Assembly: GCA_947586825.1 (NCBI GenBank)
Contig: CANPXU010000004.1
Coordinates: forward strand, 4,939 to 68,938
DNA from: an uncultured Bacilli bacterium
GTDB lineage: Bacteria; Bacillota_I; Bacilli_A; RF39; UBA660
Reading direction: 5' to 3'
Length of the DNA stretch: 64,000 bases
Within the stretch, counting starts at the first letter, position 1. The number at the start of each line of letters is the position of its first letter. The notes under the pieces were generated by a model. It saw only the letters and a list, made by a program, of their open reading frames with translations. It ran no database searches and was not told where the DNA came from. The position numbers and the translations under genes were made by a program. Positions 1-64,000 of the stretch are shown in pieces.

Positions 1-405
1 ATATTATGAATACTCATCCCCCATTTATTAAAAACAAAACGATATAAGTGTTTAGCATATTTTAAAGTATAAAAAGTATTTAAAATTAAAAGAAAATATA
101 AAGGCAATTTAAAGATAATAAAATATACTAATAAGTAAATAAGGCCTTTATAAATAAAGTTACTAGTAAAGATATAAATAAGCTCACCAAAGATAAATAA
201 ATCAAATAATAAATAAATTACATATGAAGGAAGTCCTGTTAAAGACAAAAGAAAAAGTATTAAAATAATAATTAAGCTTATATAAAGCATCTTATAAGAA
301 AAGATTAATCCTGTTATATTTTCAACTTCAATATGACTAGTAAATGCTGCGACTACCCCAATTAAAACGATAGCTACACACAATGCTACAATATATTTTT
401 TCATA
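1..405 (-). CDS. Multi-pass membrane protein, N-terminal part (gene runs off window start)
   Basis: Own translation of the minus strand from ATG at 405: MKKYIVALCVAIVLIGVVAAFTSHIEVENITGLIFSYKMLYISLIIILILFLL... It stays open to position 1 and has several hydrophobic helices. It is absent from the ORF track because there is no stop in the window. Confidence 0.5.
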
Positions 406-470
406 CTTAATTATATTGAAATGCCTTCTTAAATATGATAAAATTTTGCTTGAGAAAAAGGAAGGTTAAT

Positions 471-572
471 ATGAAAAAGAAGACAATGAAAATTGCAGCT
501 TGGTCTATGTTAATATTAATGGTTGGATCTGTTATTGCTGGTGCTCTAGTTTATTTTATAGGGAGAGCGTAA
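471..572 (+). CDS. Small hydrophobic peptide (33 aa), hypothetical
   Basis: ATG at 471 is preceded by AAGGAAGG 6 nt upstream. Translation is MKKKTMKIAAWSMLILMVGSVIAGALVYFIGRA*, a single TM helix. There is no homology evidence. Confidence 0.3.
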   Translation: MKKKTMKIAAWSMLILMVGSVIAGALVYFIGRA

Positions 573-1350
573 TAGCGTCCAATAAAGTATTAAATTTATC
601 AATAAATAGAAAAACAATAAATAATGAAGAGGTTAAAAATGGGCCAAACGGAACTTCATTATTTTTTTTGAGAAAAAAGTAAGCATAAGAATATGGCAAA
701 GCTAAAAAAGCAGATAAAATAAGAACGATTAAGCTAAGTCTAAAGCCTACTGTAAGACCTATAACAAAAGCAAATTTGATATCTCCTCCCCCAAGAGAAT
801 CTTTTTTAAAGATTAAATCACCAATTTTCTTAATAAGAAGCATAATACAAAACATGGTTATCCCTGAAACAACATATAATAAAGTTGGTTTTAATCCCTT
901 ATAAATTAAATCTAGAATTATAATTAATATTGAACCCACGATTAATGGTGAATCTAAAATTGTAAAAGCTGAAAAATCACTAATGAAAATAATCATCATA
1001 ATAGATGAAATAATTATAAAAATCCAAAACTCATAACTTATAGAATAATGAATATAAGCAAAAGCAAAAAATGCTCCCATAGCAATTTCGATGATTGGAT
1101 TTAAGATACTTATATTTTTTTTACAATACCGGCATTTACCTAACAATGTAATATAGGAAACAATAGGAATTAGATCATACCATGCTAAATTATGACCACA
1201 TTCATCACATCTACTTCGATCATTTATTACTTTTTCTTTCTTAGGTCCTCTTTTGCCAAGCACTAGATAAAAGGAACCAAAACAGGCTCCCCATATAAAT
1301 AATAGAATAGCAATTAACCATCTTGACATAAAACTCCTACAATATTTCAC
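556..1350 (-). CDS. Prepilin (type IV leader) peptidase, A24 family
   Basis: N-terminal Cys motif CDECGHNLAWYDLIPIVSYITLLGKCRYCKK and a GGGDIKF aspartyl active-site motif. Polytopic membrane protein that overlaps the upstream GspF-like gene. Confidence 0.85.
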   Translation of the reverse strand: MKYCRSFMSRWLIAILLFIWGACFGSFYLVLGKRGPKKEKVINDRSRCDECGHNLAWYDLIPIVSYITLLGKCRYCKKNISILNPIIEIAMGAFFAFAYIHYSISYEFWIFIIISSIMMIIFISDFSAFTILDSPLIVGSILIIILDLIYKGLKPTLLYVVSGITMFCIMLLIKKIGDLIFKKDSLGGGDIKFAFVIGLTVGFRLSLIVLILSAFLALPYSYAYFFLKKNNEVPFGPFLTSSLFIVFLFIDKFNTLLDAITLSL

Positions 1351-2944
1351 CGTACATTGAGAACATTGGTACGATAGTTGCTATGATAATAAAACCTACC
1401 ATTATAGCTAAGAAAATTATCATAATCGGCTCAATAAAGCTCTTTAAAGTATTAACAATTGTTTTGTGCATTTCTTGATAATAATCACTAACCTTCTCCA
1501 TGATTTCGGCAAGTTGACCAGTTGATTCACCAGTAACAATCATATAATAAGCAACATCTGGTACAGCCCAGTGATCTTCAAAGGCACTAGATATTTTTTC
1601 ACCCTTCATAATATTATTAATTGTTTTATATAAAATAGCTTTATATACTTCATTAGACGTAATCTTACTTAAGATGTCTACACTTTCTGTGATATATACG
1701 TTATTTTTTAATAATGATGAAAAGGTTTTAGAGAAAATAGTAATCTCTTTAAATATTATAACATCTTTTATAACAGGAATGTGCATTAAAAAGATTTGAA
1801 CCGGAGTCCTAAATGCTTTTAAATGCTTATATAAGAAATAAAGAACAATTACGATTAAAACGAAAATTAAAATCATTGAAATAGCATTTTGCTTTAAGAA
1901 ATCACTAAGCCAAATAATCAGAGCTGTTAAGCCATTGATTTCAATACCCGAGGATTCATAAATATCCGTAAATTTTGGTACAACATACATTAAAATAAAT
2001 ATTACGATGATAATAGAGAAACACATTAAGATGGTAGGATATGTTAAAGCACCAATCATATCCTTTCTTGTATGCTCTACCTCAGTATAATAATCTGACA
2101 TATCATCTAAAGTTTCTTGTAAATTACCTGCGGCTTCGGCAGCTTTTATCATATTAATAAGTAATGCCGGAAAATAGTTTCCTTGTTTTTGTAAAGCATT
2201 AGAAAAAGATTCTCCAAGTGATAATTCATAGCAAATAGCTCTAAACATTCTTTGTTGAGATTTATTCTTATCCATTTGGCCAGCAAGAATTCTCATAGCT
2301 TCGTTTAATGTAATACCTACTCTTATATATGTGGCAAGTTGAGTAAGCCAGAATACTAAGTCTTTCGTAGACATTTTACGGCCAAATAAAGCTGAATCTT
2401 TATATACAAAGTTAATAAATTCTGAAGTTTCAATATTATATACTTCATAACCTTCATTAACTAAAAATGAATTAATATCTAGTTTGGAAAAACCAGACAT
2501 TGTACCGGTCATTATTTTACCATCGACTTTTACATTTCGTACTGTAAAACGATACATATTAGGATATTTAGAACGAGTAGCTCCCGCGGCTTGTAAATCT
2601 TGTTCAAAGGCAGCTTTCATCTTCATATATCTAGCCATAGTTGACTTGCTATACTTGTATTGTTTAACTCTTTTCTTCTTTTCTGTTTTAGTTCTATTGT
2701 AAGCAGCATCTACTTCTTCTTCACTGAATACTGCCTCTTGTTTAGCAATCTCGGGGTTTGTAAGTCTTTGATAAGCTTTATCTAATTGGAAACTAAAATA
2801 ATTAAATGATACAATCCAAAAATCGAAGCAAACAAATTTTGCTCCTCTTAAGGCATATAAAAAAATGTAAAGCCAAGCTACAAAGAACTCTTTGATTAGC
2901 TCGCCAGTATTCTTTTTGTTATTCGTACTAGCTGCTTGATCCAC
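1337..2944 (-). CDS. Type II secretion / type IV pilus platform protein (GspF/PilC/ComGB-like) with ~130-aa N-terminal extension
   Basis: Two T2SSF-like repeats: FWLTQLATYIRVGITLNEAMRIL... and FSKTFSSLLKNNVYITESVDIL...; TM segments at the expected spacing. 535 aa is longer than I recall for this family (~350-400 aa). Confidence 0.8.
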   Translation of the reverse strand: MDQAASTNNKKNTGELIKEFFVAWLYIFLYALRGAKFVCFDFWIVSFNYFSFQLDKAYQRLTNPEIAKQEAVFSEEEVDAAYNRTKTEKKKRVKQYKYSKSTMARYMKMKAAFEQDLQAAGATRSKYPNMYRFTVRNVKVDGKIMTGTMSGFSKLDINSFLVNEGYEVYNIETSEFINFVYKDSALFGRKMSTKDLVFWLTQLATYIRVGITLNEAMRILAGQMDKNKSQQRMFRAICYELSLGESFSNALQKQGNYFPALLINMIKAAEAAGNLQETLDDMSDYYTEVEHTRKDMIGALTYPTILMCFSIIIVIFILMYVVPKFTDIYESSGIEINGLTALIIWLSDFLKQNAISMILIFVLIVIVLYFLYKHLKAFRTPVQIFLMHIPVIKDVIIFKEITIFSKTFSSLLKNNVYITESVDILSKITSNEVYKAILYKTINNIMKGEKISSAFEDHWAVPDVAYYMIVTGESTGQLAEIMEKVSDYYQEMHKTIVNTLKSFIEPIMIIFLAIMVGFIIIATIVPMFSMYGEIL

Positions 2945-3065
2945 TTTTAATACCCCTCCTACTATATAGTAAGTATATCATAAATTATAATTAATAAAAA
3001 GCTCTATTTTTATTTTTATTTTCGCTAAAAAATGATACAATATACACCAAGTTCTGGGGGATAAG

Positions 3066-6000
3066 ATGAATATTAAGCAAATGTTTAATAAGTTAAAAAA
3101 ACTTTTTAATAAAGATCAAAATTTAACCTCTACTTTAGCACGCCCAGAAAGCACAGTAAAGCTTCCTTCGCGGAAAGAATTTAAAAACGATAACCTTGTA
3201 GATTTTTATAAAAACGAATATTTAAATTCTTTAAATAAGATGAAAGATTTTGATGTTTTAGTGTTGGAGGCAACAGTCCTAAATGACCATATGAAGATGG
3301 CAATAGACCTTTTATTTGCCATAGCCATTAGTGAAGATGATCCCCACGAAAATAGTTTAGAACATCAAGTTCAGCACTTAATAAACTATGAAAAATTAAA
3401 ATTATATCTTCAAGATATATTTGCTTTACAAAACGAAACCATTGCAAGATTAATAGCTCTTTCAGAAATCAAAAAAGAGTCCTTTATAATTTCTAAAAGA
3501 AAAAAAGATGCTATTAGTAGTGCAATAAATAGATTATATATTTCTCTAAATACTCTGATGGGTAACGAATTAGCTATAGTAAATAATATTCAAAGATATG
3601 GCAAAGAAAATATCGATTTTAATGATGACATGCAAGCTATAATAGCCCAAAAAATAAAACATTTAATCTGGCTTCAACAAGCCCTACCTGATGATAAGCA
3701 AGTTATTATAGATCAAGATAATATATTAGGTAGCCTTGCTTTAATAGAAAAAGCCTTAGAGGAATACACCTATACTTGTAAAGAGGAAGTATCCCCCGAA
3801 GCCAAACAAAAACTAGTAGATGAAATACTTGCTCTTCCTTTTGATATGGAACATAAAGAAGAAATTTTAGGCATGGTTAACAAACTCGAAAGTAAATATC
3901 GGGCTTTTTACGAATATAAAACTTCTCCTATATATGGAGATGTTCCTATTGATGAAACTGATTTAACTATATTTTATGCTATAAAATTTAATGCTTTATT
4001 AATAAGTGAAAATGGTATTATCAATGAATCTTTTACCGATTTAGATCCAATTGAAAAAGAATATTATCAAAATATAATTTACAAAACATATGAAGATATC
4101 ATCATGGGGAGAAATGAAAATTTTAACTGGCTTTTTAGAGCGGATTTTGCTAAGGCCATTTCCCTTATTAAATCGATTTTTAGTAATAATTTATCTAGCG
4201 TTTTAAATAACTTTATTTTACTAAACTTACTTTTTGCTTTTGATAATGTAAATGGATTATTTAATCTTTTTAAATGCAAAGTATCTAGTTCTAATTTACC
4301 TCCAGACTACTATCATAATCATGAAGTTTTTGAGATTGAAGATGATATATCTTTAGAGACTTTATGTTATTTAGAGAGTGCTATCGATGAAAGCAAAGAT
4401 AATACTGATGAATATTTTATATTTACGCGCAAAAATTTATATGAGCTATATAAACTCAATCTTAAAAACTATCCAAGTCAAGATGATGCATATTGTATGC
4501 CCGAGGGAATTATCTCTATCAAGATTCCTATGAAAGAATCTTGGAGAAAACTTCCTTTAGCTCAAAGAGCCTTATTAGATAAAATAAGGAAGGATGGTAA
4601 AAATAAAATAGTATATTTTCCTCATAGTCTTGAAAAACTAGATGATAATTTATTTATCGATGTTCCGATAAAAGGAATAGTATTTAATGAAGGCTTAAAA
4701 TATATTAGTAATGCAAGTTGGCTAACTAATTTAAAAACCCTTGTTATCCCCTCTACTTTAGAAAATTTGTACATAACGGCCTATCGAGTATCTTACACCG
4801 AAAGGATTATTTTTAATATTAGTCAAGACCATGCTCCTGTTTTAAGTGAAGATTTTGTTTTAAAATTATTTAATTATTTTCAAACATGCGGATGGAAGCT
4901 TAATGAAGAAAAAAATAAAATTATGCCTCCAGATGAATTAAAAGAAATTATCATCCACCTAAATGAAATTGATAGAACTATTCATATTGACCTTCAAAAA
5001 TTATCATTTGATTATGATGCCGAAAAAGATGGCAGTAACATAAATGAAGTCTATATTAGAAAATTGATTAAATACGTTTATTATATTTTAAATCAAGTTA
5101 GAAAAAGATATGACTTAATGCAAAAAGCATTACCAATTGAAGAAAGAATAGAAATAACTCCTAATATTCCAGGCTTCTTAAAAGATCTAGAAATAATTGA
5201 TAAAAGACTACAAAACTATAGAGGAGAACATATTAGTGAATTAGATGACATTAAAGCAAAACTACAAATGCCAGAAAATAAAATGGAAGATTTTACTTTC
5301 ATTGCAAACGATTTTGCAGAAAATCTTGCTCCTTTGGAATCTAAGATTCGTTTATTTAATTACTATGGTAAAAATGTTTCTTCTTTCCTCGATGATTCTT
5401 TAGTCAATTATTTTTATAAATTAAAATTTTTTTACTTAACAAAAGATGATGTTGTTTATCCTTTTATTAGTGATCACATGGATGATGTAGAAATAAATTC
5501 TTATGAAAGAATTATTGAGGATATCTATTATCATTTGAAAAATAACAGTCCTTTTGCCGATGAACAATATAGCGATGATACTATAACCGCGATCAAAAGC
5601 CTTATTGAAAAAATATTAAAAAATGGCAAGGATAATATTAATAGTGAAGAAATTCTTCATGACTTTTATTTATTAAATATCTTTCTAGCTTTAAGTGACT
5701 TTAATAGATTACTCGTATTTGCTAAAGCTTTAAAAGTTAATGCCAATAACTATCAAAGTTCCAGTATTATTCTTGAGGAATATGTTTCTCTTTGCACTAT
5801 TTGTTTATTGAAATATTATGAATCTCAAGAATTTAAAGCTAGTTTAGCATATGGTGACTTTAAAGTTTCTCATGATTTCTTAGAGTTATTCAATATGATT
5901 TATGTAAATTATGAAGGTGTAAACCATGAGGATGTTGCCGATTCAGCCAAAAGCCCTAGAAGTTACTATTATCTTCCGGAAGGTATAAAATCAATAAATG

Positions 6001-6569
6001 CTCCGAGTGAACTTACCTCAGAAAAAAATTATGGTACTATTTGGGAAGGCCTTAGTAAAGACTGTGAAGGCAAAAATATTATTATGCCTAGTAGTTTAAA
6101 ATCTCTAAAAGGAATTTTCCTTAAAGGGACATGTAAAAGTATTAATTTAAATGAAGGAATGCAAGAATTAGAACTCTCTATTTTTGAAAAAAGTGAATCT
6201 TCCACTATAACTATTCCATCAACCGTAAAAAAGGTTAATACTACTATCGTTTTTGCGGATAAAAAGTTCTCCGCAATTATTTTTAATAACTTTGATTTTG
6301 CCAATGAAGAAGTTTTAAATTGCATACTTTACTTTTTCCTTCGCTTTAAAAACTCTCCTTCCGAAAAAATACAAGGCATTTTACCTTTCAAATTAGTTTT
6401 TCACTATGATGAATTAAATGAAGATTTAATACTAGGTCCATATTTTGAAGAACCTTCATTAGGTGTATATTCATTTGTTAATGAATTCCAAATGATGAAA
6501 AAAGCTATAGAGGATATCAAAGAAAAGATAAATCAAGCTAGAACTGAGGTAAGAAAAAGAACAGAATAG
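3066..6569 (+). CDS. Large (1167 aa) internally duplicated protein with BspA-type leucine-rich repeat blocks, no signal peptide
   Basis: Two ~580-aa halves, each ending in an LRR-like block: YCMPEGIISIKIP...FPHSLEKLDDNLF...VFNEGLKYISN...LVIPSTLENL versus YYLPEGIKSINAP...IMPSSLKSLKG...NLNEGMQELE...ITIPSTVKKV. Confidence 0.5.
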   Translation: MNIKQMFNKLKKLFNKDQNLTSTLARPESTVKLPSRKEFKNDNLVDFYKNEYLNSLNKMKDFDVLVLEATVLNDHMKMAIDLLFAIAISEDDPHENSLEHQVQHLINYEKLKLYLQDIFALQNETIARLIALSEIKKESFIISKRKKDAISSAINRLYISLNTLMGNELAIVNNIQRYGKENIDFNDDMQAIIAQKIKHLIWLQQALPDDKQVIIDQDNILGSLALIEKALEEYTYTCKEEVSPEAKQKLVDEILALPFDMEHKEEILGMVNKLESKYRAFYEYKTSPIYGDVPIDETDLTIFYAIKFNALLISENGIINESFTDLDPIEKEYYQNIIYKTYEDIIMGRNENFNWLFRADFAKAISLIKSIFSNNLSSVLNNFILLNLLFAFDNVNGLFNLFKCKVSSSNLPPDYYHNHEVFEIEDDISLETLCYLESAIDESKDNTDEYFIFTRKNLYELYKLNLKNYPSQDDAYCMPEGIISIKIPMKESWRKLPLAQRALLDKIRKDGKNKIVYFPHSLEKLDDNLFIDVPIKGIVFNEGLKYISNASWLTNLKTLVIPSTLENLYITAYRVSYTERIIFNISQDHAPVLSEDFVLKLFNYFQTCGWKLNEEKNKIMPPDELKEIIIHLNEIDRTIHIDLQKLSFDYDAEKDGSNINEVYIRKLIKYVYYILNQVRKRYDLMQKALPIEERIEITPNIPGFLKDLEIIDKRLQNYRGEHISELDDIKAKLQMPENKMEDFTFIANDFAENLAPLESKIRLFNYYGKNVSSFLDDSLVNYFYKLKFFYLTKDDVVYPFISDHMDDVEINSYERIIEDIYYHLKNNSPFADEQYSDDTITAIKSLIEKILKNGKDNINSEEILHDFYLLNIFLALSDFNRLLVFAKALKVNANNYQSSSIILEEYVSLCTICLLKYYESQEFKASLAYGDFKVSHDFLELFNMIYVNYEGVNHEDVADSAKSPRSYYYLPEGIKSINAPSELTSEKNYGTIWEGLSKDCEGKNIIMPSSLKSLKGIFLKGTCKSINLNEGMQELELSIFEKSESSTITIPSTVKKVNTTIVFADKKFSAIIFNNFDFANEEVLNCILYFFLRFKNSPSEKIQGILPFKLVFHYDELNEDLILGPYFEEPSLGVYSFVNEFQMMKKAIEDIKEKINQARTEVRKRTE

Positions 6570-6603
6570 CAAAGATATTCATATAATAATTATAGGTGAT
6601 ACT

Positions 6604-6876
6604 ATGTTTCCAAATATACCCGGAGGTTTTAATCTATCAAGACTACTCGGAGGAATATCTAAGTCTTTAAATGTTGCTAATCAAGTTATCCCTATCTATC
6701 AACAACTTAGCCCAATGGTACAAAATGCCCGGGAAGCATTCGGTTCTTTAAAAGAAATGACTAATAGCAAAGTAAATAAACCCATTAATAATATGCCTAA
6801 AATGTCAGCTCCTAATAATATGAATCAAAAAAGAGCCATTATAAATAGCTCTAATAATCCATCTTTTTTCCAATAG
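6604..6876 (+). CDS. Small YqfQ-like protein (hypothetical)
   Basis: The motif NVANQVIPIYQQLSPMVQN resembles the Bacillus YqfQ/VrrA-like family as I remember it. It sits next to trmK-sigA-dnaG, as in Bacillus. Confidence 0.4.
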   Translation: MFPNIPGGFNLSRLLGGISKSLNVANQVIPIYQQLSPMVQNAREAFGSLKEMTNSKVNKPINNMPKMSAPNNMNQKRAIINSSNNPSFFQ

Positions 6877-7483
6877 CTTTAGCAAGTCTTTTAAGTGATT
6901 TTTTAAGTTGTACCTTTTTTTTGAAGTTAGCAACTTCATATATTTTTTTATTTATTTTATATAAATGATTATAATAATCTAAATCATTACTTTTACCAAA
7001 TTCTTTTTGAAATTTAGTAAGTCTTTCTTTACCTTTTTTATATAATATGATGTCATAATATTTATTTTTTTCATAAACTACTATTTCTTTGGCTATTTTA
7101 TAGCCTTTTTTATTCATTGATGTTCTTAATAATTCTAAATCATTATTTGAACTTAATATTATTGTATCAGGTAAATCATCTTTATTTAAAATATCTAATA
7201 TGCTGCTTGTTCCCATTCCACTTATAATAATCGTATCGTATATTTTAGGAATCTTTTCAAGACCATCAGATACATATAATTCTATATTAGAAACATTATA
7301 TTTCTTGATATTATTTTCAGCATTTTTTAAAGCATTTGGTGATATGTCACTAGCTAAAGCTTTTTGACATATTTTATTTTGGATAAGATAGATAGGCAAA
7401 AGGCCATGATCCGTACCTACATCAAGAGGAAATGAATCTTTTGAAACTAAGGATGCGACTGCAGAGAGTCTTTTATTAAGCAT
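6851..7483 (-). CDS. trmK: tRNA (adenine22-N1)-methyltransferase TrmK
   Basis: N-terminus LSAVASLVSKDSFPLDVGTDHGLLPIYLIQN...ALASDISPNAL is typical of TrmK/YqfN. It lies immediately downstream of sigA, as in Bacillus. Confidence 0.8.
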   Translation of the reverse strand: MLNKRLSAVASLVSKDSFPLDVGTDHGLLPIYLIQNKICQKALASDISPNALKNAENNIKKYNVSNIELYVSDGLEKIPKIYDTIIISGMGTSSILDILNKDDLPDTIILSSNNDLELLRTSMNKKGYKIAKEIVVYEKNKYYDIILYKKGKERLTKFQKEFGKSNDLDYYNHLYKINKKIYEVANFKKKVQLKKSLKRLAKAIGKKMDY

Positions 7484-8583
7484 TAATCCTCCAAGAAATC
7501 TTTTAGTTTTTTAGCTCTTGATGGATGACGAAGCTTACGTAATGCTTTAGCTTCAATTTGTCTAATTCTTTCTCTTGTTACATTAAACTTTTTACCTACT
7601 TCTTCAAGAGTATGACATGTTCCATCAATTAAGCCAAATCTAAGTTCAAGAACTTCTTGTTCTCTTGGTTGAAGAGACATAAGAACTTGTTTTATTTCTT
7701 CTTTTAAAATTTCATTTTCCGTATATTCTTCAGGAGAAAGAGAACTTTCGTCTTTTAAGAAATCTCCTAAATGGGAATCATCCTCTTCACCAATTGGTGT
7801 CTCTAGAGAAACTGGATCTTGAGAAATCTTAATTACTTCTCTTACTTTATCGACACTTAAGCCCATTTTCTTAGCAAGTTCTTCATCAGTGGGTTCACGG
7901 TCTAAATCAAGAGTCATTTGTCTTTGAACTCTTACCATCTTATTGATAGTTTCAACCATATGAACCGGTACTCTTATGGTTCTTGCTTGGTCCGCTAAAG
8001 CTCTGGTTATAGCTTGACGTATCCACCAAGTAGCGTAAGTTGAAAATTTATATCCTCTATCTGAGTCAAACTTATCAACGGCCTTCATAAGACCAATGTT
8101 ACCCTCTTGGATTAAATCTAGGAATAAAAGACCTCTTCCCACATATCTTTTAGCAATAGATACAACAAGACGAAGGTTACTTTCCGCAAGTAATCTTTTA
8201 GCCTCTTCATCATTTTGATTAATACGAGCAGATAAGGCTGTTTCTTCTTCCGTTGTAAGAAGAGGAATACGACCTATTTCTTTTAAATACATTCTAACAG
8301 GGTCATTAATATTAATATCTTTAGTTATTTCTTCATCTTTTAAAAGGATTGGTTCACTACCACTATCTTCCTCATCTTTTCCTTCATCAGCTTGAGAAAT
8401 AACCTTAATATTTTCTTCCATTAACTTATTATATAATTCATCTAATAAGTCACTATCTATTTCAAGGCCTTTTAATTTATCGGCAAGGCCTTCATAAGTA
8501 ATATATCCTTTTTCTTTACCTTCTTTTATTAGTTCTTCTTCTCTTTCTTTAAAAGATTTAATCTCTTTCATTCTTTCCCACAT
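7483..8583 (-). CDS. sigA: Primary RNA polymerase sigma factor SigA/RpoD
   Basis: Regions 1.2-4.2 are present: [80 protein letters not shown]. Confidence 0.95.
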
Positions 8584-10300
8584 CCTTTTTTAATTCTGTT
8601 AATCGCGCAATTAATTCGATCTTCTTGTTCATATCATTCTCGTTTTTAATTTGCTCTTTTATAGCCTTTATTTCATTATCATCAATACACCTAGACATAA
8701 TGCCTAGTAGTTTAACAAACTCTGCCTCACCTATGTCTCCCACCTTTAATGAGGAAATAACCCCATTTACATACTCGCTTATCTTATCATATTTTACGAT
8801 AAAGTCAATAAAACCTGCAATATCTATGTTATTATTTTTCTTAATATAACTACCTATTAAAGATACTGTTTCTCTTTCTATTTTGTTATCTAAATAGCCA
8901 AGTTTATTCATAAATATTTGATAGTATTCTTTATGAAGTAGCATCGCATAGATAACCTGATTACAAGCAAGTTCATAGCGATTTTTCTTTTCTTTAACTT
9001 CTTTTTCTTGCTTTTTCTCTACTACGGGTGGTGATGAAGCAATATTTTTCCTTATAATATTAGCATCTAAGCCATAATCTTTGCATATTTTAGCAATAGT
9101 TACTTCTTTTTCCAGTTCATCAGCACCTTTTAGGCTTTCTAAAACATCTTTAATATATGCTGTCAGTTCCTGAGGATTATCTAAATTTTTGCCCTCTTTT
9201 AAAGCTTCAATTTTATAATCCATATATTTTATAGCATGATTTATATTATCTTTTAAGGCATTTTCACCATATTTTCTAATATATTCATCAGGATCTTTAG
9301 CTCCACTTAAGCGTACAACATAAACATCAAGGTTCCCCTGCATCATCTGATCGCCTACTTTTAAAGTAGCGCTACTTCCTGCATTATCACTATCAAGAAT
9401 CAAAATAACCTTGCTATTTAGCCTTTTTAAAGCTTCAATTTGGGCTTTGGATATCGCAACACCCATCAAAGCTATAACATTTTTAATACCTCTTGCATAT
9501 AGCGATATAGCATCCATATTACCTTCGACAACGATAATCTGTTTATTTAATCTGGCCGTATCTTTAGCATTATAGTAGTTAAATAAAATATTACTCTTAT
9601 GATATATTATGGTTTCTTTAGTATTAATATATTTATTAGGCTCATCTTTTTTATAGGCTCTAGCCGTGTACCCAACGGGATTATTTTGCATATCAAAAAT
9701 AGGAATCATAATACGCTCAGTAAACATATCATAATAATCAATGCCACTTTTATTTAAAAGGCCTAAATCATAAGCTTTTTCTAAAGAGCTTTTTTTATTT
9801 TCTAAAAACTCTTTTAGCTTGCTATCTTTTAAAGATAATCCTATTTTAAAATCTTTAATTATCGCCTCATCAATACCACGACCCGCTAAATACTTTTTAG
9901 CATCAATACCTTCCGCGGAAGCTAAATTATTTTGATAAAACTTAAGTGATAAATCCATCATTTGATATTCATCTTTAAATTTACTTGATGTATCTTTAAC
10001 CGGGGTATAAGCAAAATCAATGCCTGTTTTATTAGCGACAATCTTAACCGCTTCGAGATAAGGGACATTCTCAAAGTTTTTTACAAAAGTAAAAACATTA
10101 CCTCCCGCATTGCACACAAAACACTTAAAGATGTTTAACTTTAAGGATACATGCATACTAGGGCTGTGATCTTCATGAAATGGACAAATGCCTACATAAT
10201 CACTACCCTTTTTTTCAAGAGGTACATAACTACCAATTATATCTGCAATATTAGCAGCTTCTCTAATTTGATTAATTTTGTCTTCACTAATAAATGCCAT
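8558..10300 (-). CDS. dnaG: DNA primase DnaG
   Basis: Zinc-ribbon [14 protein letters not shown]...[15 protein letters not shown], Toprim EGNMDAISL...DSDNAG, and dnaG-sigA gene order. Confidence 0.95.
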
Positions 10301-10415
10301 ATTTATCCCCTATAATTATAATATATTACGTTTAGGTGCCCAATTTCCTTTTTTTATTTTCATATTTTAGCAAAAAAAGGTAAATTTTTCACATTTTTTG
10401 GGTTATTTTACGTAT

Positions 10416-11267
10416 TTAGATAATAAATTTATCAATTTTACCCGCAACAATAGAAAGTAATAAAATACTTAAATATACTCCTAAATCTAGATTGATAAAA
10501 CTAAGGGCAAAAGTTAAAGCTCCTAAAAAGACACCATAGATATAACATCCACCTTTAGAATATGGCGTAAATCTGGAAAGAGGCGCAATAAAAATAAAGG
10601 CAAATATTAAATTATTATTAATAAAGAAACTAGATGTTAAATCATGGGTAAATATAAGTTTAACAAGAAGTAAAGCATAATAAACGATAAATGCAAGTAA
10701 TGGTATTTCTTTTTTATATTCTCTAATACATAACAAAGTAATAAAGGATATAATACTCATAATAAGTAAAGTATTACTGATTCCACCATAACCTAAGCCT
10801 AAAAGATAATCCATTAAAATATAGACATGATCTATTTCTTTTTCAAAGATATTCAAAAACGAATAATTTTTTAATATCATACTTATCAAGATTAAAATCA
10901 CCATATATAAAGCGACAGGATTTATTTTAATAAAATGAACTATGACATTAACTAGTATCATAAGCCCGACTGCTAAAAAGAAATTAGCTTCCGGCATAAT
11001 TACCAAACTTATCAAAATATTACTTAATAATCCTGAACTTATAAATTTCTTCTTCGTTATTCTAGAATTTACAAAACTAATAATCAAGGCTATCATGACA
11101 TATAAAATGGGTTTTAAAATCGTAAATAGATTACCGTAACCATGATGATATATACGATAACCACTTTTATAAATGCCAAATAAAGCAAATGGGATTAAAA
11201 GCATTAAAGTAAGCTTAAGTAAAAAATCGGTTATATTACTTTTATGGATATAAACATTACTCTTCAT
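10416..11267 (-). CDS. Polytopic membrane protein, divergent RnfD/NqrB-like
   Basis: 283 aa with about 8 TM segments. The segments SGLLSNILISLVIMPE and IFAFIFIAPLSRFTPYSKGGCYIYGVFLGAL align loosely with the RnfD consensus (aFFMaTDPvTsp..G..iyG) from memory, but the TDPVT-like motif and the flavinylation loop are missing. Confidence 0.4.
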   Translation of the reverse strand: MKSNVYIHKSNITDFLLKLTLMLLIPFALFGIYKSGYRIYHHGYGNLFTILKPILYVMIALIISFVNSRITKKKFISSGLLSNILISLVIMPEANFFLAVGLMILVNVIVHFIKINPVALYMVILILISMILKNYSFLNIFEKEIDHVYILMDYLLGLGYGGISNTLLIMSIISFITLLCIREYKKEIPLLAFIVYYALLLVKLIFTHDLTSSFFINNNLIFAFIFIAPLSRFTPYSKGGCYIYGVFLGALTFALSFINLDLGVYLSILLLSIVAGKIDKFII

Positions 11268-12411
11268 TTTCGCCTCTTAAATATTTTCTTAAATTAATAT
11301 GATTAGGACACATATAAGTACATAGGCCACAGTCTAAGCAGTTACTAGATACTTTGCCCGTGTCCATTACTTTTTTAGGATTTACTTTAACAGGACAAAT
11401 CTTATAACATAAGCCACAGTTATTACAATCTTCTTCAGGACATTTCTCATCAAGAATAATAATAAGTCCTTTAACAGAAGATGATACAATAGTATCACTT
11501 ATATCACAGCTACTTCCCGTCATTAAACCATTTAAAATATATTTAACATTGGGGCTTGTTATCTTAACATTTTCATCAATAATATCTTTAAATAAAGTAC
11601 CAATTTTTACTTTTATAACTTTACTTTCTTCAAGACAAGGTCCTGATATAGTAATAAAAGTCTCAGTTATATATCGATCATACTTAATAGCATTATACAT
11701 ATCAAGTAATTCTTTAGCACTTAATACTAAAGTATCTAATTCTTCAAGGCCAAGATTTTCTCTTAAAAAATAACTATTTCCTAAAAGATATTTATCATCT
11801 ACTAAAGAAAGTTTTATATTAGGATATGTACCTATTATGGATAAACATTTATTAACATTTGAAGTATCACTTGCTTTAATAGCCACGATAGTTTTATGAA
11901 TGTTAAAATAATCCGCGATCATATCAGCCATTTCTAAAATTTCTTTACAATAATTATTCAAAATAAAAGGATTATTAAAGATATATGGTTCATCTTCAAT
12001 ACCATTTATAACTAAATTATTTATTTTATGAGTTTCAAGAACACTAGCAATATATTTAAAATAATATTCATATAATTTGCTTATTAAAGCTTCAGCACAA
12101 TCAACTTTCGCTTTTTTACGAACTATCTTTGTCTTTTCTTTAAAATCATTTTCTATAACAAGACAAGGTACTTCAGCTCCAGATATATTACGCATTTTAA
12201 TTTCTTTAGCAATGCCTGAAATAGGACTTATTATCTTATTCAAATTATTTTCCATAATAATTTGTTCTTTTAAAACTAAATCTTTACTCTTAACAAGAAG
12301 ATTATAATTTTTCTTAATAGGTATATAAACATAATCAGGATCTAAATGAATAACTAATTCAGGGTTCAAATTATATTTATAGTTTTTATTTAGTTTAATA
12401 AGTTCACGCAT
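11257..12411 (-). CDS. RnfC-like iron-sulfur protein (two 4Fe-4S motifs, degenerate nucleotide/FMN region)
   Basis: C-terminal CNNCGLCYKICP and CLDCGLCTYMCP ferredoxin motifs. The central LVINGIEDEPYIFNNPFIL matches the RnfC iINgaECEPyl region with the Cys lost. No GAGGAGFP-type glycine motif was seen. Confidence 0.55.
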   Translation of the reverse strand: MRELIKLNKNYKYNLNPELVIHLDPDYVYIPIKKNYNLLVKSKDLVLKEQIIMENNLNKIISPISGIAKEIKMRNISGAEVPCLVIENDFKEKTKIVRKKAKVDCAEALISKLYEYYFKYIASVLETHKINNLVINGIEDEPYIFNNPFILNNYCKEILEMADMIADYFNIHKTIVAIKASDTSNVNKCLSIIGTYPNIKLSLVDDKYLLGNSYFLRENLGLEELDTLVLSAKELLDMYNAIKYDRYITETFITISGPCLEESKVIKVKIGTLFKDIIDENVKITSPNVKYILNGLMTGSSCDISDTIVSSSVKGLIIILDEKCPEEDCNNCGLCYKICPVKVNPKKVMDTGKVSSNCLDCGLCTYMCPNHINLRKYLRGENEE

Positions 12412-12442
12412 AATACTACCTCAAAAATAATTATACTATATT

Positions 12443-14212
12443 TTAGTTCATTTGTTCTAAATAATTTTTAAGTTCTTTAGCTACTTCTAAAGGAATTATT
12501 TCACTTAACTCTTCTACAGAGGCAGCTTTAATTTTAACAAGACTACCATATTTTTTAAGCAATAATTTTCTTCTTTTTTCACCAATACCTTGAACATTAT
12601 CCAAAACACTACTTAAAGCCCCTTTACTTCTTATTTGCTTGTGATAGTTAATGGTAAAACGATGGACTTCATCTTGGATTCTTGTTAAATAATTAAAGAC
12701 ATCTGCTTCATTGGCAAGATCTATTTCTTCCATAGTATTACCATTTATTAGAGTCTTAGTTCGATGGTGATCATCTTTTTTAAGGCCACAAATATTAATG
12801 GATAAATTTAAAGCATTTAAAGCTTCTTTACAAGCGTTAATTTGATTTATACCACCATCAACGATAATTAAATCAGGTAGTTTATCTTGCTCTGTTAAAA
12901 GCCTAAAGTATCTACGATAAATAGCTTCATACATCATATGATAATCATCATTCTTATCAACTGTTATCTTAAATTTACGATAATCATTTTTGGAAGGCAA
13001 GCCATTTTTAAAGACAACCATTCCACTTACGGAATAACTACCAAATAAATTGGAGTTATCAAATGATTCAATAGTTGTTAAATTATCCAGTTTAAGAAAT
13101 TCTTTTAATCTAACATTAGCCATAAAAGTTCTTTTTTCATCTCTTTTAAAGCTCTCTATTTCATTTTCTAGATTAACTTTAGAATTGGCATAAGCAATAT
13201 TTAAAAGCTCTTTCTTTTTTCCTTTTAAAGGAGTTACAAGACTAAGGCCTAAAAGACTAGTTAAAGCCTCTTTATTAATATTATCGGCCACTAATAACTC
13301 TTTAGGTTTTTCATGAGTTTGGTAAAAAGCATAAATATATAAATTTAATTCTTCTTCAAAAGGCCCTATAACATTTAAAATATGATTATGAGAACCTAAT
13401 AACTTACCATTTCTAATAAATAATATTTGAATAGATAAATACCCATTTAAGAAATAATAACTTATAACATCCCGATTTATATAATCATGAAGTTCTACTT
13501 CTTGCCTATCAAGGACTACTTTAATATAATTAAGTTCATTACGAAGTTCTAAAGCTTTTTCATAATTTAAATTTTGGGAATAAAAATCTATCTTGGAAGT
13601 AATCTTATCAATTAATATCTTACTGTTACCTCGAAGAAAAGAAAGAATCTCTCTTTCCATATTATCGACTTCTTCTTTATTTATGGTATTAACACAATAT
13701 CCTAAACACTCACCAATATGATAATACAAACATAACTTATTGGGATTTCCTTCACACTTTTTAAGAGGATATAATCTATTTATTAAATTAACGATTCTAC
13801 GAGCTGCATAGGCGTTAGGATAAGGCCCAAAGAGCGTCTTTTTATCTCTTTTACGAATAGAAGTATATCTTGCTACTTTTAGCTTAGGAAACGGCTTATT
13901 TATGTATTCAATGTAAGGATAAGACTTATCATCTTTTAAAAGGATATTATATTTAGGATCATATTTTTTAATTAAATTAAGTTCAAGAATAAAACTTTCC
14001 GTTTCTGTTTTAGTAACTATATAAGTAAAATGATCTACTTCACTTACCATTATCGCTGTTTTACCTGTACAAGTCCCACGAAAATAAGAATGTAGGCGCT
14101 TATTTAAGTCTTTAGCTTTACCTACATAGATAACTATCCCATCTTTATTAATCATTTGATAGGATCCTGGTAAATGAGGTACTAGTTTTAAATCTTCTTT
14201 AATTCTATCCAT
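12443..14212 (-). CDS. uvrC: Excinuclease ABC subunit C
   Basis: GIY-YIG N-terminus (PGSYQMINKDGIVIYVGKAKDLNKRL), a UvrBC-interaction region, an endonuclease V-like domain and a C-terminal (HhH)2 (GIGEKRRKLLLKKYGSL). Confidence 0.95.
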   Translation of the reverse strand: MDRIKEDLKLVPHLPGSYQMINKDGIVIYVGKAKDLNKRLHSYFRGTCTGKTAIMVSEVDHFTYIVTKTETESFILELNLIKKYDPKYNILLKDDKSYPYIEYINKPFPKLKVARYTSIRKRDKKTLFGPYPNAYAARRIVNLINRLYPLKKCEGNPNKLCLYYHIGECLGYCVNTINKEEVDNMEREILSFLRGNSKILIDKITSKIDFYSQNLNYEKALELRNELNYIKVVLDRQEVELHDYINRDVISYYFLNGYLSIQILFIRNGKLLGSHNHILNVIGPFEEELNLYIYAFYQTHEKPKELLVADNINKEALTSLLGLSLVTPLKGKKKELLNIAYANSKVNLENEIESFKRDEKRTFMANVRLKEFLKLDNLTTIESFDNSNLFGSYSVSGMVVFKNGLPSKNDYRKFKITVDKNDDYHMMYEAIYRRYFRLLTEQDKLPDLIIVDGGINQINACKEALNALNLSINICGLKKDDHHRTKTLINGNTMEEIDLANEADVFNYLTRIQDEVHRFTINYHKQIRSKGALSSVLDNVQGIGEKRRKLLLKKYGSLVKIKAASVEELSEIIPLEVAKELKNYLEQMN

Positions 14213-14283
14213 AATATCCCTTGCTTTAAATATTATACTACAATTATGCCTAAAAATAAGTTATAATTTAGACAGGTGATATT

Positions 14284-14640
14284 ATGCTTATTGGCTCTTC
14301 TGAACTTGTGATTAAAAAATCTAAATTTATTGGCCTTTTATATGAAATTAAATCCGAAGATGAAGCTAAAGCTATTTTAGATAATTTAAGAAAAGAATAT
14401 TCTAAAGCTAGACACTTACCTTATGCTTATGTTCTTGAAAATACGGCCAGAAAATCAGATGATAAAGAGCCCCACAATACAGCAGGTATCCAGCTCTTTA
14501 ATCTTTTAAATATTAATAATTTAAATAGCCATCTTTTAGTAGTTATCAGATACTTTGGTGGCACTAAACTAGGCGCAGGCAACCTACTTCGTGCATACTT
14601 AAATGCTGGCAAAATGGCTATTGAAAATAAAAGCAATTAA
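14284..14640 (+). CDS. YigZ/IMPACT-family N-terminal domain protein (UPF0029)
   Basis: KKSKFIG...ARHLPYAY...DDKEPHNTAGIQL...VVIRYFGGTKLGAGNLLRAY matches the UPF0029 consensus. Only the N-terminal domain is present (118 aa). Confidence 0.7.
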   Translation: MLIGSSELVIKKSKFIGLLYEIKSEDEAKAILDNLRKEYSKARHLPYAYVLENTARKSDDKEPHNTAGIQLFNLLNINNLNSHLLVVIRYFGGTKLGAGNLLRAYLNAGKMAIENKSN

Positions 14641-14740
14641 CATTTTTACTTACGTAAGTAGCTATCGATACGATACACCTATAGAATCTTCTTAAAATTT
14701 TTAAATTTTAGTCACTAAATTATTTTTTTAAATGCATCGG

Positions 14741-14766
14741 AAAATAAGACTTTTTAGTTAAAGTCT
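14741..14766 (-). terminator. Rho-independent terminator downstream of the glycine-rich protein gene
   Basis: Minus strand: AGACTTT-AACTAA-AAAGTCT followed by TATTTT. Confidence 0.6.
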
Positions 14767-14810
14767 GCTCTTCTATCAATTTACATGAAGTTATTAATAG
14801 CTAATTCAAA

Positions 14811-16112
14811 TTATTCAATTAATGTTATTCTTGCATATCCATTACCAGAATGCCCTGTTTCAATTTCACCATTTGGGCTTGGCATTTGTGAATTCCCTGC
14901 AATCATTAGAGTACCAGTAAAAATTTTACCACTATAATGATATGAGCAAGTAATATTGGTTGTTCCATCAGCGCATCCATCTATAGATTGAATATCTTTT
15001 TCTGTCGACTCTTGTTTAATTGCTACGCAACCTTTGTAACCAGAAATATATGATGATCCTCCGGCAGATGACCCATGAACTGCACTGCCACCACCATAGT
15101 AACCACTACCACCGCCACTTTGGTTGCTCCAAGCAAATAGATTATTTTTATTATTAGATACTTGCTTTTCGCATTCTTGCCTACAGTCGCTTAAGGCATA
15201 AATTGCACCTGAATAGCCAAAACCACTAACATCTAAAAATCCAGTATTCTTGCCAGCGCTATTGTACCAATTAGATATTCCTCCACTAACTTGAGTAGCT
15301 CCCATGCCAATTCCACGTTCATAATTACCACTATAATCTTTTATATCACCATCTAAACCATGCAAAGTGCCTCCTGCCCCACCATTTGCCGAACCATATT
15401 CATATCCACGTGATGATGCGCCACCCCCAGCAGCAGCGACCATTATTCTCGATTTTAATCCTTCAAAATCATTCCAATTACCTTTTACTAGCCTAATATC
15501 TGTTGCTCCGCCACCAGTTCCACCCCAAATTTCTCCAGCGCGAGAGTGTAATCCTACTTCAGCACCGCCATTAAAAGTGCCATTATAGTTTTCGTTTGCA
15601 GGATGTCCTTGCTCGCCAGTATATATGTATAACTTTTCATCTTTTTCCAAATTAATCATTCCTATTGTATACGCGCCCTTTCCTCCATAATAAGCTGCAC
15701 TATCTCCTCCTTGAGAGCCCCAAAGCTCTATAATATATTTACCCGTTTCTGGAGCAATAAATTCCTGCGCCTCTGCTTTATAATCAAAATTATAAGTGTA
15801 TTTAATTTTATCAAAATACAAATAACATTTATATTCTTTATTACTTTCCATTATAAATGTTGTACCAATCCATTTTATTTCTTCATTATTTTGACAATGG
15901 CTTTTTTCCCTATTTAAAACATAGCCTTCTGTAATACTCGGCCAATCTATTCTATCATATTTTACGTAGTCATTATTTTCATCTTTTAGCATAATAGCAA
16001 ACTCATTTTTATTGATATTAGAATTTAAATTAAGCTTCTTATTAATCAAGCTTACAATACAAATAGTAATGGTTAAAAGCATTAATAATATGATTATTAT
16101 CTTCTTTTTCAT
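14811..16112 (-). CDS. Membrane-anchored glycine-rich domain protein (Gly_rich / ALK-LTK-type GRD-like)
   Basis: Preferred start is ATG at 16112 (MKKKIIIILLMLLTITICIVSL) with AAGGAG 7 nt upstream. The track start at 16199 would translate the upstream terminator T-tract. Signature FIAPETGKYIIELWGSQGGDSAAYYGGKGAYTIGMINLEKDEKLYIYTGEQG, then GGGATDIR, AAAGGGAS, GGGSGYYGGGSA. Confidence 0.6.
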   Translation of the reverse strand: MKKKIIIILLMLLTITICIVSLINKKLNLNSNINKNEFAIMLKDENNDYVKYDRIDWPSITEGYVLNREKSHCQNNEEIKWIGTTFIMESNKEYKCYLYFDKIKYTYNFDYKAEAQEFIAPETGKYIIELWGSQGGDSAAYYGGKGAYTIGMINLEKDEKLYIYTGEQGHPANENYNGTFNGGAEVGLHSRAGEIWGGTGGGATDIRLVKGNWNDFEGLKSRIMVAAAGGGASSRGYEYGSANGGAGGTLHGLDGDIKDYSGNYERGIGMGATQVSGGISNWYNSAGKNTGFLDVSGFGYSGAIYALSDCRQECEKQVSNNKNNLFAWSNQSGGGSGYYGGGSAVHGSSAGGSSYISGYKGCVAIKQESTEKDIQSIDGCADGTTNITCSYHYSGKIFTGTLMIAGNSQMPSPNGEIETGHSGNGYARITLIE

Positions 16113-16179
16113 AGGCAACTCCTTTGTAAATTGACAATAATTAGTCATCTTACATACCCTCCATTTTTCCCATTGTCTC

Positions 16180-16220
16180 AAAAAAAAAAAAAAAAACAAG
16201 ATTTTGGGTTTAAAATCTCG
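16180..16220 (-). terminator. Rho-independent terminator of trxA with a 17-nt T tail
   Basis: Minus strand: CGAGATTTT-AAACCC-AAAATCTTG followed by T17 (plus-strand A run at 16180-16196). Confidence 0.75.
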
Positions 16221-16250
16221 TTTCTATCTGTCAATTTACGTGAAGTAAAA

Positions 16251-16550
16251 TCACTTTATAGAGTTATATGTTTCTTTAATTTCATCGATACCACGATAGC
16301 CAATTTCTCTTTCGTGTTCAATTCCATCTTTGAAAAATATTAAAGTTGGAATACTCATAATACCAAATTTACGAGCTAGCTCTTCGTGTTCATCGACATT
16401 GACTTTAATAATATCACAAAAGTCTACTTCATCTAAAACAGGTATAAGCATTTTACAAGGGCCACACCAATCAGCATAAAAATCTACAATATATGTTCCC
16501 TCTTTTATTAATGAATAAAAATCTTCTGTTTTATCTAAATGTTTAATCAT
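16251..16550 (-). CDS. trxA: Thioredoxin
   Basis: 99 aa with the WCGPC active site ([13 protein letters not shown]) and a cis-Pro motif ([11 protein letters not shown]). Confidence 0.9.
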
Positions 16551-16561
16551 ATTATTCCTTT

Positions 16562-17260
16562 CTAGGAAGCTACGACTACGTTTTCTAAATGTAATTTACC
16601 ATTATCAATACATTCTTGAACTAAATTAGCTTTAACAATATCATATTTAACTAAGATTCTAATAATAGCTAAGTTAGTTTCTTTGCTATCTTTAGTTTCT
16701 TGATAATTATCTATTTCTTCATAAATATTTTCGGCAGCTCCAATGCCGGTTCTAAAGATCATATTTACAATTGGCGTCTTTTCGACAATTGGTTTAACCA
16801 TTTTACTCTCCATAACATATTTAGATGTTTGTGAGAATTGAAGCATTGAAACACCAATGATAAAGACAAAGAATATAGCTTCTACAGCTCCTAAAACGGC
16901 ACCAATAATTTTTGATGGAATTTCAAATATAATTGTGAATTTTAAAAGTAATTCAATAATTCCAGATATATCTATTAAAATATTTAATAAGCAATATAGT
17001 AAGATAAATACTACGATAAAGGCAATGCCTTGATAAACTAATAAATTAAGAGTATATAATTCATTTACTTTGCCACCAAAGTTAAAGAATGGTAAGTGTT
17101 TAATTAAAAGATTACCTATGCTATCTTTAAATTGATAAGCAACAATGGTAATGGAAACTAAACCTATTAATTGAACTAATCCTTTAATAGCGCCCTTCTT
17201 AAATCCATATAATGCACCAAGTATTATTAATATAAGTGCTACAATATCAACTACTGTCAT
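16562..17260 (-). CDS. CvpA-family membrane protein
   Basis: N-terminus [32 protein letters not shown] is typical of CvpA/YshB. It has four TM segments and neighbours rnhC, as in Bacillus. Confidence 0.7.
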
Positions 17261-17398
17261 ATCATTCCTCTTCTCTATTATTAATTATATTATATTATAT
17301 CCAAAAAATAAAGTATAATTACTAGCGGTGTAAATAATTTGTCGTAATTGAGTGAATTTAATATATACTGATGTTATAATATTTTTGAGGTGCATTTT

Positions 17399-18322
17399 AT
17401 GAACTGTGTGGTATTTAAATTAAGCGAAAATCTAAGGGCTAAATTTACTAAATTTTATGCGCAATATAAATGTGAAAAGACACCACCCTACGCTATTTTT
17501 CAAGCTAAGAATTACGATGTAACAATTACGTTATATGAATCTGGCAAAGTTATGTTCCAAGGTCTTGGTGCTGATATTGAAGCAAGTATTTGGATAGCCA
17601 TGGAGAAAAAATATAACAATATTGATATTGAACAAAAAGATGCTGTGAAAGATAAGAAGAAAAGCGAAGATGATACGTTCTTTTTAAATACCTCTACAAT
17701 TGGTTCAGATGAAACAGGCTGTGGCGATTTCTTTGGTCCGGTTGTTGTATGCGCAACTTACGTTAGTAAAGAAAATATTACTTTTCTTAAAGATCTTGGC
17801 GTTAAAGATTCAAAGAAAATCACTGATGATAAAATCAAAGAAATAGCACCAGAAATTATCAAAAAAATTCCTTATGTGTGTTCCGTTTTAGATAATGAAA
17901 CATATAATAAAAACTTTAAAGATATTAATATGGTTAAGCTAAAATGTGTCTTACATAATAAAGTTTTATGTTCTTTAGTAGAAAAATATAAACCTGATTA
18001 TAAATTTGCCGTTGTCGATCAATTTGTAAATGGCAAGAAGTATTATGAGTATCTAAAAGATGCTCCAAAAAAGCTCAAAGGCATTTCGTTTTATACTAAG
18101 GGCGAAAGCAAATGTATGGCAGTTGCCGCGGCATCAGTCATTGCAAGATATGAATTTTTAAAACAAATGAATAAACTAAATAATAAAGTTGGCTTTGTTT
18201 TACAAAAAGGTGCCGGTCCTATTGTTGATGAACAAATAAATACTTTAATTCAAAAAAATGGCAAAGATTATTTGAAATCTATTGCCAAACTAAATTTTAA
18301 AAACTACACCAAGCTAGGTTAA
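17399..18322 (+). CDS. rnhC: Ribonuclease HIII
   Basis: N-terminal DUF3378-like domain (YAIFQAKNYDVTITLYESGKVMFQG) and the catalytic GSDETGCGDFFGP motif. ATG at 17399 with GAGG 7 nt upstream is preferred over the track GTG at 17390. Confidence 0.85.
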   Translation: MNCVVFKLSENLRAKFTKFYAQYKCEKTPPYAIFQAKNYDVTITLYESGKVMFQGLGADIEASIWIAMEKKYNNIDIEQKDAVKDKKKSEDDTFFLNTSTIGSDETGCGDFFGPVVVCATYVSKENITFLKDLGVKDSKKITDDKIKEIAPEIIKKIPYVCSVLDNETYNKNFKDINMVKLKCVLHNKVLCSLVEKYKPDYKFAVVDQFVNGKKYYEYLKDAPKKLKGISFYTKGESKCMAVAAASVIARYEFLKQMNKLNNKVGFVLQKGAGPIVDEQINTLIQKNGKDYLKSIAKLNFKNYTKLG

Positions 18323-19257
18323 GCACATAATTCTAAAGCAAGTAAATCAAGAGCTACCGATTTATCTATCGTGCCACTTTTTAAACCTAAATCATAATTA
18401 TTAAGCGTAATTATGATTTTTTTGAGCTCATTTTCCGTAAAATCATCTATGTGACTTAAATAGTTTTTCATCATCCAATCTTCTTTACCATAGGCTTTCT
18501 GAACATCTTTTGGTGAAACACCCATTTTCAAATTCAAATATATTTGCATTTCTTTAGCAAGAGAAATAATAACAACAATGGGATCAATTTTGAGTTTTTC
18601 AAATGATGATATAGAATCTAAAGCAGTCTTTAAAGCACGAGCAATTATGGCATTAATAAAGCTAAAAGTTTTATTATTAACACTTAAAGATACAATATTT
18701 TTGATATTTTGAATATTAACTTCACCCTTTGGTAAAAGAATATATATTTTATTTAATTCACCCATTAAAATATCGTAATTAGTATAAGAATTATCAACGA
18801 TATAACTTGCCGTATCATAATCAATTTTATAACCATTTGCTTTTAACAAATCCATACATTTATATGTTAAATCTTTTTTATTCAAAGTAGGAATTTCTAT
18901 ATAATTATTTTGTTCATTGATAAGTTTAAATATTTTCTTTCTTTTATCAGGCATTTCATAACAAGCAAAAATAATTGTCGTATTTTCATTTGGACTTTTC
19001 ATATAATTTTCAAGGCTTTTAATTTCTTTACTACCTTCGTCATTATCACTTTTACCAGGTTTAAAAAAAGTGGCACCTTTAACAATAATATATTTCATTT
19101 CATTAGTCAAAGAAAAATAACTAGCTTCACTTAAAACATCCTCTAAAGTATTTTGTCTTAAGTCATATTTTATAACATTCGAATCAGATGGGACTATCTT
19201 ATTAATCTCATCTTTCATTAAAATAAAACTTTCGCATGCTATTAAATAAACCTTCAT
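18319..19257 (-). CDS. holA: DNA polymerase III delta subunit
   Basis: 312 aa with the delta-subunit layout (N-terminal YLIACESFILMKDEINKI, C-terminal helical domain). It lies directly downstream of comEC, as in Bacillus. Confidence 0.75.
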   Translation of the reverse strand: MKVYLIACESFILMKDEINKIVPSDSNVIKYDLRQNTLEDVLSEASYFSLTNEMKYIIVKGATFFKPGKSDNDEGSKEIKSLENYMKSPNENTTIIFACYEMPDKRKKIFKLINEQNNYIEIPTLNKKDLTYKCMDLLKANGYKIDYDTASYIVDNSYTNYDILMGELNKIYILLPKGEVNIQNIKNIVSLSVNNKTFSFINAIIARALKTALDSISSFEKLKIDPIVVIISLAKEMQIYLNLKMGVSPKDVQKAYGKEDWMMKNYLSHIDDFTENELKKIIITLNNYDLGLKSGTIDKSVALDLLALELCA

Positions 19258-19284
19258 ATAAGTTATTATACTATTTAGTTTTTA

Positions 19285-19310
19285 AAAAGAAAAGAGCCCT
19301 TATAGGGCTC
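19285..19310 (-). terminator. Rho-independent terminator after comEC
   Basis: Minus strand: GAGCCCT-ATA-AGGGCTC followed by TTTTCTTTTT. Confidence 0.75.
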
Positions 19311-19362
19311 AATCTATTTAAACATTATGCACAATGTAATATATTGTATGCCAAAATTTATT

Positions 19363-21405
19363 TTATGTTGCATAAGTCATAATAGTAAAATTATCATCTT
19401 TTATTTTAAAAATTACACTTCCATCCTGATCGGTTCGATATATCACTGAACCCCTTAAAGTATCTAATACTTCTTCATTAGGATGATGATATCGGTTATT
19501 TCTTCCTACCGATATTACGGCATAATAAGGCTTTATTTTATTAATAAAAGTCTTTGATGAACTTGTATTACTACCATGATGGCCTACTTTTAAAATATCT
19601 ATTGTAGGTAGATTATAATTTGCTAAGATGCTTTCTTCAGCTTCTTTTTCCGCATCACCCATGAATAATAAATTTTTATTATCCATTTGAATAAGTAATA
19701 CATTTGAACTATTATTTTCATCTTTATAAATCTCATTATTAAGAGAATATACACTAGCATCTTTAATTTCTAATGTACTTGCATCGTGCGAATATTCAAT
19801 ATGCTTTTGATTAAGTAAATCTATCAAGCTATTTTCTAAATCGTTATTGTCTCCTTTATTAAAAATGACTTTTTTTACCTTCATATTATTAATAACGTTC
19901 TCAGCATCACCCATGTGATCATAATCCCCATGAGTAAGCAGTAAAGTATCAATTTTGGTTATGCCAATACTCTTAAAATATAAGATAACATTATCAGATA
20001 CTGTATAATTTCGAAGACCTCCAGTATCAATTAAAACCACGTCTTTATGAAATCTACTTATGATTACTGCGCAGTCCCCTTGCCCAACGTCAAAAAATAT
20101 TACATAATCATTAAAGTCAATAAAGGCACTAACTTTGACAAGAATAACTAAACTAATAAGTATATATAATAACTTCTTTTTATTGTAAAAAAGAAAAGCT
20201 AAAAGCAGTATATAAAATAATATGATTAAATAAATAGGCATCTTAGGTATATTAATTACGAAGAAATCTATTTTATTAATCATTGCTATTCCTTTTTCCA
20301 TTAAAGATGTAAAAAAAGAAAAAATATTACTAAGAAAAGGGAAAATAAAAGTAAGTAATCCTAAAGGATATAAAAATAATGAAACATAAGGAATAAACAA
20401 TAAATTACTTATAAATAATATTAAATTACACTCATAGTTTAGATTAATTGTTATAGGTAAAGTAAATAATAAGGTATAAAATGAGATAATAATTATATTA
20501 AGTAAATAGTTTTTCTTTTGATGATTTTGGGTAGATATAACTCCTAAAGAAGCACTAAAAGAATATTGAAATGATGTACTGTAAACATTAAATGGGTCAA
20601 TTAAGATAATTATAAAAGCGGTAAGCAAAAGCTTTTTCACAGGTGAAATACGAATGCTCGAATAAGAAAGGATTACCCCGATTATAAAGGAAATTACAAC
20701 CCTTAAAATCGAGGGTGTAAAATTAACTAAATATGAATAGAAAATCAAGAATAAAATTATGATAATATTTTTTAAATTTTTATTTAAAAAAAACAATAAC
20801 TTATTAAGTATTAGGATAAAAATTGAAACATGCATTCCTGATATTGCGAGTAAATGAGCTATGCCACAGTTTTTAAAATTATTATAGATACTTGTATCCA
20901 TTCCCGTTTTATCGCCACATATAAATAGCATTAGATAAGTATTATTTTTGCATCTATTAATAACCAAATTCTTTATTTTAGTAAGAGGATTGGTAGAATG
21001 AGACATTATCGTTATTTTATCTCCTACTACTTTAGTATAAATGTGGTTATTATATAAATACTCTTTATAATTAAATGTATTTGGTATTGTATTTGGTAAA
21101 ATATCACTTACTTTACCAGTGATTTTAACTTTATCACCTACACTAACATCTACATTGTCATAAATACTTACAATTATCTTTTGCTTACTATCAAGGTAAA
21201 TGGTCGTATTACCATCTTTTTGAATATATCTAGATACTACTCCGGTAAACTCAGTTTCATCATCATAAATAGCAGTATACTTTATTACTTTGGTAAAAAG
21301 AATAACATACCCTATCAAAACAAAAGTAATGATTAAATAAAAGAGATTAGACTGTAATATAGTCTTTAATCTTGTCAAATAGACTTTGTGATATTCCACT
21401 GACAT
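19363..21405 (-). CDS. comEC: DNA internalization competence protein ComEC/Rec2
   Basis: Polytopic competence domain plus a C-terminal metallo-beta-lactamase domain (LLTHGDYDHMGD ... VGHHGS). The start is uncertain because it overlaps comEA by 59 nt. Confidence 0.9.
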   Translation of the reverse strand: MSVEYHKVYLTRLKTILQSNLFYLIITFVLIGYVILFTKVIKYTAIYDDETEFTGVVSRYIQKDGNTTIYLDSKQKIIVSIYDNVDVSVGDKVKITGKVSDILPNTIPNTFNYKEYLYNNHIYTKVVGDKITIMSHSTNPLTKIKNLVINRCKNNTYLMLFICGDKTGMDTSIYNNFKNCGIAHLLAISGMHVSIFILILNKLLFFLNKNLKNIIIILFLIFYSYLVNFTPSILRVVISFIIGVILSYSSIRISPVKKLLLTAFIIILIDPFNVYSTSFQYSFSASLGVISTQNHQKKNYLLNIIIISFYTLLFTLPITINLNYECNLILFISNLLFIPYVSLFLYPLGLLTFIFPFLSNIFSFFTSLMEKGIAMINKIDFFVINIPKMPIYLIILFYILLLAFLFYNKKKLLYILISLVILVKVSAFIDFNDYVIFFDVGQGDCAVIISRFHKDVVLIDTGGLRNYTVSDNVILYFKSIGITKIDTLLLTHGDYDHMGDAENVINNMKVKKVIFNKGDNNDLENSLIDLLNQKHIEYSHDASTLEIKDASVYSLNNEIYKDENNSSNVLLIQMDNKNLLFMGDAEKEAEESILANYNLPTIDILKVGHHGSNTSSSKTFINKIKPYYAVISVGRNNRYHHPNEEVLDTLRGSVIYRTDQDGSVIFKIKDDNFTIMTYAT

Positions 21406-22084
21406 TCATAATGTCTTCTATAGATTTGAAATTACCGTTTTGACTACGGTAACTAATAATAGCACTAGCTTTAGCTTGCCCAATTCCATTTAAGGTTTCA
21501 AGTTCACTTTGCGTAGCGGTGTTGATGTTTATCAGGCTGCTTTGGCTATTATTTTCACTATTACTGTCCTGGCTATTTGAGGAACTTGGTCCATCTTCGA
21601 TAACGCTAGAGCCTTCGTTAACACATGATGATATATCAACATCAGGGCAAGTACATGGCTTTTCAACGTACACTACCTGAGGCTTGTTCAGAACTGAATA
21701 CTCATAAGCACTATAGACAACGATAACCATTTCATCACTTACTTTTTTACTTAAATTGATATTATCAGTATAAGCATACTCAGTAAATCCTCCGGCCATT
21801 TCAATAACATCATTTATAATATTACGGCTTGTAACTGCATAAACACCTGGAGTAACGACTTGGCCTTTGACTTCGACATACATTGTTTCTATATCTTTAG
21901 ACTCTTTAACTTCATTATCCGTTAAGACAGCTAAAGTGGAAGTAGAAACATTTTCGCTAGTATCTTTATGATAGAATTTTTCAAAGCAATAAAGGCCATA
22001 AATACCGATTGTTAAAACCGTTAGCACTCCTACTAATATTTGTAAATAATATTTCTTTAAAATATCCATTATTCCTCCTTTCAT
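21347..22084 (-). CDS. comEA: ComEA DNA receptor (SLBB + helix-hairpin-helix)
   Basis: Signal anchor, SLBB (VEVKGQVVTPGVYAV) and a C-terminal HhH (ININTATQSELETLNGIGQAKASAIISYR). Confidence 0.85.
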   Translation of the reverse strand: MKGGIMDILKKYYLQILVGVLTVLTIGIYGLYCFEKFYHKDTSENVSTSTLAVLTDNEVKESKDIETMYVEVKGQVVTPGVYAVTSRNIINDVIEMAGGFTEYAYTDNINLSKKVSDEMVIVVYSAYEYSVLNKPQVVYVEKPCTCPDVDISSCVNEGSSVIEDGPSSSNSQDSNSENNSQSSLININTATQSELETLNGIGQAKASAIISYRSQNGNFKSIEDIMNVSGISQSLFDKIKDYITV

Positions 22085-22122
22085 ATATATACATTACGGA
22101 AAAATGCAAAAAATCCTTTTTT

Positions 22123-23952
22123 TTAAGAAGGATTTTTTAAAAAATTTATCTTTTTATTAAAATTTATGACTTCATTTACAGGAATTTTACTTATATTATT
22201 CTTAACAAAGCCTAGACTATTACTATCACTTAATATTATTACTACTACACTATTAAAAGAATAATACTCATCTTCATATTCAACAAGTTTGTCTTTGATA
22301 ATCTTATTTAAAAGATTTATTATTCTGCTACTCGCATTTTCTTTAGCCACAATTATTTGACTAGGATAATATTTTATTTTATGAAAGAGAGTCGGAATAT
22401 TATCATCATTATTTAAATTAAAAATCTCAAAATTAAGTTCTTTAGCAATATCTTTGATAAAAGATTTACTATCACCAATAAATAGATAAGATGAAGGGCC
22501 ATTATTTTCTTTCATTGGTTTAGTAATTAAATTTAAAATTTTACTATCATAATTACTACCTAGATTATGATGAATATTTTTTATTTTATTACTCTTTAAA
22601 ATGATATTATTTTTATATTCTAAAACATCAATAATATCATCTTCTTTAATAAAATAATTAGCTCCGGTTTTAAGTAGCTTTAATTCATTTTTAAGTTTAT
22701 TTTCAAGCACTTTATTTTTTAAAGCTTCTTTATAATTTTGCTCTTCAAGCATCTTAGCTTTGGCTAAACTAATTTTTTTAATATTTTCTTCCTTAGCTTG
22801 AATAACTTCTTTATTTTCTTTGAGTTTTACATAACTCATGACTGAATCTAACAGTTCTACTGATTTGTCGGGATTCTTCTTATCAGGAAAGTATATTGAT
22901 GCGATATGAACTAAATTTTTGATCATTTCATCAGATATATTTATTTTATGAAAGTTAGAGTATTCTTCTTTAATGCCTTTGATGATTTCAAAAGTTTCTT
23001 CTTCCGTTGGTTCATTTATTAAAATTCTTTCAAATCGTCGATTTAAAGCTTTATCTTTTAAGATAGATGCTTCATATTCCTTTTTCGTAGTCGCTGCGAT
23101 ACATTTAATATCACCTCTTGCAAGATATGGCTTTAAAATATCTGAAGCTCCTATCGCACCCTCCGAATCACCAGCCCCGACCATCGTATGAACTTCATCA
23201 ATAAATAAGATAATATTGCCATTTTCTATTACTTCATTAATAACCCTATTTACTCTTTCTTCAAATTCTCCACGATAACGTGTTCCGGCTAAAAGACTTG
23301 CTATATTAAGCGAAAATATTATTTTATCAAGTAACATACTAGGGACTTTATTCTGTACGATCCTTCTGGCCAGTTCTTCAACAATAGCACTTTTTCCTAC
23401 TCCGGCTTCACCTACTAGCAAAGGATTATTCTTTTTCTTTCGTAAAAGAGTTTCTATAATAAGATCTATTTCTTTATCTCTTCCGATAACCCTTTCTTGT
23501 AAATTAACACTTTCATTTAAAATAGTTCCATATTTATATAACTCTAGATTATCATTTTGTTCTTTAAGATAGTTATATACGGCATCAATATCGACATCTT
23601 CCGTCATTAAAATTCTTAATGCTACTCCCTCGCCTATCTCAATCATTTTTATGACTAAATCTTTACTAGTTACTTTGCCATCCTTTTTCATAGCACTCAT
23701 TATTATCTCTTTTAAAAGAGGAGTAAAATCTCGACTTTTACTTGAACATTTTTCTAGGTTTTCATCTATATCACTATAAAACTTTTCATAGTTAATACCA
23801 TAACCTTTTAAAGATTTAGCCAGTTTTCTATCACTATCTAATATCGCAAGAAGTAAATGCTCTGTCCCTACATATTCATGATTTAATTTATTTTTAATGC
23901 TCTCCGCTTTTTTAAATATATTACAAACTTCTATCTCAAAATTTTCAAACAT
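22123..23952 (-). CDS. ClpC/ClpB-like AAA+ protein with Clp_N domain and a single intact ATPase ring
   Basis: Clp_N repeats (VGTEHLLLAIL; GEGVALRIL). D1 Walker A is GEAGVGKSAIVEELA and Walker B is ILFIDEVH. In the C-terminal part, SYLFIGDSKSF sits where a D2 Walker A would be. Confidence 0.7.
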   Translation of the reverse strand: MFENFEIEVCNIFKKAESIKNKLNHEYVGTEHLLLAILDSDRKLAKSLKGYGINYEKFYSDIDENLEKCSSKSRDFTPLLKEIIMSAMKKDGKVTSKDLVIKMIEIGEGVALRILMTEDVDIDAVYNYLKEQNDNLELYKYGTILNESVNLQERVIGRDKEIDLIIETLLRKKKNNPLLVGEAGVGKSAIVEELARRIVQNKVPSMLLDKIIFSLNIASLLAGTRYRGEFEERVNRVINEVIENGNIILFIDEVHTMVGAGDSEGAIGASDILKPYLARGDIKCIAATTKKEYEASILKDKALNRRFERILINEPTEEETFEIIKGIKEEYSNFHKINISDEMIKNLVHIASIYFPDKKNPDKSVELLDSVMSYVKLKENKEVIQAKEENIKKISLAKAKMLEEQNYKEALKNKVLENKLKNELKLLKTGANYFIKEDDIIDVLEYKNNIILKSNKIKNIHHNLGSNYDSKILNLITKPMKENNGPSSYLFIGDSKSFIKDIAKELNFEIFNLNNDDNIPTLFHKIKYYPSQIIVAKENASSRIINLLNKIIKDKLVEYEDEYYSFNSVVVIILSDSNSLGFVKNNISKIPVNEVINFNKKINFLKNPS

Positions 23953-24032
23953 AATTTTTCCTTTACTTTAATTATGTTATTATTAATCTTAAAATATTCA
24001 TTCAAGCATAAAAAAACTCATCAATTGATGAG

Positions 24033-25589
24033 TTATTTTATAACATATACGGCCAAAGTTGCTACTAAAGCAATGACTACTAGTACAACTAAAGCATATA
24101 GCCAAATATATTTAAACCATTTTTTGTAATCTACATTTAAATATGTTAGACCAATTAATAAGACACCACTTACTGGAGCAAATAATTGAACTAAACCATT
24201 AGTAGTTACATAAATAGCTTCCATAATTGGCAAATGATTTGCTGCTATAGATCCATATAGATATGATAACGTGAAACTAGTATAACCAATATCCGTAGAA
24301 TGGAATATTGAAGTAACTATTGAATCAAGTATAGAAATATATGGAACATAGGTATTTGACCAATTATACATCCATCCAGTTAAAGATGTTGTAAATGGTG
24401 AAGTATAAATTACTAAGAATATAGCATATGTTAATACATAAATTCCTATAGGCTTAATAAAACGTTTAATACCATCACCAACAGAGCTTAAATAATCACT
24501 TACACTTAATCTATTAAATAATGCTACAAGTACAGACATTACCATTAGATAAGTAACTGTTGATTGAATATCCATTGCTCCGAAAGCAGCATTTGTTTGA
24601 CTGCTTCCTAAAATATAAGCAAAGATTGGGAATTCCTTATTATTAATTAAGAATGGTGAATATTCAGTAATTACTTTATGTAAATCATTGAATACTTCTA
24701 AACCAAAGATTCCACTCCAATCAACATATGCTAAAATGACAAATAATACTGTTAAACACATAACAATTACCATTGGCCACGCAGCATGTTTACGCTCTTC
24801 TTCACTATGTTCAATTGGTTTTAGTTCATACAAATCTTCTTTTACATCATTGTTCTTTTCATTATTAACTATTTTGTATACGCGATATACATTATATAGG
24901 ATAAATAATACAGCAGCAATACCACCAATGATTAAACGATAAGTTAAACCTATTGTTAAATCAGGATCTGAGTATGCACTTCCCATATAATAATTGAAGA
25001 AGTATACATTATCGGTTCCTAATGTACCTGCTAATTGGCCTACAAGAACTGAACCAAAGGTTACAGCAATAGTTGTAAGTTTATCAAAGTTAGCATGTAA
25101 TAAAACCGAAATTAAGAATGGAATAAATACAATCATGCAGAATGGTGATTTAGACAATAATGATGTTAAAACAATCAATACTATCATAATCACTATTGAT
25201 GATACAATAGCATGCTTCTTAACAAAAGCACCAAGTTTTTTTACTAATTCTTTATAACTTCCTGTTGCAGATAATACACCGTAGAAGCCACCAATAGATA
25301 GTAGCAATAAAATTGTAGGCATTGGATAGTACAAAGCATAGAATAATAAGTCTCTAATATTTGTAAGCCCAATCCTTGTTAATGTATCATAAGCTGTATA
25401 TGTTCCATCACTAGCAAATGAACCGCTTGGAATTATCCATGTAAGACAAACGCCAACAAATATTATAATTAATACCCATTTAAATACGTCTGATTTTTTT
25501 GATTTACATGTAAAAACCGCAAATACCACTGCTAAAGCAAGAACAACAATAACTCCAACAATTGATAAAATCGTTGATAATGTACTCAT
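24033..25589 (-). CDS. Polytopic transporter, YfcC/DcuC-superfamily-like
   Basis: 518 aa with more than 10 TM segments. The N-terminal pattern ...CLTWIIPSGSF...IGGFYGVLSATG resembles the YfcC family as I remember it. Confidence 0.45.
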   Translation of the reverse strand: MSTLSTILSIVGVIVVLALAVVFAVFTCKSKKSDVFKWVLIIIFVGVCLTWIIPSGSFASDGTYTAYDTLTRIGLTNIRDLLFYALYYPMPTILLLLSIGGFYGVLSATGSYKELVKKLGAFVKKHAIVSSIVIMIVLIVLTSLLSKSPFCMIVFIPFLISVLLHANFDKLTTIAVTFGSVLVGQLAGTLGTDNVYFFNYYMGSAYSDPDLTIGLTYRLIIGGIAAVLFILYNVYRVYKIVNNEKNNDVKEDLYELKPIEHSEEERKHAAWPMVIVMCLTVLFVILAYVDWSGIFGLEVFNDLHKVITEYSPFLINNKEFPIFAYILGSSQTNAAFGAMDIQSTVTYLMVMSVLVALFNRLSVSDYLSSVGDGIKRFIKPIGIYVLTYAIFLVIYTSPFTTSLTGWMYNWSNTYVPYISILDSIVTSIFHSTDIGYTSFTLSYLYGSIAANHLPIMEAIYVTTNGLVQLFAPVSGVLLIGLTYLNVDYKKWFKYIWLYALVVLVVIALVATLAVYVIK

Positions 25590-25626
25590 TTTCTACCTCC
25601 TATAGAAATTATAGCACTGTCAACCA

Positions 25627-25652
25627 CAAAAAAAAAGCAAAATTGCTTTTTT
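25627..25652 (-). terminator. Terminator after lysS
   Basis: AAAAGCAA/TTGCTTTT hairpin flanked by A/T runs, so it can act in both directions. Confidence 0.6.
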
Positions 25653-25669
25653 CATTTAATTTTCATGGT

Positions 25670-27160
25670 TTATTTCTTGTTTTCTTTCATAGTTGGGAAT
25701 AAGATTACTTCACGAATTGTTTCTTGTTCAGTAAATAACATTACAAGTCTATCAATTCCATAACCAATACCACCAGCAGGAGGCATACCATATTCTAGAG
25801 CTTCTACGAAGTCCATATCAATATCGTTTGCTTCATCGTTTCCAAGCTCTCTTTCCTTAATTTGATCTTCAAATCTTTCAAGTTGATCAATTGGATCATT
25901 AAGTTCAGTATAAGCATTAGCAAACTCTTTACCGCCAATGAACAATTCAAAACGATCAACAAATCTTGGGTCTTCAGGATTTCTCTTAGTTAAAGGAGAA
26001 ATCTCTACTGGATGACCATATAAGAATGTTGGTTGAATTAATGTTTCTTCAACATACTTTTCAAAGAATAAATTAATAATATGTCCTAGAGCTTTTTCAT
26101 GTTCTTCAACAGGAATATCATGCTCTTCAGCAAGTTTTAAAGCTTTTTCTAAAGTCATATCACTAGCTTTAAAATCAATACCTGTTTTCTCTTTGATGCT
26201 ATCGGTCATACTAATTCTTTTCCAAGGTCCGGTTAAATCAATTTCATAACCACACCAATTATACTTCATTTTATGCATAACATCTTTAGCTATTGTTGTA
26301 AACATTCTTTCCGTCAAATCCATCATGCCCTCTAAGTCAGAATATGCAAGATAAGCTTCCATTAAAGTAAATTCAGGATTATGTTTTGGGTCCATTCCTT
26401 CATTTCTGAATACTCTACCTATTTCATAAACTGCTTCCATACCACCAACTAAAAGTCTTTTTAATGGTAGTTCTAGAGCTATTCTTAAGTACATATCCAT
26501 ATTTTGCGTATTATGATGAGTTATGAATGGTCTTGCAGATGCTCCAGTTAGCAAAGTAGCTAATATTGGAGTTTCAACTTCAGTAAAGCCTTGATTATCC
26601 ATAAAATTTTGAATACATCTGATAATTTTAGGTCTAGTAAAAGCCACATTACGAGAATCATCATTCATGATTAAGTCTACGTAACGGCGACGATATCTTT
26701 CTTCAACATCAGTAAGGCCATGAAACTTTTCAGGAAGTGGTTTTAAAGCCTTAACTAAATGAGTATATTCTAAACATTTAATTGTAACTTCACCAGTTTG
26801 GGTTTTCATAATCTTACCATGAACACCGACTATGTCACCAACATCGGCAGTTTTAAATAAATTGTAAGCTTCTTCACCTACATCGTTTATAGAAATATAA
26901 ACTTGAATATTACCCGTTTTATCTTTAATCGTAAAGAATGATGCTTTGCCCATCCTACGAATAAACATAATACGACCTGCTACAGTAGCAGTGTCAGTCA
27001 TGTTTTCAAATTCATCATGACCAACATTTTCATATTTGTCTTTGATAGCTTGAGCATAACCATCACGTTCAAATCTTTGACCAAATGGGTCTAGACCAAG
27101 TTCGCGTAATTTTTCCGCCTTTTCTCTTCTAACTTGTTCTTGTTCTGTAAATTCTCTCAC
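25670..27160 (-). CDS. lysS: Lysine--tRNA ligase, class II
   Basis: OB anticodon-binding domain and class II motifs (FRNEG; GGIGYGIDRLVMLFT), 496 aa. Confidence 0.95.
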   Translation of the reverse strand: MREFTEQEQVRREKAEKLRELGLDPFGQRFERDGYAQAIKDKYENVGHDEFENMTDTATVAGRIMFIRRMGKASFFTIKDKTGNIQVYISINDVGEEAYNLFKTADVGDIVGVHGKIMKTQTGEVTIKCLEYTHLVKALKPLPEKFHGLTDVEERYRRRYVDLIMNDDSRNVAFTRPKIIRCIQNFMDNQGFTEVETPILATLLTGASARPFITHHNTQNMDMYLRIALELPLKRLLVGGMEAVYEIGRVFRNEGMDPKHNPEFTLMEAYLAYSDLEGMMDLTERMFTTIAKDVMHKMKYNWCGYEIDLTGPWKRISMTDSIKEKTGIDFKASDMTLEKALKLAEEHDIPVEEHEKALGHIINLFFEKYVEETLIQPTFLYGHPVEISPLTKRNPEDPRFVDRFELFIGGKEFANAYTELNDPIDQLERFEDQIKERELGNDEANDIDMDFVEALEYGMPPAGGIGYGIDRLVMLFTEQETIREVILFPTMKENKK

Positions 27161-27187
27161 TTCAAATCACCTAGCACTATTCTAACA

Positions 27188-27219
27188 TAAAAAAAAGCTA
27201 TTAGGAAGCCTAATAGCTT
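27188..27219 (-). terminator. Terminator after the NPNTG surface protein gene
   Basis: 11-bp stem AAGCTATTAGG/CCTAATAGCTT followed by T8 on the minus strand. Confidence 0.8.
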
Positions 27220-27233
27220 ATATTTTTAATAAA

Positions 27234-27794
27234 TTATATTTTATATAGTTTAGTTTTCTTATTTGCTACAACGTATGCACCTGCAGCTAAAGCTAATCCA
27301 CCAAGAATGATTTCATAAGGTATTGTAGCTCCAGTATTAGGGTTTGGTTTATTAAATGTTGCTGATGCTTCACCTAACATATACTTAATAGTACAGTCAG
27401 AATCCTTAGCGTTTTTATCAATTAATACAGAAATTGTACCAACTTGAACTTTACCAAGACTTGCTTCAGCTTCACTAGTAAATGTACAAACAGCTCCAGC
27501 ACCAACACTTCCGTCAGAAGTAGCAGTATAATCGCCATAGTCTTCACAAACGAAATCTTTAATAGCAGGTCCGAATTCAAATTCAAATTTAAAGTTGTTG
27601 TCTGTAAATGTTTCTCCTTCATCACCAGTTAACTCAACATATATTGGGAAAACCTTGATTAATCCTTGTTCATCTTCAGATTCAGATGTAGGATCATTTG
27701 GAATGCTAGGAACAACTTTAACCTCTGCTAATACAGATAGAGGTGTTAATAACATTAATCCTAATACTAAAAGGCTGACCATTACTTTCTTCAT
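27234..27794 (-). CDS. Cell-wall-anchored surface protein with NPNTG (sortase B-type) sorting signal
   Basis: Signal peptide MKKVMVSLLVLGLMLLTPLSVLA. C-terminus is NKPNPNTGATIPYEIILGGLALAAGAYVVANKKTK (motif, TM, positive tail). ATG at 27794 has GGAG upstream; the track start at 27818 would translate the SD itself. Confidence 0.75.
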   Translation of the reverse strand: MKKVMVSLLVLGLMLLTPLSVLAEVKVVPSIPNDPTSESEDEQGLIKVFPIYVELTGDEGETFTDNNFKFEFEFGPAIKDFVCEDYGDYTATSDGSVGAGAVCTFTSEAEASLGKVQVGTISVLIDKNAKDSDCTIKYMLGEASATFNKPNPNTGATIPYEIILGGLALAAGAYVVANKKTKLYKI

Positions 27795-27950
27795 AACTAC
27801 ACACACTCTCCTTCTCATTTATTATGCTTTAATTATATCATAAAATTCATAAAAGGAAACATATTTTGTCAATTTTTCCTTTTTTTACATTTTTTAAACA
27901 TTTTTATTGTAAACTATGCTATCATATTAGTATGAAAAGGTGGTAAAAAA

Positions 27951-29537
27951 ATGCGGATACTTATCAAAGTAAAAGATGACAAATTACTATTTGCAACTCG
28001 TAAGCGTCTTAATAATGATGATAAAACCATTATTAATACCAACCTTATATCTAATGATGAAATATTCTTTACAGATGACTATGTAAAAGATAATCAACTT
28101 GTTGTAACATCTTTTCTAAATGCTTTAATTAAAAATTATAATTCTACTACTTTATCTTTTCAATCTATGGATGTAGCCGAAGTATTTATGAATATCATAA
28201 ATAAACTCAAAGGCATCAAAAATATTTATTTCGAATCAGATGAAGTACTATCTTATAATATTTGTGAAAAAATAACAAAATGTAATGCTATAAAATTTGT
28301 TAGTGCTAATTACATTCCAGCATATATGTTTGAGATGCTTGACAAATATAATATCATACCAGAGTCAAGAGATGAAGTATTATTTACTTCCAATTTTATG
28401 CAAATAAATTCACTAACTAATTATGCTACTATTTTTTACAAATATATGTTATATCTAGAATTTCCTTTTACTCCTGAAGATATGGATGATTTTGCTACTT
28501 TCTGCAGTATAAATAAAAATCTTAAGATTATCCATGTTAATAAACCAAACAGATTTAATCTCGAGGAAATTATTTCCATTTTAAAAGCTAATAAAAAGAG
28601 CAAAATAAAAATATACATTCATGGAGATGTTCAAGAACCTGATGTAATTGAGTATTTAAAAAGATACAATAAAACTCTTAAGAAACGATATAACATTATT
28701 TTAAAACTTACCTATTCTGATAAATATATAAGAGAAAATATTGCTAAACAAACTAATAATAATATTTTAAGAATGTGTTCCTACATTATTATTGCTTTAA
28801 TAGTTTCTTGTATTGCTTTTATAGGTTATGATAGTTATCGGTCAATGCTTAAAACTTCAACTATTCGTAAAGAACTAGAAAACATTATAGAATTTACAGA
28901 TACGACAGAAATAAAAAAAGATATTGAAGAAAAAAATGAAGGAAAAGTTGTTGTAAATGATGGATTGGCAGCGCTTACGACAATAAATCCTGAAATCGTG
29001 GGATGGCTTACTGTTAATAATACGAATATTGATGATGCTGTCTTGCAGGCCAGTGATAATGATTATTATTTAGCCCATGATATTTACCGTCAAGAAGATC
29101 CCGGAGGATGGATATTCTTAGACTATACAAATGATGTTGATGTTACTGATGCTAATACAGTTATATATGGTCATAATAGATACGGCAATGGCGTTATGTT
29201 TGGAACCCTTAATAGAACTTTACAAAGTAATTGGTATCTAAATGAAGAAAATCAAATAATAACTTATAAAACTTTATATGGTACCTATCGTTTTAAAATA
29301 TTCTCTATTTATATTACCCCAACAGATAATACCTATATTCAAACTAATATCCCAACTGCTGAAAGAGTTGACTTCTTTAATAAATTAGCTGCTAAAAGTA
29401 TTTATAATTTTGGTGTAACATTTAAAGAATCAGATAAAATAATTACTTTGTCAACTTGTCAAAGTGATGTTTCTAGATTAGTAGTCCATGGAGTTCTTAT
29501 TGATTCTGATACAAATAAAGAAAGTACTACTGAATAA
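27951..29537 (+). CDS. Class B sortase fused to a ~270-aa N-terminal cytoplasmic domain
   Basis: TM segment at about residues 275-295. C-terminal SrtB signature: IVGWLTVNNTNIDDAVLQASDNDYYLAHD...VIYGHNRYGNGVMFG...ITLSTCQ. The N-terminal domain is repeat-like and unassigned. Confidence 0.75.
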   Translation: MRILIKVKDDKLLFATRKRLNNDDKTIINTNLISNDEIFFTDDYVKDNQLVVTSFLNALIKNYNSTTLSFQSMDVAEVFMNIINKLKGIKNIYFESDEVLSYNICEKITKCNAIKFVSANYIPAYMFEMLDKYNIIPESRDEVLFTSNFMQINSLTNYATIFYKYMLYLEFPFTPEDMDDFATFCSINKNLKIIHVNKPNRFNLEEIISILKANKKSKIKIYIHGDVQEPDVIEYLKRYNKTLKKRYNIILKLTYSDKYIRENIAKQTNNNILRMCSYIIIALIVSCIAFIGYDSYRSMLKTSTIRKELENIIEFTDTTEIKKDIEEKNEGKVVVNDGLAALTTINPEIVGWLTVNNTNIDDAVLQASDNDYYLAHDIYRQEDPGGWIFLDYTNDVDVTDANTVIYGHNRYGNGVMFGTLNRTLQSNWYLNEENQIITYKTLYGTYRFKIFSIYITPTDNTYIQTNIPTAERVDFFNKLAAKSIYNFGVTFKESDKIITLSTCQSDVSRLVVHGVLIDSDTNKESTTE

Positions 29538-29549
29538 GTAGTACTTTTT
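29523..29549 (+). terminator. Terminator of the sortase B gene
   Basis: AGTACTAC-TGAATAA-GTAGTACT followed by TTTT. Confidence 0.65.
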
Positions 29550-29550
29550 A

Positions 29551-30186
29551 TTATGGTTCAATATATTCTTTGCCAAGGTATTCAACTACCGCTTTGATTT
29601 TTTGCTCACTAAAGTTTTTCCAATTATCATCATTATAATAGTAAGCAAAATCTTCTTCATTGCTTAAATAGCTACCTTCAAAAATAAAATTATTAGTTTT
29701 AAAGCAATCATGAGGAATCCTTATAACAGCATAATAGTCATTGAAATAATACATTTGACGGTTACTCTTATCAAACATTTCACCATCCACAAAGTTTCTC
29801 GTATATACCCTAACATGGTCTTCCGTTATTTCGTAGGTCTTTTCCCAAGCATTTGCAATGTTATTTACAAGGACAAGTTCCTTGGTTGTAGCCTTCGCCG
29901 GAACTAGTATTTCCCATCCAGATAAAGTTTTTATATCATTACTATTATGATGATTACTATAGCTTACTTTAGCAACTGATCCATAATAACCTACGGCAAG
30001 CCCTTTACGGCTTATATCTGGAATATTATCATTTCCTAAAACTTTTCCATATGAATAATCATCCCGAAGAAGCAGTACATTAAGTCCATGCTCTTCATAA
30101 CGGGCTTTTTCATATTCACTTTGAATTAAGTTAAGCGTTTTCTCATCGATTACATCATTAAAGGCCCCGATATCGTCACCACCATG
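29551..30186 (-). pseudogene. 3' half of an N-acetylmuramoyl-L-alanine amidase (Amidase_3) gene split by the ICE
   Basis: Own translation of the Met-less open frame: (H)GGDDIGAFNDVIDEKTLNLIQSEYEKARYEEHGLNVLLLRDD...VSYSNHHNSNDIKTLSGWEILVP...KEYIEP*. The ORF track reports only the last 79 aa. Confidence 0.85.
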
Positions 30187-30210
30187 TCGTGGGTACTTGG
30201 TAACAAGGTA
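30187..30210. repeat. Left-end attachment-site arm (inverted repeat partner of 60212-60235)
   Basis: The reverse complement TACCTTGTTACCAAGTACCCACGA matches CCACCTTGTTATCAAGTATCCTTG at the right end (core ACCTTGTTAYCAAGTAYCC, 17/19). Confidence 0.8.
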
Positions 30211-30211
30211 A

Positions 30212-31831
30212 TTAGTCTAAATTAATGATATTCAAATGAATATCTATATCTCTACTTTTATCTTCTTTATTAACTTTACCTATTTTAACTACATCAACAA
30301 ATTCGTCAACAATTTCTTTAGTTAGTTTATCAATATGTCTATATTTTTCAAAAATATCTTTACTTGTTTTAATGTTGTTTTCCTTTTCCTTTATAGTACA
30401 TAATTCATCATTGATAATTGCAAGCCGTTTATTATACTCTTCAATTTCTTTTACAAATTTATCCTTAAATATCATAAAATCTTCTTGAGAAATTATACCT
30501 TCTAATTTATCTTCATATAAAGATTTATAATGATCTCGTTTTTTAGCTATTTTTTCTTCTAATAATTTCTTTTCATTATTTAATGCATCACTTTTACTTA
30601 AAGTAACACTGTCTAAAGACTTTTTTTGTAAAATATATAATCTTTGTAGTTCATCTACACTATAATATAAGTCTAATTGTTTATTTATTTCATCTAGTAT
30701 TATTTTTTCTAGCCTATCACATCGTATAGCTTTATTGTTATCACAATCTCTGCTAGCTAACAATCTGCCTTTGCATTTCAAATATGGTATATGTCCATCT
30801 TTTAAGTGGTATCTTTCTCTTTTGAAACAACAGCCACACTCTTTGCAGTAAACCTTTCGACTTAACATATATACTTGTCCTATTGACCTACTTATTTTAG
30901 TGTTAGATTCAAGCCTCTTTTTAACTGCATTCCAAGTATCCATATCGATTATTGCCTCATGAGTTCCATAAGAATATGTCCATTTTTCTTTTGGATTAAT
31001 AATGGATTTATGATTTTTATAACTAACATAAGTTCTTTTTCCTTGAACTAAATTACCTATATAAACTTCATTTCTTAATATTCTATAAATAGTATCCTGA
31101 GACCATTTTGTTTTTTCTTTAAATTTTGCTGTTCTACATACATATTTGCTTCCATTTGCTTTTTTATAATTAGTAGGAGTAATAATGCCTTTTTCATTCA
31201 AAATGTTAGCAATTCTAATATAGCCTAAGCCTGATTTTGATAAGTTAAATATCAATTTTACAGTTTCGGCTGCAACAGGATCTATTAATAGTTTATTTTT
31301 ATTTGATGGATCTTTCATATATCCATATGGAGCAAATGACCCTAAATACAAACCATCTTCTCTTTTATTTTTTAAAGATTTCCTTATGTTAGCTGATAAA
31401 TCTTCTAAATACCATTCGTTTATTAAACCGTTAATTTGTCTTGCTTTCTTATTAGATTCAATACTTGTATCAGCATTATCAACAATACTTACAAATCTAA
31501 CACCCCATTCAATAAACTTATTATGAAGATATTTCTCTATAACTTCCATATCTCTAGAAAATCTACTCTGAGTTTTACACAAAACTATATCTACAACTCC
31601 GTTTTCACAATCTTTTAATAATTTTTGAAACGCAGGCCTTGTACTATCTGCACCAGAATAATCATCATCACTATAAACATTTATTACTTCCCATTCATGT
31701 TCTAACGCATATTTTAATAACATACTTTTTTGATTAACAATAGATTCACTATCATCATCTTTGCTTTTTTTATACCTATCTTCATCTGAAAGCCTTACAT
31801 AAATATCAACTTTTTTCCTTATAGAACTCAA
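30212..31831 (-). CDS. Large serine recombinase (ICE integrase)
   Basis: Resolvase catalytic domain (VDIYVRLSDEDR...IVNQ), recombinase domain, zinc-ribbon (CKECGCCF...YLKCKGR) and a C-terminal coiled coil. The track start is TTG. An in-frame ATT at 31891 lies 8 nt after a strong GGAGG, so the start is uncertain. Confidence 0.9.
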   Translation of the reverse strand: MSSIRKKVDIYVRLSDEDRYKKSKDDDSESIVNQKSMLLKYALEHEWEVINVYSDDDYSGADSTRPAFQKLLKDCENGVVDIVLCKTQSRFSRDMEVIEKYLHNKFIEWGVRFVSIVDNADTSIESNKKARQINGLINEWYLEDLSANIRKSLKNKREDGLYLGSFAPYGYMKDPSNKNKLLIDPVAAETVKLIFNLSKSGLGYIRIANILNEKGIITPTNYKKANGSKYVCRTAKFKEKTKWSQDTIYRILRNEVYIGNLVQGKRTYVSYKNHKSIINPKEKWTYSYGTHEAIIDMDTWNAVKKRLESNTKISRSIGQVYMLSRKVYCKECGCCFKRERYHLKDGHIPYLKCKGRLLASRDCDNNKAIRCDRLEKIILDEINKQLDLYYSVDELQRLYILQKKSLDSVTLSKSDALNNEKKLLEEKIAKKRDHYKSLYEDKLEGIISQEDFMIFKDKFVKEIEEYNKRLAIINDELCTIKEKENNIKTSKDIFEKYRHIDKLTKEIVDEFVDVVKIGKVNKEDKSRDIDIHLNIINLD

Positions 31832-31966
31832 TTCTTCTACTTCTTCACTTTTAAAATTTACTTCATCATTTGGAAGTCTGATACTATTAATATAAAATGC
31901 CTCCTTTCTTTCAACAAGATTTTAAGATAAGATGTTAAAAATTTGTAATGTACTAAATTTAAATTG

Positions 31967-32107
31967 TTACATTTGACAAACATCATTATTTTGTTCTAAT
32001 AAAATTATTAATTTTAGTAATTTTTGATTAAAAGCTTTTTTTATGATGCTTTTATCATCAGAATCACAATTTATAAAAGTATTAACATTATATTTAATGT
32101 CATTCAA
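31967..32107 (-). CDS. Hypothetical 46-aa ORF (TTG start) between the TA pair and the recombinase
   Basis: GGGAGG lies 9 nt upstream of TTG at 32107. Translation is (M)NDIKYNVNTFINCDSDDKSIIKKAFNQKLLKLIILLEQNNDVCQM*. There is no homology evidence. Confidence 0.2.
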   Translation of the reverse strand: MNDIKYNVNTFINCDSDDKSIIKKAFNQKLLKLIILLEQNNDVCQM

Positions 32108-32217
32108 ATCATCATTCCTCCCTTTTAACTTTATGCAATAATATTCTAAACTTGCATATACATAATAACGAATGTTTTTATAAATAATAGAAAGCTATTA
32201 ATTACATAATATAAATA

Positions 32218-32580
32218 CTATTTATTGATATAAAATAAATCCATAAGAGCGTTATCAATTTCTTTTAATTGCTCGTTTTTAATAGTTCCAACATAGCCCT
32301 TTAATCTTTTTTTATCAATTACTCTAATTTGCTCCAACATTACTATAGAATTTGGTCTTATAGTATCAAATTGTTTTACTAATACATGACTTGGAAGTTC
32401 TATATTTTTTTTAGTAGATATAGGAGCAATAATTGTTGTTGGACCATGTTCATTACCAATATCATTTTGTATTACTACCACTGGCCTTATTCCACTCTGT
32501 TCACTACCAATAGTAGGATTTAAATCCGCATAAAAAATAGATCCTTTAACTATTTTCTTCATCTGTATCATCCTTTCCAT
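32218..32580 (-). CDS. mazF: MazF/PemK-family type II toxin endoribonuclease
   Basis: GSIFYADLNPTIGSEQSGIRPVVVIQNDIGNEHGPTTIIAPIS...MLEQIRVIDKKRL matches the PemK/MazF consensus. Confidence 0.85.
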   Translation of the reverse strand: MERMIQMKKIVKGSIFYADLNPTIGSEQSGIRPVVVIQNDIGNEHGPTTIIAPISTKKNIELPSHVLVKQFDTIRPNSIVMLEQIRVIDKKRLKGYVGTIKNEQLKEIDNALMDLFYINK

Positions 32581-32746
32581 TTTTTAATTCCCTAATTTTA
32601 ACTGATATATTCTTTCGCACATAAGGCAAATCTAGAATTCTACTATCATTAATAATCGTGTTAACTTGTTCTTTAATTTCAGCTTTTTCTTCACCTTCTA
32701 AAGTAAAAGAATATCGTTTATTAATTTTTATTTTATACTTTTTCAT
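32546..32746 (-). CDS. Putative cognate antitoxin (66 aa, acidic C-terminus)
   Basis: It overlaps the mazF start by 35 nt and is small with an acidic tail (KDDTDEENS). I recognise no AbrB/MazE-like motif. Confidence 0.5.
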   Translation of the reverse strand: MKKYKIKINKRYSFTLEGEEKAEIKEQVNTIINDSRILDLPYVRKNISVKIRELKNGKDDTDEENS

Positions 32747-32767
32747 ATATGATCCTTTCTTATGTAC

Positions 32768-32789
32768 TTAATGCCAAGAGTGGCATTAA
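32768..32789. promoter_or_regulatory. Palindrome upstream of the TA operon (candidate operator or 5' hairpin)
   Basis: TTAATGCCA-AGAG-TGGCATTAA (9-bp arms) starts 22 nt upstream of the antitoxin ATG. Confidence 0.4.
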
Positions 32790-33081
32790 AAATTATTATT
32801 GTGTTAATATTATTTCTACTCCCTTAACACAGGGATTCATCAAACGGTTATTTGCTAAATAACACCATAGGAATTTCACCTTCTTGTGGTTCATCACAAA
32901 ATCGCATCCATTGCTTGAGTCTGTGGCTATGCGAAAGTATCATTATTACTAATATGCTTTATGGCAGATTAGGAGCAATCTAATTTTATAGTCAAGTATT
33001 AATCGACAAGCGTACTTACTAATGTGCTACACATATTAGGAATGTATTTGATGAATAGATAATAGAAGTGATTACTTGTTT

Positions 33082-33128
33082 AAAAAAAGAAACAAGTGGA
33101 AGGTATAATTTGCCCTCCTACTTGTTTC
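33082..33128 (-). terminator. Rho-independent terminator of the sigma-like gene
   Basis: Minus strand: GAAACAAGT...(22-nt loop)...ACTTGTTTC followed by T7. Confidence 0.7.
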
Positions 33129-33153
33129 CTCACTCAAAGTCAAAAAGTATAGT

Positions 33154-33624
33154 CTAATTTTTTAATTTTTTCGAAATTTTTTCTAAAGCAATATCAATGC
33201 TAAACTTAACAGCCATTTTTGTACAATGTTCTTCATTTGCAATTTCTTCAAAAGTCATATCATCAAAGTAATATTTTTTTAACCTGTTTCGTTGGATCGA
33301 AGGCAGCTCTTTAATAGCTTTTTTTAATTCTTCATATAAAATATTATTTTCAACGATTTCATCGACTAATGGTGTCTTATTAGCAGCTTTTGAAGGCAAA
33401 TTATTTTCTAAAATATCTGAATGTTCTATATGGCGATCATATTCATTTAATATTTTAATATCATCAAGTTCAAACTTATCAAAAGCATAATATACTTCTT
33501 TATTAACTTTAACATTTTGCAAATGCCCTTTAGCATCTTTAAAAGTTACAATATATGTATTTTCAGAATAATTTAAAATATACGGATTATCTTTGCTTTT
33601 TCTTCTTTTTGGGCAATTACCCAT
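33154..33624 (-). CDS. Sigma-70 region-4-type DNA-binding regulator (ICE sigma-like factor)
   Basis: C-terminal LPSIQRNRLKKYYFDDMTFEEIANEEHCTKMAVKFSIDIALEKISKKL is a region-4 HTH. It resembles the Tn916 Orf7-type small sigma-like proteins as I remember them. Confidence 0.65.
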   Translation of the reverse strand: MGNCPKRRKSKDNPYILNYSENTYIVTFKDAKGHLQNVKVNKEVYYAFDKFELDDIKILNEYDRHIEHSDILENNLPSKAANKTPLVDEIVENNILYEELKKAIKELPSIQRNRLKKYYFDDMTFEEIANEEHCTKMAVKFSIDIALEKISKKLKN

Positions 33625-33639
33625 TTTTATTTCCTCCTA

Positions 33640-33865
33640 TCAATTTGTTTTTTGTTTCAAATTGATAGAAGGTGGGCTTCTACAGCCACATATTTTCATG
33701 CAAATAAAAAAGCCGAGCATTCTCCCCAAAACCTGGGTAAGATGCTCGGCTTCAATTAGCAAATATACTACTTGTAATAATTCTTCGCAGTATTCTTCAT
33801 CATCATGCATAGGTAACCAGCTCCTATCACAAGCAATTACCTTTTAAGGCAAAGAAGAATACTGC
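33640..33865 (-). promoter_or_regulatory. Structured leader upstream of the sigma-like gene (long-range stem + 56-codon ORF + internal terminator)
   Basis: The 12-bp stem GCAGTATTCTTC (33787-33798) / GAAGAATACTGC (33854-33865) encloses the SD GGAG and ATG at 33810. The ORF MHDDEEYCEELLQVVYLLIEAEHLTQVLGRMLGFF... ends at TGA 33640-33642, 13 nt before the sigma ATG. Confidence 0.5.
33706..33750 (-). terminator. Intrinsic terminator inside the sigma leader
   Basis: Minus strand: GCCGAGCAT-(21 nt)-ATGCTCGGC followed by T6. The 9-bp stem is GC-rich in an AT-rich context. Confidence 0.7.
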
Positions 33866-34183
33866 TAAAACTTTGCTTTTTATAATAGTTTTGTAATTCA
33901 AGAAATTAAATTCAATTGTACTACATTATAAGACAAGGTTCTTGCTTACCTCGTAATTATAAGACATTAATTTTAAAAGAAATGTAGAATTATGTCGAAT
34001 TTAAAATAGTTCTTAAAGTTAATCTATGTGTTGCAAATTAGAATAAATTTTTACTAAGGCTCTCTTTTTATTTTTGCAATACTTTTACATATTTCCTTAT
34101 AATATTCGTATATCTAAACATTTGTTTTTAGCAAAGCTATTAGCCATTTTTTTAAAATCTTGGTTAAAAGCATTTACGTGTAT

Positions 34184-34218
34184 AAAAAAACTCATAATCT
34201 TTTTCAAGAAATGAGTTT
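34184..34218 (-). terminator. Terminator closing the cargo block (after the lipoprotein gene)
   Basis: AAACTCAT...ATGAGTTT hairpin with T7 on the minus strand and a T-rich tail on the plus strand. Confidence 0.7.
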
Positions 34219-34357
34219 TATTTATTTTCTTATTAAAAGGCGTTTCAATCACATTGATATTTCATTTCGCTATTTGCACAAATTTCATCATTACAAGTAA
34301 ATACCGATTTAAAGTCTCCTTTTATATTTAAATTTTATTATTAAACCAATGTTTTCA

Positions 34358-34825
34358 TTATTGTATTTCAAATTCAGCACTTATATAAAATTTATTATTA
34401 GGTTTATCATCTTTTTTAAAATATACTTCCTTAATTAAGCGGTACTTTCCCTTAGTAAAATTTCCATACTTACGTGTAAGAAGATCTATCTTTATTTTTA
34501 TTTGCCCTAACTCTTGAGATTTTACTTCTTCTTCATATAAGAAACAACCAACATTGTTAATTTCTTTTAATTCATACCATGTTCCATTTTTTTCTTTTTC
34601 GATACTAAAGCAGTAGTCATAATAAATACTCTGATCACTATTATTAGTAATAGTAAAAGTAGCCCCTTCATTAGTTATTGTTTCTTCGAGATTTTCAATC
34701 AATATATTAGAATTTTCAACTTTTATTTCAGATTTATCAGTCATGGTTACATCAGGTACTTCATTATTTTTATCACAAGAACACACTAAGAATAAACTAA
34801 TAAATAAGAATAATATTTTTTTCAT
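34358..34825 (-). CDS. Small lipoprotein with beta-sandwich-like domain (hypothetical)
   Basis: Signal plus lipobox MKKILFLFISLFLVCSC. The mature part (GATFTITNNSDQSIYYDYCFSIEKEKNGTWYEL...GKYRLIKEV) looks like an Ig-like beta domain. Confidence 0.6.
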   Translation of the reverse strand: MKKILFLFISLFLVCSCDKNNEVPDVTMTDKSEIKVENSNILIENLEETITNEGATFTITNNSDQSIYYDYCFSIEKEKNGTWYELKEINNVGCFLYEEEVKSQELGQIKIKIDLLTRKYGNFTKGKYRLIKEVYFKKDDKPNNKFYISAEFEIQ

Positions 34826-34975
34826 AATCGATTACTCCTTTCGCTGTGTTTAGCACCCACATAGTAATAAAAATTATTGTTTTATCTATTATACAATAAA
34901 CAAATTATTAAACAATTAACTGATTTAATAACAATATCCAGAAATTTAAAACCGTGGATTTTAAAATATTATTTC

Positions 34976-36190
34976 TTAATATAAAGTTATACCTAAAGAG
35001 GTGGTTATATTTCGTATTTTTATAGCATATGATTTATCATTATGCGTTAAAGACATGGTTCCTAATAAGTTAGGAGATTGTTTAAGTTCGAATAATGCTG
35101 ATCCGCTATCTCCTGTTTCATTTACTAAATCAGTTTGTATTAAATCTGTAAGAAATACTTCATCGCCAGTATGTGGGTCTGGTGCAGAATCTGAAGAGTA
35201 TGCAGAAGTTACAGTACCAATAGTAGCACCAGTCACTGCTCCATATTTTCCAACCTTTTGACCAACAAAAGGTAAAGTCGCAGCACCTAAGGTTATTCTA
35301 GGATAATATGGCCAGTTAGGAACGACATTTGAAATAGAGTCTGAAGTTTGTACAAACATTGCATCGACTGTACCACCATCTTTAAAATCTCTTTTTAAAA
35401 TTGGATTTCCATTAAATGTTGTAGTACCATCCATAACACAATGGCCTGCCGTAACATACCCTGCCTTGTTATTATATTTGGCTCTAAACCCTACTGAACA
35501 ACCACCAACTTTGCTACCAGGACTTAATGATGAAGTTAGAATTGCTTTATTGCTAGAATTAAATACTATTAAATTTGAATCTAAAACATTTACACGAAAT
35601 TCCTTTTGTTTGGCATCTGTATTATTCTCTAAATTAACAACAACCCTATTTTTAATAACATCTACATAAAAACCTACTACATTATCATAATGTAATGATG
35701 AAATTAAATCATTCAATGAATTATATATATGCAATAAATCATTAAATGAGTAATCAACATATTCTATAATTTCATTATCAGCAGCATTTGTTGTAGAATA
35801 ATAAGATGAATAAAGAGCATTCTTTGTACTTGGAACTTCATCTTTTACTATTTGTAAAACTAGCTTTTGATCATCATTTATATACATTCCTCCATAATAT
35901 TTTGGATATTCTTCCTCGTCCATGGTTGACGAAATTTTAAGCATATTCTCAATCTTATTCGCAGATTCTACTGCATAATTATTCAAGGAAATTATCTCTT
36001 CATAATTAGAACCATATTTTTCTTCTAAGGCTAAAGCTAAAGCGTTTTGAAATTCCTCAGTTGCACGCATAGCCTCAAAATCTATAGTTTCAGTTTCATT
36101 AATCTTTGTCGATGTATTTTGTTTTTTTGCTATTAAAGAGATTGATAGTGCACTTACCACTATTAATCCTATTGTTAATATTTTTTTCAT
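34976..36190 (-). CDS. Secreted S1-family serine protease, streptogrisin/alpha-lytic-protease-like, with N-terminal pro-region
   Basis: Signal peptide. The catalytic-domain motifs GGCSVGFRAKYNNKAGYVTAGHC (His), VDAMFV (Asp) and ETGDSGSALF (Ser) align with S. griseus protease B as I remember it. Confidence 0.8.
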   Translation of the reverse strand: MKKILTIGLIVVSALSISLIAKKQNTSTKINETETIDFEAMRATEEFQNALALALEEKYGSNYEEIISLNNYAVESANKIENMLKISSTMDEEEYPKYYGGMYINDDQKLVLQIVKDEVPSTKNALYSSYYSTTNAADNEIIEYVDYSFNDLLHIYNSLNDLISSLHYDNVVGFYVDVIKNRVVVNLENNTDAKQKEFRVNVLDSNLIVFNSSNKAILTSSLSPGSKVGGCSVGFRAKYNNKAGYVTAGHCVMDGTTTFNGNPILKRDFKDGGTVDAMFVQTSDSISNVVPNWPYYPRITLGAATLPFVGQKVGKYGAVTGATIGTVTSAYSSDSAPDPHTGDEVFLTDLIQTDLVNETGDSGSALFELKQSPNLLGTMSLTHNDKSYAIKIRNITTSLGITLY

Positions 36191-36254
36191 ATTTTTAATT
36201 CCTTCCTTTTTTATTTTTTTAAATAATCATAACTTAATATTTAATTCATTAACT

Positions 36255-36375
36255 CACATCCTTTTAAAAATTATTGCAATAATTTTTTAGAAGAATTACT
36301 CCTTCTAAAGGCAAAGACAATGTAGCACATTATAATTTTTAAAAGTAGAGAAAAATAAGCACGTTATAATTTAAA
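36255..36375 (-). repeat. Promoter/leader module copy A (upstream of the protease gene)
   Basis: Homologous to 37855-37975, with identical blocks caataattttttagaagaattact, tagcacattataa and aaaataagcac. On the minus strand TATAAT lies at 36329-36334. Confidence 0.7.
36266..36287. promoter_or_regulatory. 22-bp perfect palindrome, candidate operator
   Basis: AAAAATTATTG|CAATAATTTTT, about 45 nt downstream of the module's TATAAT on the minus strand. Confidence 0.5.
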
Positions 36376-36404
36376 AATGGGAGGGATTATATATCCCCTC
36401 TTCC
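36373..36404 (-). terminator. Terminator after the paralog-1 / small exported protein operon
   Basis: Minus strand: GAGGGGAT-ATATA-ATCCCTC(C) followed by CATTTTT. Confidence 0.6.
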
Positions 36405-36448
36405 AATATTTGTAGGTTTAAGTGCTTTTTTGTTTGTTTATATATTTT

Positions 36449-36874
36449 TTAATCATTAATAGAAGTTGTTCCTTCACTAGTGGCTATCCCTTTGTCAACT
36501 ATGTTATTTAAATTATTTTGTGAATTTTCTAACTCGTCTAAACAAATTATTTCAAATATTGGATCTTCCTCTAATGTGTATGGATTACCTTCTGAATCAT
36601 ATTCAACGTGCGAGCGAATAAAAAGAGAAGGTTCTTTACATGTAATTTCCTTTCCTTCATATTCGGCAAATTTATAAGCATCTTCAGTATTAGAATATCC
36701 TTGTTCAATTATTTTATCCTTAAGAGCCTGTAATTTTTCCTCATTTGTTATTTTTGCCTTGTCTTCGTTATTAAGACTTTTAGCAGACGAATTCTCACTT
36801 GTAATAAATAGTATACCGATAGTAGCGGCTATTAACGCAGCAACAGCTAATACTATGATTATAGTTTTTTTCAT
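36449..36874 (-). CDS. Small membrane-anchored/exported protein (hypothetical)
   Basis: N-terminal TM MKKTIIIVLAVAALIAATIGILFI. It starts 37 nt downstream of the upstream gene, which suggests co-transcription. Confidence 0.55.
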   Translation of the reverse strand: MKKTIIIVLAVAALIAATIGILFITSENSSAKSLNNEDKAKITNEEKLQALKDKIIEQGYSNTEDAYKFAEYEGKEITCKEPSLFIRSHVEYDSEGNPYTLEEDPIFEIICLDELENSQNNLNNIVDKGIATSEGTTSIND

Positions 36875-36911
36875 TTTTATTTCTCCTTATATACCAAATT
36901 ATATTTTAAAT

Positions 36912-37784
36912 CTAATCCGTAATAGTAAAATAAACTCCTGTCATATTATCATAAGAACTTCTAAGGTTAGCATCACTAAAATATACAGAACCACCTAAAC
37001 CATTAGCATTTAATGTATAACTCATTGATTGAGCAAGCGTTAAAGGCTTAGTAGCATGTTGATATGTTCCATAAAATTTGGTTGTTGTTGCTCCAGTAAA
37101 ATATCCTGAAACAGATATTATATTAATAGGTCGAAATTCATTTCCGCTTCTTATCAAAACAGATGTTCCATAACCATTAGACAGTTTTTTTCTTTGGCTT
37201 TCAGGTGTAAAATATCGCTCAGTATCTCTATGTTCTGCAGCACCATAGGATGTAGCTACAAATGTTCCGCCTGATGATTCCCAACGAATTGCATTAATGT
37301 CATAAGATGATATTTGTGGTATTGTTTTCCATTTTAAAACGCCAAAAATTTCATATTCACTATCAAATTGATAAGCTAGCATATAATATTGTTTGGCATT
37401 AGTTTCCCAGCAAACTACTCCTTCTGAACATAAATCCATAGGCATAATTGGCTCAAAATTATTATATTCTTCTTCAGTTATTTCCTGCTCATAATTAATA
37501 ATTCGACCATTTGCACCTTTAAAAGTACTAGTCATAATATACTTAGTTTCTGAAAATATTTTTTTACAATTTGAAATATCTTCCATTAATAAATCGTAGT
37601 GATCTTGAGATAAAAAATCCACTAATTCCCAACTAGTTGCATCTACAAGATACTCATAATCTTCTTTTGACATAATAACGCCTTTTTGGTTTGTATAATA
37701 TTCGTCTGTATTTTCTAATGCTGATACATTATTAATAGCAGATAAAGATAAAAATACTGCTATAAAACTAAAAAGTTTTTTCAT
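36912..37784 (-). CDS. Secreted protein, cargo paralog 1 (unknown family)
   Basis: Signal peptide MKKLFSFIAVFLSLSAINNVSA. It shares ordered motifs with 38760-39476: YYTN..SKEDYEYL, PIMPMD, ETNAK, LKW...SSYDI, NGYGTSV, GTYQHA, SYDNMTGVYFTI. Confidence 0.7.
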   Translation of the reverse strand: MKKLFSFIAVFLSLSAINNVSALENTDEYYTNQKGVIMSKEDYEYLVDATSWELVDFLSQDHYDLLMEDISNCKKIFSETKYIMTSTFKGANGRIINYEQEITEEEYNNFEPIMPMDLCSEGVVCWETNAKQYYMLAYQFDSEYEIFGVLKWKTIPQISSYDINAIRWESSGGTFVATSYGAAEHRDTERYFTPESQRKKLSNGYGTSVLIRSGNEFRPINIISVSGYFTGATTTKFYGTYQHATKPLTLAQSMSYTLNANGLGGSVYFSDANLRSSYDNMTGVYFTITD

Positions 37785-37854
37785 AATTTAATTTCTTCCT
37801 TTCTATATTTTTGAAAAAATTTAGTATATATAATATTTATGTTTAATTTATTGG

Positions 37855-37975
37855 CTCACCTCCTTTATAATTATTTCAATAATTTTTTAGAAGAATTACT
37901 TCTACTAAAAACAATTTAGCACATTATAAATCTTAAAAATAGGGGAAAATAAGCACACACTAAAATAGTGCTTAT
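37855..37975 (-). repeat. Promoter/leader module copy B (upstream of paralog 1)
   Basis: See copy A. TATAAT lies at 37923-37928 (minus strand). The imperfect palindrome ATAATTATTTCAATAATTTTTT is at 37867-37888. Confidence 0.7.
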
Positions 37976-38225
37976 TTATCTCTTTTATTATTTTTTGAAA
38001 AACGAAAAGCCTTTTTAGCTTGTTTATATATTTCTTTAAGTTCTTTTTTGGAATATATATATACGGACAATAAAGATCTTGTTCAAAGTCATCAAAAGAA
38101 TATTTATTTGCTCCAAAAAGCTCATCATGAATTTTCATTTCAAAAATGCATCTTTTTAAAACCTCACTTATAGCATACTCATGACTTACATCACAATATT
38201 TTTTTAATGAATTATCAATATTCAT
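37905..38225 (-). CDS. Hypothetical 106-aa ORF whose 3' end reads through a terminator hairpin and module B
   Basis: The first ~75 aa look like a normal soluble protein. The last ~30 codons are encoded by the hairpin ATAAGCAC...GTGCTTAT and the promoter module, so the true end is doubtful. Confidence 0.35.
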   Translation of the reverse strand: MNIDNSLKKYCDVSHEYAISEVLKRCIFEMKIHDELFGANKYSFDDFEQDLYCPYIYIPKKNLKKYINKLKRLFVFQKIIKEINKHYFSVCLFSPIFKIYNVLNCF

Positions 38226-38332
38226 CTATTATATTTCCTTTCATAATATAAAGTTGCAACATTTTATCATATTCCCAAGACTTTTGATTATAGCAAAATA
38301 AAAAGAGCAACAATATCTTAGGTAATGATAAA

Positions 38333-38763
38333 GTGCATAAGCTTAAACTAAGATGTTGTACAGAAGAGTTGGAAATGATACAAATTCAAATAGGCCATGT
38401 ACTATGAGTTAGTAATAAGACTATATGTAGATGGGAAACTGTAAAAAATTACATACCTAAAAAAATTAATTAAGTTTTATAATATATATAATTACAGAAT
38501 TGACTACGTCTTTTCATTAACAAATACTAACACGCAATATACTAATATTAACGTAAATCAAAAAAAATGGCAGTAATTTAAAAGCTATTCGCAAAAAGCA
38601 CAACCTAACGCAAGAAAAAGTGGCTAATAAAATGAGGATTTCACAGTCTTGTTATAGTCAATATGAAAACGGGAAATCTTTATTAACCACTATATCATTG
38701 TATTCTTTTTCAAAGGTTTTTAATGTATCTGCAGATCAAATATTGAATAGAGAAAAATGTTAA
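38333..38763 (+). pseudogene. Decayed tandem XRE-type HTH regulator (two frameshifts in A-runs plus one in-frame TGA)
   Basis: Own three-frame reading: ...KLKLRCCTEELEMIQIQIGHVL*VSNKTICRWETVKNYIPKK / LIKFYNIYNYRIDYVFSLTNTNTQY...NQKK / NGSNLKAIRKKHNLTQEKVANKMRISQSCYSQYENGKSLL...ADQILNREKC*. The frame changes fall at A7 (38459-38465) and A8 (38560-38567). Confidence 0.6.
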
Positions 38764-39476
38764 ACAGCAATATTTACTCCACCCATATGATCATAATAGC
38801 TATATACAGAACTATCAAATAAGAACACCTTACCACTACCATTGTTAGAAATTGTATATTTTTGACTATTATTCAAACTAATGCTGTATTTAGCATGTTG
38901 ATAACTAGCAAATACATTTCCAGTACCATTTACTCTGTATGATTGCGTAAGTATAATATTACTGTCATAGTCAGGTAATTTTATTGATACACCAAAACCA
39001 TTACTATCACTTTTTATATATGTTGAATTATATGCTGATGATGAACTAGATAATCTAGTAGATACTGAACTAGCCAAAGAAACACCATCTAAATATGCTC
39101 CCATTATATCATAGCTCCTTGTCGCAGGATCTCCAAGCCATCTTAATGTTACTGTAATTAAGGCATAACTTGGGAAAGCAGATTTAGCTATAACAAGGGA
39201 TTTGGCATTAGTAGTATGTGATGTATCCAAAGGCATTATAGGTAAATACTTATTAATTTGAATATTCTCGCTAATCCCATTGCTTAAAATAATGTCATAT
39301 TCTTCTAATGTCATATTTTCTTGGTACCCATCCCATAGGATTTTAGATACAAAATCATATTCTTCTTTTGTAAATGAAATATTATTTACATTAGTATAAT
39401 ATACTTCTGAAGCATGAACACTAGTTATCCCCATATAAAAGAATGCAATAGCAATTACAAATAGTAATTTTTTCAT
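38760..39476 (-). CDS. Secreted protein, cargo paralog 2 (unknown family)
   Basis: Signal peptide MKKLLFVIAIAFFYMGITSVHA. Motifs: YYTN..FTKEEYDFV, PIMPLD, TTNAK, LRW...RSYDI, NGFGVSI, ASYQHA, YYDHMGGVNIAV. Confidence 0.7.
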   Translation of the reverse strand: MKKLLFVIAIAFFYMGITSVHASEVYYTNVNNISFTKEEYDFVSKILWDGYQENMTLEEYDIILSNGISENIQINKYLPIMPLDTSHTTNAKSLVIAKSAFPSYALITVTLRWLGDPATRSYDIMGAYLDGVSLASSVSTRLSSSSSAYNSTYIKSDSNGFGVSIKLPDYDSNIILTQSYRVNGTGNVFASYQHAKYSISLNNSQKYTISNNGSGKVFLFDSSVYSYYDHMGGVNIAV

Positions 39477-39575
39477 TTTACTTTTCCTTTCTAACTAAAT
39501 TATATTAATTAAACCAAAAAATAAAAGAGCAAATTAAGCTCTAAACTAAAATATTAGCTGGGCTTATTATGCTCT

Positions 39576-40688
39576 TTATATTAATTCATACAAATATGAC
39601 CAAAAGTATTCAATCTTTTTTTCTTCATTTTCACAAGTTCCTATTGAACACGAAACGTTCTCATTTTCATAAATAAAACTATATAAAATTTCTTTACCAT
39701 CATATGCAGTATATGACAAGGATTTCCCGTATGTGTAAAATATCCAATCCTCTATAGAATTTCCATCTTTTGATATTACTAAACCAATGATTCCTGAATC
39801 AGGAAGATAATAGGATGAATACTCTAAATCTTCGTCTTTTTTATTATACTTATAAGTATTGTCTTCTTCTTTATAAGTCTTTTTAATCATATTTATTATA
39901 GGATTTAAGTCTGTAGGAATTATATCTAATTCATCATTATTTTTTTGTGTTATTGTTTGTTTTTCTTTTTTAAAAAACAAATCATTATTAATATAATCTT
40001 GTGTAAAAAGTAACTTTATTGTTTCTGAACCTCCATTATCATATTCTAAAAACAAATATAAATTATTATCAATGTCTTTAAAATAATCAGTTTCAAAATA
40101 CTCATTCTCACCATAATACTGACTAATTAAAATGTTTGTATTATCTCCGCTATAAATTACATTTTCTATATTTTTATAATATAATGTGATTTTTTTAATA
40201 TTCAATTCTTTTTTAGTTTTTATTTCATTTATACTAAAATAAATTTTGCCTCTCGTTTTTATGAAAACTCCATTATCTATAAATGCATAATTTCCACTAC
40301 TCGAAATAGTATAAACCTTTATTGATTTATAGGAATTTATAAAGTAATATATACCAAGAAAGGCTATAATACAAACAATAATAATAGATAGTCTCTTTAT
40401 TATTTTTTTACCGTTTTTTACATCTTCATACAAAATTGCTGATACTTCATTTACTTCTTTCTCATTTTGCTTATTTAAGATTTCACCATAAAGGATTTCG
40501 TTAACAGTCACATTAAATACATCACTTAATTTTAGTAACATTTCATGACTTGGAAGAGTTACTCCTCTTTCCCATTTACTAATGGAATCTCTCCCAATCC
40601 CTAACAACTTACCTAGTTTTTCTTGAGATAACTTTTTATTATTTCTAAGTTCTGCAATAAAGTTTCCTATTTTATCTGAATTAATCAT
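39576..40688 (-). CDS. Membrane-anchored XRE-family transcriptional regulator with extracytoplasmic C-terminal domain
   Basis: N-terminal HTH IAELRNNKKLSQEKLGKLLGIGRDSISKWERGVTLPS, a TM segment LSIIIVCIIAFLGIYYFI, then ~240 aa of unassigned sequence. ATG at 40688 is preferred over the track TTG at 40718. Confidence 0.7.
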   Translation of the reverse strand: MINSDKIGNFIAELRNNKKLSQEKLGKLLGIGRDSISKWERGVTLPSHEMLLKLSDVFNVTVNEILYGEILNKQNEKEVNEVSAILYEDVKNGKKIIKRLSIIIVCIIAFLGIYYFINSYKSIKVYTISSSGNYAFIDNGVFIKTRGKIYFSINEIKTKKELNIKKITLYYKNIENVIYSGDNTNILISQYYGENEYFETDYFKDIDNNLYLFLEYDNGGSETIKLLFTQDYINNDLFFKKEKQTITQKNNDELDIIPTDLNPIINMIKKTYKEEDNTYKYNKKDEDLEYSSYYLPDSGIIGLVISKDGNSIEDWIFYTYGKSLSYTAYDGKEILYSFIYENENVSCSIGTCENEEKKIEYFWSYLYELI

Positions 40689-40774
40689 ACCATCACATCC
40701 AATAAATGCTTGTTTCAATGCAAATATTTATCTTATTATAAAACAAAAAATATTTTATTTAAAGAAAATTTTTT

Positions 40775-42409
40775 TCATTTTGTTTTATAATAGTTAAATT
40801 GTGTTGTTTTATTCCACTCATAAGCACTCCACAAATCTGTGTTATCGCTTGCAGGATCTACTATTTTTATACTATTGTCATCTATATCAATAATTGCAAC
40901 CCAGTGCTGATTACCCGCTGTAGCCCCTAGCACTTCTGCTGTTAAATAATATCCCTTATCAATATATTCTTTTATTAAATTTAATTTATCAGTCTTGTTT
41001 TTATCTTTTAGATTAATATTTCCAACAAAGCTAAAATTTGGAACAACTTCACTAAGTTTACTATAAATTAAGTTGCCTTTTTCATCAAATCCACCTTTAC
41101 TATTTAATGCCTCCACAAAAGTACCAGGGTTAAAAGGAACGATTGTTGTATTAGCACCAGATCTTTGAATTTGAATAGCTATTGAAGTAATTAAACAACC
41201 TATGTCCCCTATTGTAGCAGTTGTATTGCCTATTCTTATATTCGACCAACTTTGACCTCCTTGTCGCCATGCCATATAGTCACCTGTATTTTTTAAACCA
41301 TAAAGTACCCCGCTCCAAAGAGAATCATATTCACTACTAGAAAGTTCACTGTACTGTCTCATTTGAGCTGGACTAAAGTGATAAATGTTTAACATTTGCT
41401 CAGCAGTTTTCGATGTCACATTTAAATGTAGTACCCTTTTTTGTACTGGTTTAGGCATTTCTTCTATATTAACTCCACGATTAGTTACCATTTCTGTTCT
41501 AACCTCAAATGATATACTATTCATATCCCAAAATATTTGTTTAACTATTTGTTTTTTATTATTATCTATTGTAACTACTTCTTGAGTTTTTGATCCATTT
41601 GTTTGTTTTAATGTATATATTATTAAAATATCTTTCCAAGAAGCCATATTTCCTTCGAAAACATATTCATCATGTAAATTTTGATCTTGTATAGTCTGAA
41701 TTTTATCGTAAAATTCTTGATTACATTCAGCAATAACCTCTTTCATAGTAAGAGAATTAGTATTTGTTTTTTCGCCACTAAAAAAGATTCCAAAAATAGA
41801 TCCAAGAAGAAGACCTATTAAGCATATTACAATAATTACAATTAAAGCAACGCTACCAGCGGCAACTAAGGCAGATATAAGAGCTTTTGTCCCAGCGATT
41901 AAAGCTTTAATGGAAGATATCGTAGTCTTTACTACAGTTTTTGTAGCTTTAACGGTTTTTTCGGCTGTTTCTCTCGCAACCTTTATTGCCCTTTGCGATA
42001 ACTTAACTGATTCTTTTTTTATTTTATCAGTATTTTTAATTATCCTTTCTGATGTTTTAATTGTGTTTTTAGTATTCTTTATTACATTTTTACTTGTCTT
42101 TTTTATTTCATGGTTATTTTTTAATTCTTTAATTTTAGTTTTTGTTTTCTGAATATTATCTTTAGTTTTAATTAATGATTTACGACCTTCCTTACTAACT
42201 TCATTTTTAGCTTTATTAATGCCCTTCTTATATGCAAGTTTTAGTTTCTCACTTCCATATTCGTTGATATCATTATCATTTTGAACAGTATCCTCAGATT
42301 TTTCTTTTATTTTTACAATATTCTCATTTATTTTTTTAGTTTGGGCTATTCCTTTATTGAGAGTTTTAATTCCTTTTTTTGTTAAGTCTTTAACTTTGAT
42401 CTTTGACAT
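40775..42409 (-). CDS. Conjugation-associated cell-wall hydrolase (cysteine peptidase domain; VirB1 analogue)
   Basis: Lys-rich coiled N-terminus and a TM (AAGSVALIVIIVICLIGLLLGSIFGIFF). The C-terminal domain has the Cys motif GDIGCLITSIAIQ and the His motif GNQHWVAIIDID. It is adjacent to VirB4. Confidence 0.65.
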   Translation of the reverse strand: MSKIKVKDLTKKGIKTLNKGIAQTKKINENIVKIKEKSEDTVQNDNDINEYGSEKLKLAYKKGINKAKNEVSKEGRKSLIKTKDNIQKTKTKIKELKNNHEIKKTSKNVIKNTKNTIKTSERIIKNTDKIKKESVKLSQRAIKVARETAEKTVKATKTVVKTTISSIKALIAGTKALISALVAAGSVALIVIIVICLIGLLLGSIFGIFFSGEKTNTNSLTMKEVIAECNQEFYDKIQTIQDQNLHDEYVFEGNMASWKDILIIYTLKQTNGSKTQEVVTIDNNKKQIVKQIFWDMNSISFEVRTEMVTNRGVNIEEMPKPVQKRVLHLNVTSKTAEQMLNIYHFSPAQMRQYSELSSSEYDSLWSGVLYGLKNTGDYMAWRQGGQSWSNIRIGNTTATIGDIGCLITSIAIQIQRSGANTTIVPFNPGTFVEALNSKGGFDEKGNLIYSKLSEVVPNFSFVGNINLKDKNKTDKLNLIKEYIDKGYYLTAEVLGATAGNQHWVAIIDIDDNSIKIVDPASDNTDLWSAYEWNKTTQFNYYKTK

Positions 42410-42426
42410 AAAATAACCTTTTAAAT

Positions 42427-44760
42427 TTAATTTCCTTCTCCTGGTTTAGTAGTCATTAATTTATAAAGTTTAGTATTTGTTGGAAATTTATTGATAAAAG
42501 GAACTAAAGAGCTACCCACCTTAAGCAGACCTTGTCCTGCTCCTACATTAGTAATATAACTCATTTGCGTATCTGAAATAGATAGTAATTTTGCAAGTTC
42601 TGTTCTATCTGTTGCAGCTTGATTAAGCATTACTATAAATTCCGAATTAGCTAACATAGTTCTTGCAGTATGAGATTGTAGAAGATCATCTACATTTTGA
42701 GTTATACCTGTACAGTAAGCACCATATTTTCTGACTCTCTTCCATAATGTAAATAAGAAATTAGCTGAATATTCATGTTGAAATAACAAATATATTTCAT
42801 CTATAAATATATAAGTATTTCTTCCTTTTGCCCTATTAGAAGTTATCCTATTTAAAATACTATCTAATACTACTAACATTCCAATAGGAAGTAATTGCTT
42901 TCCTAAATCTAAAATATCGTAGCAAATTATTCTACTATTAGTATCAACATTTGTATTTTTAGCAAATGTATTAAGTGAGCCATCAGTAAATAGTTCGATA
43001 GCTAAAGCTATTTGTTTAGCTTCTGGTTCAGGTTGTTTTAAAAGTTCTTCTCTAAAATCTTGTAGAGTTGGTGCAACACCTTGATAATTGCCTTGTTGAT
43101 AAACACGGTAGACTTTGGCTGTACATCTATCAATAATTGATTTTTCCTTAGGCCCAAGATTAGAACTCCCCATTAAATGCTCACACAATGAAAGTAAAAA
43201 TTCTGATTTTAAAATAACGGGATTTGCTCCATCACCATAATCTGCATTCATGTCCATGGCATTTATATGGTTACTACTAGTTGCAGAAATATGAATGTCC
43301 TGTCCTCCAAGAGTTTCTATTAATTTAGGATATTCTCTTTCAGGATCAATTATTATAATATCTGCATTTGGATCTCTTAAAGCAATTGAAACTATTTCAT
43401 TTTTTGCAGTAAATGATTTACCCGATCCTGAAACTCCCAAAATAAAAGAATTACCATTAAGCAATTCTCTTCTATCTGCAATTATCATATTCTTTGAAAT
43501 TACATTATCGCCATAATAAATCCCATTTTCATGATTTATTTCTTGTACCCTAAATGGCATAAATACTGCTAAAGACTCCGTTGTTAGAGTTCTTAGAGCA
43601 TTTATTTTTCTTACACCATAAGGCATAGTTGTATTTAAGCCATCCTTTTGTTGATATTTTAGTATTCCTAACTGACACAAATGCTTTCTACAGATGGCAA
43701 GTAATGATTCAGTATCTTGTTCTAGTTCTTCTTTTGTATCAGATATTAGAACCATTGTTAAAACACAAACGAACATTCTTTGATCACGAGTGGTTAAATC
43801 ATCAAGAAATTCTTTTGACTCGTTTCTTTGTTGTTCTAAATCATAAGGAATTACCGCACTAAAATTATTATTACTATTTTGTCTTCTTTGCCAATTTGTA
43901 ATATTAGTTTCTACTCCTAATCTTCTGTTTTCAACCTCCTTTATCGCTTCATCCATCGGAATTGGTATAACATCGATCGACAACATTAAATTTCTATTTA
44001 TATCTGTTAATTCAGCTACCATATCATCTCTAATATATGAAGCATAGTCCTTTAAAAAGAAAACTCTTCCTAATTTATTACCCATTTCAAAATAATCTTT
44101 TTGAAATGAGAAAGAGTCAGGACATATATAATCTTTAAATGAGTGTCCTTTTTGCATATTATCTAACATATCCCATGTAAATATGTTTTCTTCTCCTATT
44201 CTATAAAAGTCATGGGCCAGTCTTAATCTATCGGTGGCATCCAGCTCAATACATTTCGATCCTAATGCATTAAAGTGATTAGTTAAATCAGCACTTATTC
44301 TTGAAAAATAATTCCTAGCCTCATCAATATTTTTCTTATTTATTGAAATAGTCAAAAACTTTTCTTGAATTATTGAGTTTGAACCTAATGCTTTATCTAT
44401 AAGAATTTTATTGTATTCATCTCTATATTCATCTAATGGATCTCCTGACATAGGAATCATAATATTCTTCTCATAATCAACACGATTTAATCTTCTATTT
44501 AAAACAGTTATCTTTGAAGTAGCTCCAGGATCTAATGAATTTAACAACTCAGAATACTGTAAAAACATAGCTTCTTTATCTGGCCTAGATGCAACTGCAT
44601 AATTAATATCTGTAAATCTAAAACTCTTACTATATTTGTTTTTTGAAATTTGAAATATTCCATCCTTATAAATAGTTTGGACCGGAATAACATCTTGAAC
44701 ACTTTTAGGTGCATTATATTTTTCCTTATCTTGTTTAAATATATTTTTTATTGTTCTAAT
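42427..44760 (-). CDS. VirB4-family conjugative ATPase
   Basis: Walker A is GVSGSGKSF and Walker B is IIIIDPERE / YIFIDEIYLL. The conserved N-terminal segment SVQDVIPVQTIYKDGIFQISKNKYSKSFRFTDINYAV lies upstream of the first ATG (44568). The frame is open to 44766, and ATT at 44760 sits 10 nt after GGAG. Confidence 0.85.
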   Translation of the reverse strand: MRTIKNIFKQDKEKYNAPKSVQDVIPVQTIYKDGIFQISKNKYSKSFRFTDINYAVASRPDKEAMFLQYSELLNSLDPGATSKITVLNRRLNRVDYEKNIMIPMSGDPLDEYRDEYNKILIDKALGSNSIIQEKFLTISINKKNIDEARNYFSRISADLTNHFNALGSKCIELDATDRLRLAHDFYRIGEENIFTWDMLDNMQKGHSFKDYICPDSFSFQKDYFEMGNKLGRVFFLKDYASYIRDDMVAELTDINRNLMLSIDVIPIPMDEAIKEVENRRLGVETNITNWQRRQNSNNNFSAVIPYDLEQQRNESKEFLDDLTTRDQRMFVCVLTMVLISDTKEELEQDTESLLAICRKHLCQLGILKYQQKDGLNTTMPYGVRKINALRTLTTESLAVFMPFRVQEINHENGIYYGDNVISKNMIIADRRELLNGNSFILGVSGSGKSFTAKNEIVSIALRDPNADIIIIDPEREYPKLIETLGGQDIHISATSSNHINAMDMNADYGDGANPVILKSEFLLSLCEHLMGSSNLGPKEKSIIDRCTAKVYRVYQQGNYQGVAPTLQDFREELLKQPEPEAKQIALAIELFTDGSLNTFAKNTNVDTNSRIICYDILDLGKQLLPIGMLVVLDSILNRITSNRAKGRNTYIFIDEIYLLFQHEYSANFLFTLWKRVRKYGAYCTGITQNVDDLLQSHTARTMLANSEFIVMLNQAATDRTELAKLLSISDTQMSYITNVGAGQGLLKVGSSLVPFINKFPTNTKLYKLMTTKPGEGN

Positions 44761-45101
44761 TTTGCATCATCTCCAATCTTATCCTTTAATAATTCAAAAT
44801 AATAATTTTTAGGAATAAATGTTAATTCTTTGGGGGTTATAAATTCACTACGCAAATATGCTAACAAAAATTGTTCTGCATTCATGCCATTATATTTAAC
44901 AAATCCCATTACTGCAAAAGGAGCAGCACCTAGAATACATAACCATGAAAGTGTTTCAATCCCAAAATAAGGCTTAAAAATAAAATATAATAATACTGCC
45001 ATAACACAAGCCAGAGCAGAAAAAATAAACTGTCTTAATGATAATCCAAAATAAACGCTTTCAGAGTATTCCCTTATCTCTTTATTAATCTTTACTTCCA
45101 T
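44748..45101 (-). CDS. PrgI/VirB3-like small membrane protein
   Basis: 117 aa with a two-TM hairpin (FIFSALACVMAVLLYFIF; LCILGAAPFAVMGFV), immediately upstream of VirB4. Confidence 0.6.
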   Translation of the reverse strand: MEVKINKEIREYSESVYFGLSLRQFIFSALACVMAVLLYFIFKPYFGIETLSWLCILGAAPFAVMGFVKYNGMNAEQFLLAYLRSEFITPKELTFIPKNYYFELLKDKIGDDAKLEQ

Positions 45102-45361
45102 TATCTTGCGTCTCCCCTATCTTTCCTGTACTTGAAACTAAAATTTTCCCTTCTTACTTGATTTAGCCATTTTTGTACTTCTTTTTTACTCACACACTCC
45201 TCAACCCAACAATCATTTGTAGTATTATCAACACCAATATATTTATTACCTTCTTTGCAATACAGCAAAGTATCATTTGAAGGTAAAGATTTCCTTTTTG
45301 CCCAACAACTAATATAATTATCAAGAAATTCACTTGATACTTTTTTCACTCGATCAAACAT
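45101..45361 (-). CDS. Hypothetical ICE protein (86 aa)
   Basis: Its start/stop is coupled to the neighbouring genes. I recognise no motif. Confidence 0.45.
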   Translation of the reverse strand: MFDRVKKVSSEFLDNYISCWAKRKSLPSNDTLLYCKEGNKYIGVDNTTNDCWVEECVSKKEVQKWLNQVRRENFSFKYRKDRGDAR

Positions 45362-45404
45362 TATATCTCATCTCTTTTTCATATTGTTTTTTCATTACTT
45401 ACCA

Positions 45405-45794
45405 CTACCTTTCTATATTAGTTTTATTTTTATTTAATAAAATGCTATTTACTTTACCAATCGTCTGAATAATACTCTTTTGATTAAATCTTTTTTTATA
45501 TTTTAATATTTGCTTATCTGTAAGCGATTTGAAATCACCATTTTCATAATCATCGCCAACAATTAAAAAAGGACCTGCAATAATATCATGGCCTATGTCT
45601 CTATTTAGCTTCATTCCGTTAATTTTCCCTTCTTCGTTACAAATGAGAACTACATTATCATTTGTTGGCAAATACGCACACTCAATATTTCCTTCCACTA
45701 CTTTTTGTAATGAATCTAAAGTGTTATCGGTTTCTACTTCTTTTGGTAGTTCATATGGCTTTACCAACAAACACTTCAATTTATTTTTTATCAT
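45405..45794 (-). CDS. DUF3846-like ICE protein
   Basis: LQKVVEGNIECAYLP...VLICNEEGKINGMKLNRDI...IAGPFLIVG resembles DUF3846 as I remember it. Confidence 0.5.
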   Translation of the reverse strand: MIKNKLKCLLVKPYELPKEVETDNTLDSLQKVVEGNIECAYLPTNDNVVLICNEEGKINGMKLNRDIGHDIIAGPFLIVGDDYENGDFKSLTDKQILKYKKRFNQKSIIQTIGKVNSILLNKNKTNIER

Positions 45795-46627
45795 AATCCC
45801 ATCATCTCCCTTATTATTCGATCTGACATTTTTATTGTTCCTACTAAAACAAGCATATTAAATACTAACTCGCCTATATATTTCCATACTTGTGTAACTG
45901 CAGCTGCACTTGTATCAACTACAGGTGGTGAAGATGCAAAAAGCGAGAAAATTATGCATGATAAAACAATTATTACTCCCTCTAAGCAAACTGCAGAATA
46001 ACTTTTTAAGAAACTCTTACCGATGTTTTGGGTTGGCTCACCCGCAAATGTTGCGAGTGGAACAGGAGCTATTGCAGTATAAAGATATAATTTAAAAAAT
46101 CTTCCATAAACCGACATTATCATAATAAATGACATTACCGTTACAACTAAACCTCCTATAAGTGTTACAGCCCATAAAGGAATTGATTCAAAAAAGCCAC
46201 AATCCTCAATAGCTGTTATCATCTGCGATGGCAGAACTGATTTTGTAGAACTTGTAATATTTGAAATACTCATTATTTTAGAAACTATTCCTTGCGATAT
46301 TTTGAATAAGGCAAGCATAAGATCCATACCATAAGTAACAACTATTTTAGCAATAGCAAATCGAATAAAAAGTCTCAATGCGTGTTCAGGTTTCTTTACT
46401 TCAGTTAAAGATCCACAGGTTTTCATAATACCCGTTACAAAAAATAGTACGAGCAATGCTAATCCTACAGCTTGTAATCCATTATGAATATTTTTTATAA
46501 CATTCCATATTGTGCCATCTTTAAAAGTTTCAGGAGTTTGAGTAACTAAATTCCATATTTCAGCCATTTTAGAGTTCCAAGTTTCAAGTGCATTTTGTAA
46601 ATTTTGAACAACCCAATTATCGCTCAT
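45791..46627 (-). CDS. VirB6/TrbL-like polytopic conjugation channel protein
   Basis: 278 aa with 5-6 TM segments, positioned between the Maff2-like and VirB3/VirB4 genes. Confidence 0.6.
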   Translation of the reverse strand: MSDNWVVQNLQNALETWNSKMAEIWNLVTQTPETFKDGTIWNVIKNIHNGLQAVGLALLVLFFVTGIMKTCGSLTEVKKPEHALRLFIRFAIAKIVVTYGMDLMLALFKISQGIVSKIMSISNITSSTKSVLPSQMITAIEDCGFFESIPLWAVTLIGGLVVTVMSFIMIMSVYGRFFKLYLYTAIAPVPLATFAGEPTQNIGKSFLKSYSAVCLEGVIIVLSCIIFSLFASSPPVVDTSAAAVTQVWKYIGELVFNMLVLVGTIKMSDRIIREMMGL

Positions 46628-46665
46628 AACTTATCACCTCTCAATCACTAAAAAAGAGGACCATT

Positions 46666-47061
46666 TTATCCTCCCGTTACTAAGTCTAATATTTCTTTTG
46701 CAAAAGTTATTACTATGCCACCTGCCAAAGTTAGAAAACCATTTGCTCTTTGAGACGGATCGTGGCTTTTGATAGATAATCCAATTTGCACAATTGAGAA
46801 GCCTAAGATTATCATACCTACTGCTCTAATTAGTCCAAATATAAAATTAGATAAATTGTTAACCACTTGCAATGGATCTTCGGCGGCTAATACAACAGTT
46901 GATGTTCCTGCAGCCGCCAAAAACATAATCAAAAAAGTAAAATATTGAAATTTTTTTAAGCCTTTTTCACCCAAGCCATTTTTAAATTTGCAAATATTTT
47001 TCTTTATATATTCAGGTGTTTTTATAATACTCTGTTCAATTTTATTAATTACTTTTTTCAT
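46666..47061 (-). CDS. Maff2-family-like small membrane protein
   Basis: 131 aa with TM hairpins (FTFLIMFLAAAGTSTVVLA; AVGMIILGFSIVQIGL), immediately downstream of the T4CP, as is typical in clostridial ICEs (from memory). Confidence 0.5.
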   Translation of the reverse strand: MKKVINKIEQSIIKTPEYIKKNICKFKNGLGEKGLKKFQYFTFLIMFLAAAGTSTVVLAAEDPLQVVNNLSNFIFGLIRAVGMIILGFSIVQIGLSIKSHDPSQRANGFLTLAGGIVITFAKEILDLVTGG

Positions 47062-48872
47062 GTTATACCTTCTTTCTTAAAATATTTTTCTATATCTTCT
47101 GATGATACAATTTCATAATCTTCGATAATATTAGAATCTGTATCATCTTTATTTTCTTCTTCCTTAATAGTGGAAGAAAAATCTAAATTCACAGTAGCAA
47201 TAGCTTCGTTGATATTTCCGTATACATATATTTGAGATTTACCATCTGCCGATAATCGTACATTTGGATGCTTTAATACATCGTATTTTAAATCCATTAT
47301 AGGCCTTTCTCCTCTTATAAAAAGAATTGCATATTTATTGTCTAAAAGTCTTACTTCATCAGGGGTTAAAAGCTCTCTACCATTTAGTTGATAATTTGTT
47401 GAATAGTTGCCGCTATGTCCCGTACTTTTTCCATAAGTGTTTAAATCAATCGTTTCTTTTCCTAAAAGTTCTGAAACATACTTGTGTGTTGATTGCTCAT
47501 TTCCACCTAAATATAAAAATTCATCACAATTTCCAACTATTGACTCCCACTGTTTTTCAAATAATGCTTTTAATTGAGCTAAATTTTGCAAAATAATTGA
47601 AACGGATACCTCTCTTGATCTCATAACAGATAGGATTTTGTCAAAATCATCCGGTAATGAAACATTAGCAAATTCATCCATCAAAAAATGAACATGAACA
47701 GGTAATCTTCCATTATACTTATGATCTGCAGCATAAAATAATTGTTGAAATAATTGGGTATAAAGAATACTTACTAAGAAATTAAAAGAAGTATCATTAT
47801 CTGGAATAATAGCAAATAATGCTGTTTTCTTCTCACCAATAGTTTCAAGTTCTAATTCATCAGTTTGCGTAAGACTTGCCAAACTTTCAAGATTAAATTT
47901 TTCAAGGCGTGAAGCAAGCGTAATTTGAATTGATTTTAATGTTTTAGCAGAACCGGAATGATAATCTCTATAGTATTTAAGAGCTATATGATTAGGATTT
48001 TCGATTTCTAACTGATTAAAAAGAATATCTAAAGGACTAATAAAGTTATCATCATCTTCTTTGACTTCGCCTGCTCGTAGCATTTCCATAACCATAGGAA
48101 AATTTTGTTCATCTTCGGGAGCTTCATACCATAAATAAAACACTAAAGCTAGAAGAAGCATGGATGCTGCTGTATCCCAAAATGGATCATTTGATTGACT
48201 ACCCTTAGGTGTTGTAGCTTTAAAAAGATTAGTTACAAGTTTTTGAACATCATTATCCGATTGTAGATATACAAACGGATTATAACAATGTGATTTATCC
48301 ATATTGATTAAATCTAATACTTTAACTGAATATCCTTTTTCTTCTAGAAGATGTCCTTCATCTCTTGCAATTTCACCCTTTGGATCAAGAATTATTAATG
48401 AAGTGTTTGCTTGCATTACATTTGGTTTAGCAAAAAATCGTGTTTTTCCCGCTCCAGATCCACCAATTACTAAAGTATTTAGATTTCTTCTGTGTTTTCT
48501 TCCATCCAAGCCAATACTAACATTTTGTGTTAAAATTTTATTTTTTTCAAAAGGATGATCTACATATATTTTATTGATTTTTACTGGATCTCCCCATTTT
48601 GCACTACCGTGTTCTTCTCTTTTTCTATAGTTTTTTTGGGTTGATAAATATATACTGACTCCTATTATATATACAAAACTAAAAAGCAGAATTACTTTTA
48701 AAGACGATGAACACCATGTTATAGAAAATGGACTATCAATATATTTTGGAAAATCCTTTATTATTTTAGGAAGTCCACCATTAAAAGACGGAGCTATTAA
48801 AAGAGCAATCCATATAACGGGAATAAGACCGAAAACATATAAATATTTTGAACTATGTCTCTTTTCCGTCAT
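47058..48872 (-). CDS. Type IV coupling protein (VirD4/TraG family)
   Basis: Two N-terminal TM segments, Walker A VIGGSGAGKT and Walker B HFLMDEFAN, 604 aa. Confidence 0.9.
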   Translation of the reverse strand: MTEKRHSSKYLYVFGLIPVIWIALLIAPSFNGGLPKIIKDFPKYIDSPFSITWCSSSLKVILLFSFVYIIGVSIYLSTQKNYRKREEHGSAKWGDPVKINKIYVDHPFEKNKILTQNVSIGLDGRKHRRNLNTLVIGGSGAGKTRFFAKPNVMQANTSLIILDPKGEIARDEGHLLEEKGYSVKVLDLINMDKSHCYNPFVYLQSDNDVQKLVTNLFKATTPKGSQSNDPFWDTAASMLLLALVFYLWYEAPEDEQNFPMVMEMLRAGEVKEDDDNFISPLDILFNQLEIENPNHIALKYYRDYHSGSAKTLKSIQITLASRLEKFNLESLASLTQTDELELETIGEKKTALFAIIPDNDTSFNFLVSILYTQLFQQLFYAADHKYNGRLPVHVHFLMDEFANVSLPDDFDKILSVMRSREVSVSIILQNLAQLKALFEKQWESIVGNCDEFLYLGGNEQSTHKYVSELLGKETIDLNTYGKSTGHSGNYSTNYQLNGRELLTPDEVRLLDNKYAILFIRGERPIMDLKYDVLKHPNVRLSADGKSQIYVYGNINEAIATVNLDFSSTIKEEENKDDTDSNIIEDYEIVSSEDIEKYFKKEGIT

Positions 48873-49066
48873 CTACTGTCTGCAAAACGATCTCTGTGAA
48901 AGTATCTTTTCTTTTCAGGTGCATCTAAAGCCTTTAATAAAACTTCATCTACTGCATCTGTTTCACTTTGTTCCCTTATTAATCTATTTCTTAGTTCATT
49001 TAAAGCATTGATAACAATACCCATTTCATATTTATCAAGTTCTAATATTCTATAAACATCTTTCAT
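48869..49066 (-). CDS. Hypothetical small ICE protein (65 aa)
   Basis: Its stop overlaps the T4CP start by 4 nt and its start abuts the upstream gene's stop. Helical. Confidence 0.45.
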   Translation of the reverse strand: MKDVYRILELDKYEMGIVINALNELRNRLIREQSETDAVDEVLLKALDAPEKKRYFHRDRFADSR

Positions 49067-49794
49067 TAACGGCTAGTCTCCTTATTAGAAACTTTTTTAA
49101 TAATTTCGGTTTTTTCCTTAGATTGCTCACGATATCTAACTTCCGCTTTAGCTTTTTCTAATTTAGCTTTTACAGAAGGCCTATTGTTCACCTTAGTACC
49201 CTGCTCCGAAATCTTTTGCGTTTTTAAGAAAGGCTTTGACAGAGGGCTTTTTTCTGTCTTTGCCAAATGGGGGTTTAACGATGTTTCTTCCTTTTTATTA
49301 GAGTTATTTTTTGATTCAACATCTAATCCTTGTACTTCTTTTGTATTAGCATCCTTGCCCTGAGTGTTTTTTATGCTCTTTGTTTTTTCAATTTCACTTT
49401 TAATAGTTGATTCATCATAACTAGATAATTTGAATTTTTGAACTATTCTATTAATTTTTGCGGCGTCTTCTGCTCTGACCATAATATCAATAATTCCATC
49501 ATTAGATTTTTCTTTTTTATTTATTAATGCACTATATAGTACTCCATATCTTTTAGCTTCATCTGTAAACTTTTTAAATTCATCTTGTTTTACAGAAAAT
49601 ACTTTTAATTCTTTTCCTGACTTTAACATATTTGTAAGTTTTGTTTTACCTGCAGTTTTATTTTTATCTTTCATAATGGCATAAAGCAAAGCTGCAATAT
49701 CTTTCGCACCACTGCCGGTTATTTTTGCCGCTACCTGAAATCCTTCTAACGACATTCTTACAATTTGTTCAGCAGCATCACCTGATGTATTCAT
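49066..49794 (-). CDS. PcfB/DUF3801-like conjugation protein
   Basis: N-terminus AAEQIVRMSLEGFQVAAKITGSGAKDIAALLYAI...KELKVFSVKQDEFKKFTDEAKRYGVLYS resembles the PcfB family as I remember it. Confidence 0.6.
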   Translation of the reverse strand: MNTSGDAAEQIVRMSLEGFQVAAKITGSGAKDIAALLYAIMKDKNKTAGKTKLTNMLKSGKELKVFSVKQDEFKKFTDEAKRYGVLYSALINKKEKSNDGIIDIMVRAEDAAKINRIVQKFKLSSYDESTIKSEIEKTKSIKNTQGKDANTKEVQGLDVESKNNSNKKEETSLNPHLAKTEKSPLSKPFLKTQKISEQGTKVNNRPSVKAKLEKAKAEVRYREQSKEKTEIIKKVSNKETSR

Positions 49795-51109
49795 TTATCA
49801 CCATCTCCTTTTCATCTATAGATTTAATGTTATCTATTATTGAATCTCTGCGATTCTTAATGTTTTCACACATTTTCACTTCATTTTTGACTTCTTTGAT
49901 TTGATTTGTTATCGAGTCAATTCTTATTTTTATTTCCTCTTGATTACTTTCGTTAGCCAATTTATATTTTTTCCACAAATCTTCCCTTGTACCTTTTAAA
50001 TAGTCTAATTCTTCAACTTTATGATTATAAAATTTTAAAAAATCATCTTCTGTTTCAATTTTATTTTCAGCTAGCATTATTGCCTGCCTACTAAAATCAT
50101 TCATTTTTTTCACATCATATTTTAAGTTTGATGAAATGTTATATTTTTTAACAAAATTAGGATAATTATTTAATAGGTTACTATACCTTATATACAATGA
50201 GTAAAAGCTATTGTATTTTGGCTTGGCTAATATAGATAAAGTACTAGGTAATTTTCGATTCTTGTAATAATTTTTCTTTTCAGGTAAATATAAACCTTGA
50301 ATTTGCTTTTTTATATTATCTATCGAATAATCTTCACCATAATACCTTTCAATTCTGATATTTCTTTTGTAATCTTTTCCTTTAATACTTAATTTTCCTG
50401 ATCTTAAAGTTACTTCATATCCCAAATTAATCAATATTGTTTTAAATTCAGTATAATTATTTGCTTTAGCAATGGCCAAATCGATATCCTCTTTTGCCAT
50501 TTTGTAATAATTAGAATACTTTATTCCTCGATTTTGGTAATTAATATAATTAATTCCTGCTTTTGTTTTCTGCTCTTTTAAGTAGCTTTTCCCGTGTTCC
50601 ATACATATAAGATCATTTAATCTTCTAAATTCAGCATATGAATTTCTATCAGCATTGTATTTTTTGCCATCAATAAAAGATACAGAATTTACAACAAAAT
50701 GATTATGAAAATGTTTAGTATTTAAATGAGTAGTTACAACAACTTGAAACTTATCTCCCCACATTTCATTAGCTAATTCCAATCCTATATTATGAGCCTC
50801 TGTTGGGGTAACTTCACCTTCTTTAAAGGATTGATATGCGTGCCAAGCCAAAATCCCATCGTTTTTCATAAATTTCTTTTTAATGGCAAGCATTTCTTTA
50901 GTAGCATTATGCGGATTACAATTTATACCTGAAACATATAATAATTTTTCTGTTTTGTCGCCATCAGTGGTATAATCCATCAAATTTTTTAAATTTTCAA
51001 AATTTGATAAATCTGTTTTATATTTATCCTCAGCATAATCTACAACTTGTTTTAAACTAGATTTTACTTTCCATATTTTAACTACAGCTATACACACCAC
51101 TCCTTTCAT
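49778..51109 (-). CDS. Relaxase (MobA/VirD2-type mobilization nuclease)
   Basis: His-triad TTHLNTKHFHNHFVVNSV. The N-terminus (I)AVVKIWKVKSSLKQVVDYAED is typical of this family. It follows mobC. The start is either ATG 51109 or the SD-spaced ATA at 51091. Confidence 0.85.
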   Translation of the reverse strand: MKGVVCIAVVKIWKVKSSLKQVVDYAEDKYKTDLSNFENLKNLMDYTTDGDKTEKLLYVSGINCNPHNATKEMLAIKKKFMKNDGILAWHAYQSFKEGEVTPTEAHNIGLELANEMWGDKFQVVVTTHLNTKHFHNHFVVNSVSFIDGKKYNADRNSYAEFRRLNDLICMEHGKSYLKEQKTKAGINYINYQNRGIKYSNYYKMAKEDIDLAIAKANNYTEFKTILINLGYEVTLRSGKLSIKGKDYKRNIRIERYYGEDYSIDNIKKQIQGLYLPEKKNYYKNRKLPSTLSILAKPKYNSFYSLYIRYSNLLNNYPNFVKKYNISSNLKYDVKKMNDFSRQAIMLAENKIETEDDFLKFYNHKVEELDYLKGTREDLWKKYKLANESNQEEIKIRIDSITNQIKEVKNEVKMCENIKNRRDSIIDNIKSIDEKEMVINEYIR

Positions 51110-51111
51110 AC

Positions 51112-51423
51112 TTATATAAATCTTTCATATATAACATTTCGCAATTTTTCCAACTCATTAAATTGTTGATTCAGCTTTTCCTCATAAATTTTGCCTGTTG
51201 AATTTGCTATTCTAGCTAATTGATTAATATTGATACCTATTTTATTTATTTTATCTATCGCCTCATAAAATTCTTTAGTAGGGCATTGTTTAACTTGAGT
51301 TTCATACAACAATTTTCTAATGGTATTTGCTTCACTTAGATTTAGAATGGAAGACAAGTATTTTAATTGCTTATCTTCAGCATAGCTAAACCAAAAATTT
51401 TTTTTAATCGTTCTTGTTCTCAT
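51112..51423 (-). CDS. mobC: MobC-type relaxosome accessory protein
   Basis: 103 aa with INKIGININQLARIANS, directly upstream of the relaxase. Confidence 0.75.
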   Translation of the reverse strand: MRTRTIKKNFWFSYAEDKQLKYLSSILNLSEANTIRKLLYETQVKQCPTKEFYEAIDKINKIGININQLARIANSTGKIYEEKLNQQFNELEKLRNVIYERFI

Positions 51424-51551
51424 TTTTTTGACTTAGGTAATAATGGTTCATCATAGTTTAAAATACTCTTTATAAATGCTACGCATATAAGAGTTGTTCC
51501 AAATAATAAACCGATAATTAAACCTAGTAAAAAAAATAATAATTCGTTCAT
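51420..51551 (-). CDS. Small TM protein (43 aa) translationally coupled to mobC
   Basis: GGAGGA lies 6 nt upstream of ATG at 51551. Translation is MNELLFFLLGLIIGLLFGTTLICVAFIKSILNYDEPLLPKSKK*. ATGA overlap with the mobC start. Confidence 0.4.
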   Translation of the reverse strand: MNELLFFLLGLIIGLLFGTTLICVAFIKSILNYDEPLLPKSKK

Positions 51552-51573
51552 CTACATTCCTCCATTCTTGTAT

Positions 51574-51630
51574 AGGGGATTGGGGATTCCCCCCATAATA
51601 CGAGGAAAGTCCCTGTGGGAGGAGCTTTCC
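51574..51630. other. Candidate oriT (GC-rich repeat/hairpin cluster upstream of the mob operon)
   Basis: Tandem GGGGATT GGGGATT followed by CCCCCC, then the nested inverted repeat GGAAAG-TCCC-TGT-GGGA-GGAG-CTTTCC in otherwise AT-rich DNA. Confidence 0.4.
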
Positions 51631-51697
51631 AATGCTTGCTAATTAACTACACAGCTAAAACTGTATAAATGTTTTTTACTTTATACCCACTTTAATT

Positions 51698-52057
51698 TCA
51701 TCTTTCTACATCTAAAATATTTCTATTACTTTGTAATTGTTTAGTATGCTTAACTAAATCTTTTAGTTCATACCATACCGCATCATACAACTCATTAATT
51801 CCGCCAGCATCAGTTTTCATATAGTAATTATATAAGGTATGAACAGGATACTTTTCTCTCAATAAAGCTTTAACTTCATCTAAAGATAAACAATTACAAA
51901 TTGGATCACACATATCTACAAAATCATTTAACAATGCTATCTTATATGCATTATCAAATATTTTTTCCTTATCTTCATTTATTTGTTCATTTTTAAAATC
52001 GGTAAATTCATTACATGCTTTTTGCCATAATTTTTCTCTTAATGCTTTTTCATTCAT
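51698..52057 (-). CDS. Hypothetical ICE protein (DUF3848-like)
   Basis: 119 aa, helical. The N-terminus LREKLWQKACNEFTDFKNE...IFDNAYKIALLNDF resembles DUF3848 as I remember it. Confidence 0.4.
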   Translation of the reverse strand: MNEKALREKLWQKACNEFTDFKNEQINEDKEKIFDNAYKIALLNDFVDMCDPICNCLSLDEVKALLREKYPVHTLYNYYMKTDAGGINELYDAVWYELKDLVKHTKQLQSNRNILDVER

Positions 52058-52063
52058 ATAAAA

Positions 52064-52408
52064 TTATCTTTCGTTATCAGGAACATCTTTTGTTTTCGAT
52101 GATAAGAAAGTTACTCTTTCAGCAATTACATTTGTTCTAAATTCTTTTTCACCATCCTTATTTTCAAAAGAACTGGATTGTAATCTTCCTTTTACTCCGA
52201 TTACATCACCCTTTTTGCAATAATCCATAGTGGTAGCTGCTATTCCGTCCCATAAAGTTACATTTATGAAATCGGTTTCATATTTTCCATCTGCATTTTT
52301 ATAATTTCGAGTTACAGCGATCGTTACATTAGTAACCTTTTTACCATCATCTAAATCCTTGATTTCTGGATCTGATGTTAGCCTTCCTACAAGTACAATA
52401 TTATTCAT
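52064..52408 (-). CDS. ssb: Single-stranded DNA-binding protein (ICE-encoded, short C-terminus)
   Basis: OB-fold signature MNNIVLVGRLTSDPE...TDFINVTLWDGIA...VIGVKGRLQSSSFE. It lacks the usual long Gly/Gln-rich tail. Confidence 0.85.
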   Translation of the reverse strand: MNNIVLVGRLTSDPEIKDLDDGKKVTNVTIAVTRNYKNADGKYETDFINVTLWDGIAATTMDYCKKGDVIGVKGRLQSSSFENKDGEKEFRTNVIAERVTFLSSKTKDVPDNER

Positions 52409-52428
52409 TATTTAATCACTCTCCTTTT

Positions 52429-52656
52429 TTAAATTAAATTTTTTTCATTTATTTCACATAAAAATGAAACTAAACTTTTGTTTATTAATGAATTTTTTAT
52501 TCCTACCGCTAGTGTTAATTCGTTTCTGTTGAAATCAGAAGATTGTATTAATTCTTCAATCTTCATATCAATAATCTTTTTATCAGAGTCATACCCTAAT
52601 TTAATTAACTTCCAAAACACTTTAAATTTTTCTCTAATTATCTTATCTATATCCAT
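52429..52656 (-). CDS. Hypothetical small ICE protein (75 aa)
   Basis: ORF only; I recognise no motif. Confidence 0.35.
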   Translation of the reverse strand: MDIDKIIREKFKVFWKLIKLGYDSDKKIIDMKIEELIQSSDFNRNELTLAVGIKNSLINKSLVSFLCEINEKNLI

Positions 52657-52729
52657 TTTTCACCTCCTTTCCATAAAAAAAAGAACCCACTTGTTCTTTA
52701 AAATTTTCTAATAATATAAGCAAAATTAA

Positions 52730-53362
52730 TTATTTTTCTAATTCGCAAATTACTATAATTTGGTTGTTTGTATTATGCCTGCAAGTTATAAGTGTCAATG
52801 TACTTATATCATTATTTCTATTTAAATTAAGAGTTCCTTTTTTTTCAATATCATATATACGGACAACCTTATAATTATAAGTTTTTCCTTTATAATCTAT
52901 TGTTACTTTATCGCCCACTACTAGCTTATCTAAATCTTGAAAATAAGAAATGCTTGCGTTACCAGAATGAGCAGCTAAGATAACATTACCATTTTCTTCA
53001 TCTGGCATATTTGAATCGTCTAATATTTCGACATTGTAACTAATATTATTTAAGTAACTATTTCGATCAACTAAACCTCTAATCAAATTGATTTTTGGAA
53101 TTTTAATAACCGCAATATATTCAATTTTATTAGTTTTTTGAGCTTGATTTTCGTCTTTCAAATGATCATTTTGATTATCTTCAACTACCACTTCTTGCTG
53201 TTCAATATAAAAATTTTTTATAGCTTCTTGCTCCATAGTAGTTATTACTTTTCTTGAAACAAAATGATAAATAATTAAAAGTAGACCTACAAAAATAAGT
53301 AAAAAGCCGATTATTTCTAACCAGCTTTTTTTACTTCTTTCTTTTTTGGTTTTCACTAACAA
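52730..53362 (-). CDS. Sortase (ICE-encoded, dedicated to the adjacent adhesin)
   Basis: N-terminal TM, His motif VILAAHSG and Cys motif TLTLITCR. It overlaps the adhesin 3' end by 32 nt. Confidence 0.8.
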   Translation of the reverse strand: MLVKTKKERSKKSWLEIIGFLLIFVGLLLIIYHFVSRKVITTMEQEAIKNFYIEQQEVVVEDNQNDHLKDENQAQKTNKIEYIAVIKIPKINLIRGLVDRNSYLNNISYNVEILDDSNMPDEENGNVILAAHSGNASISYFQDLDKLVVGDKVTIDYKGKTYNYKVVRIYDIEKKGTLNLNRNNDISTLTLITCRHNTNNQIIVICELEK

Positions 53363-56300
53363 TTATGAACCCACCTATTAAAATTAATAATAATCCACCA
53401 ATGATAAGTGTTTTTATTTCTGTTTTATCGGTATCAGGAATTTTGATTATTTTTTCATCTTTTATGGTCGATTTAACAACTTGGCCATCTTCTAAAATCT
53501 CAAAATACATTTTTTCTTCGTTTAAAAGATATCCTTCTGGGGCTTCCCTTTCTAGAATATAATATTTACCATATTCTAAATTTTCTATTATGATCTTACC
53601 TTCTTCATCGGTTTTTCCTGAAAATACTAATTCATCGTTTTCGTTATAAATTTCTATTAAAGTATTTGGAAGTGCTTCTCCCGTAGATAAATCTTCTTTG
53701 GTAAATTCAAGAGTTCCAACTATTTTCTTATTAGTCATTCCAGCTTTAACTATTTCTCCATTTTCTTTAATTTCGAAGTATATCTTTTCATCAGTAAGTT
53801 TATATCCAGTAGATGGCTCTTTTTCTATAATATAATATTTTCCGTATTCTAGATCTTCTATTATGACTTTTCCCTCTTCGTTAGTTATTCCCGAAAATAT
53901 TAATTCATCGTTTTCGTTATAGATCTCTATTAAAGTATTTGGAAGCTTTTCTCCTGTAGATAAATCTTCCTTGGTAAATTCCAAAGTTCCAGTAATTTTT
54001 TCGTTGGTCATTTCAGCTTTAACAACCTTACCATCTTCTAAAATTTCAAAATACACTTTTTCACCATTTAGAACATATCCTTCCGGAGCTTCTTTTTCCA
54101 GGATATAGTATTTGCCATACTCTAAATCTTTAATAACAATTTTTCCTTCATTATCAGTTCTTCCTGAGAATATTAATTCATCATTTTCAGCTTTATAGAT
54201 TTCTATTAAAGTATCTGGAAGAGAATCACCAGTAGATAGATCTTTTTTAGTGAATTCTAAATCACCTTTTATTTTCTCATTTGTCATATTTGCTTTAACT
54301 ATTTCTCCATTTTCTTTAATTTCAAAATATACTTTTTCCTCATTAAGTTTATATCCGGTAGATGGCTCTTTTTCTATAATATAATATTTTCCGTATTCTA
54401 AATCCTCTACTAAAATTTTACCTTCTTCGTTTGTTTTACCCGAAAATACTAATTCATCGCTTTCGTTATAGATTTCTATTAAAGTATCTGAAATACCTTT
54501 ACCAGTTGTTAGATCTTCCTTAGTAAATTCGAGATCACCTTTTATTTTTTCATCCTTCATATTAGCTTTAATTACTTGGCCATCCTCTAAAATCTCAAAG
54601 TACATTTTTTCTTCGTTAAGAATATATCCTTCTGGAGCTTCCTTTTCTAGAATGTAATATCTTCCTAACTTCAAATCACTAATAACTATTTTCCCTGTTT
54701 CATCTGTTCTTCCTGAGAATATTAATTCATCATTTTCAGTATAAATTTCTATTAAGGTATTAGGAAGAGTTTCGCCTGTAGATAAATCTTCTTTAGTAAA
54801 TTCTAAAATTCCTTTTTTCAAATAGTTTAAAGTGGTATATGATTCATACACAATTTTTGTTTCTGAATCAATTTCTGTTAGTTCAAAATAATGTTTTTCA
54901 TTATCAAGCACATACTCATCACCTGTTTTTACTTCAATTAAGTAATACTTACCTAAAGGCAGCTCTTTACTAATTGCGTAACCATCAGCGTTGGTAGTCA
55001 AAGTATCAACTAAATCATCTTTACTATAATATAAATGATTAGCGTCAGAAGAAAGTATATCTTCTGCAGCATAAATTTCAAATACTACTCCTGATAAATT
55101 TTTAGAATCATAATAATACTCTCCTTTATCAATCACTATTTTTTCACCCGTTTTATGAATTTCTATTTTTCCTTTAATAGGATAATCTTTATATGTAACT
55201 TCGATCACAGGTCCATAAGTTGTATATACATAATGAGAATCATCACCGATAGTAAACTCTACTCCATCTTTATTAATCAAATAACCTTTCGGTGACATTA
55301 TCTCTACAATTTTGTAATGTCCTGCTTCAAGTTTTAAAAATGTCATAGATTTGCCTGTCTCGTCAGTTACAAACTTATCATAAACTTTTCCTCCTACATA
55401 TTGAGAAACATATTGTCCTGTATCAAGATTCATGATTCTAAAAGTTGCTCCTGCTAAAGCAATAGTTTTTCCTGTTTCATAATCAACTTTTTTAATTTGA
55501 ATATAGGCCGATAGTTTATTATTAAGAATATTATAATAGTGTTCTTTAGGACTATCCTCGTCGACCGTGATATAAAAATCATTAATCTTTTGATATCCAG
55601 TAGTTGAGTTTAATTGATGAAATCGCCAAACTCCATAAGGTAATTCAATAGAAGCATACCCGTTTTTATCTGTTGTAATTTTGTTGAATAATCTGCCATC
55701 CGGATAATATATTTCAAATGTAATATTCTGTTCTGCATTTAGAAATTTTGTTTCTCCATCAACATAATCATATTGTTTTAAAATTGTAATGTCATTTTTT
55801 ATAACTTTTTCTAGCACATCTACAGATACATCTACATGGTTGCTATCAATTGTAAAATAATATTTTTGTGTATCTAATAAATACCCTTTACTTGGAGTAA
55901 TTTCTTGCAAATAAAATCTCCCCATTTTTGGAAGATAATCACTTTGTGCATGGCCCTTTGAATCTGTTGTCATCTCACCGATATAGTTTCCATCTTCGCT
56001 ATAAATTCCATAAACTGCACCTTCTAAAGTGGCTTGCCCTTGTGCAGTTGATGATCTTGTATCATTGTCTTTTTTATCAAGTGATATTTTTCCTCCTGCT
56101 ATATTAATATTGATAGATGTTTGAACTGGATCATAACTTCCAACTTGTACAATGTCTTGTGTACCAGGCTTAACATATACAATAGTTGGATGTGTATATC
56201 TTGTATCTTTTTTAGAAAATGTAAGAGTAGTATTTCCAACATTATTTGCTGTTATATTCAAGTCATTTCCGTTTTTATTTATTGTAACTATGTTATTACT

Positions 56301-56951
56301 TGATGTTACCTCAAAATTTGAAAGAACACTATTTAAATCAGTTATTTTTTTAGAACTTCCTATTACCATATCTATATTATCAATTTCAAACTTTGGTAAT
56401 ATAGCGTGTTTATTTAGTAAATTTTCCATTTCTTGCATTTCTGCATCATATTTTGTTGATTTTTGGATTTGTCCTAAGGTATCAGTAAAATAAATATCTA
56501 ATCCACTAGGTACTGTTTGCCAAATCATGACTTGCGTTATTGAATACCATTTTAAATCACTATGATCTACTTCACTATCAGTATAACCATATCCATAATA
56601 AGCAAGTAATTGAATTCTTCGCCACTGATCCTGTGTAATATTTGCAATAGTTGCTTGATTATTATCATATCCTGTATATGTTTCTTGGATATTTAATAGT
56701 TCAGTTGGTTCCATACAATACACAAACTGATTATCACTATTTCTTGTAATCATTGATAGTTGTTGATACTCTATATATCCATCTGAGTGCTTTTTATCAA
56801 CATAAGCTTCAGGTATAAACATATATTTATCGTTAAATGTTTCAGTATATGTATTCTCATCCGCCTTGGCAGTTGGCCCTATAGTAATCACTATTAGTAA
56901 TAATAACAAATATTTTAATTTTCTTTTCATCTTTCCCTCCTTTTTTATCAA
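53331..56951 (-). CDS. Surface adhesin: N-terminal thioester (TQxxIW) domain + SpaA/CnaB-type repeats + C-terminal sorting signal
   Basis: Signal peptide, the Cys motif FVYCMEP and the Gln motif SITQVMIWQT (thioester-domain signature). There are multiple GYxL...YxF prealbumin-like repeats. The C-terminus is KIPDTDKTEIKTLIIGGLLLILIGGFIIVSENQKRKK. Confidence 0.8.
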   Translation of the reverse strand: MIKKEGKMKRKLKYLLLLLIVITIGPTAKADENTYTETFNDKYMFIPEAYVDKKHSDGYIEYQQLSMITRNSDNQFVYCMEPTELLNIQETYTGYDNNQATIANITQDQWRRIQLLAYYGYGYTDSEVDHSDLKWYSITQVMIWQTVPSGLDIYFTDTLGQIQKSTKYDAEMQEMENLLNKHAILPKFEIDNIDMVIGSSKKITDLNSVLSNFEVTSSNNIVTINKNGNDLNITANNVGNTTLTFSKKDTRYTHPTIVYVKPGTQDIVQVGSYDPVQTSININIAGGKISLDKKDNDTRSSTAQGQATLEGAVYGIYSEDGNYIGEMTTDSKGHAQSDYLPKMGRFYLQEITPSKGYLLDTQKYYFTIDSNHVDVSVDVLEKVIKNDITILKQYDYVDGETKFLNAEQNITFEIYYPDGRLFNKITTDKNGYASIELPYGVWRFHQLNSTTGYQKINDFYITVDEDSPKEHYYNILNNKLSAYIQIKKVDYETGKTIALAGATFRIMNLDTGQYVSQYVGGKVYDKFVTDETGKSMTFLKLEAGHYKIVEIMSPKGYLINKDGVEFTIGDDSHYVYTTYGPVIEVTYKDYPIKGKIEIHKTGEKIVIDKGEYYYDSKNLSGVVFEIYAAEDILSSDANHLYYSKDDLVDTLTTNADGYAISKELPLGKYYLIEVKTGDEYVLDNEKHYFELTEIDSETKIVYESYTTLNYLKKGILEFTKEDLSTGETLPNTLIEIYTENDELIFSGRTDETGKIVISDLKLGRYYILEKEAPEGYILNEEKMYFEILEDGQVIKANMKDEKIKGDLEFTKEDLTTGKGISDTLIEIYNESDELVFSGKTNEEGKILVEDLEYGKYYIIEKEPSTGYKLNEEKVYFEIKENGEIVKANMTNEKIKGDLEFTKKDLSTGDSLPDTLIEIYKAENDELIFSGRTDNEGKIVIKDLEYGKYYILEKEAPEGYVLNGEKVYFEILEDGKVVKAEMTNEKITGTLEFTKEDLSTGEKLPNTLIEIYNENDELIFSGITNEEGKVIIEDLEYGKYYIIEKEPSTGYKLTDEKIYFEIKENGEIVKAGMTNKKIVGTLEFTKEDLSTGEALPNTLIEIYNENDELVFSGKTDEEGKIIIENLEYGKYYILEREAPEGYLLNEEKMYFEILEDGQVVKSTIKDEKIIKIPDTDKTEIKTLIIGGLLLILIGGFIIVSENQKRKK
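53450..54816 (-). repeat. Five tandem ~88-aa (about 265-bp) coding repeats in A-B-A-B-A order
   Basis: The units start KG(I/D)LEFTKEDLSTG... Type A carries EKEAPEGY..FEILEDG and type B carries EKEPSTGYKL..FEIKENGEIVKA. Coordinates are approximate to +/-5 nt. Confidence 0.8.
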
Positions 56952-56964
56952 ATAAAAAAACTAC

Positions 56965-57564
56965 CTAATCTGGTAGCTTTACAGTATGATAGTCTATCTT
57001 TTGGGCTGTATTTGGCTCATACAAAGTTAGCATATAATAGTTGTCTCCACAATCATCTGGGAAAAAATCACAATAATATCCGTACCCTATCGCTTTATAT
57101 TTATCTCCGATCTCAATACATTCTTCCATTGATGAAAAATCGGCTCGAACAAAGCTCATATCAAACTTTTTAGGTGTACAATTTTTAGTGTTTGTTTCTT
57201 CATTTTCTACAATTGAACTATTAATTGTTTCATTGGATTGTTGACTATCAGTATTTGTATCATTTGTTATAGTACTGCTTTCTTTATTATCGCTAATAAT
57301 CTCATCATCTGTTTTGTTAGATAAGTTCGTTTCATCTTCACTTATTTTTTGCTCATCATTAATCATTTCTGAATTCTCATCTTCATCATTTTCAATTATT
57401 TGGATAGAATCATCAATGCTTTCATTTAATGTAACATTATTGCTTACATCTGCTTGCTCATTTTCTTTTTGAGAATTATTAAGTTTTTTAACTTTTGTGA
57501 CGCAAGTTATAGTAACAACTGTTATCAACAATACAGCTGCTACTATTATAATTGATTTTTTCAC
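56965..57564 (-). CDS. Membrane-anchored acidic Asn/Ser/Thr-rich protein with Cys-containing C-terminal domain (hypothetical)
   Basis: TM segment IIIVAAVLLITVVTITCV, a low-complexity acidic linker, and a C-terminal CTPKKFDMSF...ECIEIGDKYKAIGYGYYCDFFPDDCGDNYY. Confidence 0.5.
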   Translation of the reverse strand: MKKSIIIVAAVLLITVVTITCVTKVKKLNNSQKENEQADVSNNVTLNESIDDSIQIIENDEDENSEMINDEQKISEDETNLSNKTDDEIISDNKESSTITNDTNTDSQQSNETINSSIVENEETNTKNCTPKKFDMSFVRADFSSMEECIEIGDKYKAIGYGYYCDFFPDDCGDNYYMLTLYEPNTAQKIDYHTVKLPD

Positions 57565-57655
57565 TAAATCACCCTTTCTAATTTTGCATTATAAATAATG
57601 CTTTTTAAATTACAAATTTACAATTTGATAATACTATTTAATTATTACATAATTA

Positions 57656-58618
57656 TCACCTACTTTCTCTACTTTTTTGTTTTAAATATTTTGTATAATA
57701 GCCACAGGCTTTCAACACATAATCTTCGATTTTATCTCTTTGAATATTCTTTGGAATCACTTTAAAAAGATCTGCTTCTTTAATTTGAATTTTAGCTATT
57801 TGATTAGGCTTTTCTTGCGACATCTTATTTATAATTGTCATACTATCAAGTGTCCCATTCTTGCTTAATTCTCTTAATTCAATTGCTTGTGCTAAACTAG
57901 GTGTAGCTAAATTTTCATTAATAAAATCTGCTAAAACTTTTTGTTCATTTTCCTTTAGATACGATAATTCTACTGCTGGATTAAAAGCTATAGATGGTGT
58001 TTCTTTTAATTCAGAATTATCTACCATATTCAAAAGCTCTTTTGTAAGATAAGTTAATCGTATATATCTTTGTATATTTCTTCCGCTTTCACCATATTCT
58101 TTTCCTAGTTTATCATCGCTTCTTAACTTCGTGACAACTTGTCGCAAAGTTGCGTCATGTTGTTGGGAAGTTCCTTGATGCTTTATTGCCTCATATTTCA
58201 TTTTATAAGCATAAGCTTTTTCTGATGGCAATAATTTTTCTCTTTGAAGATTACTATCAACCATGAAAATTGTTGCTTCATCATCAGATAAATCCTTAAT
58301 GATACATGGAATTTTATCCATTCCTAAACTCTCACAGGCATATTTTCTACGATGTCCTGATACCATTTCAAACCTTCCATTATCTTTTTTTCTGATTATT
58401 ACAGGCGATAATAGTCCACTAGTTTGAATACTTTCTTTTAATGCTTTCATATCTTCATTTTCAAGTACTTTAAATGGATGATCTTTAAAATTATCAATTA
58501 ATGAAATATTAATTTCTTCTATTTTTTCTTTTTTTTCATCCTCTCTCTGTTTTTGCGTGGTATAAAAGTCATCTAGATTGAATGATATTGGAATGTCTTG
58601 TGGCTTCTTCTCGCTCAT
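57656..58618 (-). CDS. parB: ParB/Spo0J-like partition protein
   Basis: ParB N-terminal domain GLLSPVIIRKKDNGRFEMVSGHRRKYA, downstream of parA. Confidence 0.85.
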   Translation of the reverse strand: MSEKKPQDIPISFNLDDFYTTQKQREDEKKEKIEEINISLIDNFKDHPFKVLENEDMKALKESIQTSGLLSPVIIRKKDNGRFEMVSGHRRKYACESLGMDKIPCIIKDLSDDEATIFMVDSNLQREKLLPSEKAYAYKMKYEAIKHQGTSQQHDATLRQVVTKLRSDDKLGKEYGESGRNIQRYIRLTYLTKELLNMVDNSELKETPSIAFNPAVELSYLKENEQKVLADFINENLATPSLAQAIELRELSKNGTLDSMTIINKMSQEKPNQIAKIQIKEADLFKVIPKNIQRDKIEDYVLKACGYYTKYLKQKSRESR

Positions 58619-59399
58619 AATTAATCACCTCTTTTGCAAAATTAATATATCCCTGAGATACTTTATTATTTTTATCATAAGAAATAATACTTTCGCCCAT
58701 TCTCGTAGATTCTGCTGCTCTTACTGCCCTCGGAATTTGTGTATCAAAAAGTTTGAATACCGTGCCAAAGGTTTCTTTTAATTCATTAGTTATACTTTTT
58801 GAAAGATTAGTTCTACCATCTACCATTGTTAAAAGTATTCCTCCAACTTTTAAATCAGGATTTATCACCTTTCTAACTTTAAGAATTGTACTCATTAAAT
58901 GACTCATTCCCTTTGCAGCAAGGAATTCTGATTGTACGGGAATAATAACTTTATCTGAACTTGCTAAAGCGTTTATTGTTAGCATTGCTAAGCTTGGCAT
59001 ACAATCTATTAAAATATAATCATAATCCTTTTTTAATTTTGAAATTGAATTTTTTAAAGTATATTCTCTACACATTGCATTAGCTAAGCTTACTTCTGTT
59101 GATGCAAGTTCAAGGTTTGAAGGTAATAAATCGACACCTTCATCATGCTTTAATATTGCTTCTTTTGGATCAAATTCCATTTCATTCATTGTCTTGTTCA
59201 TAATAGTTGATAGTGTGTTAGGAATATTGTCTGGATTATGCCATCCCATATAAGTTGTTAAATCTGCTTGCGGATCTGCATCAACTAACAGCACTCGCTT
59301 TCCTCGCTGAGCTAAAGCAACTCCTAAATTAAAAGTGGTAGTTGTTTTGCCAACGCCACCTTTTTGGTTAGCAATTGCAATAATTTCACATTTAGACAT
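58569..59399 (-). CDS. parA: ParA/Soj-family partition ATPase
   Basis: Deviant Walker A IAIANQKGGVGKTTTTFNLG, then VLLVDADPQ. Confidence 0.9.
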   Translation of the reverse strand: MSKCEIIAIANQKGGVGKTTTTFNLGVALAQRGKRVLLVDADPQADLTTYMGWHNPDNIPNTLSTIMNKTMNEMEFDPKEAILKHDEGVDLLPSNLELASTEVSLANAMCREYTLKNSISKLKKDYDYILIDCMPSLAMLTINALASSDKVIIPVQSEFLAAKGMSHLMSTILKVRKVINPDLKVGGILLTMVDGRTNLSKSITNELKETFGTVFKLFDTQIPRAVRAAESTRMGESIISYDKNNKVSQGYINFAKEVINYEREEATRHSNIIQSR

Positions 59400-59402
59400 A
59401 TT

Positions 59403-60164
59403 TCACCTCCCTTCGTTATCTAAAAAATTATAATCATCCCAAAGCGAACTACTTTTATTACGATTATTAAGTAATTCAAAGTTAGATTCGATAGATGCTT
59501 TAAGATAACCATATTTATTAGTAATCTCATTGCCATCCTCATCTATAAAGTGTCGTGATATTACTCTAGGCACTATATAATGAATTGCACTATATAACTG
59601 CTTATAATCATGTCCCTTACTCAAGTAATTTGCAAATAGATTGTCATAATAAAAAGAAAATGCATCATCTTCTGTTATGTAATTAAGATTAATTAATTCA
59701 TTTGTAAGAATATTGTGTTCAAATTTTGAGCTAACAGTTTTATCTATTTCATCTATTTGTTCATTAGTATTTATTTGTGGCGTATTATCCGTATTCGGTT
59801 CTACCGTATACGGATAATCCGTACTTGGTGAATTTCGTGAATTAACACGCATTTTAAACGGTTTCTCATAAATCAAATAATTATATTCAAACTTTCCGTT
59901 TTCGCCTCTAGCAGGCTCTATTTCAAGGTAATGATTGAGCTTTAATTCATTTAACGCTGATCGAATTGCATCTTTATTTTCTTTGCAGATTGTTACAAGT
60001 CCTTTCATGCTATAATCCCAATTTTCAGGTAGACTTAACATAAAAGATAATAATCCCTTTGCTTTTAATGATAAATTTCTATCTCTTAAATGATAATTGC
60101 TCATAATAGTAAAATCACTAGTTTTATTTATTTTAAATGTTGTTATAAAGATTCTCCTTTCCAT
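59403..60164 (-). CDS. Putative ICE replication initiator (winged-helix N-terminal domain)
   Basis: TIMSNYHLRDRNLSLKAKGLLSFMLSLPENWDYSMKGLVTICKENKDAIRSALNELK resembles the wHTH of RepA_N/DnaD-like mobile-element initiators as I remember them. It is the first gene inside the right end. Confidence 0.55.
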   Translation of the reverse strand: MERRIFITTFKINKTSDFTIMSNYHLRDRNLSLKAKGLLSFMLSLPENWDYSMKGLVTICKENKDAIRSALNELKLNHYLEIEPARGENGKFEYNYLIYEKPFKMRVNSRNSPSTDYPYTVEPNTDNTPQINTNEQIDEIDKTVSSKFEHNILTNELINLNYITEDDAFSFYYDNLFANYLSKGHDYKQLYSAIHYIVPRVISRHFIDEDGNEITNKYGYLKASIESNFELLNNRNKSSSLWDDYNFLDNEGR

Positions 60165-60211
60165 AAAAAAGAACTGATCTGTTGATCAGTTCATAATAGA
60201 TTTTTTATTTT

Positions 60212-60235
60212 CCACCTTGTTATCAAGTATCCTTG
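60212..60235. repeat. Right-end attachment-site arm
   Basis: CCACCTTGTTATCAAGTATCCTTG, the inverted partner of 30187-30210. Confidence 0.8.
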
Positions 60236-61210
60236 ATGACCTGGATCAATTACTATATCATACTCATATTTAAAGTCAGAAATGGTGATACTAACTTGTT
60301 TCTTTAAATCGTATTTGAAAGTAAGCATCTTATCACCTATTCGACCTCGACATAATCTAAATTGCTCTGGTATATAGGTAATAGCTCTTTTATCATCAAG
60401 AGTAATCGTATAAGTACCATTTTTCAAGTTAGTTATATCAATATAACCCTCGAAATTATTTCCACCCGTATTTTTTACTTTATAGTCGGTGCAAACTTTA
60501 TCTTTACATAAATATATCTTATTATCAAATTTATCATTTTTAACATAACCTTTTACATAGAATCCATCATCAGTATATTCCATATAAGTTATTTCGTTAT
60601 CTTTAAGAAGTGATTTATAATCAATATTGTTTTTATCCTTAACAACGTAGACATTTCTTGTTACGTGAGCAGTATTACCACTTTCATCCGCGACATAAAT
60701 ATCAACCGTGTATGCCCCTTCTCTTTTAGGATCAACATTTTCAATAATTTGAATTTTACCATTTATCTTTTCATCAATGTTATCAGTGGCTATTGCCCCT
60801 TCATCCTCATAGTAGTAATCATCATCAACAGCATCTATCTCAATGATATAAGGATTATCACCAATTAGTTCAAGCTCGGGAGCAATATTATCATTTACTC
60901 TAACATATCTTATTAACTCTTCTTCATAATCTTTATATTTTAAAGTATATTTAACTTCGAATTCACCATATTTACTAGTATCTACTTTACTTAAATCTGT
61001 TTCAACATAACTAGATAAATCCGTACCATGTAAATCGGCTACTACACCTGCATCTACATACTTTTCATTTAATTCTATATTTGTTATCTCATCGCCCTTT
61101 AACTCAAATGTTAGCTTAGGCTTATTAACAATCATAAGACCGATAACAAGTACAATTAACAATATTCCTACGATAAAGGTTAGCAAAGGAATAAATTTAT
61201 TTTTATCCAT
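60236..61210 (-). pseudogene. 5' half of the split Amidase_3 gene (TM anchor + Ig-like DUF5011-type region + start of catalytic domain)
   Basis: MDKNKFIPLLTFIVGILLIVLVIGLMIV...APELELIGDNPYIIEID...KYEYDIVIDPGH, after which the track ORF continues into ICE sequence (QGYLITRWKIKNLL*). Confidence 0.85.
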
Positions 61211-61212
61211 AA

Positions 61213-61854
61213 TTATCTTGGATACCTCGCATCAACATAGTAAATAGTTCTATTTTCTTTAGCATATTGTTTTTCAAAATTGGTCATTACATTTTTAATT
61301 GGCATTTCTTCATGATGTAAATCTAAGCTAACTTTATTAAAAACATAAAAGTATGCTGAAAGGCTTTCAAGTGAATAAGCAAAGAATCCTTTATTATCAG
61401 TTTTTAGTATAATATGTTTTCTATCACCTGCGAAGATTTTATCATATAGTCTTAAATAACTTTCATGCGTAAATCTTTTCTTCTCATCTTCCTCTTTAGG
61501 CCAAGGATCACAGAAAGTAAGATAAATAGTATCTATTTCTTTATCAAAGATATCTGCAATATTTCTAGCATCAGTATTAATTAATTTAATATTTTTAAGA
61601 TTCATACTTCTAAGTAGAGTTACTGCATTAACCATTTGTGATTCATTTATTTCAAGGCCGATAAAATTAATATCAGGATTTTGTTTAGCCATGTTAACAA
61701 TCATATCGCCACGGCCCATGCCAAGTTCAAGATAAATTGGATTGTTATTGCCAAATATCTCATGCCATCTGCCTTTATTTTTCATAGGACTTGTTTCAAC
61801 ATGAGGACTCCTTGATACAATTCTTTCGGCTCCATTTTCAACATTATACTTCAT
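61213..61854 (-). CDS. trmB: tRNA (guanine46-N7)-methyltransferase
   Basis: YLELGMGRGDMIVNMAKQNPDINFIGLEI...IYLTFCDPWPK matches the TrmB consensus. Confidence 0.85.
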   Translation of the reverse strand: MKYNVENGAERIVSRSPHVETSPMKNKGRWHEIFGNNNPIYLELGMGRGDMIVNMAKQNPDINFIGLEINESQMVNAVTLLRSMNLKNIKLINTDARNIADIFDKEIDTIYLTFCDPWPKEEDEKKRFTHESYLRLYDKIFAGDRKHIILKTDNKGFFAYSLESLSAYFYVFNKVSLDLHHEEMPIKNVMTNFEKQYAKENRTIYYVDARYPR

Positions 61855-61935
61855 CTTTACTACTCCTTACGTTAATTATATCACGCATAACATTAATTAG
61901 TAAATTAATGAAGTAGTAAATTGATTCTTAATATT

Positions 61936-63285
61936 TTATTTTATATTTTCTAGCATAAGGCCTTTATAATATTTCCAAGCAATAACATTTAAAGCTAAGT
62001 TATCTATTAAATCTTCGGATATTGTTTCATCTTCAACCGCGGTTTTAATATTTTGAAAAGATGTAGCATACTCCGTTGTTATAATCAAATTATTACCAGA
62101 GATTAAAGCTTTAACTTCGATATTTTCAACATCCTCTAAAGCTGTCATAGCAATATCATCAGTCATAATTATACCCGTGAATCCTAAATCTTTTCTAAGC
62201 AAATTATGAACCGCTACTGATAAAGAGGCTGGCGCAGTATCATCTAAACTATTTACAATATTATGGCTTACAAGCACACTTTCAGCTCCTGCATCTATAC
62301 CTGCCTTAAAAGGTAAGATATATTTATTTTGAATTTCTTCAAGTTCTATATTATCAACAGGTTCTGAAGTGTGAGGATCATTATCAGTAGCTTGAGTTGG
62401 AAAATGTTTTAAAGTATAAGATACTCCTAAATCTTTTGATGCTTCTATCACTGTTTTAGCATACTCGCTTGTTAGTTTTTCGTCATAGCCAAAAGCCCGA
62501 GAATTTATATAATCATTTTCATCTGTCGAAACATCTACAACAGGAGCTAAATTTAAATTAAGGCCTAATGATGATAAAAGCTTACTTTTTTCTTTAGTAT
62601 CTTCTTCTATTTTAGGAAAGCCTCCTTCATCATATAACTCTTTTGATGATTTAAATGGCTTATCTCTTAAGTTTTTATTGCTACTTACTCTTACTACTTC
62701 ACCACCTTCTTCATCAACGGCCATAAGCAAAGGAATCTTACTTTTCTCTTGTAAATCATCCATCATCTTTTTGACTTCCTCTTTAGTTTTACCTTCAAAA
62801 TCTTTACTATAGAAAATAAAACCACTTAAATTATAATTGTTAAAATCTTTTTCTTCATCGTATCTTACTAAAAGAAGTTGTCCTATCTTTTCCTCTAAAC
62901 TAAGTGAAGCTAGTTTAGTTTTAGCTAAAGAATAATACTGAGAAAAGATACCTTTTTCATCATAATCTAAAAGAACTTCATTTTTATCATCTTGTTTCTT
63001 TAAATCTGTTACTTCAATGGTTTGATATGTATTTAAATCATCTAGTAATCCTGTATATTTTATAACTAACATATCACCCATTTTAATATCATCTTCAGAA
63101 TATAATAGTTTATAAATATTATTATCTTCACTCATTACTGTGAGATATTTATCTGAGCTATTAAGGACTCTAGCATTTAAAGTTTTTTCTTCATCACTTT
63201 TGCTTCGAAGTAAAATAGTACCTACAATAACAATTACGATAAAACCCATGATAGCTAAATAAAATTCTATAGCATTTTTGCTCAT
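61936..63285 (-). CDS. Membrane-anchored glycoside hydrolase family 3 (NagZ-like beta-N-acetylhexosaminidase)
   Basis: IGQLLLVRY, AVDEEGGEVVRV, LKHFPTQATDNDPHT and GFTGIIMTDDIAM match GH3 N-terminal domain motifs. Confidence 0.75.
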   Translation of the reverse strand: MSKNAIEFYLAIMGFIVIVIVGTILLRSKSDEEKTLNARVLNSSDKYLTVMSEDNNIYKLLYSEDDIKMGDMLVIKYTGLLDDLNTYQTIEVTDLKKQDDKNEVLLDYDEKGIFSQYYSLAKTKLASLSLEEKIGQLLLVRYDEEKDFNNYNLSGFIFYSKDFEGKTKEEVKKMMDDLQEKSKIPLLMAVDEEGGEVVRVSSNKNLRDKPFKSSKELYDEGGFPKIEEDTKEKSKLLSSLGLNLNLAPVVDVSTDENDYINSRAFGYDEKLTSEYAKTVIEASKDLGVSYTLKHFPTQATDNDPHTSEPVDNIELEEIQNKYILPFKAGIDAGAESVLVSHNIVNSLDDTAPASLSVAVHNLLRKDLGFTGIIMTDDIAMTALEDVENIEVKALISGNNLIITTEYATSFQNIKTAVEDETISEDLIDNLALNVIAWKYYKGLMLENIK

Positions 63286-63324
63286 ATAATCACCATTAAA
63301 TTATATGAAAAAAGAAGTGGATTA

Positions 63325-64000
63325 TCACTTCTTATTATGAACATCAATTTGCGTATAAGGAATAGATATATTTTCTTTATCAAGTGTTAGTTTTATTCTT
63401 CTTAAAGTATTCCGCTTAGCTTCAAATCTTGACTCCAAAGGAACTATTAATCTTATCTTATACACTATTGCTGAATCAGCAAAACGATTAATACCTAAAT
63501 ATAAAACATCTTTTACATTTTCTTTTTCTTTAGTTTCTTTAATTATTTTATTAATGATTTTCTCTATTTTTAAAGTATCTTCTTCATAAGGTACTGGTAC
63601 CTCTATATCAACGATATCCGAAATGTGTAAAGCCTTAAGAATATTACGATTACCAATAACTAAAACATTGTCATTAGTAATATCCTTTATTTTGGTACAC
63701 TTTAAGTCAATTTCGAGAATATTACCTTGAATACCATCAACCTCGACAAAATCTCCTACTGAAAAATAATCATCTAAGATAATATTAAAGCCGGCGATAA
63801 TATCTTTAAAAGCATCTTGTAAAGCAAGACCTATAAGCGTAGCGATAATACCAAGTCCAGCTACCATTGAAGTAACATTTATTCCACATATTTGAAGGAT
63901 TATTAATGCTGTTAAAATTATGATGACATATTTAATAATACTCCTTAATAGTTTTAGATATGTCGCATGTTTTTTAGATTTTAATTTTCTATCTTTACTA
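63325..64000 (-). CDS. MscS-family mechanosensitive channel, C-terminal part (gene runs off window end)
   Basis: GLALQDAFKDIIAGFNIILDDYFSVGDFVEVDGIQGNILEIDLKCTKIKD matches the MscS core. My translation shows the frame stays open from 63867 to 64000. Confidence 0.8.
   Translation of the reverse strand, partial: SKDRKLKSKKHATYLKLLRSIIKYVIIILTALIILQICGINVTSMVAGLGIIATLIGLALQDAFKDIIAGFNIILDDYFSVGDFVEVDGIQGNILEIDLKCTKIKDITNDNVLVIGNRNILKALHISDIVDIEVPVPYEEDTLKIEKIINKIIKETKEKENVKDVLYLGINRFADSAIVYKIRLIVPLESRFEAKRNTLRRIKLTLDKENISIPYTQIDVHNKK

Follow-up and report, generated by a model that had tools for sequence, protein, structure and literature searches.

CTn4 of Clostridioides difficile 630 spans CD1091-CD1118, measures 30.5 kb, excises and transfers (PMC3158075). 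A large serine recombinase (LSR), carried at one element end, moves several clostridial elements that are either conjugative or mobilizable: Tn5397 (TndX), Tn4451/Tn4453 (TnpX) and, in C. difficile, CTn2, CTn7 and Tn6104. A 2-bp repeat is reported for Tn6104 and TnpX (PMC3158075), and the TndX-like clade typically has a DUF4368 tail (PMC10083194). Durrant et al. (2022) described a ‘multi-targeting’ clade of DUF4368 LSRs (PMC10083194). Intervening elements also occupy sporulation genes: skin in sigK, SPbeta in spsM and gin in gerE (PMC4191935, PMC5595907, PMC5025042). Is a recombinase of this kind relaxed in its choice of target, or could it be directed to a single coding motif?

The window, by which we mean the whole stretch of DNA that was analysed, comprises 64,000 nt (contig CANPXU010000004.1, positions 4,939-68,938, assembly GCA_947586825.1) from an uncultured Bacilli bacterium (RF39; UBA660). 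The host is an uncultured gut spore-former with a small genome of 1.2 Mb. We are highly confident that 30187-60238 is a serine-recombinase ICE with ends resolved to the base pair, lying inside an amidase gene. A sequence-only reading had put this element at ~30.05 kb; it measures 30,052 bp. All gene classes that define an ICE lie between the arms on the same strand, the junctions hold at every coordinate, and the recombinase for integration and excision sits within ends defined in the chromosome by the junctions and by comparison with the empty site, so that the reading as a serine-recombinase ICE is supported. G+C content is the same in the ICE (28.1%) and its flanks (28.5%), and composition thus offers no separate hint of a foreign source. 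The ICE type itself is ordinary, but its recombinase is one of a large group found at this one amidase motif in many genomes.

Table. Features of the ICE and of the split amidase gene (window positions).
Position	Strand	Feature	Basis
29551..30186	-	C-terminal amidase half, (H)GGDDIGAFND... to stop, without own start codon	translation
30184..30186		Left junction, ATG (CAT on gene strand); predicted 2-bp crossover CA at plus-strand 30185-30186	
30191..30209	-	Left terminal arm ACCTTGTTACCAAGTACCC, recombinase-proximal attP half	
30212..31831	-	Large serine recombinase, 539 aa, DUF4368 tail	four Pfam domains above cut-off
31967..32107	-	46-aa ORF, TTG start, GGGAGG 8 nt upstream; candidate directionality factor	conserved directly upstream of LSR
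32218..32746	-	MazF/PemK toxin (32218-32580) and overlapping 66-aa upstream ORF (32546-32746), putative antitoxin	
33154..33624	-	Sigma-70 region-4 protein, 156 aa, regulator	profile match
34358..40718	-	Cargo: Big_14 lipoprotein, 404-aa secreted protein, two paralogous secreted proteins, membrane-anchored XRE regulator	
40775..42409	-	544-aa membrane protein at place expected for T4SS cell-wall hydrolase	position only (role)
42427..44766	-	VirB4-like ATPase, CD1110 family; frame open 779 codons; first canonical start 44568	family profile
44748..47061	-	PrgI (VirB3-like), 86-aa ORF, DUF3846, 278-aa and 131-aa membrane proteins	
47058..48872	-	VirD4-like coupling protein, CD1115 family	profile match
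49066..51423	-	DUF3801 protein, MobA/VirD2-type relaxase (49778-51109), MobC/NikA-like accessory protein	
51698..52408	-	DUF3848 protein, SSB	
52730..56951	-	Sortase; 1206-aa surface adhesin with thioester domain/SpaA repeats	
56965..60164	-	199-aa protein, ParB, ParA, 253-aa HTH_36 protein	
60214..60232	+	Right terminal arm ACCTTGTTATCAAGTATCC, other attP half	
60236..60238		Right junction, same trinucleotide ATG; predicted crossover CA at plus-strand 60237-60238	
60236..61210	-	N-terminal amidase half (TM helix, Ig-like domains, ...VIDPGH)	translation; PF16403

The called ORF of the N-terminal amidase half continues into the element; as the sequence-only reading had it, this minus-strand frame (60191-61210) encodes ...KYEYDIVIDPGH, followed by QGYLITRWKIKNLL and a stop, and the Met-less frame from 30183 to 29551 translates as GGDDIGAFNDVIDEKTL.... 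Deletion of 30187-60238 joins the halves in frame, again as predicted (...VIDPGHGGDDIGA...), and leads to a 535-aa TM, Ig-like and Amidase_3 protein built from a 324-codon head and a 211-codon tail, both free of stops and frameshifts. The match to Pfam Amidase_3 covers profile positions 1-172 of 174, joint included. Intact syntenic orthologs in four relatives are colinear with the rebuilt amidase and gapless across the joint (amino acid identity 73% in G018, 72% in G019 and 93% in G021). An ENA contig with the same gene neighbourhood aligns in one HSP spanning the joint at 87.9% nucleotide identity, and its intact gene encodes a 91%-identical 535-aa amidase. Continuous amidase genes of relatives that do not join at CAT had been named beforehand as evidence against the proposal; those of G018, G019, G021 and the ENA contig join exactly at CAT.

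The ATG proposed to be common to both junctions is indeed present at each, and the corresponding CAT recurs in the empty site of relatives. The inverted arms are, as claimed, identical at 17 of 19 positions. They are the sole two matches in the 64-kb window at up to three mismatches (chance expectation 0.03), and among 20,000 randomly drawn pairs of 40-mers from the window just one matched at 17/19 or more with the register off by no more than 2 bases. Because the spacer of the rebuilt attP is 10 nt long (TTGATGTCGT, plus strand), the symmetry axis separates T from G in ATG (C|A when read on the gene strand), the position originally proposed; each arm is 4 bp from this central CA. Two details need amendment. 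The attP described as palindromic is an inverted repeat, albeit an imperfect one with an asymmetric spacer, and the 19-nt arm is separated by 2 nt from the stop codon of the recombinase (30212-30214); to arrive at the claimed 1 nt, one unmatched base would have to be added to the arm.

Serine recombinases are established to cleave DNA with a 2-bp stagger, and relatives bear out the claim that the geometry fits such a crossover. In three complete related elements with both junctions present, attP is likewise symmetric about CA; those of G187 and G191 have the form (C/T)TGGGT-15 nt-CA-15 nt-ACCCA(G/A). Within two pairs of near-identical recombinases (97.9% and 98.5%), the element ends are the same up to ...AGCCA and are followed by differing host sequence (CAC or CAT). 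These comparisons support CA as the putative crossover dinucleotide.

Four Pfam domains make up the LSR: the catalytic Resolvase domain (PF00239, 85.2 bits, residues 10-160) and, C-terminal to it, Recombinase (PF07508, 87.8 bits) and Zn_ribbon_recom (PF13408, 31.1 bits), both above cut-off, and DUF4368 (PF14287), a marginal match (26.7 bits, cut-off 25) that is also precomputed in most LSR relatives. Residues R13, L14 and S15 of the catalytic region are invariant across an alignment of six relatives, and the best solved relative is the N-domain of TnpX (2mhc). The enzyme belongs to a DUF4368-bearing, TnpX/TndX-like lineage. Like the clostridial elements of that type, the ICE carries its LSR at one end and has a predicted 2-bp crossover between imperfect inverted repeats. 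Unlike them, it has the core CA, the core dinucleotide of TndX and TnpX being GA, and its target is the coding sequence of a conserved protein motif, whereas theirs are many loosely related sites. A further difference is a conserved ORF of 42-48 aa upstream of the LSR, which we found in more than 30 distinct loci. The 46-aa version of the ICE matches no Pfam family and is a candidate recombination directionality factor; TndX and TnpX are not known to depend on one.

How general is the choice of target? Of 100 LSR loci sampled, about 38 border on part of an amidase that begins with the identical His codon. Relatives that are 72-75% identical keep the position of the left arm and part of its sequence, with 25 nt between stop codon and CA; in LSRs that are 72-76% identical, CAT GGN GGN of LysM-type amidases follows 25 nt after the stop codon. 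The members of the 97.9% and 98.5% identical pairs reside in different amidase paralogs, yet motif and position do not vary. In the source genome itself, a second, related element interrupts cwlD, on another contig, at the identical codon. The LSR lineage thus probably targets the conserved amidase motif coding sequence (DPGHGG) and not one particular gene; its specificity appears motif-directed rather than relaxed, since differing targets share one coding motif and one crossover position. In Clostridia, cwlD-like genes are likewise interrupted by relatives, as in Marasmitruncus massiliensis. By the criterion of Durrant et al., DUF4368 LSRs that are 98% identical and found in different target gene clusters would point toward ‘multi-targeting’ (PMC10083194), yet the targets of the present group have the DPGHGG motif and crossover position in common. 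The text and supplements examined of that paper make no mention of amidase targets (PMC10083194), and no description of an amidase-homing LSR group was found in the literature searched.

The transfer module scores well against its families: the relaxase with PF03432 (130.8 bits), the coupling protein with T4SS-DNA_transf (211 bits) and the CD1115-named NCBIfam family (532.4 bits, cut-off 250), the VirB4-like ATPase with the CD1110-named family (969.3 bits, cut-off 325), and PrgI (106.9 bits). The ICE resembles CTn4 in its ~30 kb size, in these VirB4 and coupling protein families, whose cut-offs are far exceeded, and in Firmicute-type T4SS genes (PrgI, DUF3801, relaxase with MobC). This likeness is one of size and gene families; the ICE differs in its uncultured 1.2-Mb host, its cargo, its amidase His codon target and its G+C content (28% versus 46.6%). 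The MOB/T4SS/partition set had been called complete. Every defining class is present on one strand, but the first 66 codons of VirB4 (44569-44766), although conserved, contain no ATG, GTG or TTG start. Where the homolog of G015 has ATG the element has ACA, and an ATT codon 10 nt after GGAG could act as the start. No family match was obtained for the membrane proteins of 544, 278 and 131 aa, and a complete mating channel is therefore an assumption.

We propose that the LSR joined a circular attP, with its two ~19-bp inverted arms about CA, to a chromosomal attB within the codons for D-P-G-H-G-G, the zinc-binding motif of a cell-wall amidase that is membrane-anchored and of the Amidase_3 family. 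A 2-bp staggered cut at CA in the His codon, as expected from serine recombinase chemistry, would have split the gene upon integration, and precise excision would restore it. Transfer would rely on a module of the CTn4-named type (CD1110 VirB4, CD1115 coupling protein, PrgI, MobA/VirD2-type relaxase and MobC) and retention on the MazF toxin pair. The ICE may well still be mobile.

Could the element instead be a decaying remnant, integrated as described but deprived of transfer and perhaps of excision, and maintained by vertical descent and a MazF addiction module? The start of VirB4 would agree with such decay, as would the searches for free forms: neither the exact attP 24-mer nor a degenerate attB pattern had a match in metagenome contigs, and the protein collection held no intact amidase of the same strain (best match 91% identical), hence no same-strain empty site. 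The remaining ICE genes, however, are all open over their full length and score strongly against their families, the ATT codon might rescue VirB4, and the amidase halves are undamaged. The element is accessory in the genus: among its 22 genomes, the VirB4 type recurs in G015 alone (63%) and no LSR relative exceeds 46% identity; absence of the element from 20 of the 21 other genomes suggests recent gain. We regard decay as unlikely, though worth keeping in mind. The split N-terminal ORF is also present in four other assemblies with a right junction 99.98-100% identical, an invariance that fits a remnant and at the same time speaks against an artefact in which metagenome misassembly or binning joined an ICE to amidase halves. 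The genome is, to be sure, a MAG of 51 contigs and 82% completeness, but both junctions lie inside a single 69-kb contig and the ends are reciprocal in their common CAT, inverted arms and in-frame rebuilt gene, which makes such an error extremely improbable.

Another explanation likens the ICE to skin, SPbeta and gin, which are also LSR-bearing elements within an ORF that is rebuilt by precise excision, as predicted here. The ICE and its cwlD sister would excise during sporulation, the amidases being rebuilt only in the mother cell, from whose chromosome the ICE departs, whereas germ-line cells would retain it. In favour of this are core sporulation genes of the host above curated cut-offs (spo0A, 226.8 bits, cut-off 200; spoIVA, 608.9 bits, cut-off 459.9), the splitting of the spore-cortex amidase gene cwlD at the same codon and of cwlD-like genes in Clostridia such as M. 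massiliensis, and the intact state of both target halves. Yet nothing marks the gene of the TM and Ig-like amidase, with the neighbours named below, as a sporulation gene, it is not among the known sporulation targets, and the carrier, unlike skin, SPbeta and gin, is a whole conjugative element. Near the LSR, promoter-like matches do not exceed the frequency seen in shuffled sequence, and motif homing accounts for the position without host benefit. We therefore consider a developmental role improbable. If true, it would mean that a conjugative element doubles as a developmental gene switch. The motif homing, by contrast, is well supported, and with a recombinase lineage that homes to DPGHGG-coding DNA any Amidase_3 gene in any host might offer a landing site.

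Outside the ICE, the amidase gene neighbours genes for a Methyltransf_4-family (TrmB-type) methyltransferase, a GH3 hydrolase and a sortase. Within the ICE, the order sigma-r4, PemK toxin, small ORF and LSR is the same in L129. The 253-aa HTH_36 protein is encoded by the first gene inside the right end, and element B of G124 likewise begins with a similar ‘NYHLRD’ protein.

Where exactly did the element enter its host gene? Reading the two junctions bore out the geometry proposed in the sequence-only reading. Both carry the same trinucleotide (ATG on the plus strand, CAT on the gene strand), and this is the entire identity between them. The minus-strand ORF that starts at 61210 ends ...KYEYDIVIDPGH, followed by 14 unrelated codons. 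The Met-less frame from 30183 to 29551 is open, lacks a start codon and begins GGDDIGAFNDVIDEKTL. In the 535-aa protein that results from joining the halves in frame, a membrane helix comes with Ig-like domains of bacterial type (PF16403), and the Amidase_3 profile is matched from position 1 to 172 of 174, across the joint. The rebuilt empty host site, attB, reads ...ATTGATCCAGGTCATGGTGGTGACGAT...

Could the split gene result from a chimeric assembly? Four other assemblies contain the interrupted ORF, including the tail that the element supplies, and up to 3 kb of the right end, all at 99.98-100% identity, which excludes misassembly; the ParAB gene order recurs in the right end of other assemblies as well. 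Samples containing the strain are ENA assemblies ERZ27060014, ERZ27249426 and ERZ27249433 and run ERR10663689. A continuous amidase gene in relatives that does not join at CAT had been named in the sequence-only reading as an outcome that would refute the insertion; the relatives show the opposite. The uninterrupted gene is present in three other species of the genus (G018, G019 and G021; 73%, 72% and 93% amino acid identity), and their DNA aligns gapless over the rebuilt joint, as ATTGAYCCNGGNCATGGNGGNGAYGAY. In the protein collection, a 535-aa homolog shows 91% identity (coverage 100%), and both domains occur in over 300 homologs of full length. On the contig of the 91% homolog the neighbours are unchanged (a methyltransferase gene lies upstream, a convergent gene downstream), and the joined flanks match it in a single 3,026-nt segment, 87.9% identical.

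Just inside the junctions lie the two inverted arms, 19 nt each, identical at 17 of 19 positions as first described. They are the sole matches within the window at up to 3 mismatches (0.03 expected), and among 20,000 randomly drawn pairs of window segments a match as good in the same register occurred once. In the rebuilt circle junction, attP (...CCAAGTACCCACGACATCAAGGATACTTG...), 10 nt separate the arms; this spacing puts the symmetry axis between the C and the A of CAT on the gene strand, where the sequence-only reading had set it. Cuts with a 2-bp stagger are established for serine recombinases. Two pairs of loci encoding near-identical large serine recombinases (LSRs), L043/L044 (97.9% identity) and L015/L042 (98.5%), bear on the position of such a cut: the two members of a pair share the sequence of their element ends through ...AGCCA, beyond which the host sequence differs, the next base being C or T and the amidase genes being different ones. 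Complete related elements with both junctions were recovered from G187 (12.7 kb), G191 (9.4 kb) and G190 (8.9 kb); the rebuilt attP reads CTGGGT-15 nt-CA-15 nt-ACCCAG in G187 and TTGGGT-15 nt-CA-15 nt-ACCCAA in G191. Taken together, the element ends of the LSR pairs, the related attP sites and the symmetry in the window place the predicted 2-bp core on the CA of the His codon. All complete related elements came from LSR relatives of about 53% identity; a search of the 10-kb flanks of the 72-75% identical relatives for the other junction yielded no inverted arm and no DPGH site. Metagenome contigs gave 0 matches to the exact attP 24-mer and 0 to a degenerate 54-nt attB pattern.

What kind of element do these junctions enclose? 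Every annotated gene between the arms lies on the minus strand, in agreement with the sequence-only reading, and the order of genes is listed in the table. The notion of a prophage or a non-conjugative island was rejected on account of the type IV secretion system (T4SS), the relaxase and the absence of phage genes. The VirB4-like ATPase and the coupling protein belong to the families of CD1110 and CD1115, both genes of the Clostridioides difficile element CTn4, which measures 30.5 kb and was shown to excise and transfer (PMC3158075). The gene set and the match to CTn4 identify a predicted integrative and conjugative element (ICE) of known build, and the features tested for membership of the LSR and ICE classes were found in gene and site evidence. 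Judged from its sequence, the ICE would work like Tn5397, CTn2 and CTn7, the clostridial conjugative transposons that use serine recombinases, with a transfer module of CTn4 type. Its likeness to skin-like intervening elements is limited to topology and a sporulating host. Clostridia are well known to harbor conjugative elements with serine recombinases and 2-bp crossovers. As an ICE the element is ordinary; its target logic is the more interesting point.

Features of the integrated element, with genes listed from right to left
Feature	Location	Strand	Remarks
Junction trinucleotide, right	60236-60238	+	ATG
Arm, right	60214-60232	+	19 nt
HTH_36 protein, ParA, ParB	first genes, right-end side	-	
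Thioester/SpaA adhesin, sortase	after ParAB	-	
SSB, DUF3848 protein	after adhesin/sortase	-	
MobC, MobA/VirD2-type relaxase	after SSB/DUF3848	-	
DUF3801 protein	after relaxase	-	
VirD4-like coupling protein	after DUF3801	-	NCBIfam CD1115 family, 532 bits (cut-off 250)
Two small membrane proteins, DUF3846, PrgI	after coupling protein	-	
VirB4-like ATPase	after PrgI	-	CD1110 family, 969 bits (cut-off 325)
Conserved first 66 codons of VirB4	44569-44766	-	
Possible ATT start of VirB4	44758-44760	-	10 nt past GGAG
544-aa membrane protein	after VirB4	-	expected hydrolase position
Cargo block	after 544-aa protein	-	secreted proteins, membrane-anchored XRE regulator
Sigma region-4 protein	after cargo block	-	
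MazF toxin, small upstream ORF	after sigma region-4 protein	-	
46-aa ORF	31967-32107, between MazF pair and recombinase	-	GGGAGG ribosome-binding site 8 nt before start
Recombinase (LSR)	30212-31831, last gene, left end	-	all three LSR domains and DUF4368
Arm, left	30191-30209	-	19 nt
Junction trinucleotide, left	30184-30186	+	ATG

Some of these genes deserve comment. The best solved relative of the LSR is the N-domain of TnpX, and a scan for promoters around the LSR found sites no more frequently than in shuffled sequence. Neither Pfam nor NCBIfam matches the 544-aa protein, whose sole PDB match is a designed protein at E = 0.17, which is not meaningful. The open frame of VirB4 spans 779 codons, of which the conserved first 66 contain no ATG, GTG or TTG; where the homolog in G015, another genome of the genus, has ATG ATA AAA, the ICE has ACA ATA AAA, and an ATT codon may serve as the start.

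No other representative of the genus carries the element; among them, a VirB4 of the ICE type occurs only in G015 (63%) and LSR relatives do not exceed 46% identity. Its G+C content is the same as that of the host genome. The absence from other representatives is compatible with a recent gain, a distribution that leaves current mobility unproven. A literature search for ICEs in RF39 returned nothing relevant, and the window offers a cleanly resolved case in an uncultured, spore-forming gut lineage with a 1.2-Mb genome, a visible part of which consists of such elements.

Does the recombinase lineage recognize a particular gene, or a motif shared by several? We sampled the host family with a single genome for each genus (n=151) and found LSR homologs in 92, often several per genome. 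In the closest relatives (60-76% identity) the stop codon is followed by a 25-nt arm beginning TTACCTTG and then by CAT GGN GGN; their target is a LysM-type amidase, hit in the same geometry as in the window. Of 100 sampled LSR loci, 34 adjoin an amidase fragment that begins with the His codon, and 4 more adjoin an amidase gene head in the opposite orientation. The amidases hit include CwlD-like and LysM-type ones and, in the window, a third paralog with a transmembrane helix and Ig-like domains. The lineage thus probably homes to the DPGHGG coding sequence of Amidase_3, which is a putative portable attB across paralogs in the Bacilli-labelled and Clostridia genomes sampled. In the window, the amidase-homing LSR is carried by a full conjugative element, as predicted from its genes.

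Targets cluster strongly by clade in the LSR tree, and sister clades adjoin an ABC-ATPase signature motif or a manganese-catalase motif. The former is the region LSGGMKQRV / QRVALIRTL...LLLDEP, adjoined in either orientation; the latter, adjoined by another sister clade, is CotJC-like (AAEQKARTTYDNILR). These loci form two sets (L020, L028, L029, L071, L077, L080, L087, L089, L105; and L093, L095, L097, L100, L101, L108, L109, L112, L115, L116). Durrant et al. 2022 (PMC10083194) described a DUF4368-rich, TndX-like 'multi-targeting' clade and did not mention amidases; our literature search for amidase or cwlD as a target of an LSR or ICE found no description. The pattern suggests that several targets, at least here, may reflect one common coding motif, and motif homing may account for part of the 'multi-targeting' LSRs in large surveys. 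Such homing also supplies natural LSR/att pairs in which attB can be predicted from the protein.

LSRs of the amidase-homing group also reside on 9-13-kb elements without T4SS genes (G187:C3, G190:C2 and G191:C2; L131-L133). These encode a 428-468-aa protein with the motif LAQIGSHNKREKK that, by eye, resembles MOBV-type (Mob_Pre) relaxases; if it is one, the elements would be mobilizable.

On the Bacilli branch, more than 30 distinct loci (the window, L014-L059 and L125-L131), including clades with non-amidase targets, have an ORF of 42-48 aa located 100-220 nt upstream of the LSR. The window's copy encodes ...IKYNVNTFIN...FNQKLLKLIILLE... and matches no Pfam family. Its fixed position suggests that the small ORF acts with the recombinase, most simply as a candidate recombination directionality factor (RDF); this LSR clade is not covered in the paper on RDF virtual pulldown.

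The host genome, G000, comprises 1.196 Mb in 51 contigs (82% complete, 29.5% G+C). It encodes spo0A (G000:C36:4138-4875) and spoIVA (G000:C29:1423-2898), both above curated cut-offs; about 1.2 Mb at 82% completeness is unusually small for an endospore former. A further contig, C16:1-594, opens with the final 11 codons of a different LSR and with an element end that is the same as in G070, after which CAC GGA AAT AAA GAT CCT GGG starts a CwlD-like fragment (TIGR02883, 197 bits, profile 7-189). The cwlD gene of G000 is therefore interrupted at this same codon by another element, whose body is unassembled. The third Amidase_3 gene of G000 is intact. Among the genus genomes, G000 and G021 have the CwlD-like gene split in this way, and 16 others have it intact.

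The LysM-type amidase ends at profile positions 78-92 in 9 of 22 genus genomes, marking a second insertion hot spot of Amidase_3 at HxNAGG, after ...SNHINAGG. In G124:C12:1-19000 (L036 and L119), one LysM-type amidase gene lies in three pieces separated by two intervening elements with different LSRs. The second of these, 14.8 kb in length, carries a type I restriction-modification system and an LSR 33% identical to that of the window. A cultured strain, Marasmitruncus massiliensis Marseille-P3646 (L063; NZ_FYDE01000005.1, locus 3737-7680), harbors a 3.87-kb element that splits a cwlD-like gene at ...VIDAGH|GGYDGGAVG with the identity block CAGGGCATG; it encodes an LSR 44% identical to the window LSR and two ORFs that by eye are tRNA-modification-like.

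Follow-up and report, generated by a model that had tools for sequence, protein, structure and literature searches.

What is the function of a run of genes for exported proteins that lies between the transfer genes and the regulatory end of a conjugative element (ICE) in an uncultured Bacilli bacterium? The block occupies positions 34,358-40,688 of the 64,000-nt stretch analysed here (GCA_947586825.1, contig CANPXU010000004.1, positions 4,939-68,938; hereafter the window), and its features are collected in Table 1. Our best guess is that it encodes a signal-regulated secreted protease/effector system together with an anchored partner for self-protection.

Table 1. Features of the cassette and its immediate flanks, in window coordinates.
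Feature	Position	Strand	Basis or remark
Flank: sigma-70 region-4-like regulator, ICE regulatory end	33154-33624	-	Pfam Sigma70_r4_2, 26.6 bits
Lipoprotein with Big_14 Ig-like domain	34358-34825	-	Pfam PF20251, 3e-13
Secreted S1 serine protease (streptogrisin/alpha-lytic type), pro-region about 200 aa	34976-36190	-	PDB matches, triad
Protease upstream region	36177-36362	-	Adjacent palindromes AGAAGGAGTAATTCTTCT, AAAAATTATTGCAATAATTTTT; centre 36270-36283
Terminator-like hairpin 3' of 141-aa gene	36381-36400	-	Consensus scan
Acidic 141-aa protein, N-terminal membrane anchor	36449-36874	-	Hydropathy; directly 3' of long paralog
Long paralog, 290 aa, signal peptide	36912-37784	-	Family HMM, E about 1e-80
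Long-paralog upstream region, copy of protease upstream region	37771-37956	-	Palindrome ATTATTTCAATAAT at 37870-37883
106-aa ORF	37905-38225	-	No export signal; status uncertain
Small XRE HTH frame, probable remnant	about 38560-38763	+	Frame translation KKNGSNLKAIRKKHNLTQEKVANKMRISQ... following stop codon
Short paralog, 238 aa, secreted, conserved core	38760-39476	-	Family HMM, E about 2e-52; signal peptide (hydropathy)
Terminator-like hairpin, regulator gene/short paralog gap	39526-39542	-	Consensus scan, pattern match only
Transmembrane XRE-type transcription regulator (XRE-TM), 370 aa	39576-40688	-	HTH_3 and one TM segment
Flank: 544-aa T4SS-associated membrane protein	40775-42409	-	Follows VirB4-like ATPase; wall hydrolase by position only

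Setting and gene content of the cassette

The ICE setting proposed in the initial annotation is borne out by genes for a serine recombinase, PemK toxin, VirB4-like ATPase, PrgI, coupling protein, relaxase, and ParB, the recombinase being of the large serine type and the relaxase of the MobA/VirD2 type. The cassette follows the last transfer genes (VirB4-like ATPase and the 544-aa protein) and precedes the sigma-like regulator and the recombinase, on a single strand. T4SS, relaxase, and recombinase genes surround it, and the same slot holds cargo in loci L041 and L043, where a 45% identical homolog of the 544-aa protein keeps its position and a 44-50% identical homolog of the sigma-like protein lies downstream of the cassette. 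The 544-aa protein does stand beside the block as had been described, but its designation as a T4SS hydrolase derives from position, as it has no Pfam match and no PDB sequence match.

All six reported ORFs are present on the minus strand at the coordinates first given, and the claim that every product carries a signal peptide, a lipobox, or an N-terminal TM segment agrees with the ORFs and hydropathy profiles, which place an N-terminal hydrophobic segment in both paralogs, the 141-aa protein, the protease, and the lipoprotein. As an inventory, however, the list of six falls short, because the 106-aa ORF and a plus-strand XRE frame also lie between the paralogs. Among the fetched loci, homologs of the 106-aa ORF occur only in the same element, and its 3' end overlaps both the duplicated upstream region and a hairpin. 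The plus-strand frame has no canonical start ahead of the GTG at 38620 and is probably a remnant.

The paralogs belong to a large unannotated family

The two genes described as paralogs are related (BLASTP 29% identity, E 2e-17), and the motifs listed for them are the conserved columns of a family alignment. By sequence comparison, both are members of a large unannotated secreted family, for which an exhaustive profile search returned 1,185 cluster representatives. Neither Pfam nor NCBIfam has a model dedicated to the family, its sequences match nothing in the PDB, and the earlier statement that the paralogs fit no known family is upheld by negative results from Pfam, NCBIfam, PADLOC, PHROGs, PDB, and Foldseek (PDB and BFVD). 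Its members are recognised by their own polar motifs (ETNAK, SYD, NGxGxS, YQHA, and YDxMxGV); D162 and H243 are invariant, and T128, K131, Q242, and D279 nearly so. The short paralog is 49% identical to family members encoded 3' of an XRE-TM gene in L035 and L018.

The confident AF2 model of the long paralog (pLDDT 84.5, pTM 0.79) has a helical/hairpin N-region with two TxEEY motifs followed by a C-terminal beta-sandwich. The top Foldseek matches of this Ig-like sandwich come from pilins and collagen adhesins (RrgB, ACE19, and CNA; probability 0.97-1.0, E about 2e-4). An alternative is that the cassette builds a surface or matrix structure in the form of a secreted fibre, coat, or adhesin whose major and minor subunits are the paralogs; the anchored proteins would attach or assemble them, and the protease would process them. 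In its favour, besides the fold, short and long members recur as tandem pairs in the window, L004, L012, and L018, and one member, P0143, carries two CBM2-like carbohydrate-binding domains at its N-terminus. Candidates for an intramolecular isopeptide or ester cross-link are K131, D162, and D279, and T128, Q242, and H243. Against such a structure, the fold matches are weak (TMq 0.2-0.3), the many invariant polar residues look more reactive or catalytic than those of a plain scaffold, and no LPXTG, lipobox, wall-binding domain, or pilin-family match was found; the paralogs lack a C-terminal hydrophobic tail, ending just past the last beta-strand, and carry neither a sortase signal nor a pilin motif. 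TasA/camelysin fibre proteins (Peptidase_M73) were rejected as relatives, with no Pfam match among 120 members and none among the top 50 Foldseek matches. We regard the structural role as unlikely. Beta-barrel pore-forming toxins of the leukocidin/NetB type were likewise rejected, with no Pfam match and Foldseek probabilities of 0.23-0.77 at TMq of about 0.16-0.20; the family fold resembles no toxin in Foldseek, which counts against an effector function.

Genomic neighbourhoods of the family

Gene neighbourhoods were sampled at 24 distinct loci through the family and at further loci through the protease. Membrane-spanning regulators of three unrelated types adjoin the family gene in 14-15 of the 24: a single-TM-helix XRE regulator in 6, an ECF sigma factor with a TM protein in 4-5, and a LytTR/GHKL two-component pair in 4. 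A small TM protein is the neighbour in 3 loci, and no recognised regulator stands beside the family gene in the remaining 6. A small anchored protein or lipoprotein is encoded 3' of the family gene in about 15 of the 24. None of these family-sampled loci has a protease nearby, and the family therefore does not need one, which counts against the explanation favoured below.

A conserved four-gene core

The loci of this section were sampled through the protease. In L035, which is chromosomal with non-ICE flanks, genes for XRE-TM, a short family member, and the S1 protease are adjacent in that order, and in L041, L043, and L045, the order is a putative T4SS protein, XRE-TM, short member, protease, Big_14 protein, and sigma-like gene. 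L060 has an ECF sigma factor, TM protein, long member, and protease. The initial annotation's module was to stand or fall on whether paralog, S1 protease, and XRE-TM are found together in other elements and on whether the paralogs join a well-characterised family; the three genes do recur together (L035, L041, L043, and L045), and no characterised family claims the paralogs. Because their order is kept in the chromosomal L035 and in the same slot of deeply diverged ICEs, we conclude from this synteny that XRE-TM, the short paralog, the protease, and the Big_14 lipoprotein form a co-inherited module. The proposal of a self-contained module accordingly stands for these four genes; it does not stand for the whole block, in which the long paralog, with the 141-aa protein, is a separate addition.

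Alternatively, unrelated cargo genes might have come together by chance, encoding exported products by coincidence. That would account for the lack of conserved partnership between the core and three of the genes (long paralog, 141-aa protein, and 106-aa ORF), and for the terminator-like sites that separate the units. This alternative is largely refuted by gene order maintained across loci with differing flanks at 28-49% protein identity, and such low identities also speak against recent transfer of a single cassette (L035 and L041-L045). Between the diverged ICEs and the window, cassette proteins are 28-36% identical and backbone proteins 44-50%. We therefore consider chance assortment highly improbable.

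A window-specific addition under a duplicated upstream region

By sequence repeats and synteny, the long paralog is, together with the 141-aa protein, a window-specific addition of 1.6 kb, placed in the gap between short paralog and protease under a duplicated, palindrome-bearing upstream region. The long paralog is absent from the otherwise syntenic cassettes of L035, L041, and L043, and the 141-aa protein has no homologs in any fetched locus, its place being taken in many family loci by a small anchored protein or lipoprotein without homology to it. Direct repeats D1-D3 link the two upstream regions (74-86% identity, spacing 1594-1600 nt, by repeat search and alignment). The protease upstream region has no Rfam match and an RNA fold z of -1.5. 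Its palindromic core recurs upstream of a 52% identical protease in L033/L034; since L033 has this core and yet no XRE-TM gene within 10 kb upstream, the link between regulator and operator is only a candidate. The terminator-like hairpins of the consensus scan divide the block into several transcription units, a point against the effector explanation favoured below.

Regulator, protease, and Big_14 partner

The 370-aa length of XRE-TM, counted from the ATG, agrees with the public gene call. The described architecture of an XRE HTH, one TM helix, and an outside domain of about 240 aa is recovered: HTH_3 is matched at the N-terminus (3e-15), a single internal TM segment lies at about residues 95-120 (hydropathy 2.68) just after KNGKKIIKR, and about 250 residues in two beta-rich domains follow outside, so that DNA-binding domain and membrane span share one polypeptide. 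Homology runs through the ectodomain to the family-adjacent regulators of L018, L007, L004, L024, L028, L035, and L041, and the AF2 model (pLDDT 78) has no PDB fold match. Transmembrane transcription regulators include BcrR of Enterococcus (bacitracin resistance) and BreG of Lactobacillus (bacteriocin synthesis) (PMC10269533). From adjacency to its presumed targets and the candidate palindromes, XRE-TM may be a membrane-bound controller answering an outside signal.

The protease has an ordered triad with GDSG, and the triad first reported (H250, D276, and S362) is invariant in 20 relatives and aligns to PDB proteases; the C231/C251 pair is equally invariant. Its catalytic domain matches 2oua (1.6e-7), 2ea3 (2e-6), SGPA (5e-4), SGPB (1e-3), and alpha-lytic protease, which places it in the S1 streptogrisin/alpha-lytic group. 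The pro-region reaches 15.9 bits against PF02983, below the cut-off of 23.4 (E 0.014, over 20 residues only), a domain that is present in more distant relatives. The initial annotation's view that this protease type is more actinobacterial than typical of Bacillota agrees with the search results: every one of the nearest named relatives comes from actinobacteria, mostly from Streptomyces (E 1e-9 to 1e-6), and about 27 clusters of closer relatives are unnamed metagenome proteins. Relatives of the protease adjoin a Big_14 gene in L033/34, L038, L039, L040, L041, L043-45, L047, and L061, giving at least 8 distinct loci with the pair. In the window, the partner belongs to Big_14 (PF20251, 50.1 bits against a cut-off of 27, residues 38-152) and has a lipobox-like site (LVCS followed by C). 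A literature search on Big_14 found no paper, which we count against the effector explanation.

These components could also form a circuit of regulated proteolysis, in which cleavage of the XRE-TM ectodomain by the protease, itself restrained by the anchored Big_14 protein, would switch the regulator on or off, with the family proteins as output. Related loci in gut metagenomes encode XRE-HTH regulators with a TM segment and an ectodomain homologous either to the pro-region (L046, L048, and L052-L056) or to Big_14 (L056), L057 resembles a decayed HTH-TM-pro-protease fusion, and, in the same sample as the window, the gene for a close homolog of XRE-TM adjoins two Big_14 genes. There is precedent in TcpP/TcpH and ToxR/ToxS, in which a partner protein controls the proteolysis of a transmembrane regulator (PMC10269533). 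By hhalign, however, the window-type XRE-TM ectodomain and the pro-region are not detectably related (probability 1%), most loci with XRE-TM and a family gene are without the protease, and neither a cleavage site nor a site-2 protease was identified. We think it improbable that this circuit is the cassette's function.

Proposed function

We favour instead a regulated cassette of exported products that benefits carriers of the element, a tentative explanation to which, taken in full, we give slightly less than an even chance. The XRE-TM ectodomain would sense something outside the cell, and the regulator, while anchored in the membrane, would govern the neighbouring genes, perhaps by way of the palindromes. 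Once exported, the protease would fold and activate through its pro-region, and the anchored Big_14 protein would be its partner on the producer's own surface, most likely inhibiting it or acting as a shield. The family proteins may be the regulated extracellular output, either as protease-matured substrates or as independent effectors. The likeliest net role would be a regulated effect on other cells or the cell envelope, as antagonism or surface remodelling.

A broader generalisation, which we rate as quite unlikely, is that gut Bacillota possess undescribed extracellular circuits in which membrane-tethered XRE regulators are wired to a dedicated secreted alpha-lytic-type protease and the large unannotated beta-sandwich family is a common regulated effector. 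As some regulators bear the pro-domain of the protease or its Big_14 partner as sensor, secreted protease activity would itself be the signal. With the circuit in a tet(M)-like slot, upstream of the ICE regulatory genes and on their strand, an outside cue could on this reading also be coupled to activation of the element.

Comparison with known systems

Like BcrR and BreG, XRE-TM has an N-terminal DNA-binding domain, a membrane span, and an outside-facing part, and its gene adjoins presumed targets with exported or envelope functions. BcrR has an XRE-type HTH, four TM helices, and no ectodomain, whereas XRE-TM spans the membrane once and has a large ectodomain of two beta-rich domains with no known fold. 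The protease shares catalytic sequence, triad, first disulfide, and a long N-terminal pro-region with SGPA, SGPB, alpha-lytic protease, and the Thermobifida and Nocardiopsis proteases. It differs from them in being about 30% identical or less, in a pro-region that falls short of the PF02983 model, in coming from gut bacteria of low GC content, in being paired with a Big_14 lipoprotein, and in the reuse of the pro-region as a regulator ectodomain in some related loci. For the C-terminal beta-sandwich of the family, the nearest structural neighbours are the CnaA and DEv-IgG domains of CNA, ACE19, and RrgB, from which it departs in its low TM-scores (TMq 0.23-0.30) and in having no sorting signal, repeats, or sequence similarity.

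Lysostaphin and zoocin A are M23 peptidases whose immunity proteins, Lif and Zif, modify the cell wall. They offer an analogy only, a secreted hydrolase gene beside the gene of a cell-bound protein on mobile DNA; none is homologous to any cassette component. In Tn916-type elements, tet(M) is flanked by the transfer genes on one side and the regulatory/recombination end on the other. The window ICE differs from these elements in its large serine recombinase, its MobA/VirD2-type relaxase, and a cargo other than a resistance gene, and no leader-peptide attenuator was seen at its cassette, but the cassette likewise lies between the last transfer genes and the regulator/recombinase end.

The cargo block and the element around it

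The six minus-strand genes that the initial annotation placed between 34358 and 40688 are all present at exactly those coordinates, and its view that their products are exported or membrane-bound agrees with hydropathy, which gives N-terminal export segments in five of the six and an internal TM segment in the regulator. Around the block lie the genes of a conjugative element: a large serine recombinase, a PemK toxin, a VirB4-like ATPase, PrgI, a coupling protein, a MobA/VirD2 relaxase, ParB and a TED-SpaA surface protein. The neighboring 544-aa product had been called a T4SS hydrolase; this identity could not be confirmed by any match in Pfam, NCBIfam or PDB sequences, and a 45%-identical homolog occupies the equivalent position in 2 comparison loci (L041 and L043). 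The surface protein (1206 aa) carries a thioester domain and nine SpaA-type domains, and a 528-aa protein with a C-terminal sortase domain is encoded just past the recombinase. At the element's recombinase end, the PemK/MazF-type toxin (120 aa) overlaps a small upstream ORF (66 aa), with which it probably forms a toxin-antitoxin pair.

Coordinates of features in the window and in the comparison loci (L handles)
Feature	Sequence	Position	Strand	Remark
Protein with sortase domain, 528 aa	window	27951-29537	plus	
PemK/MazF-type toxin and 66-aa ORF	window	32218-32746	minus	
Big_14 lipoprotein, 155 aa	window	34358-34825	minus	
S1 protease, 404 aa	window	34976-36190	minus	
Upstream region, protease copy	window	36177-36362		
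141-aa protein	window	36449-36874	minus	
Long paralog, 290 aa	window	36912-37784	minus	
Upstream region, long-paralog copy	window	37771-37956		
106-aa ORF	window	37905-38225		no export signal
XRE helix-turn-helix frame	window	~38560-38763	plus	
Short paralog, 238 aa	window	38760-39476	minus	
XRE-TM regulator, 370 aa from ATG	window	39576-40688	minus	public gene call of identical element concurs
T4SS-associated protein, 544 aa	window	40775-42409	minus	
Surface protein, 1206 aa	window	53331-56951	minus	
XRE-HTH + TM regulator, pro-region ectodomain	L046	1739-2956		
XRE-HTH + TM regulator, pro-region ectodomain	L048	6494-7837		
XRE-HTH + TM regulator, pro-region ectodomain	L053	2272-3561		
XRE-HTH + TM regulator, pro-region ectodomain	L054	6551-7840		
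XRE-HTH + TM regulator, pro-region ectodomain	L055	103-1446		
XRE-HTH + TM regulator, pro-region ectodomain	L056	2664-3953		
XRE-HTH + TM regulator, pro-region ectodomain	L057	6497-8322		
XRE-HTH + TM regulator, Big_14-like ectodomain	L056	5662-6684		340 aa
Pro-region-only exported protein	L049-L051	~6866-7555		
Pro-region-only exported protein	L058/L059	1597-2325		
XRE-TM and family member upstream of spoIVA	L007	6379-9828		
XRE-TM and family member upstream of spoIVA	L028	6652-10458		
Neighborhood of closest XRE-TM homolog	L064	10001-21110		
52%-identical protease, apparent loss of signal peptide	L033	~9880-10000		

The protease and a recurring core cassette

The window protease is identical to the cluster representative P0161 and has about 27 closer relatives, all of them metagenome proteins, beyond which come streptogrisin/alpha-lytic proteins of Streptomyces and other actinobacteria. 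The catalytic triad read in the initial annotation is invariant in 20 relatives, as is the first disulfide, and the catalytic apparatus is intact. A tblastn search of plasmids with the protease returned only 2 distant Bacteroides matches.

The initial annotation had asked whether paralog, protease and membrane-anchored XRE regulator (XRE-TM) co-occur in other elements. They do: the three recur together in L035, L041, L043 and L045, the first of these with non-ICE flanks. L035 has, in order, XRE-TM (43% identical to the window protein), a short family member (49%), the protease (35%) and a 152-aa anchored protein. L041, L043 and L045, found in a metagenome scan with genes tagged by local HMMs, share the order T4SS 544-aa homolog, XRE-TM, short member, protease, Big_14 lipoprotein, small XRE and sigma-like gene; on sequence comparison, this is the window's cassette in the equivalent slot of a diverged ICE, with cassette proteins 28% to 36% identical and backbone proteins 44% to 50%. 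L060 carries an ECF sigma factor, a TM protein, a long family member and the protease. The four core genes (XRE-TM, short member, protease and Big_14 lipoprotein) are thus co-inherited, and this synteny contradicts a chance assortment of genes, which we regard as very improbable.

The most constant partner of the protease is the Big_14 lipoprotein, and the pair also occurs without a family member or XRE-TM (L033/34, L038, L039, L040, L047 and L061). A literature search on Big_14 (PF20251) found nothing relevant. In L033, a frameshift or an assembly error has apparently removed the signal peptide of the 52%-identical protease, and ATG AAA AAA CTA TTT TAA stands just upstream in a different frame. 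ABC_tran+FtsX genes lie near the protease in L033 and L035.

A large secreted family

The two secreted proteins are paralogs, as had been proposed from their motifs (29% identity, E 2e-17), and the failure to place them in a known family extends to Pfam, NCBIfam, PADLOC and PHROGs, which also lack matches to the 141-aa protein and the 106-aa ORF. A word-indexed search retrieved only 14 relatives; an exhaustive profile search of 1.84 billion cluster representatives retrieved 1,185 at E <=1e-3, 449 of them at E <=1e-30, and the family comprises more than 1000 clusters at 50% identity from gut and rumen metagenomes. P156, D162 and H243 are invariant, and T128, K131, W152, S160, Y241, Q242, Y278 and D279 nearly so. 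A Pfam scan of 120 diverse members gave no family able to represent the shared domain. The sole odd architecture among 160 members is P0143 (516 aa), with two N-terminal CBM2/CBM49-like carbohydrate-binding domains ahead of a complete family module.

The family profile matched no PDB sequence below E 0.3. A confident AF2 model of the long paralog (pLDDT 84.5, pTM 0.79) places a beta-sandwich after a helical/hairpin N-region, and the Foldseek comparison that had been proposed gave only weak Ig-like adhesin/pilin matches in the PDB (TMq <=0.30) and nothing useful among BFVD viral models. This fold, together with the single CBM2 fusion, suggests that the family proteins could form a fibre, coat or adhesin, which we consider unlikely. 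Taken together, the profile and structure searches describe a family that is real, large and without assignment. No members were found in a scan of viral contigs or, with the long paralog in tblastn, in plasmids. Of the other candidates considered, TasA-like fibres, leukocidin-type toxins, WxL/Csc surface complexes and PL7-type lyases, none has a supporting profile or fold match.

Exact-protein look-ups and a scan of contigs from GTDB species genomes with a 6-sequence alignment yielded 24 distinct family loci, in gut MAGs labelled Bacilli, Clostridium, Eubacterium, Roseburia and Lachnospiraceae. An XRE-TM regulator with an ectodomain homologous to the window's accompanies the family gene in 6 of these, an ECF sigma factor with an approximately 270-aa TM protein is adjacent in 4 (and lies 2.9 kb away in 1 more), a LytTR response regulator with a GHKL kinase, once with AgrB, occurs in 4, and a single-TM protein of 222 to 227 aa in 3; the remaining 6 have no recognised regulator. 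By hhalign, the ectodomains of the three groups of regulator-associated TM proteins have no detectable relation to one another. Since family genes consistently stand under three kinds of membrane-spanning regulators, they appear to encode a regulated extracellular output important to these bacteria. In about 15 of the 24, the family gene is followed by a small anchored protein or lipoprotein from one of several unrelated groups; short and long members also stand in tandem in L004, L012 and L018, and none of the 24 contains the S1 protease. In 2 different Bacilli MAGs (L007 and L028), XRE-TM and a single family member lie immediately upstream of spoIVA, a fixed chromosomal location in that lineage rather than mobile DNA.

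The membrane-anchored regulator and its relatives

The regulator has the architecture first read from the sequence: its only TM segment (residues 95-120) comes after a basic stretch, so that about 250 residues lie outside. The AF2 model of this ectodomain (pLDDT 78) consists of two beta-rich domains with a disordered linker between them, and Foldseek, the check suggested for it, found nothing below E 0.006 and no significant PDB neighbor. The closest homolog, with a 61% identical ectodomain, is in L064, from the sample that also holds the window's element (ERZ27060014); it is flanked by two ABC proteins, one of them ABC_tran+FtsX (819 aa), by a tandem pair of Big_14 proteins and by another XRE-TM of 370 aa.

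L046, L048 and L053-L057 encode XRE-HTH regulators of 429 to 447 aa with one TM segment and an ectodomain homologous to the protease-family pro-region (protease profile positions ~52-212). In L057, the regulator frame runs on through frameshifted ORFs into the protease catalytic half, and looks like a decayed HTH-TM-pro-protease fusion. The ectodomain of a further regulator in L056 matches the window's Big_14 lipoprotein (phmmer 2.8e-8), and exported pro-regions of 224 to 242 aa without a catalytic domain occur in L049-L051 and L058/L059. By hhalign, the XRE-TM family itself showed no relation to the protease family. The use of the pro-region or Big_14 as ectodomain in the regulator's relatives would fit a regulated-proteolysis signalling circuit, although we judge such a circuit improbable.

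A probable added unit under a copied control region

In the window, the short member and the protease stand approximately 2.6 kb farther apart than in L035 and L041. A stretch of about 186 bp upstream of the protease is repeated upstream of the long paralog (74% to 86% identity, spacing 1594-1600 nt), so that two putative transcription units have a control region in common, and the long paralog and the 141-aa protein look as if they had been inserted together beneath a duplicate of the control region of the protease. The common core contains two adjacent palindromes, AGAAGnAGTAATTCTTCT and AAAAATTATTGCAATAATTTTT, located at 36259-36293 ahead of the protease and at 37860-37894 ahead of the long paralog; in L033/L034 this core also precedes the 52%-identical protease. 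Because the duplicated region matches nothing in Rfam and does not fold significantly as RNA, a DNA operator is the more likely reading of this core. Terminator-like hairpins lie after the regulator gene and after the 141-aa gene; a promoter scan was uninformative in this AT-rich DNA, with 57 sites against 58.8 expected.

Two frames between the paralogs were missing from the initial annotation, the 106-aa ORF and a plus-strand XRE helix-turn-helix frame divergent to the short paralog. The latter begins directly after a stop codon, and none of ATG, GTG and TTG occurs in it before residue 20; a short way upstream, an A-run includes an ATG in another frame. Most probably the frame is what a frameshift has left of a regulator that arrived with the inserted unit.

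A possible regulated extracellular module

The core products are all exported or membrane-bound. We propose that the regulator would control the cassette on an outside cue, that the protease would mature via its pro-region with the Big_14 lipoprotein as its partner at the producer's surface, probably protective, and that the family proteins would be the regulated output, which the protease may process. The streptogrisin/alpha-lytic group has a lytic history, which, with the quorum-sensing-type and stress-type regulators, the variable anchored proteins downstream and carriage on mobile DNA, favors regulated antagonism or surface remodelling as the most likely role; the mechanism as a whole remains tentative, at a little under an even chance.

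The paralogs stand for a large secreted family without annotation, solved relative or assigned role, and its link to a pro-protease and a Big_14 lipoprotein in a conjugative cargo slot defines a concrete module of four to six genes that could carry a competitive or surface trait between gut bacteria. It would also place Big_14 domains, and the alpha-lytic-type proteases of low-GC bacteria, in a functional context for the first time. As far as could be found, the four-gene combination is undescribed so far, and its building blocks are all of known kinds: a transmembrane XRE regulator, a pro-region S1 protease, an Ig-like lipoprotein and an ICE cargo slot. The regulator belongs to a known class, the transmembrane transcription regulators, which it shares with BcrR and BreG of Gram-positive bacteria (PMC10269533).
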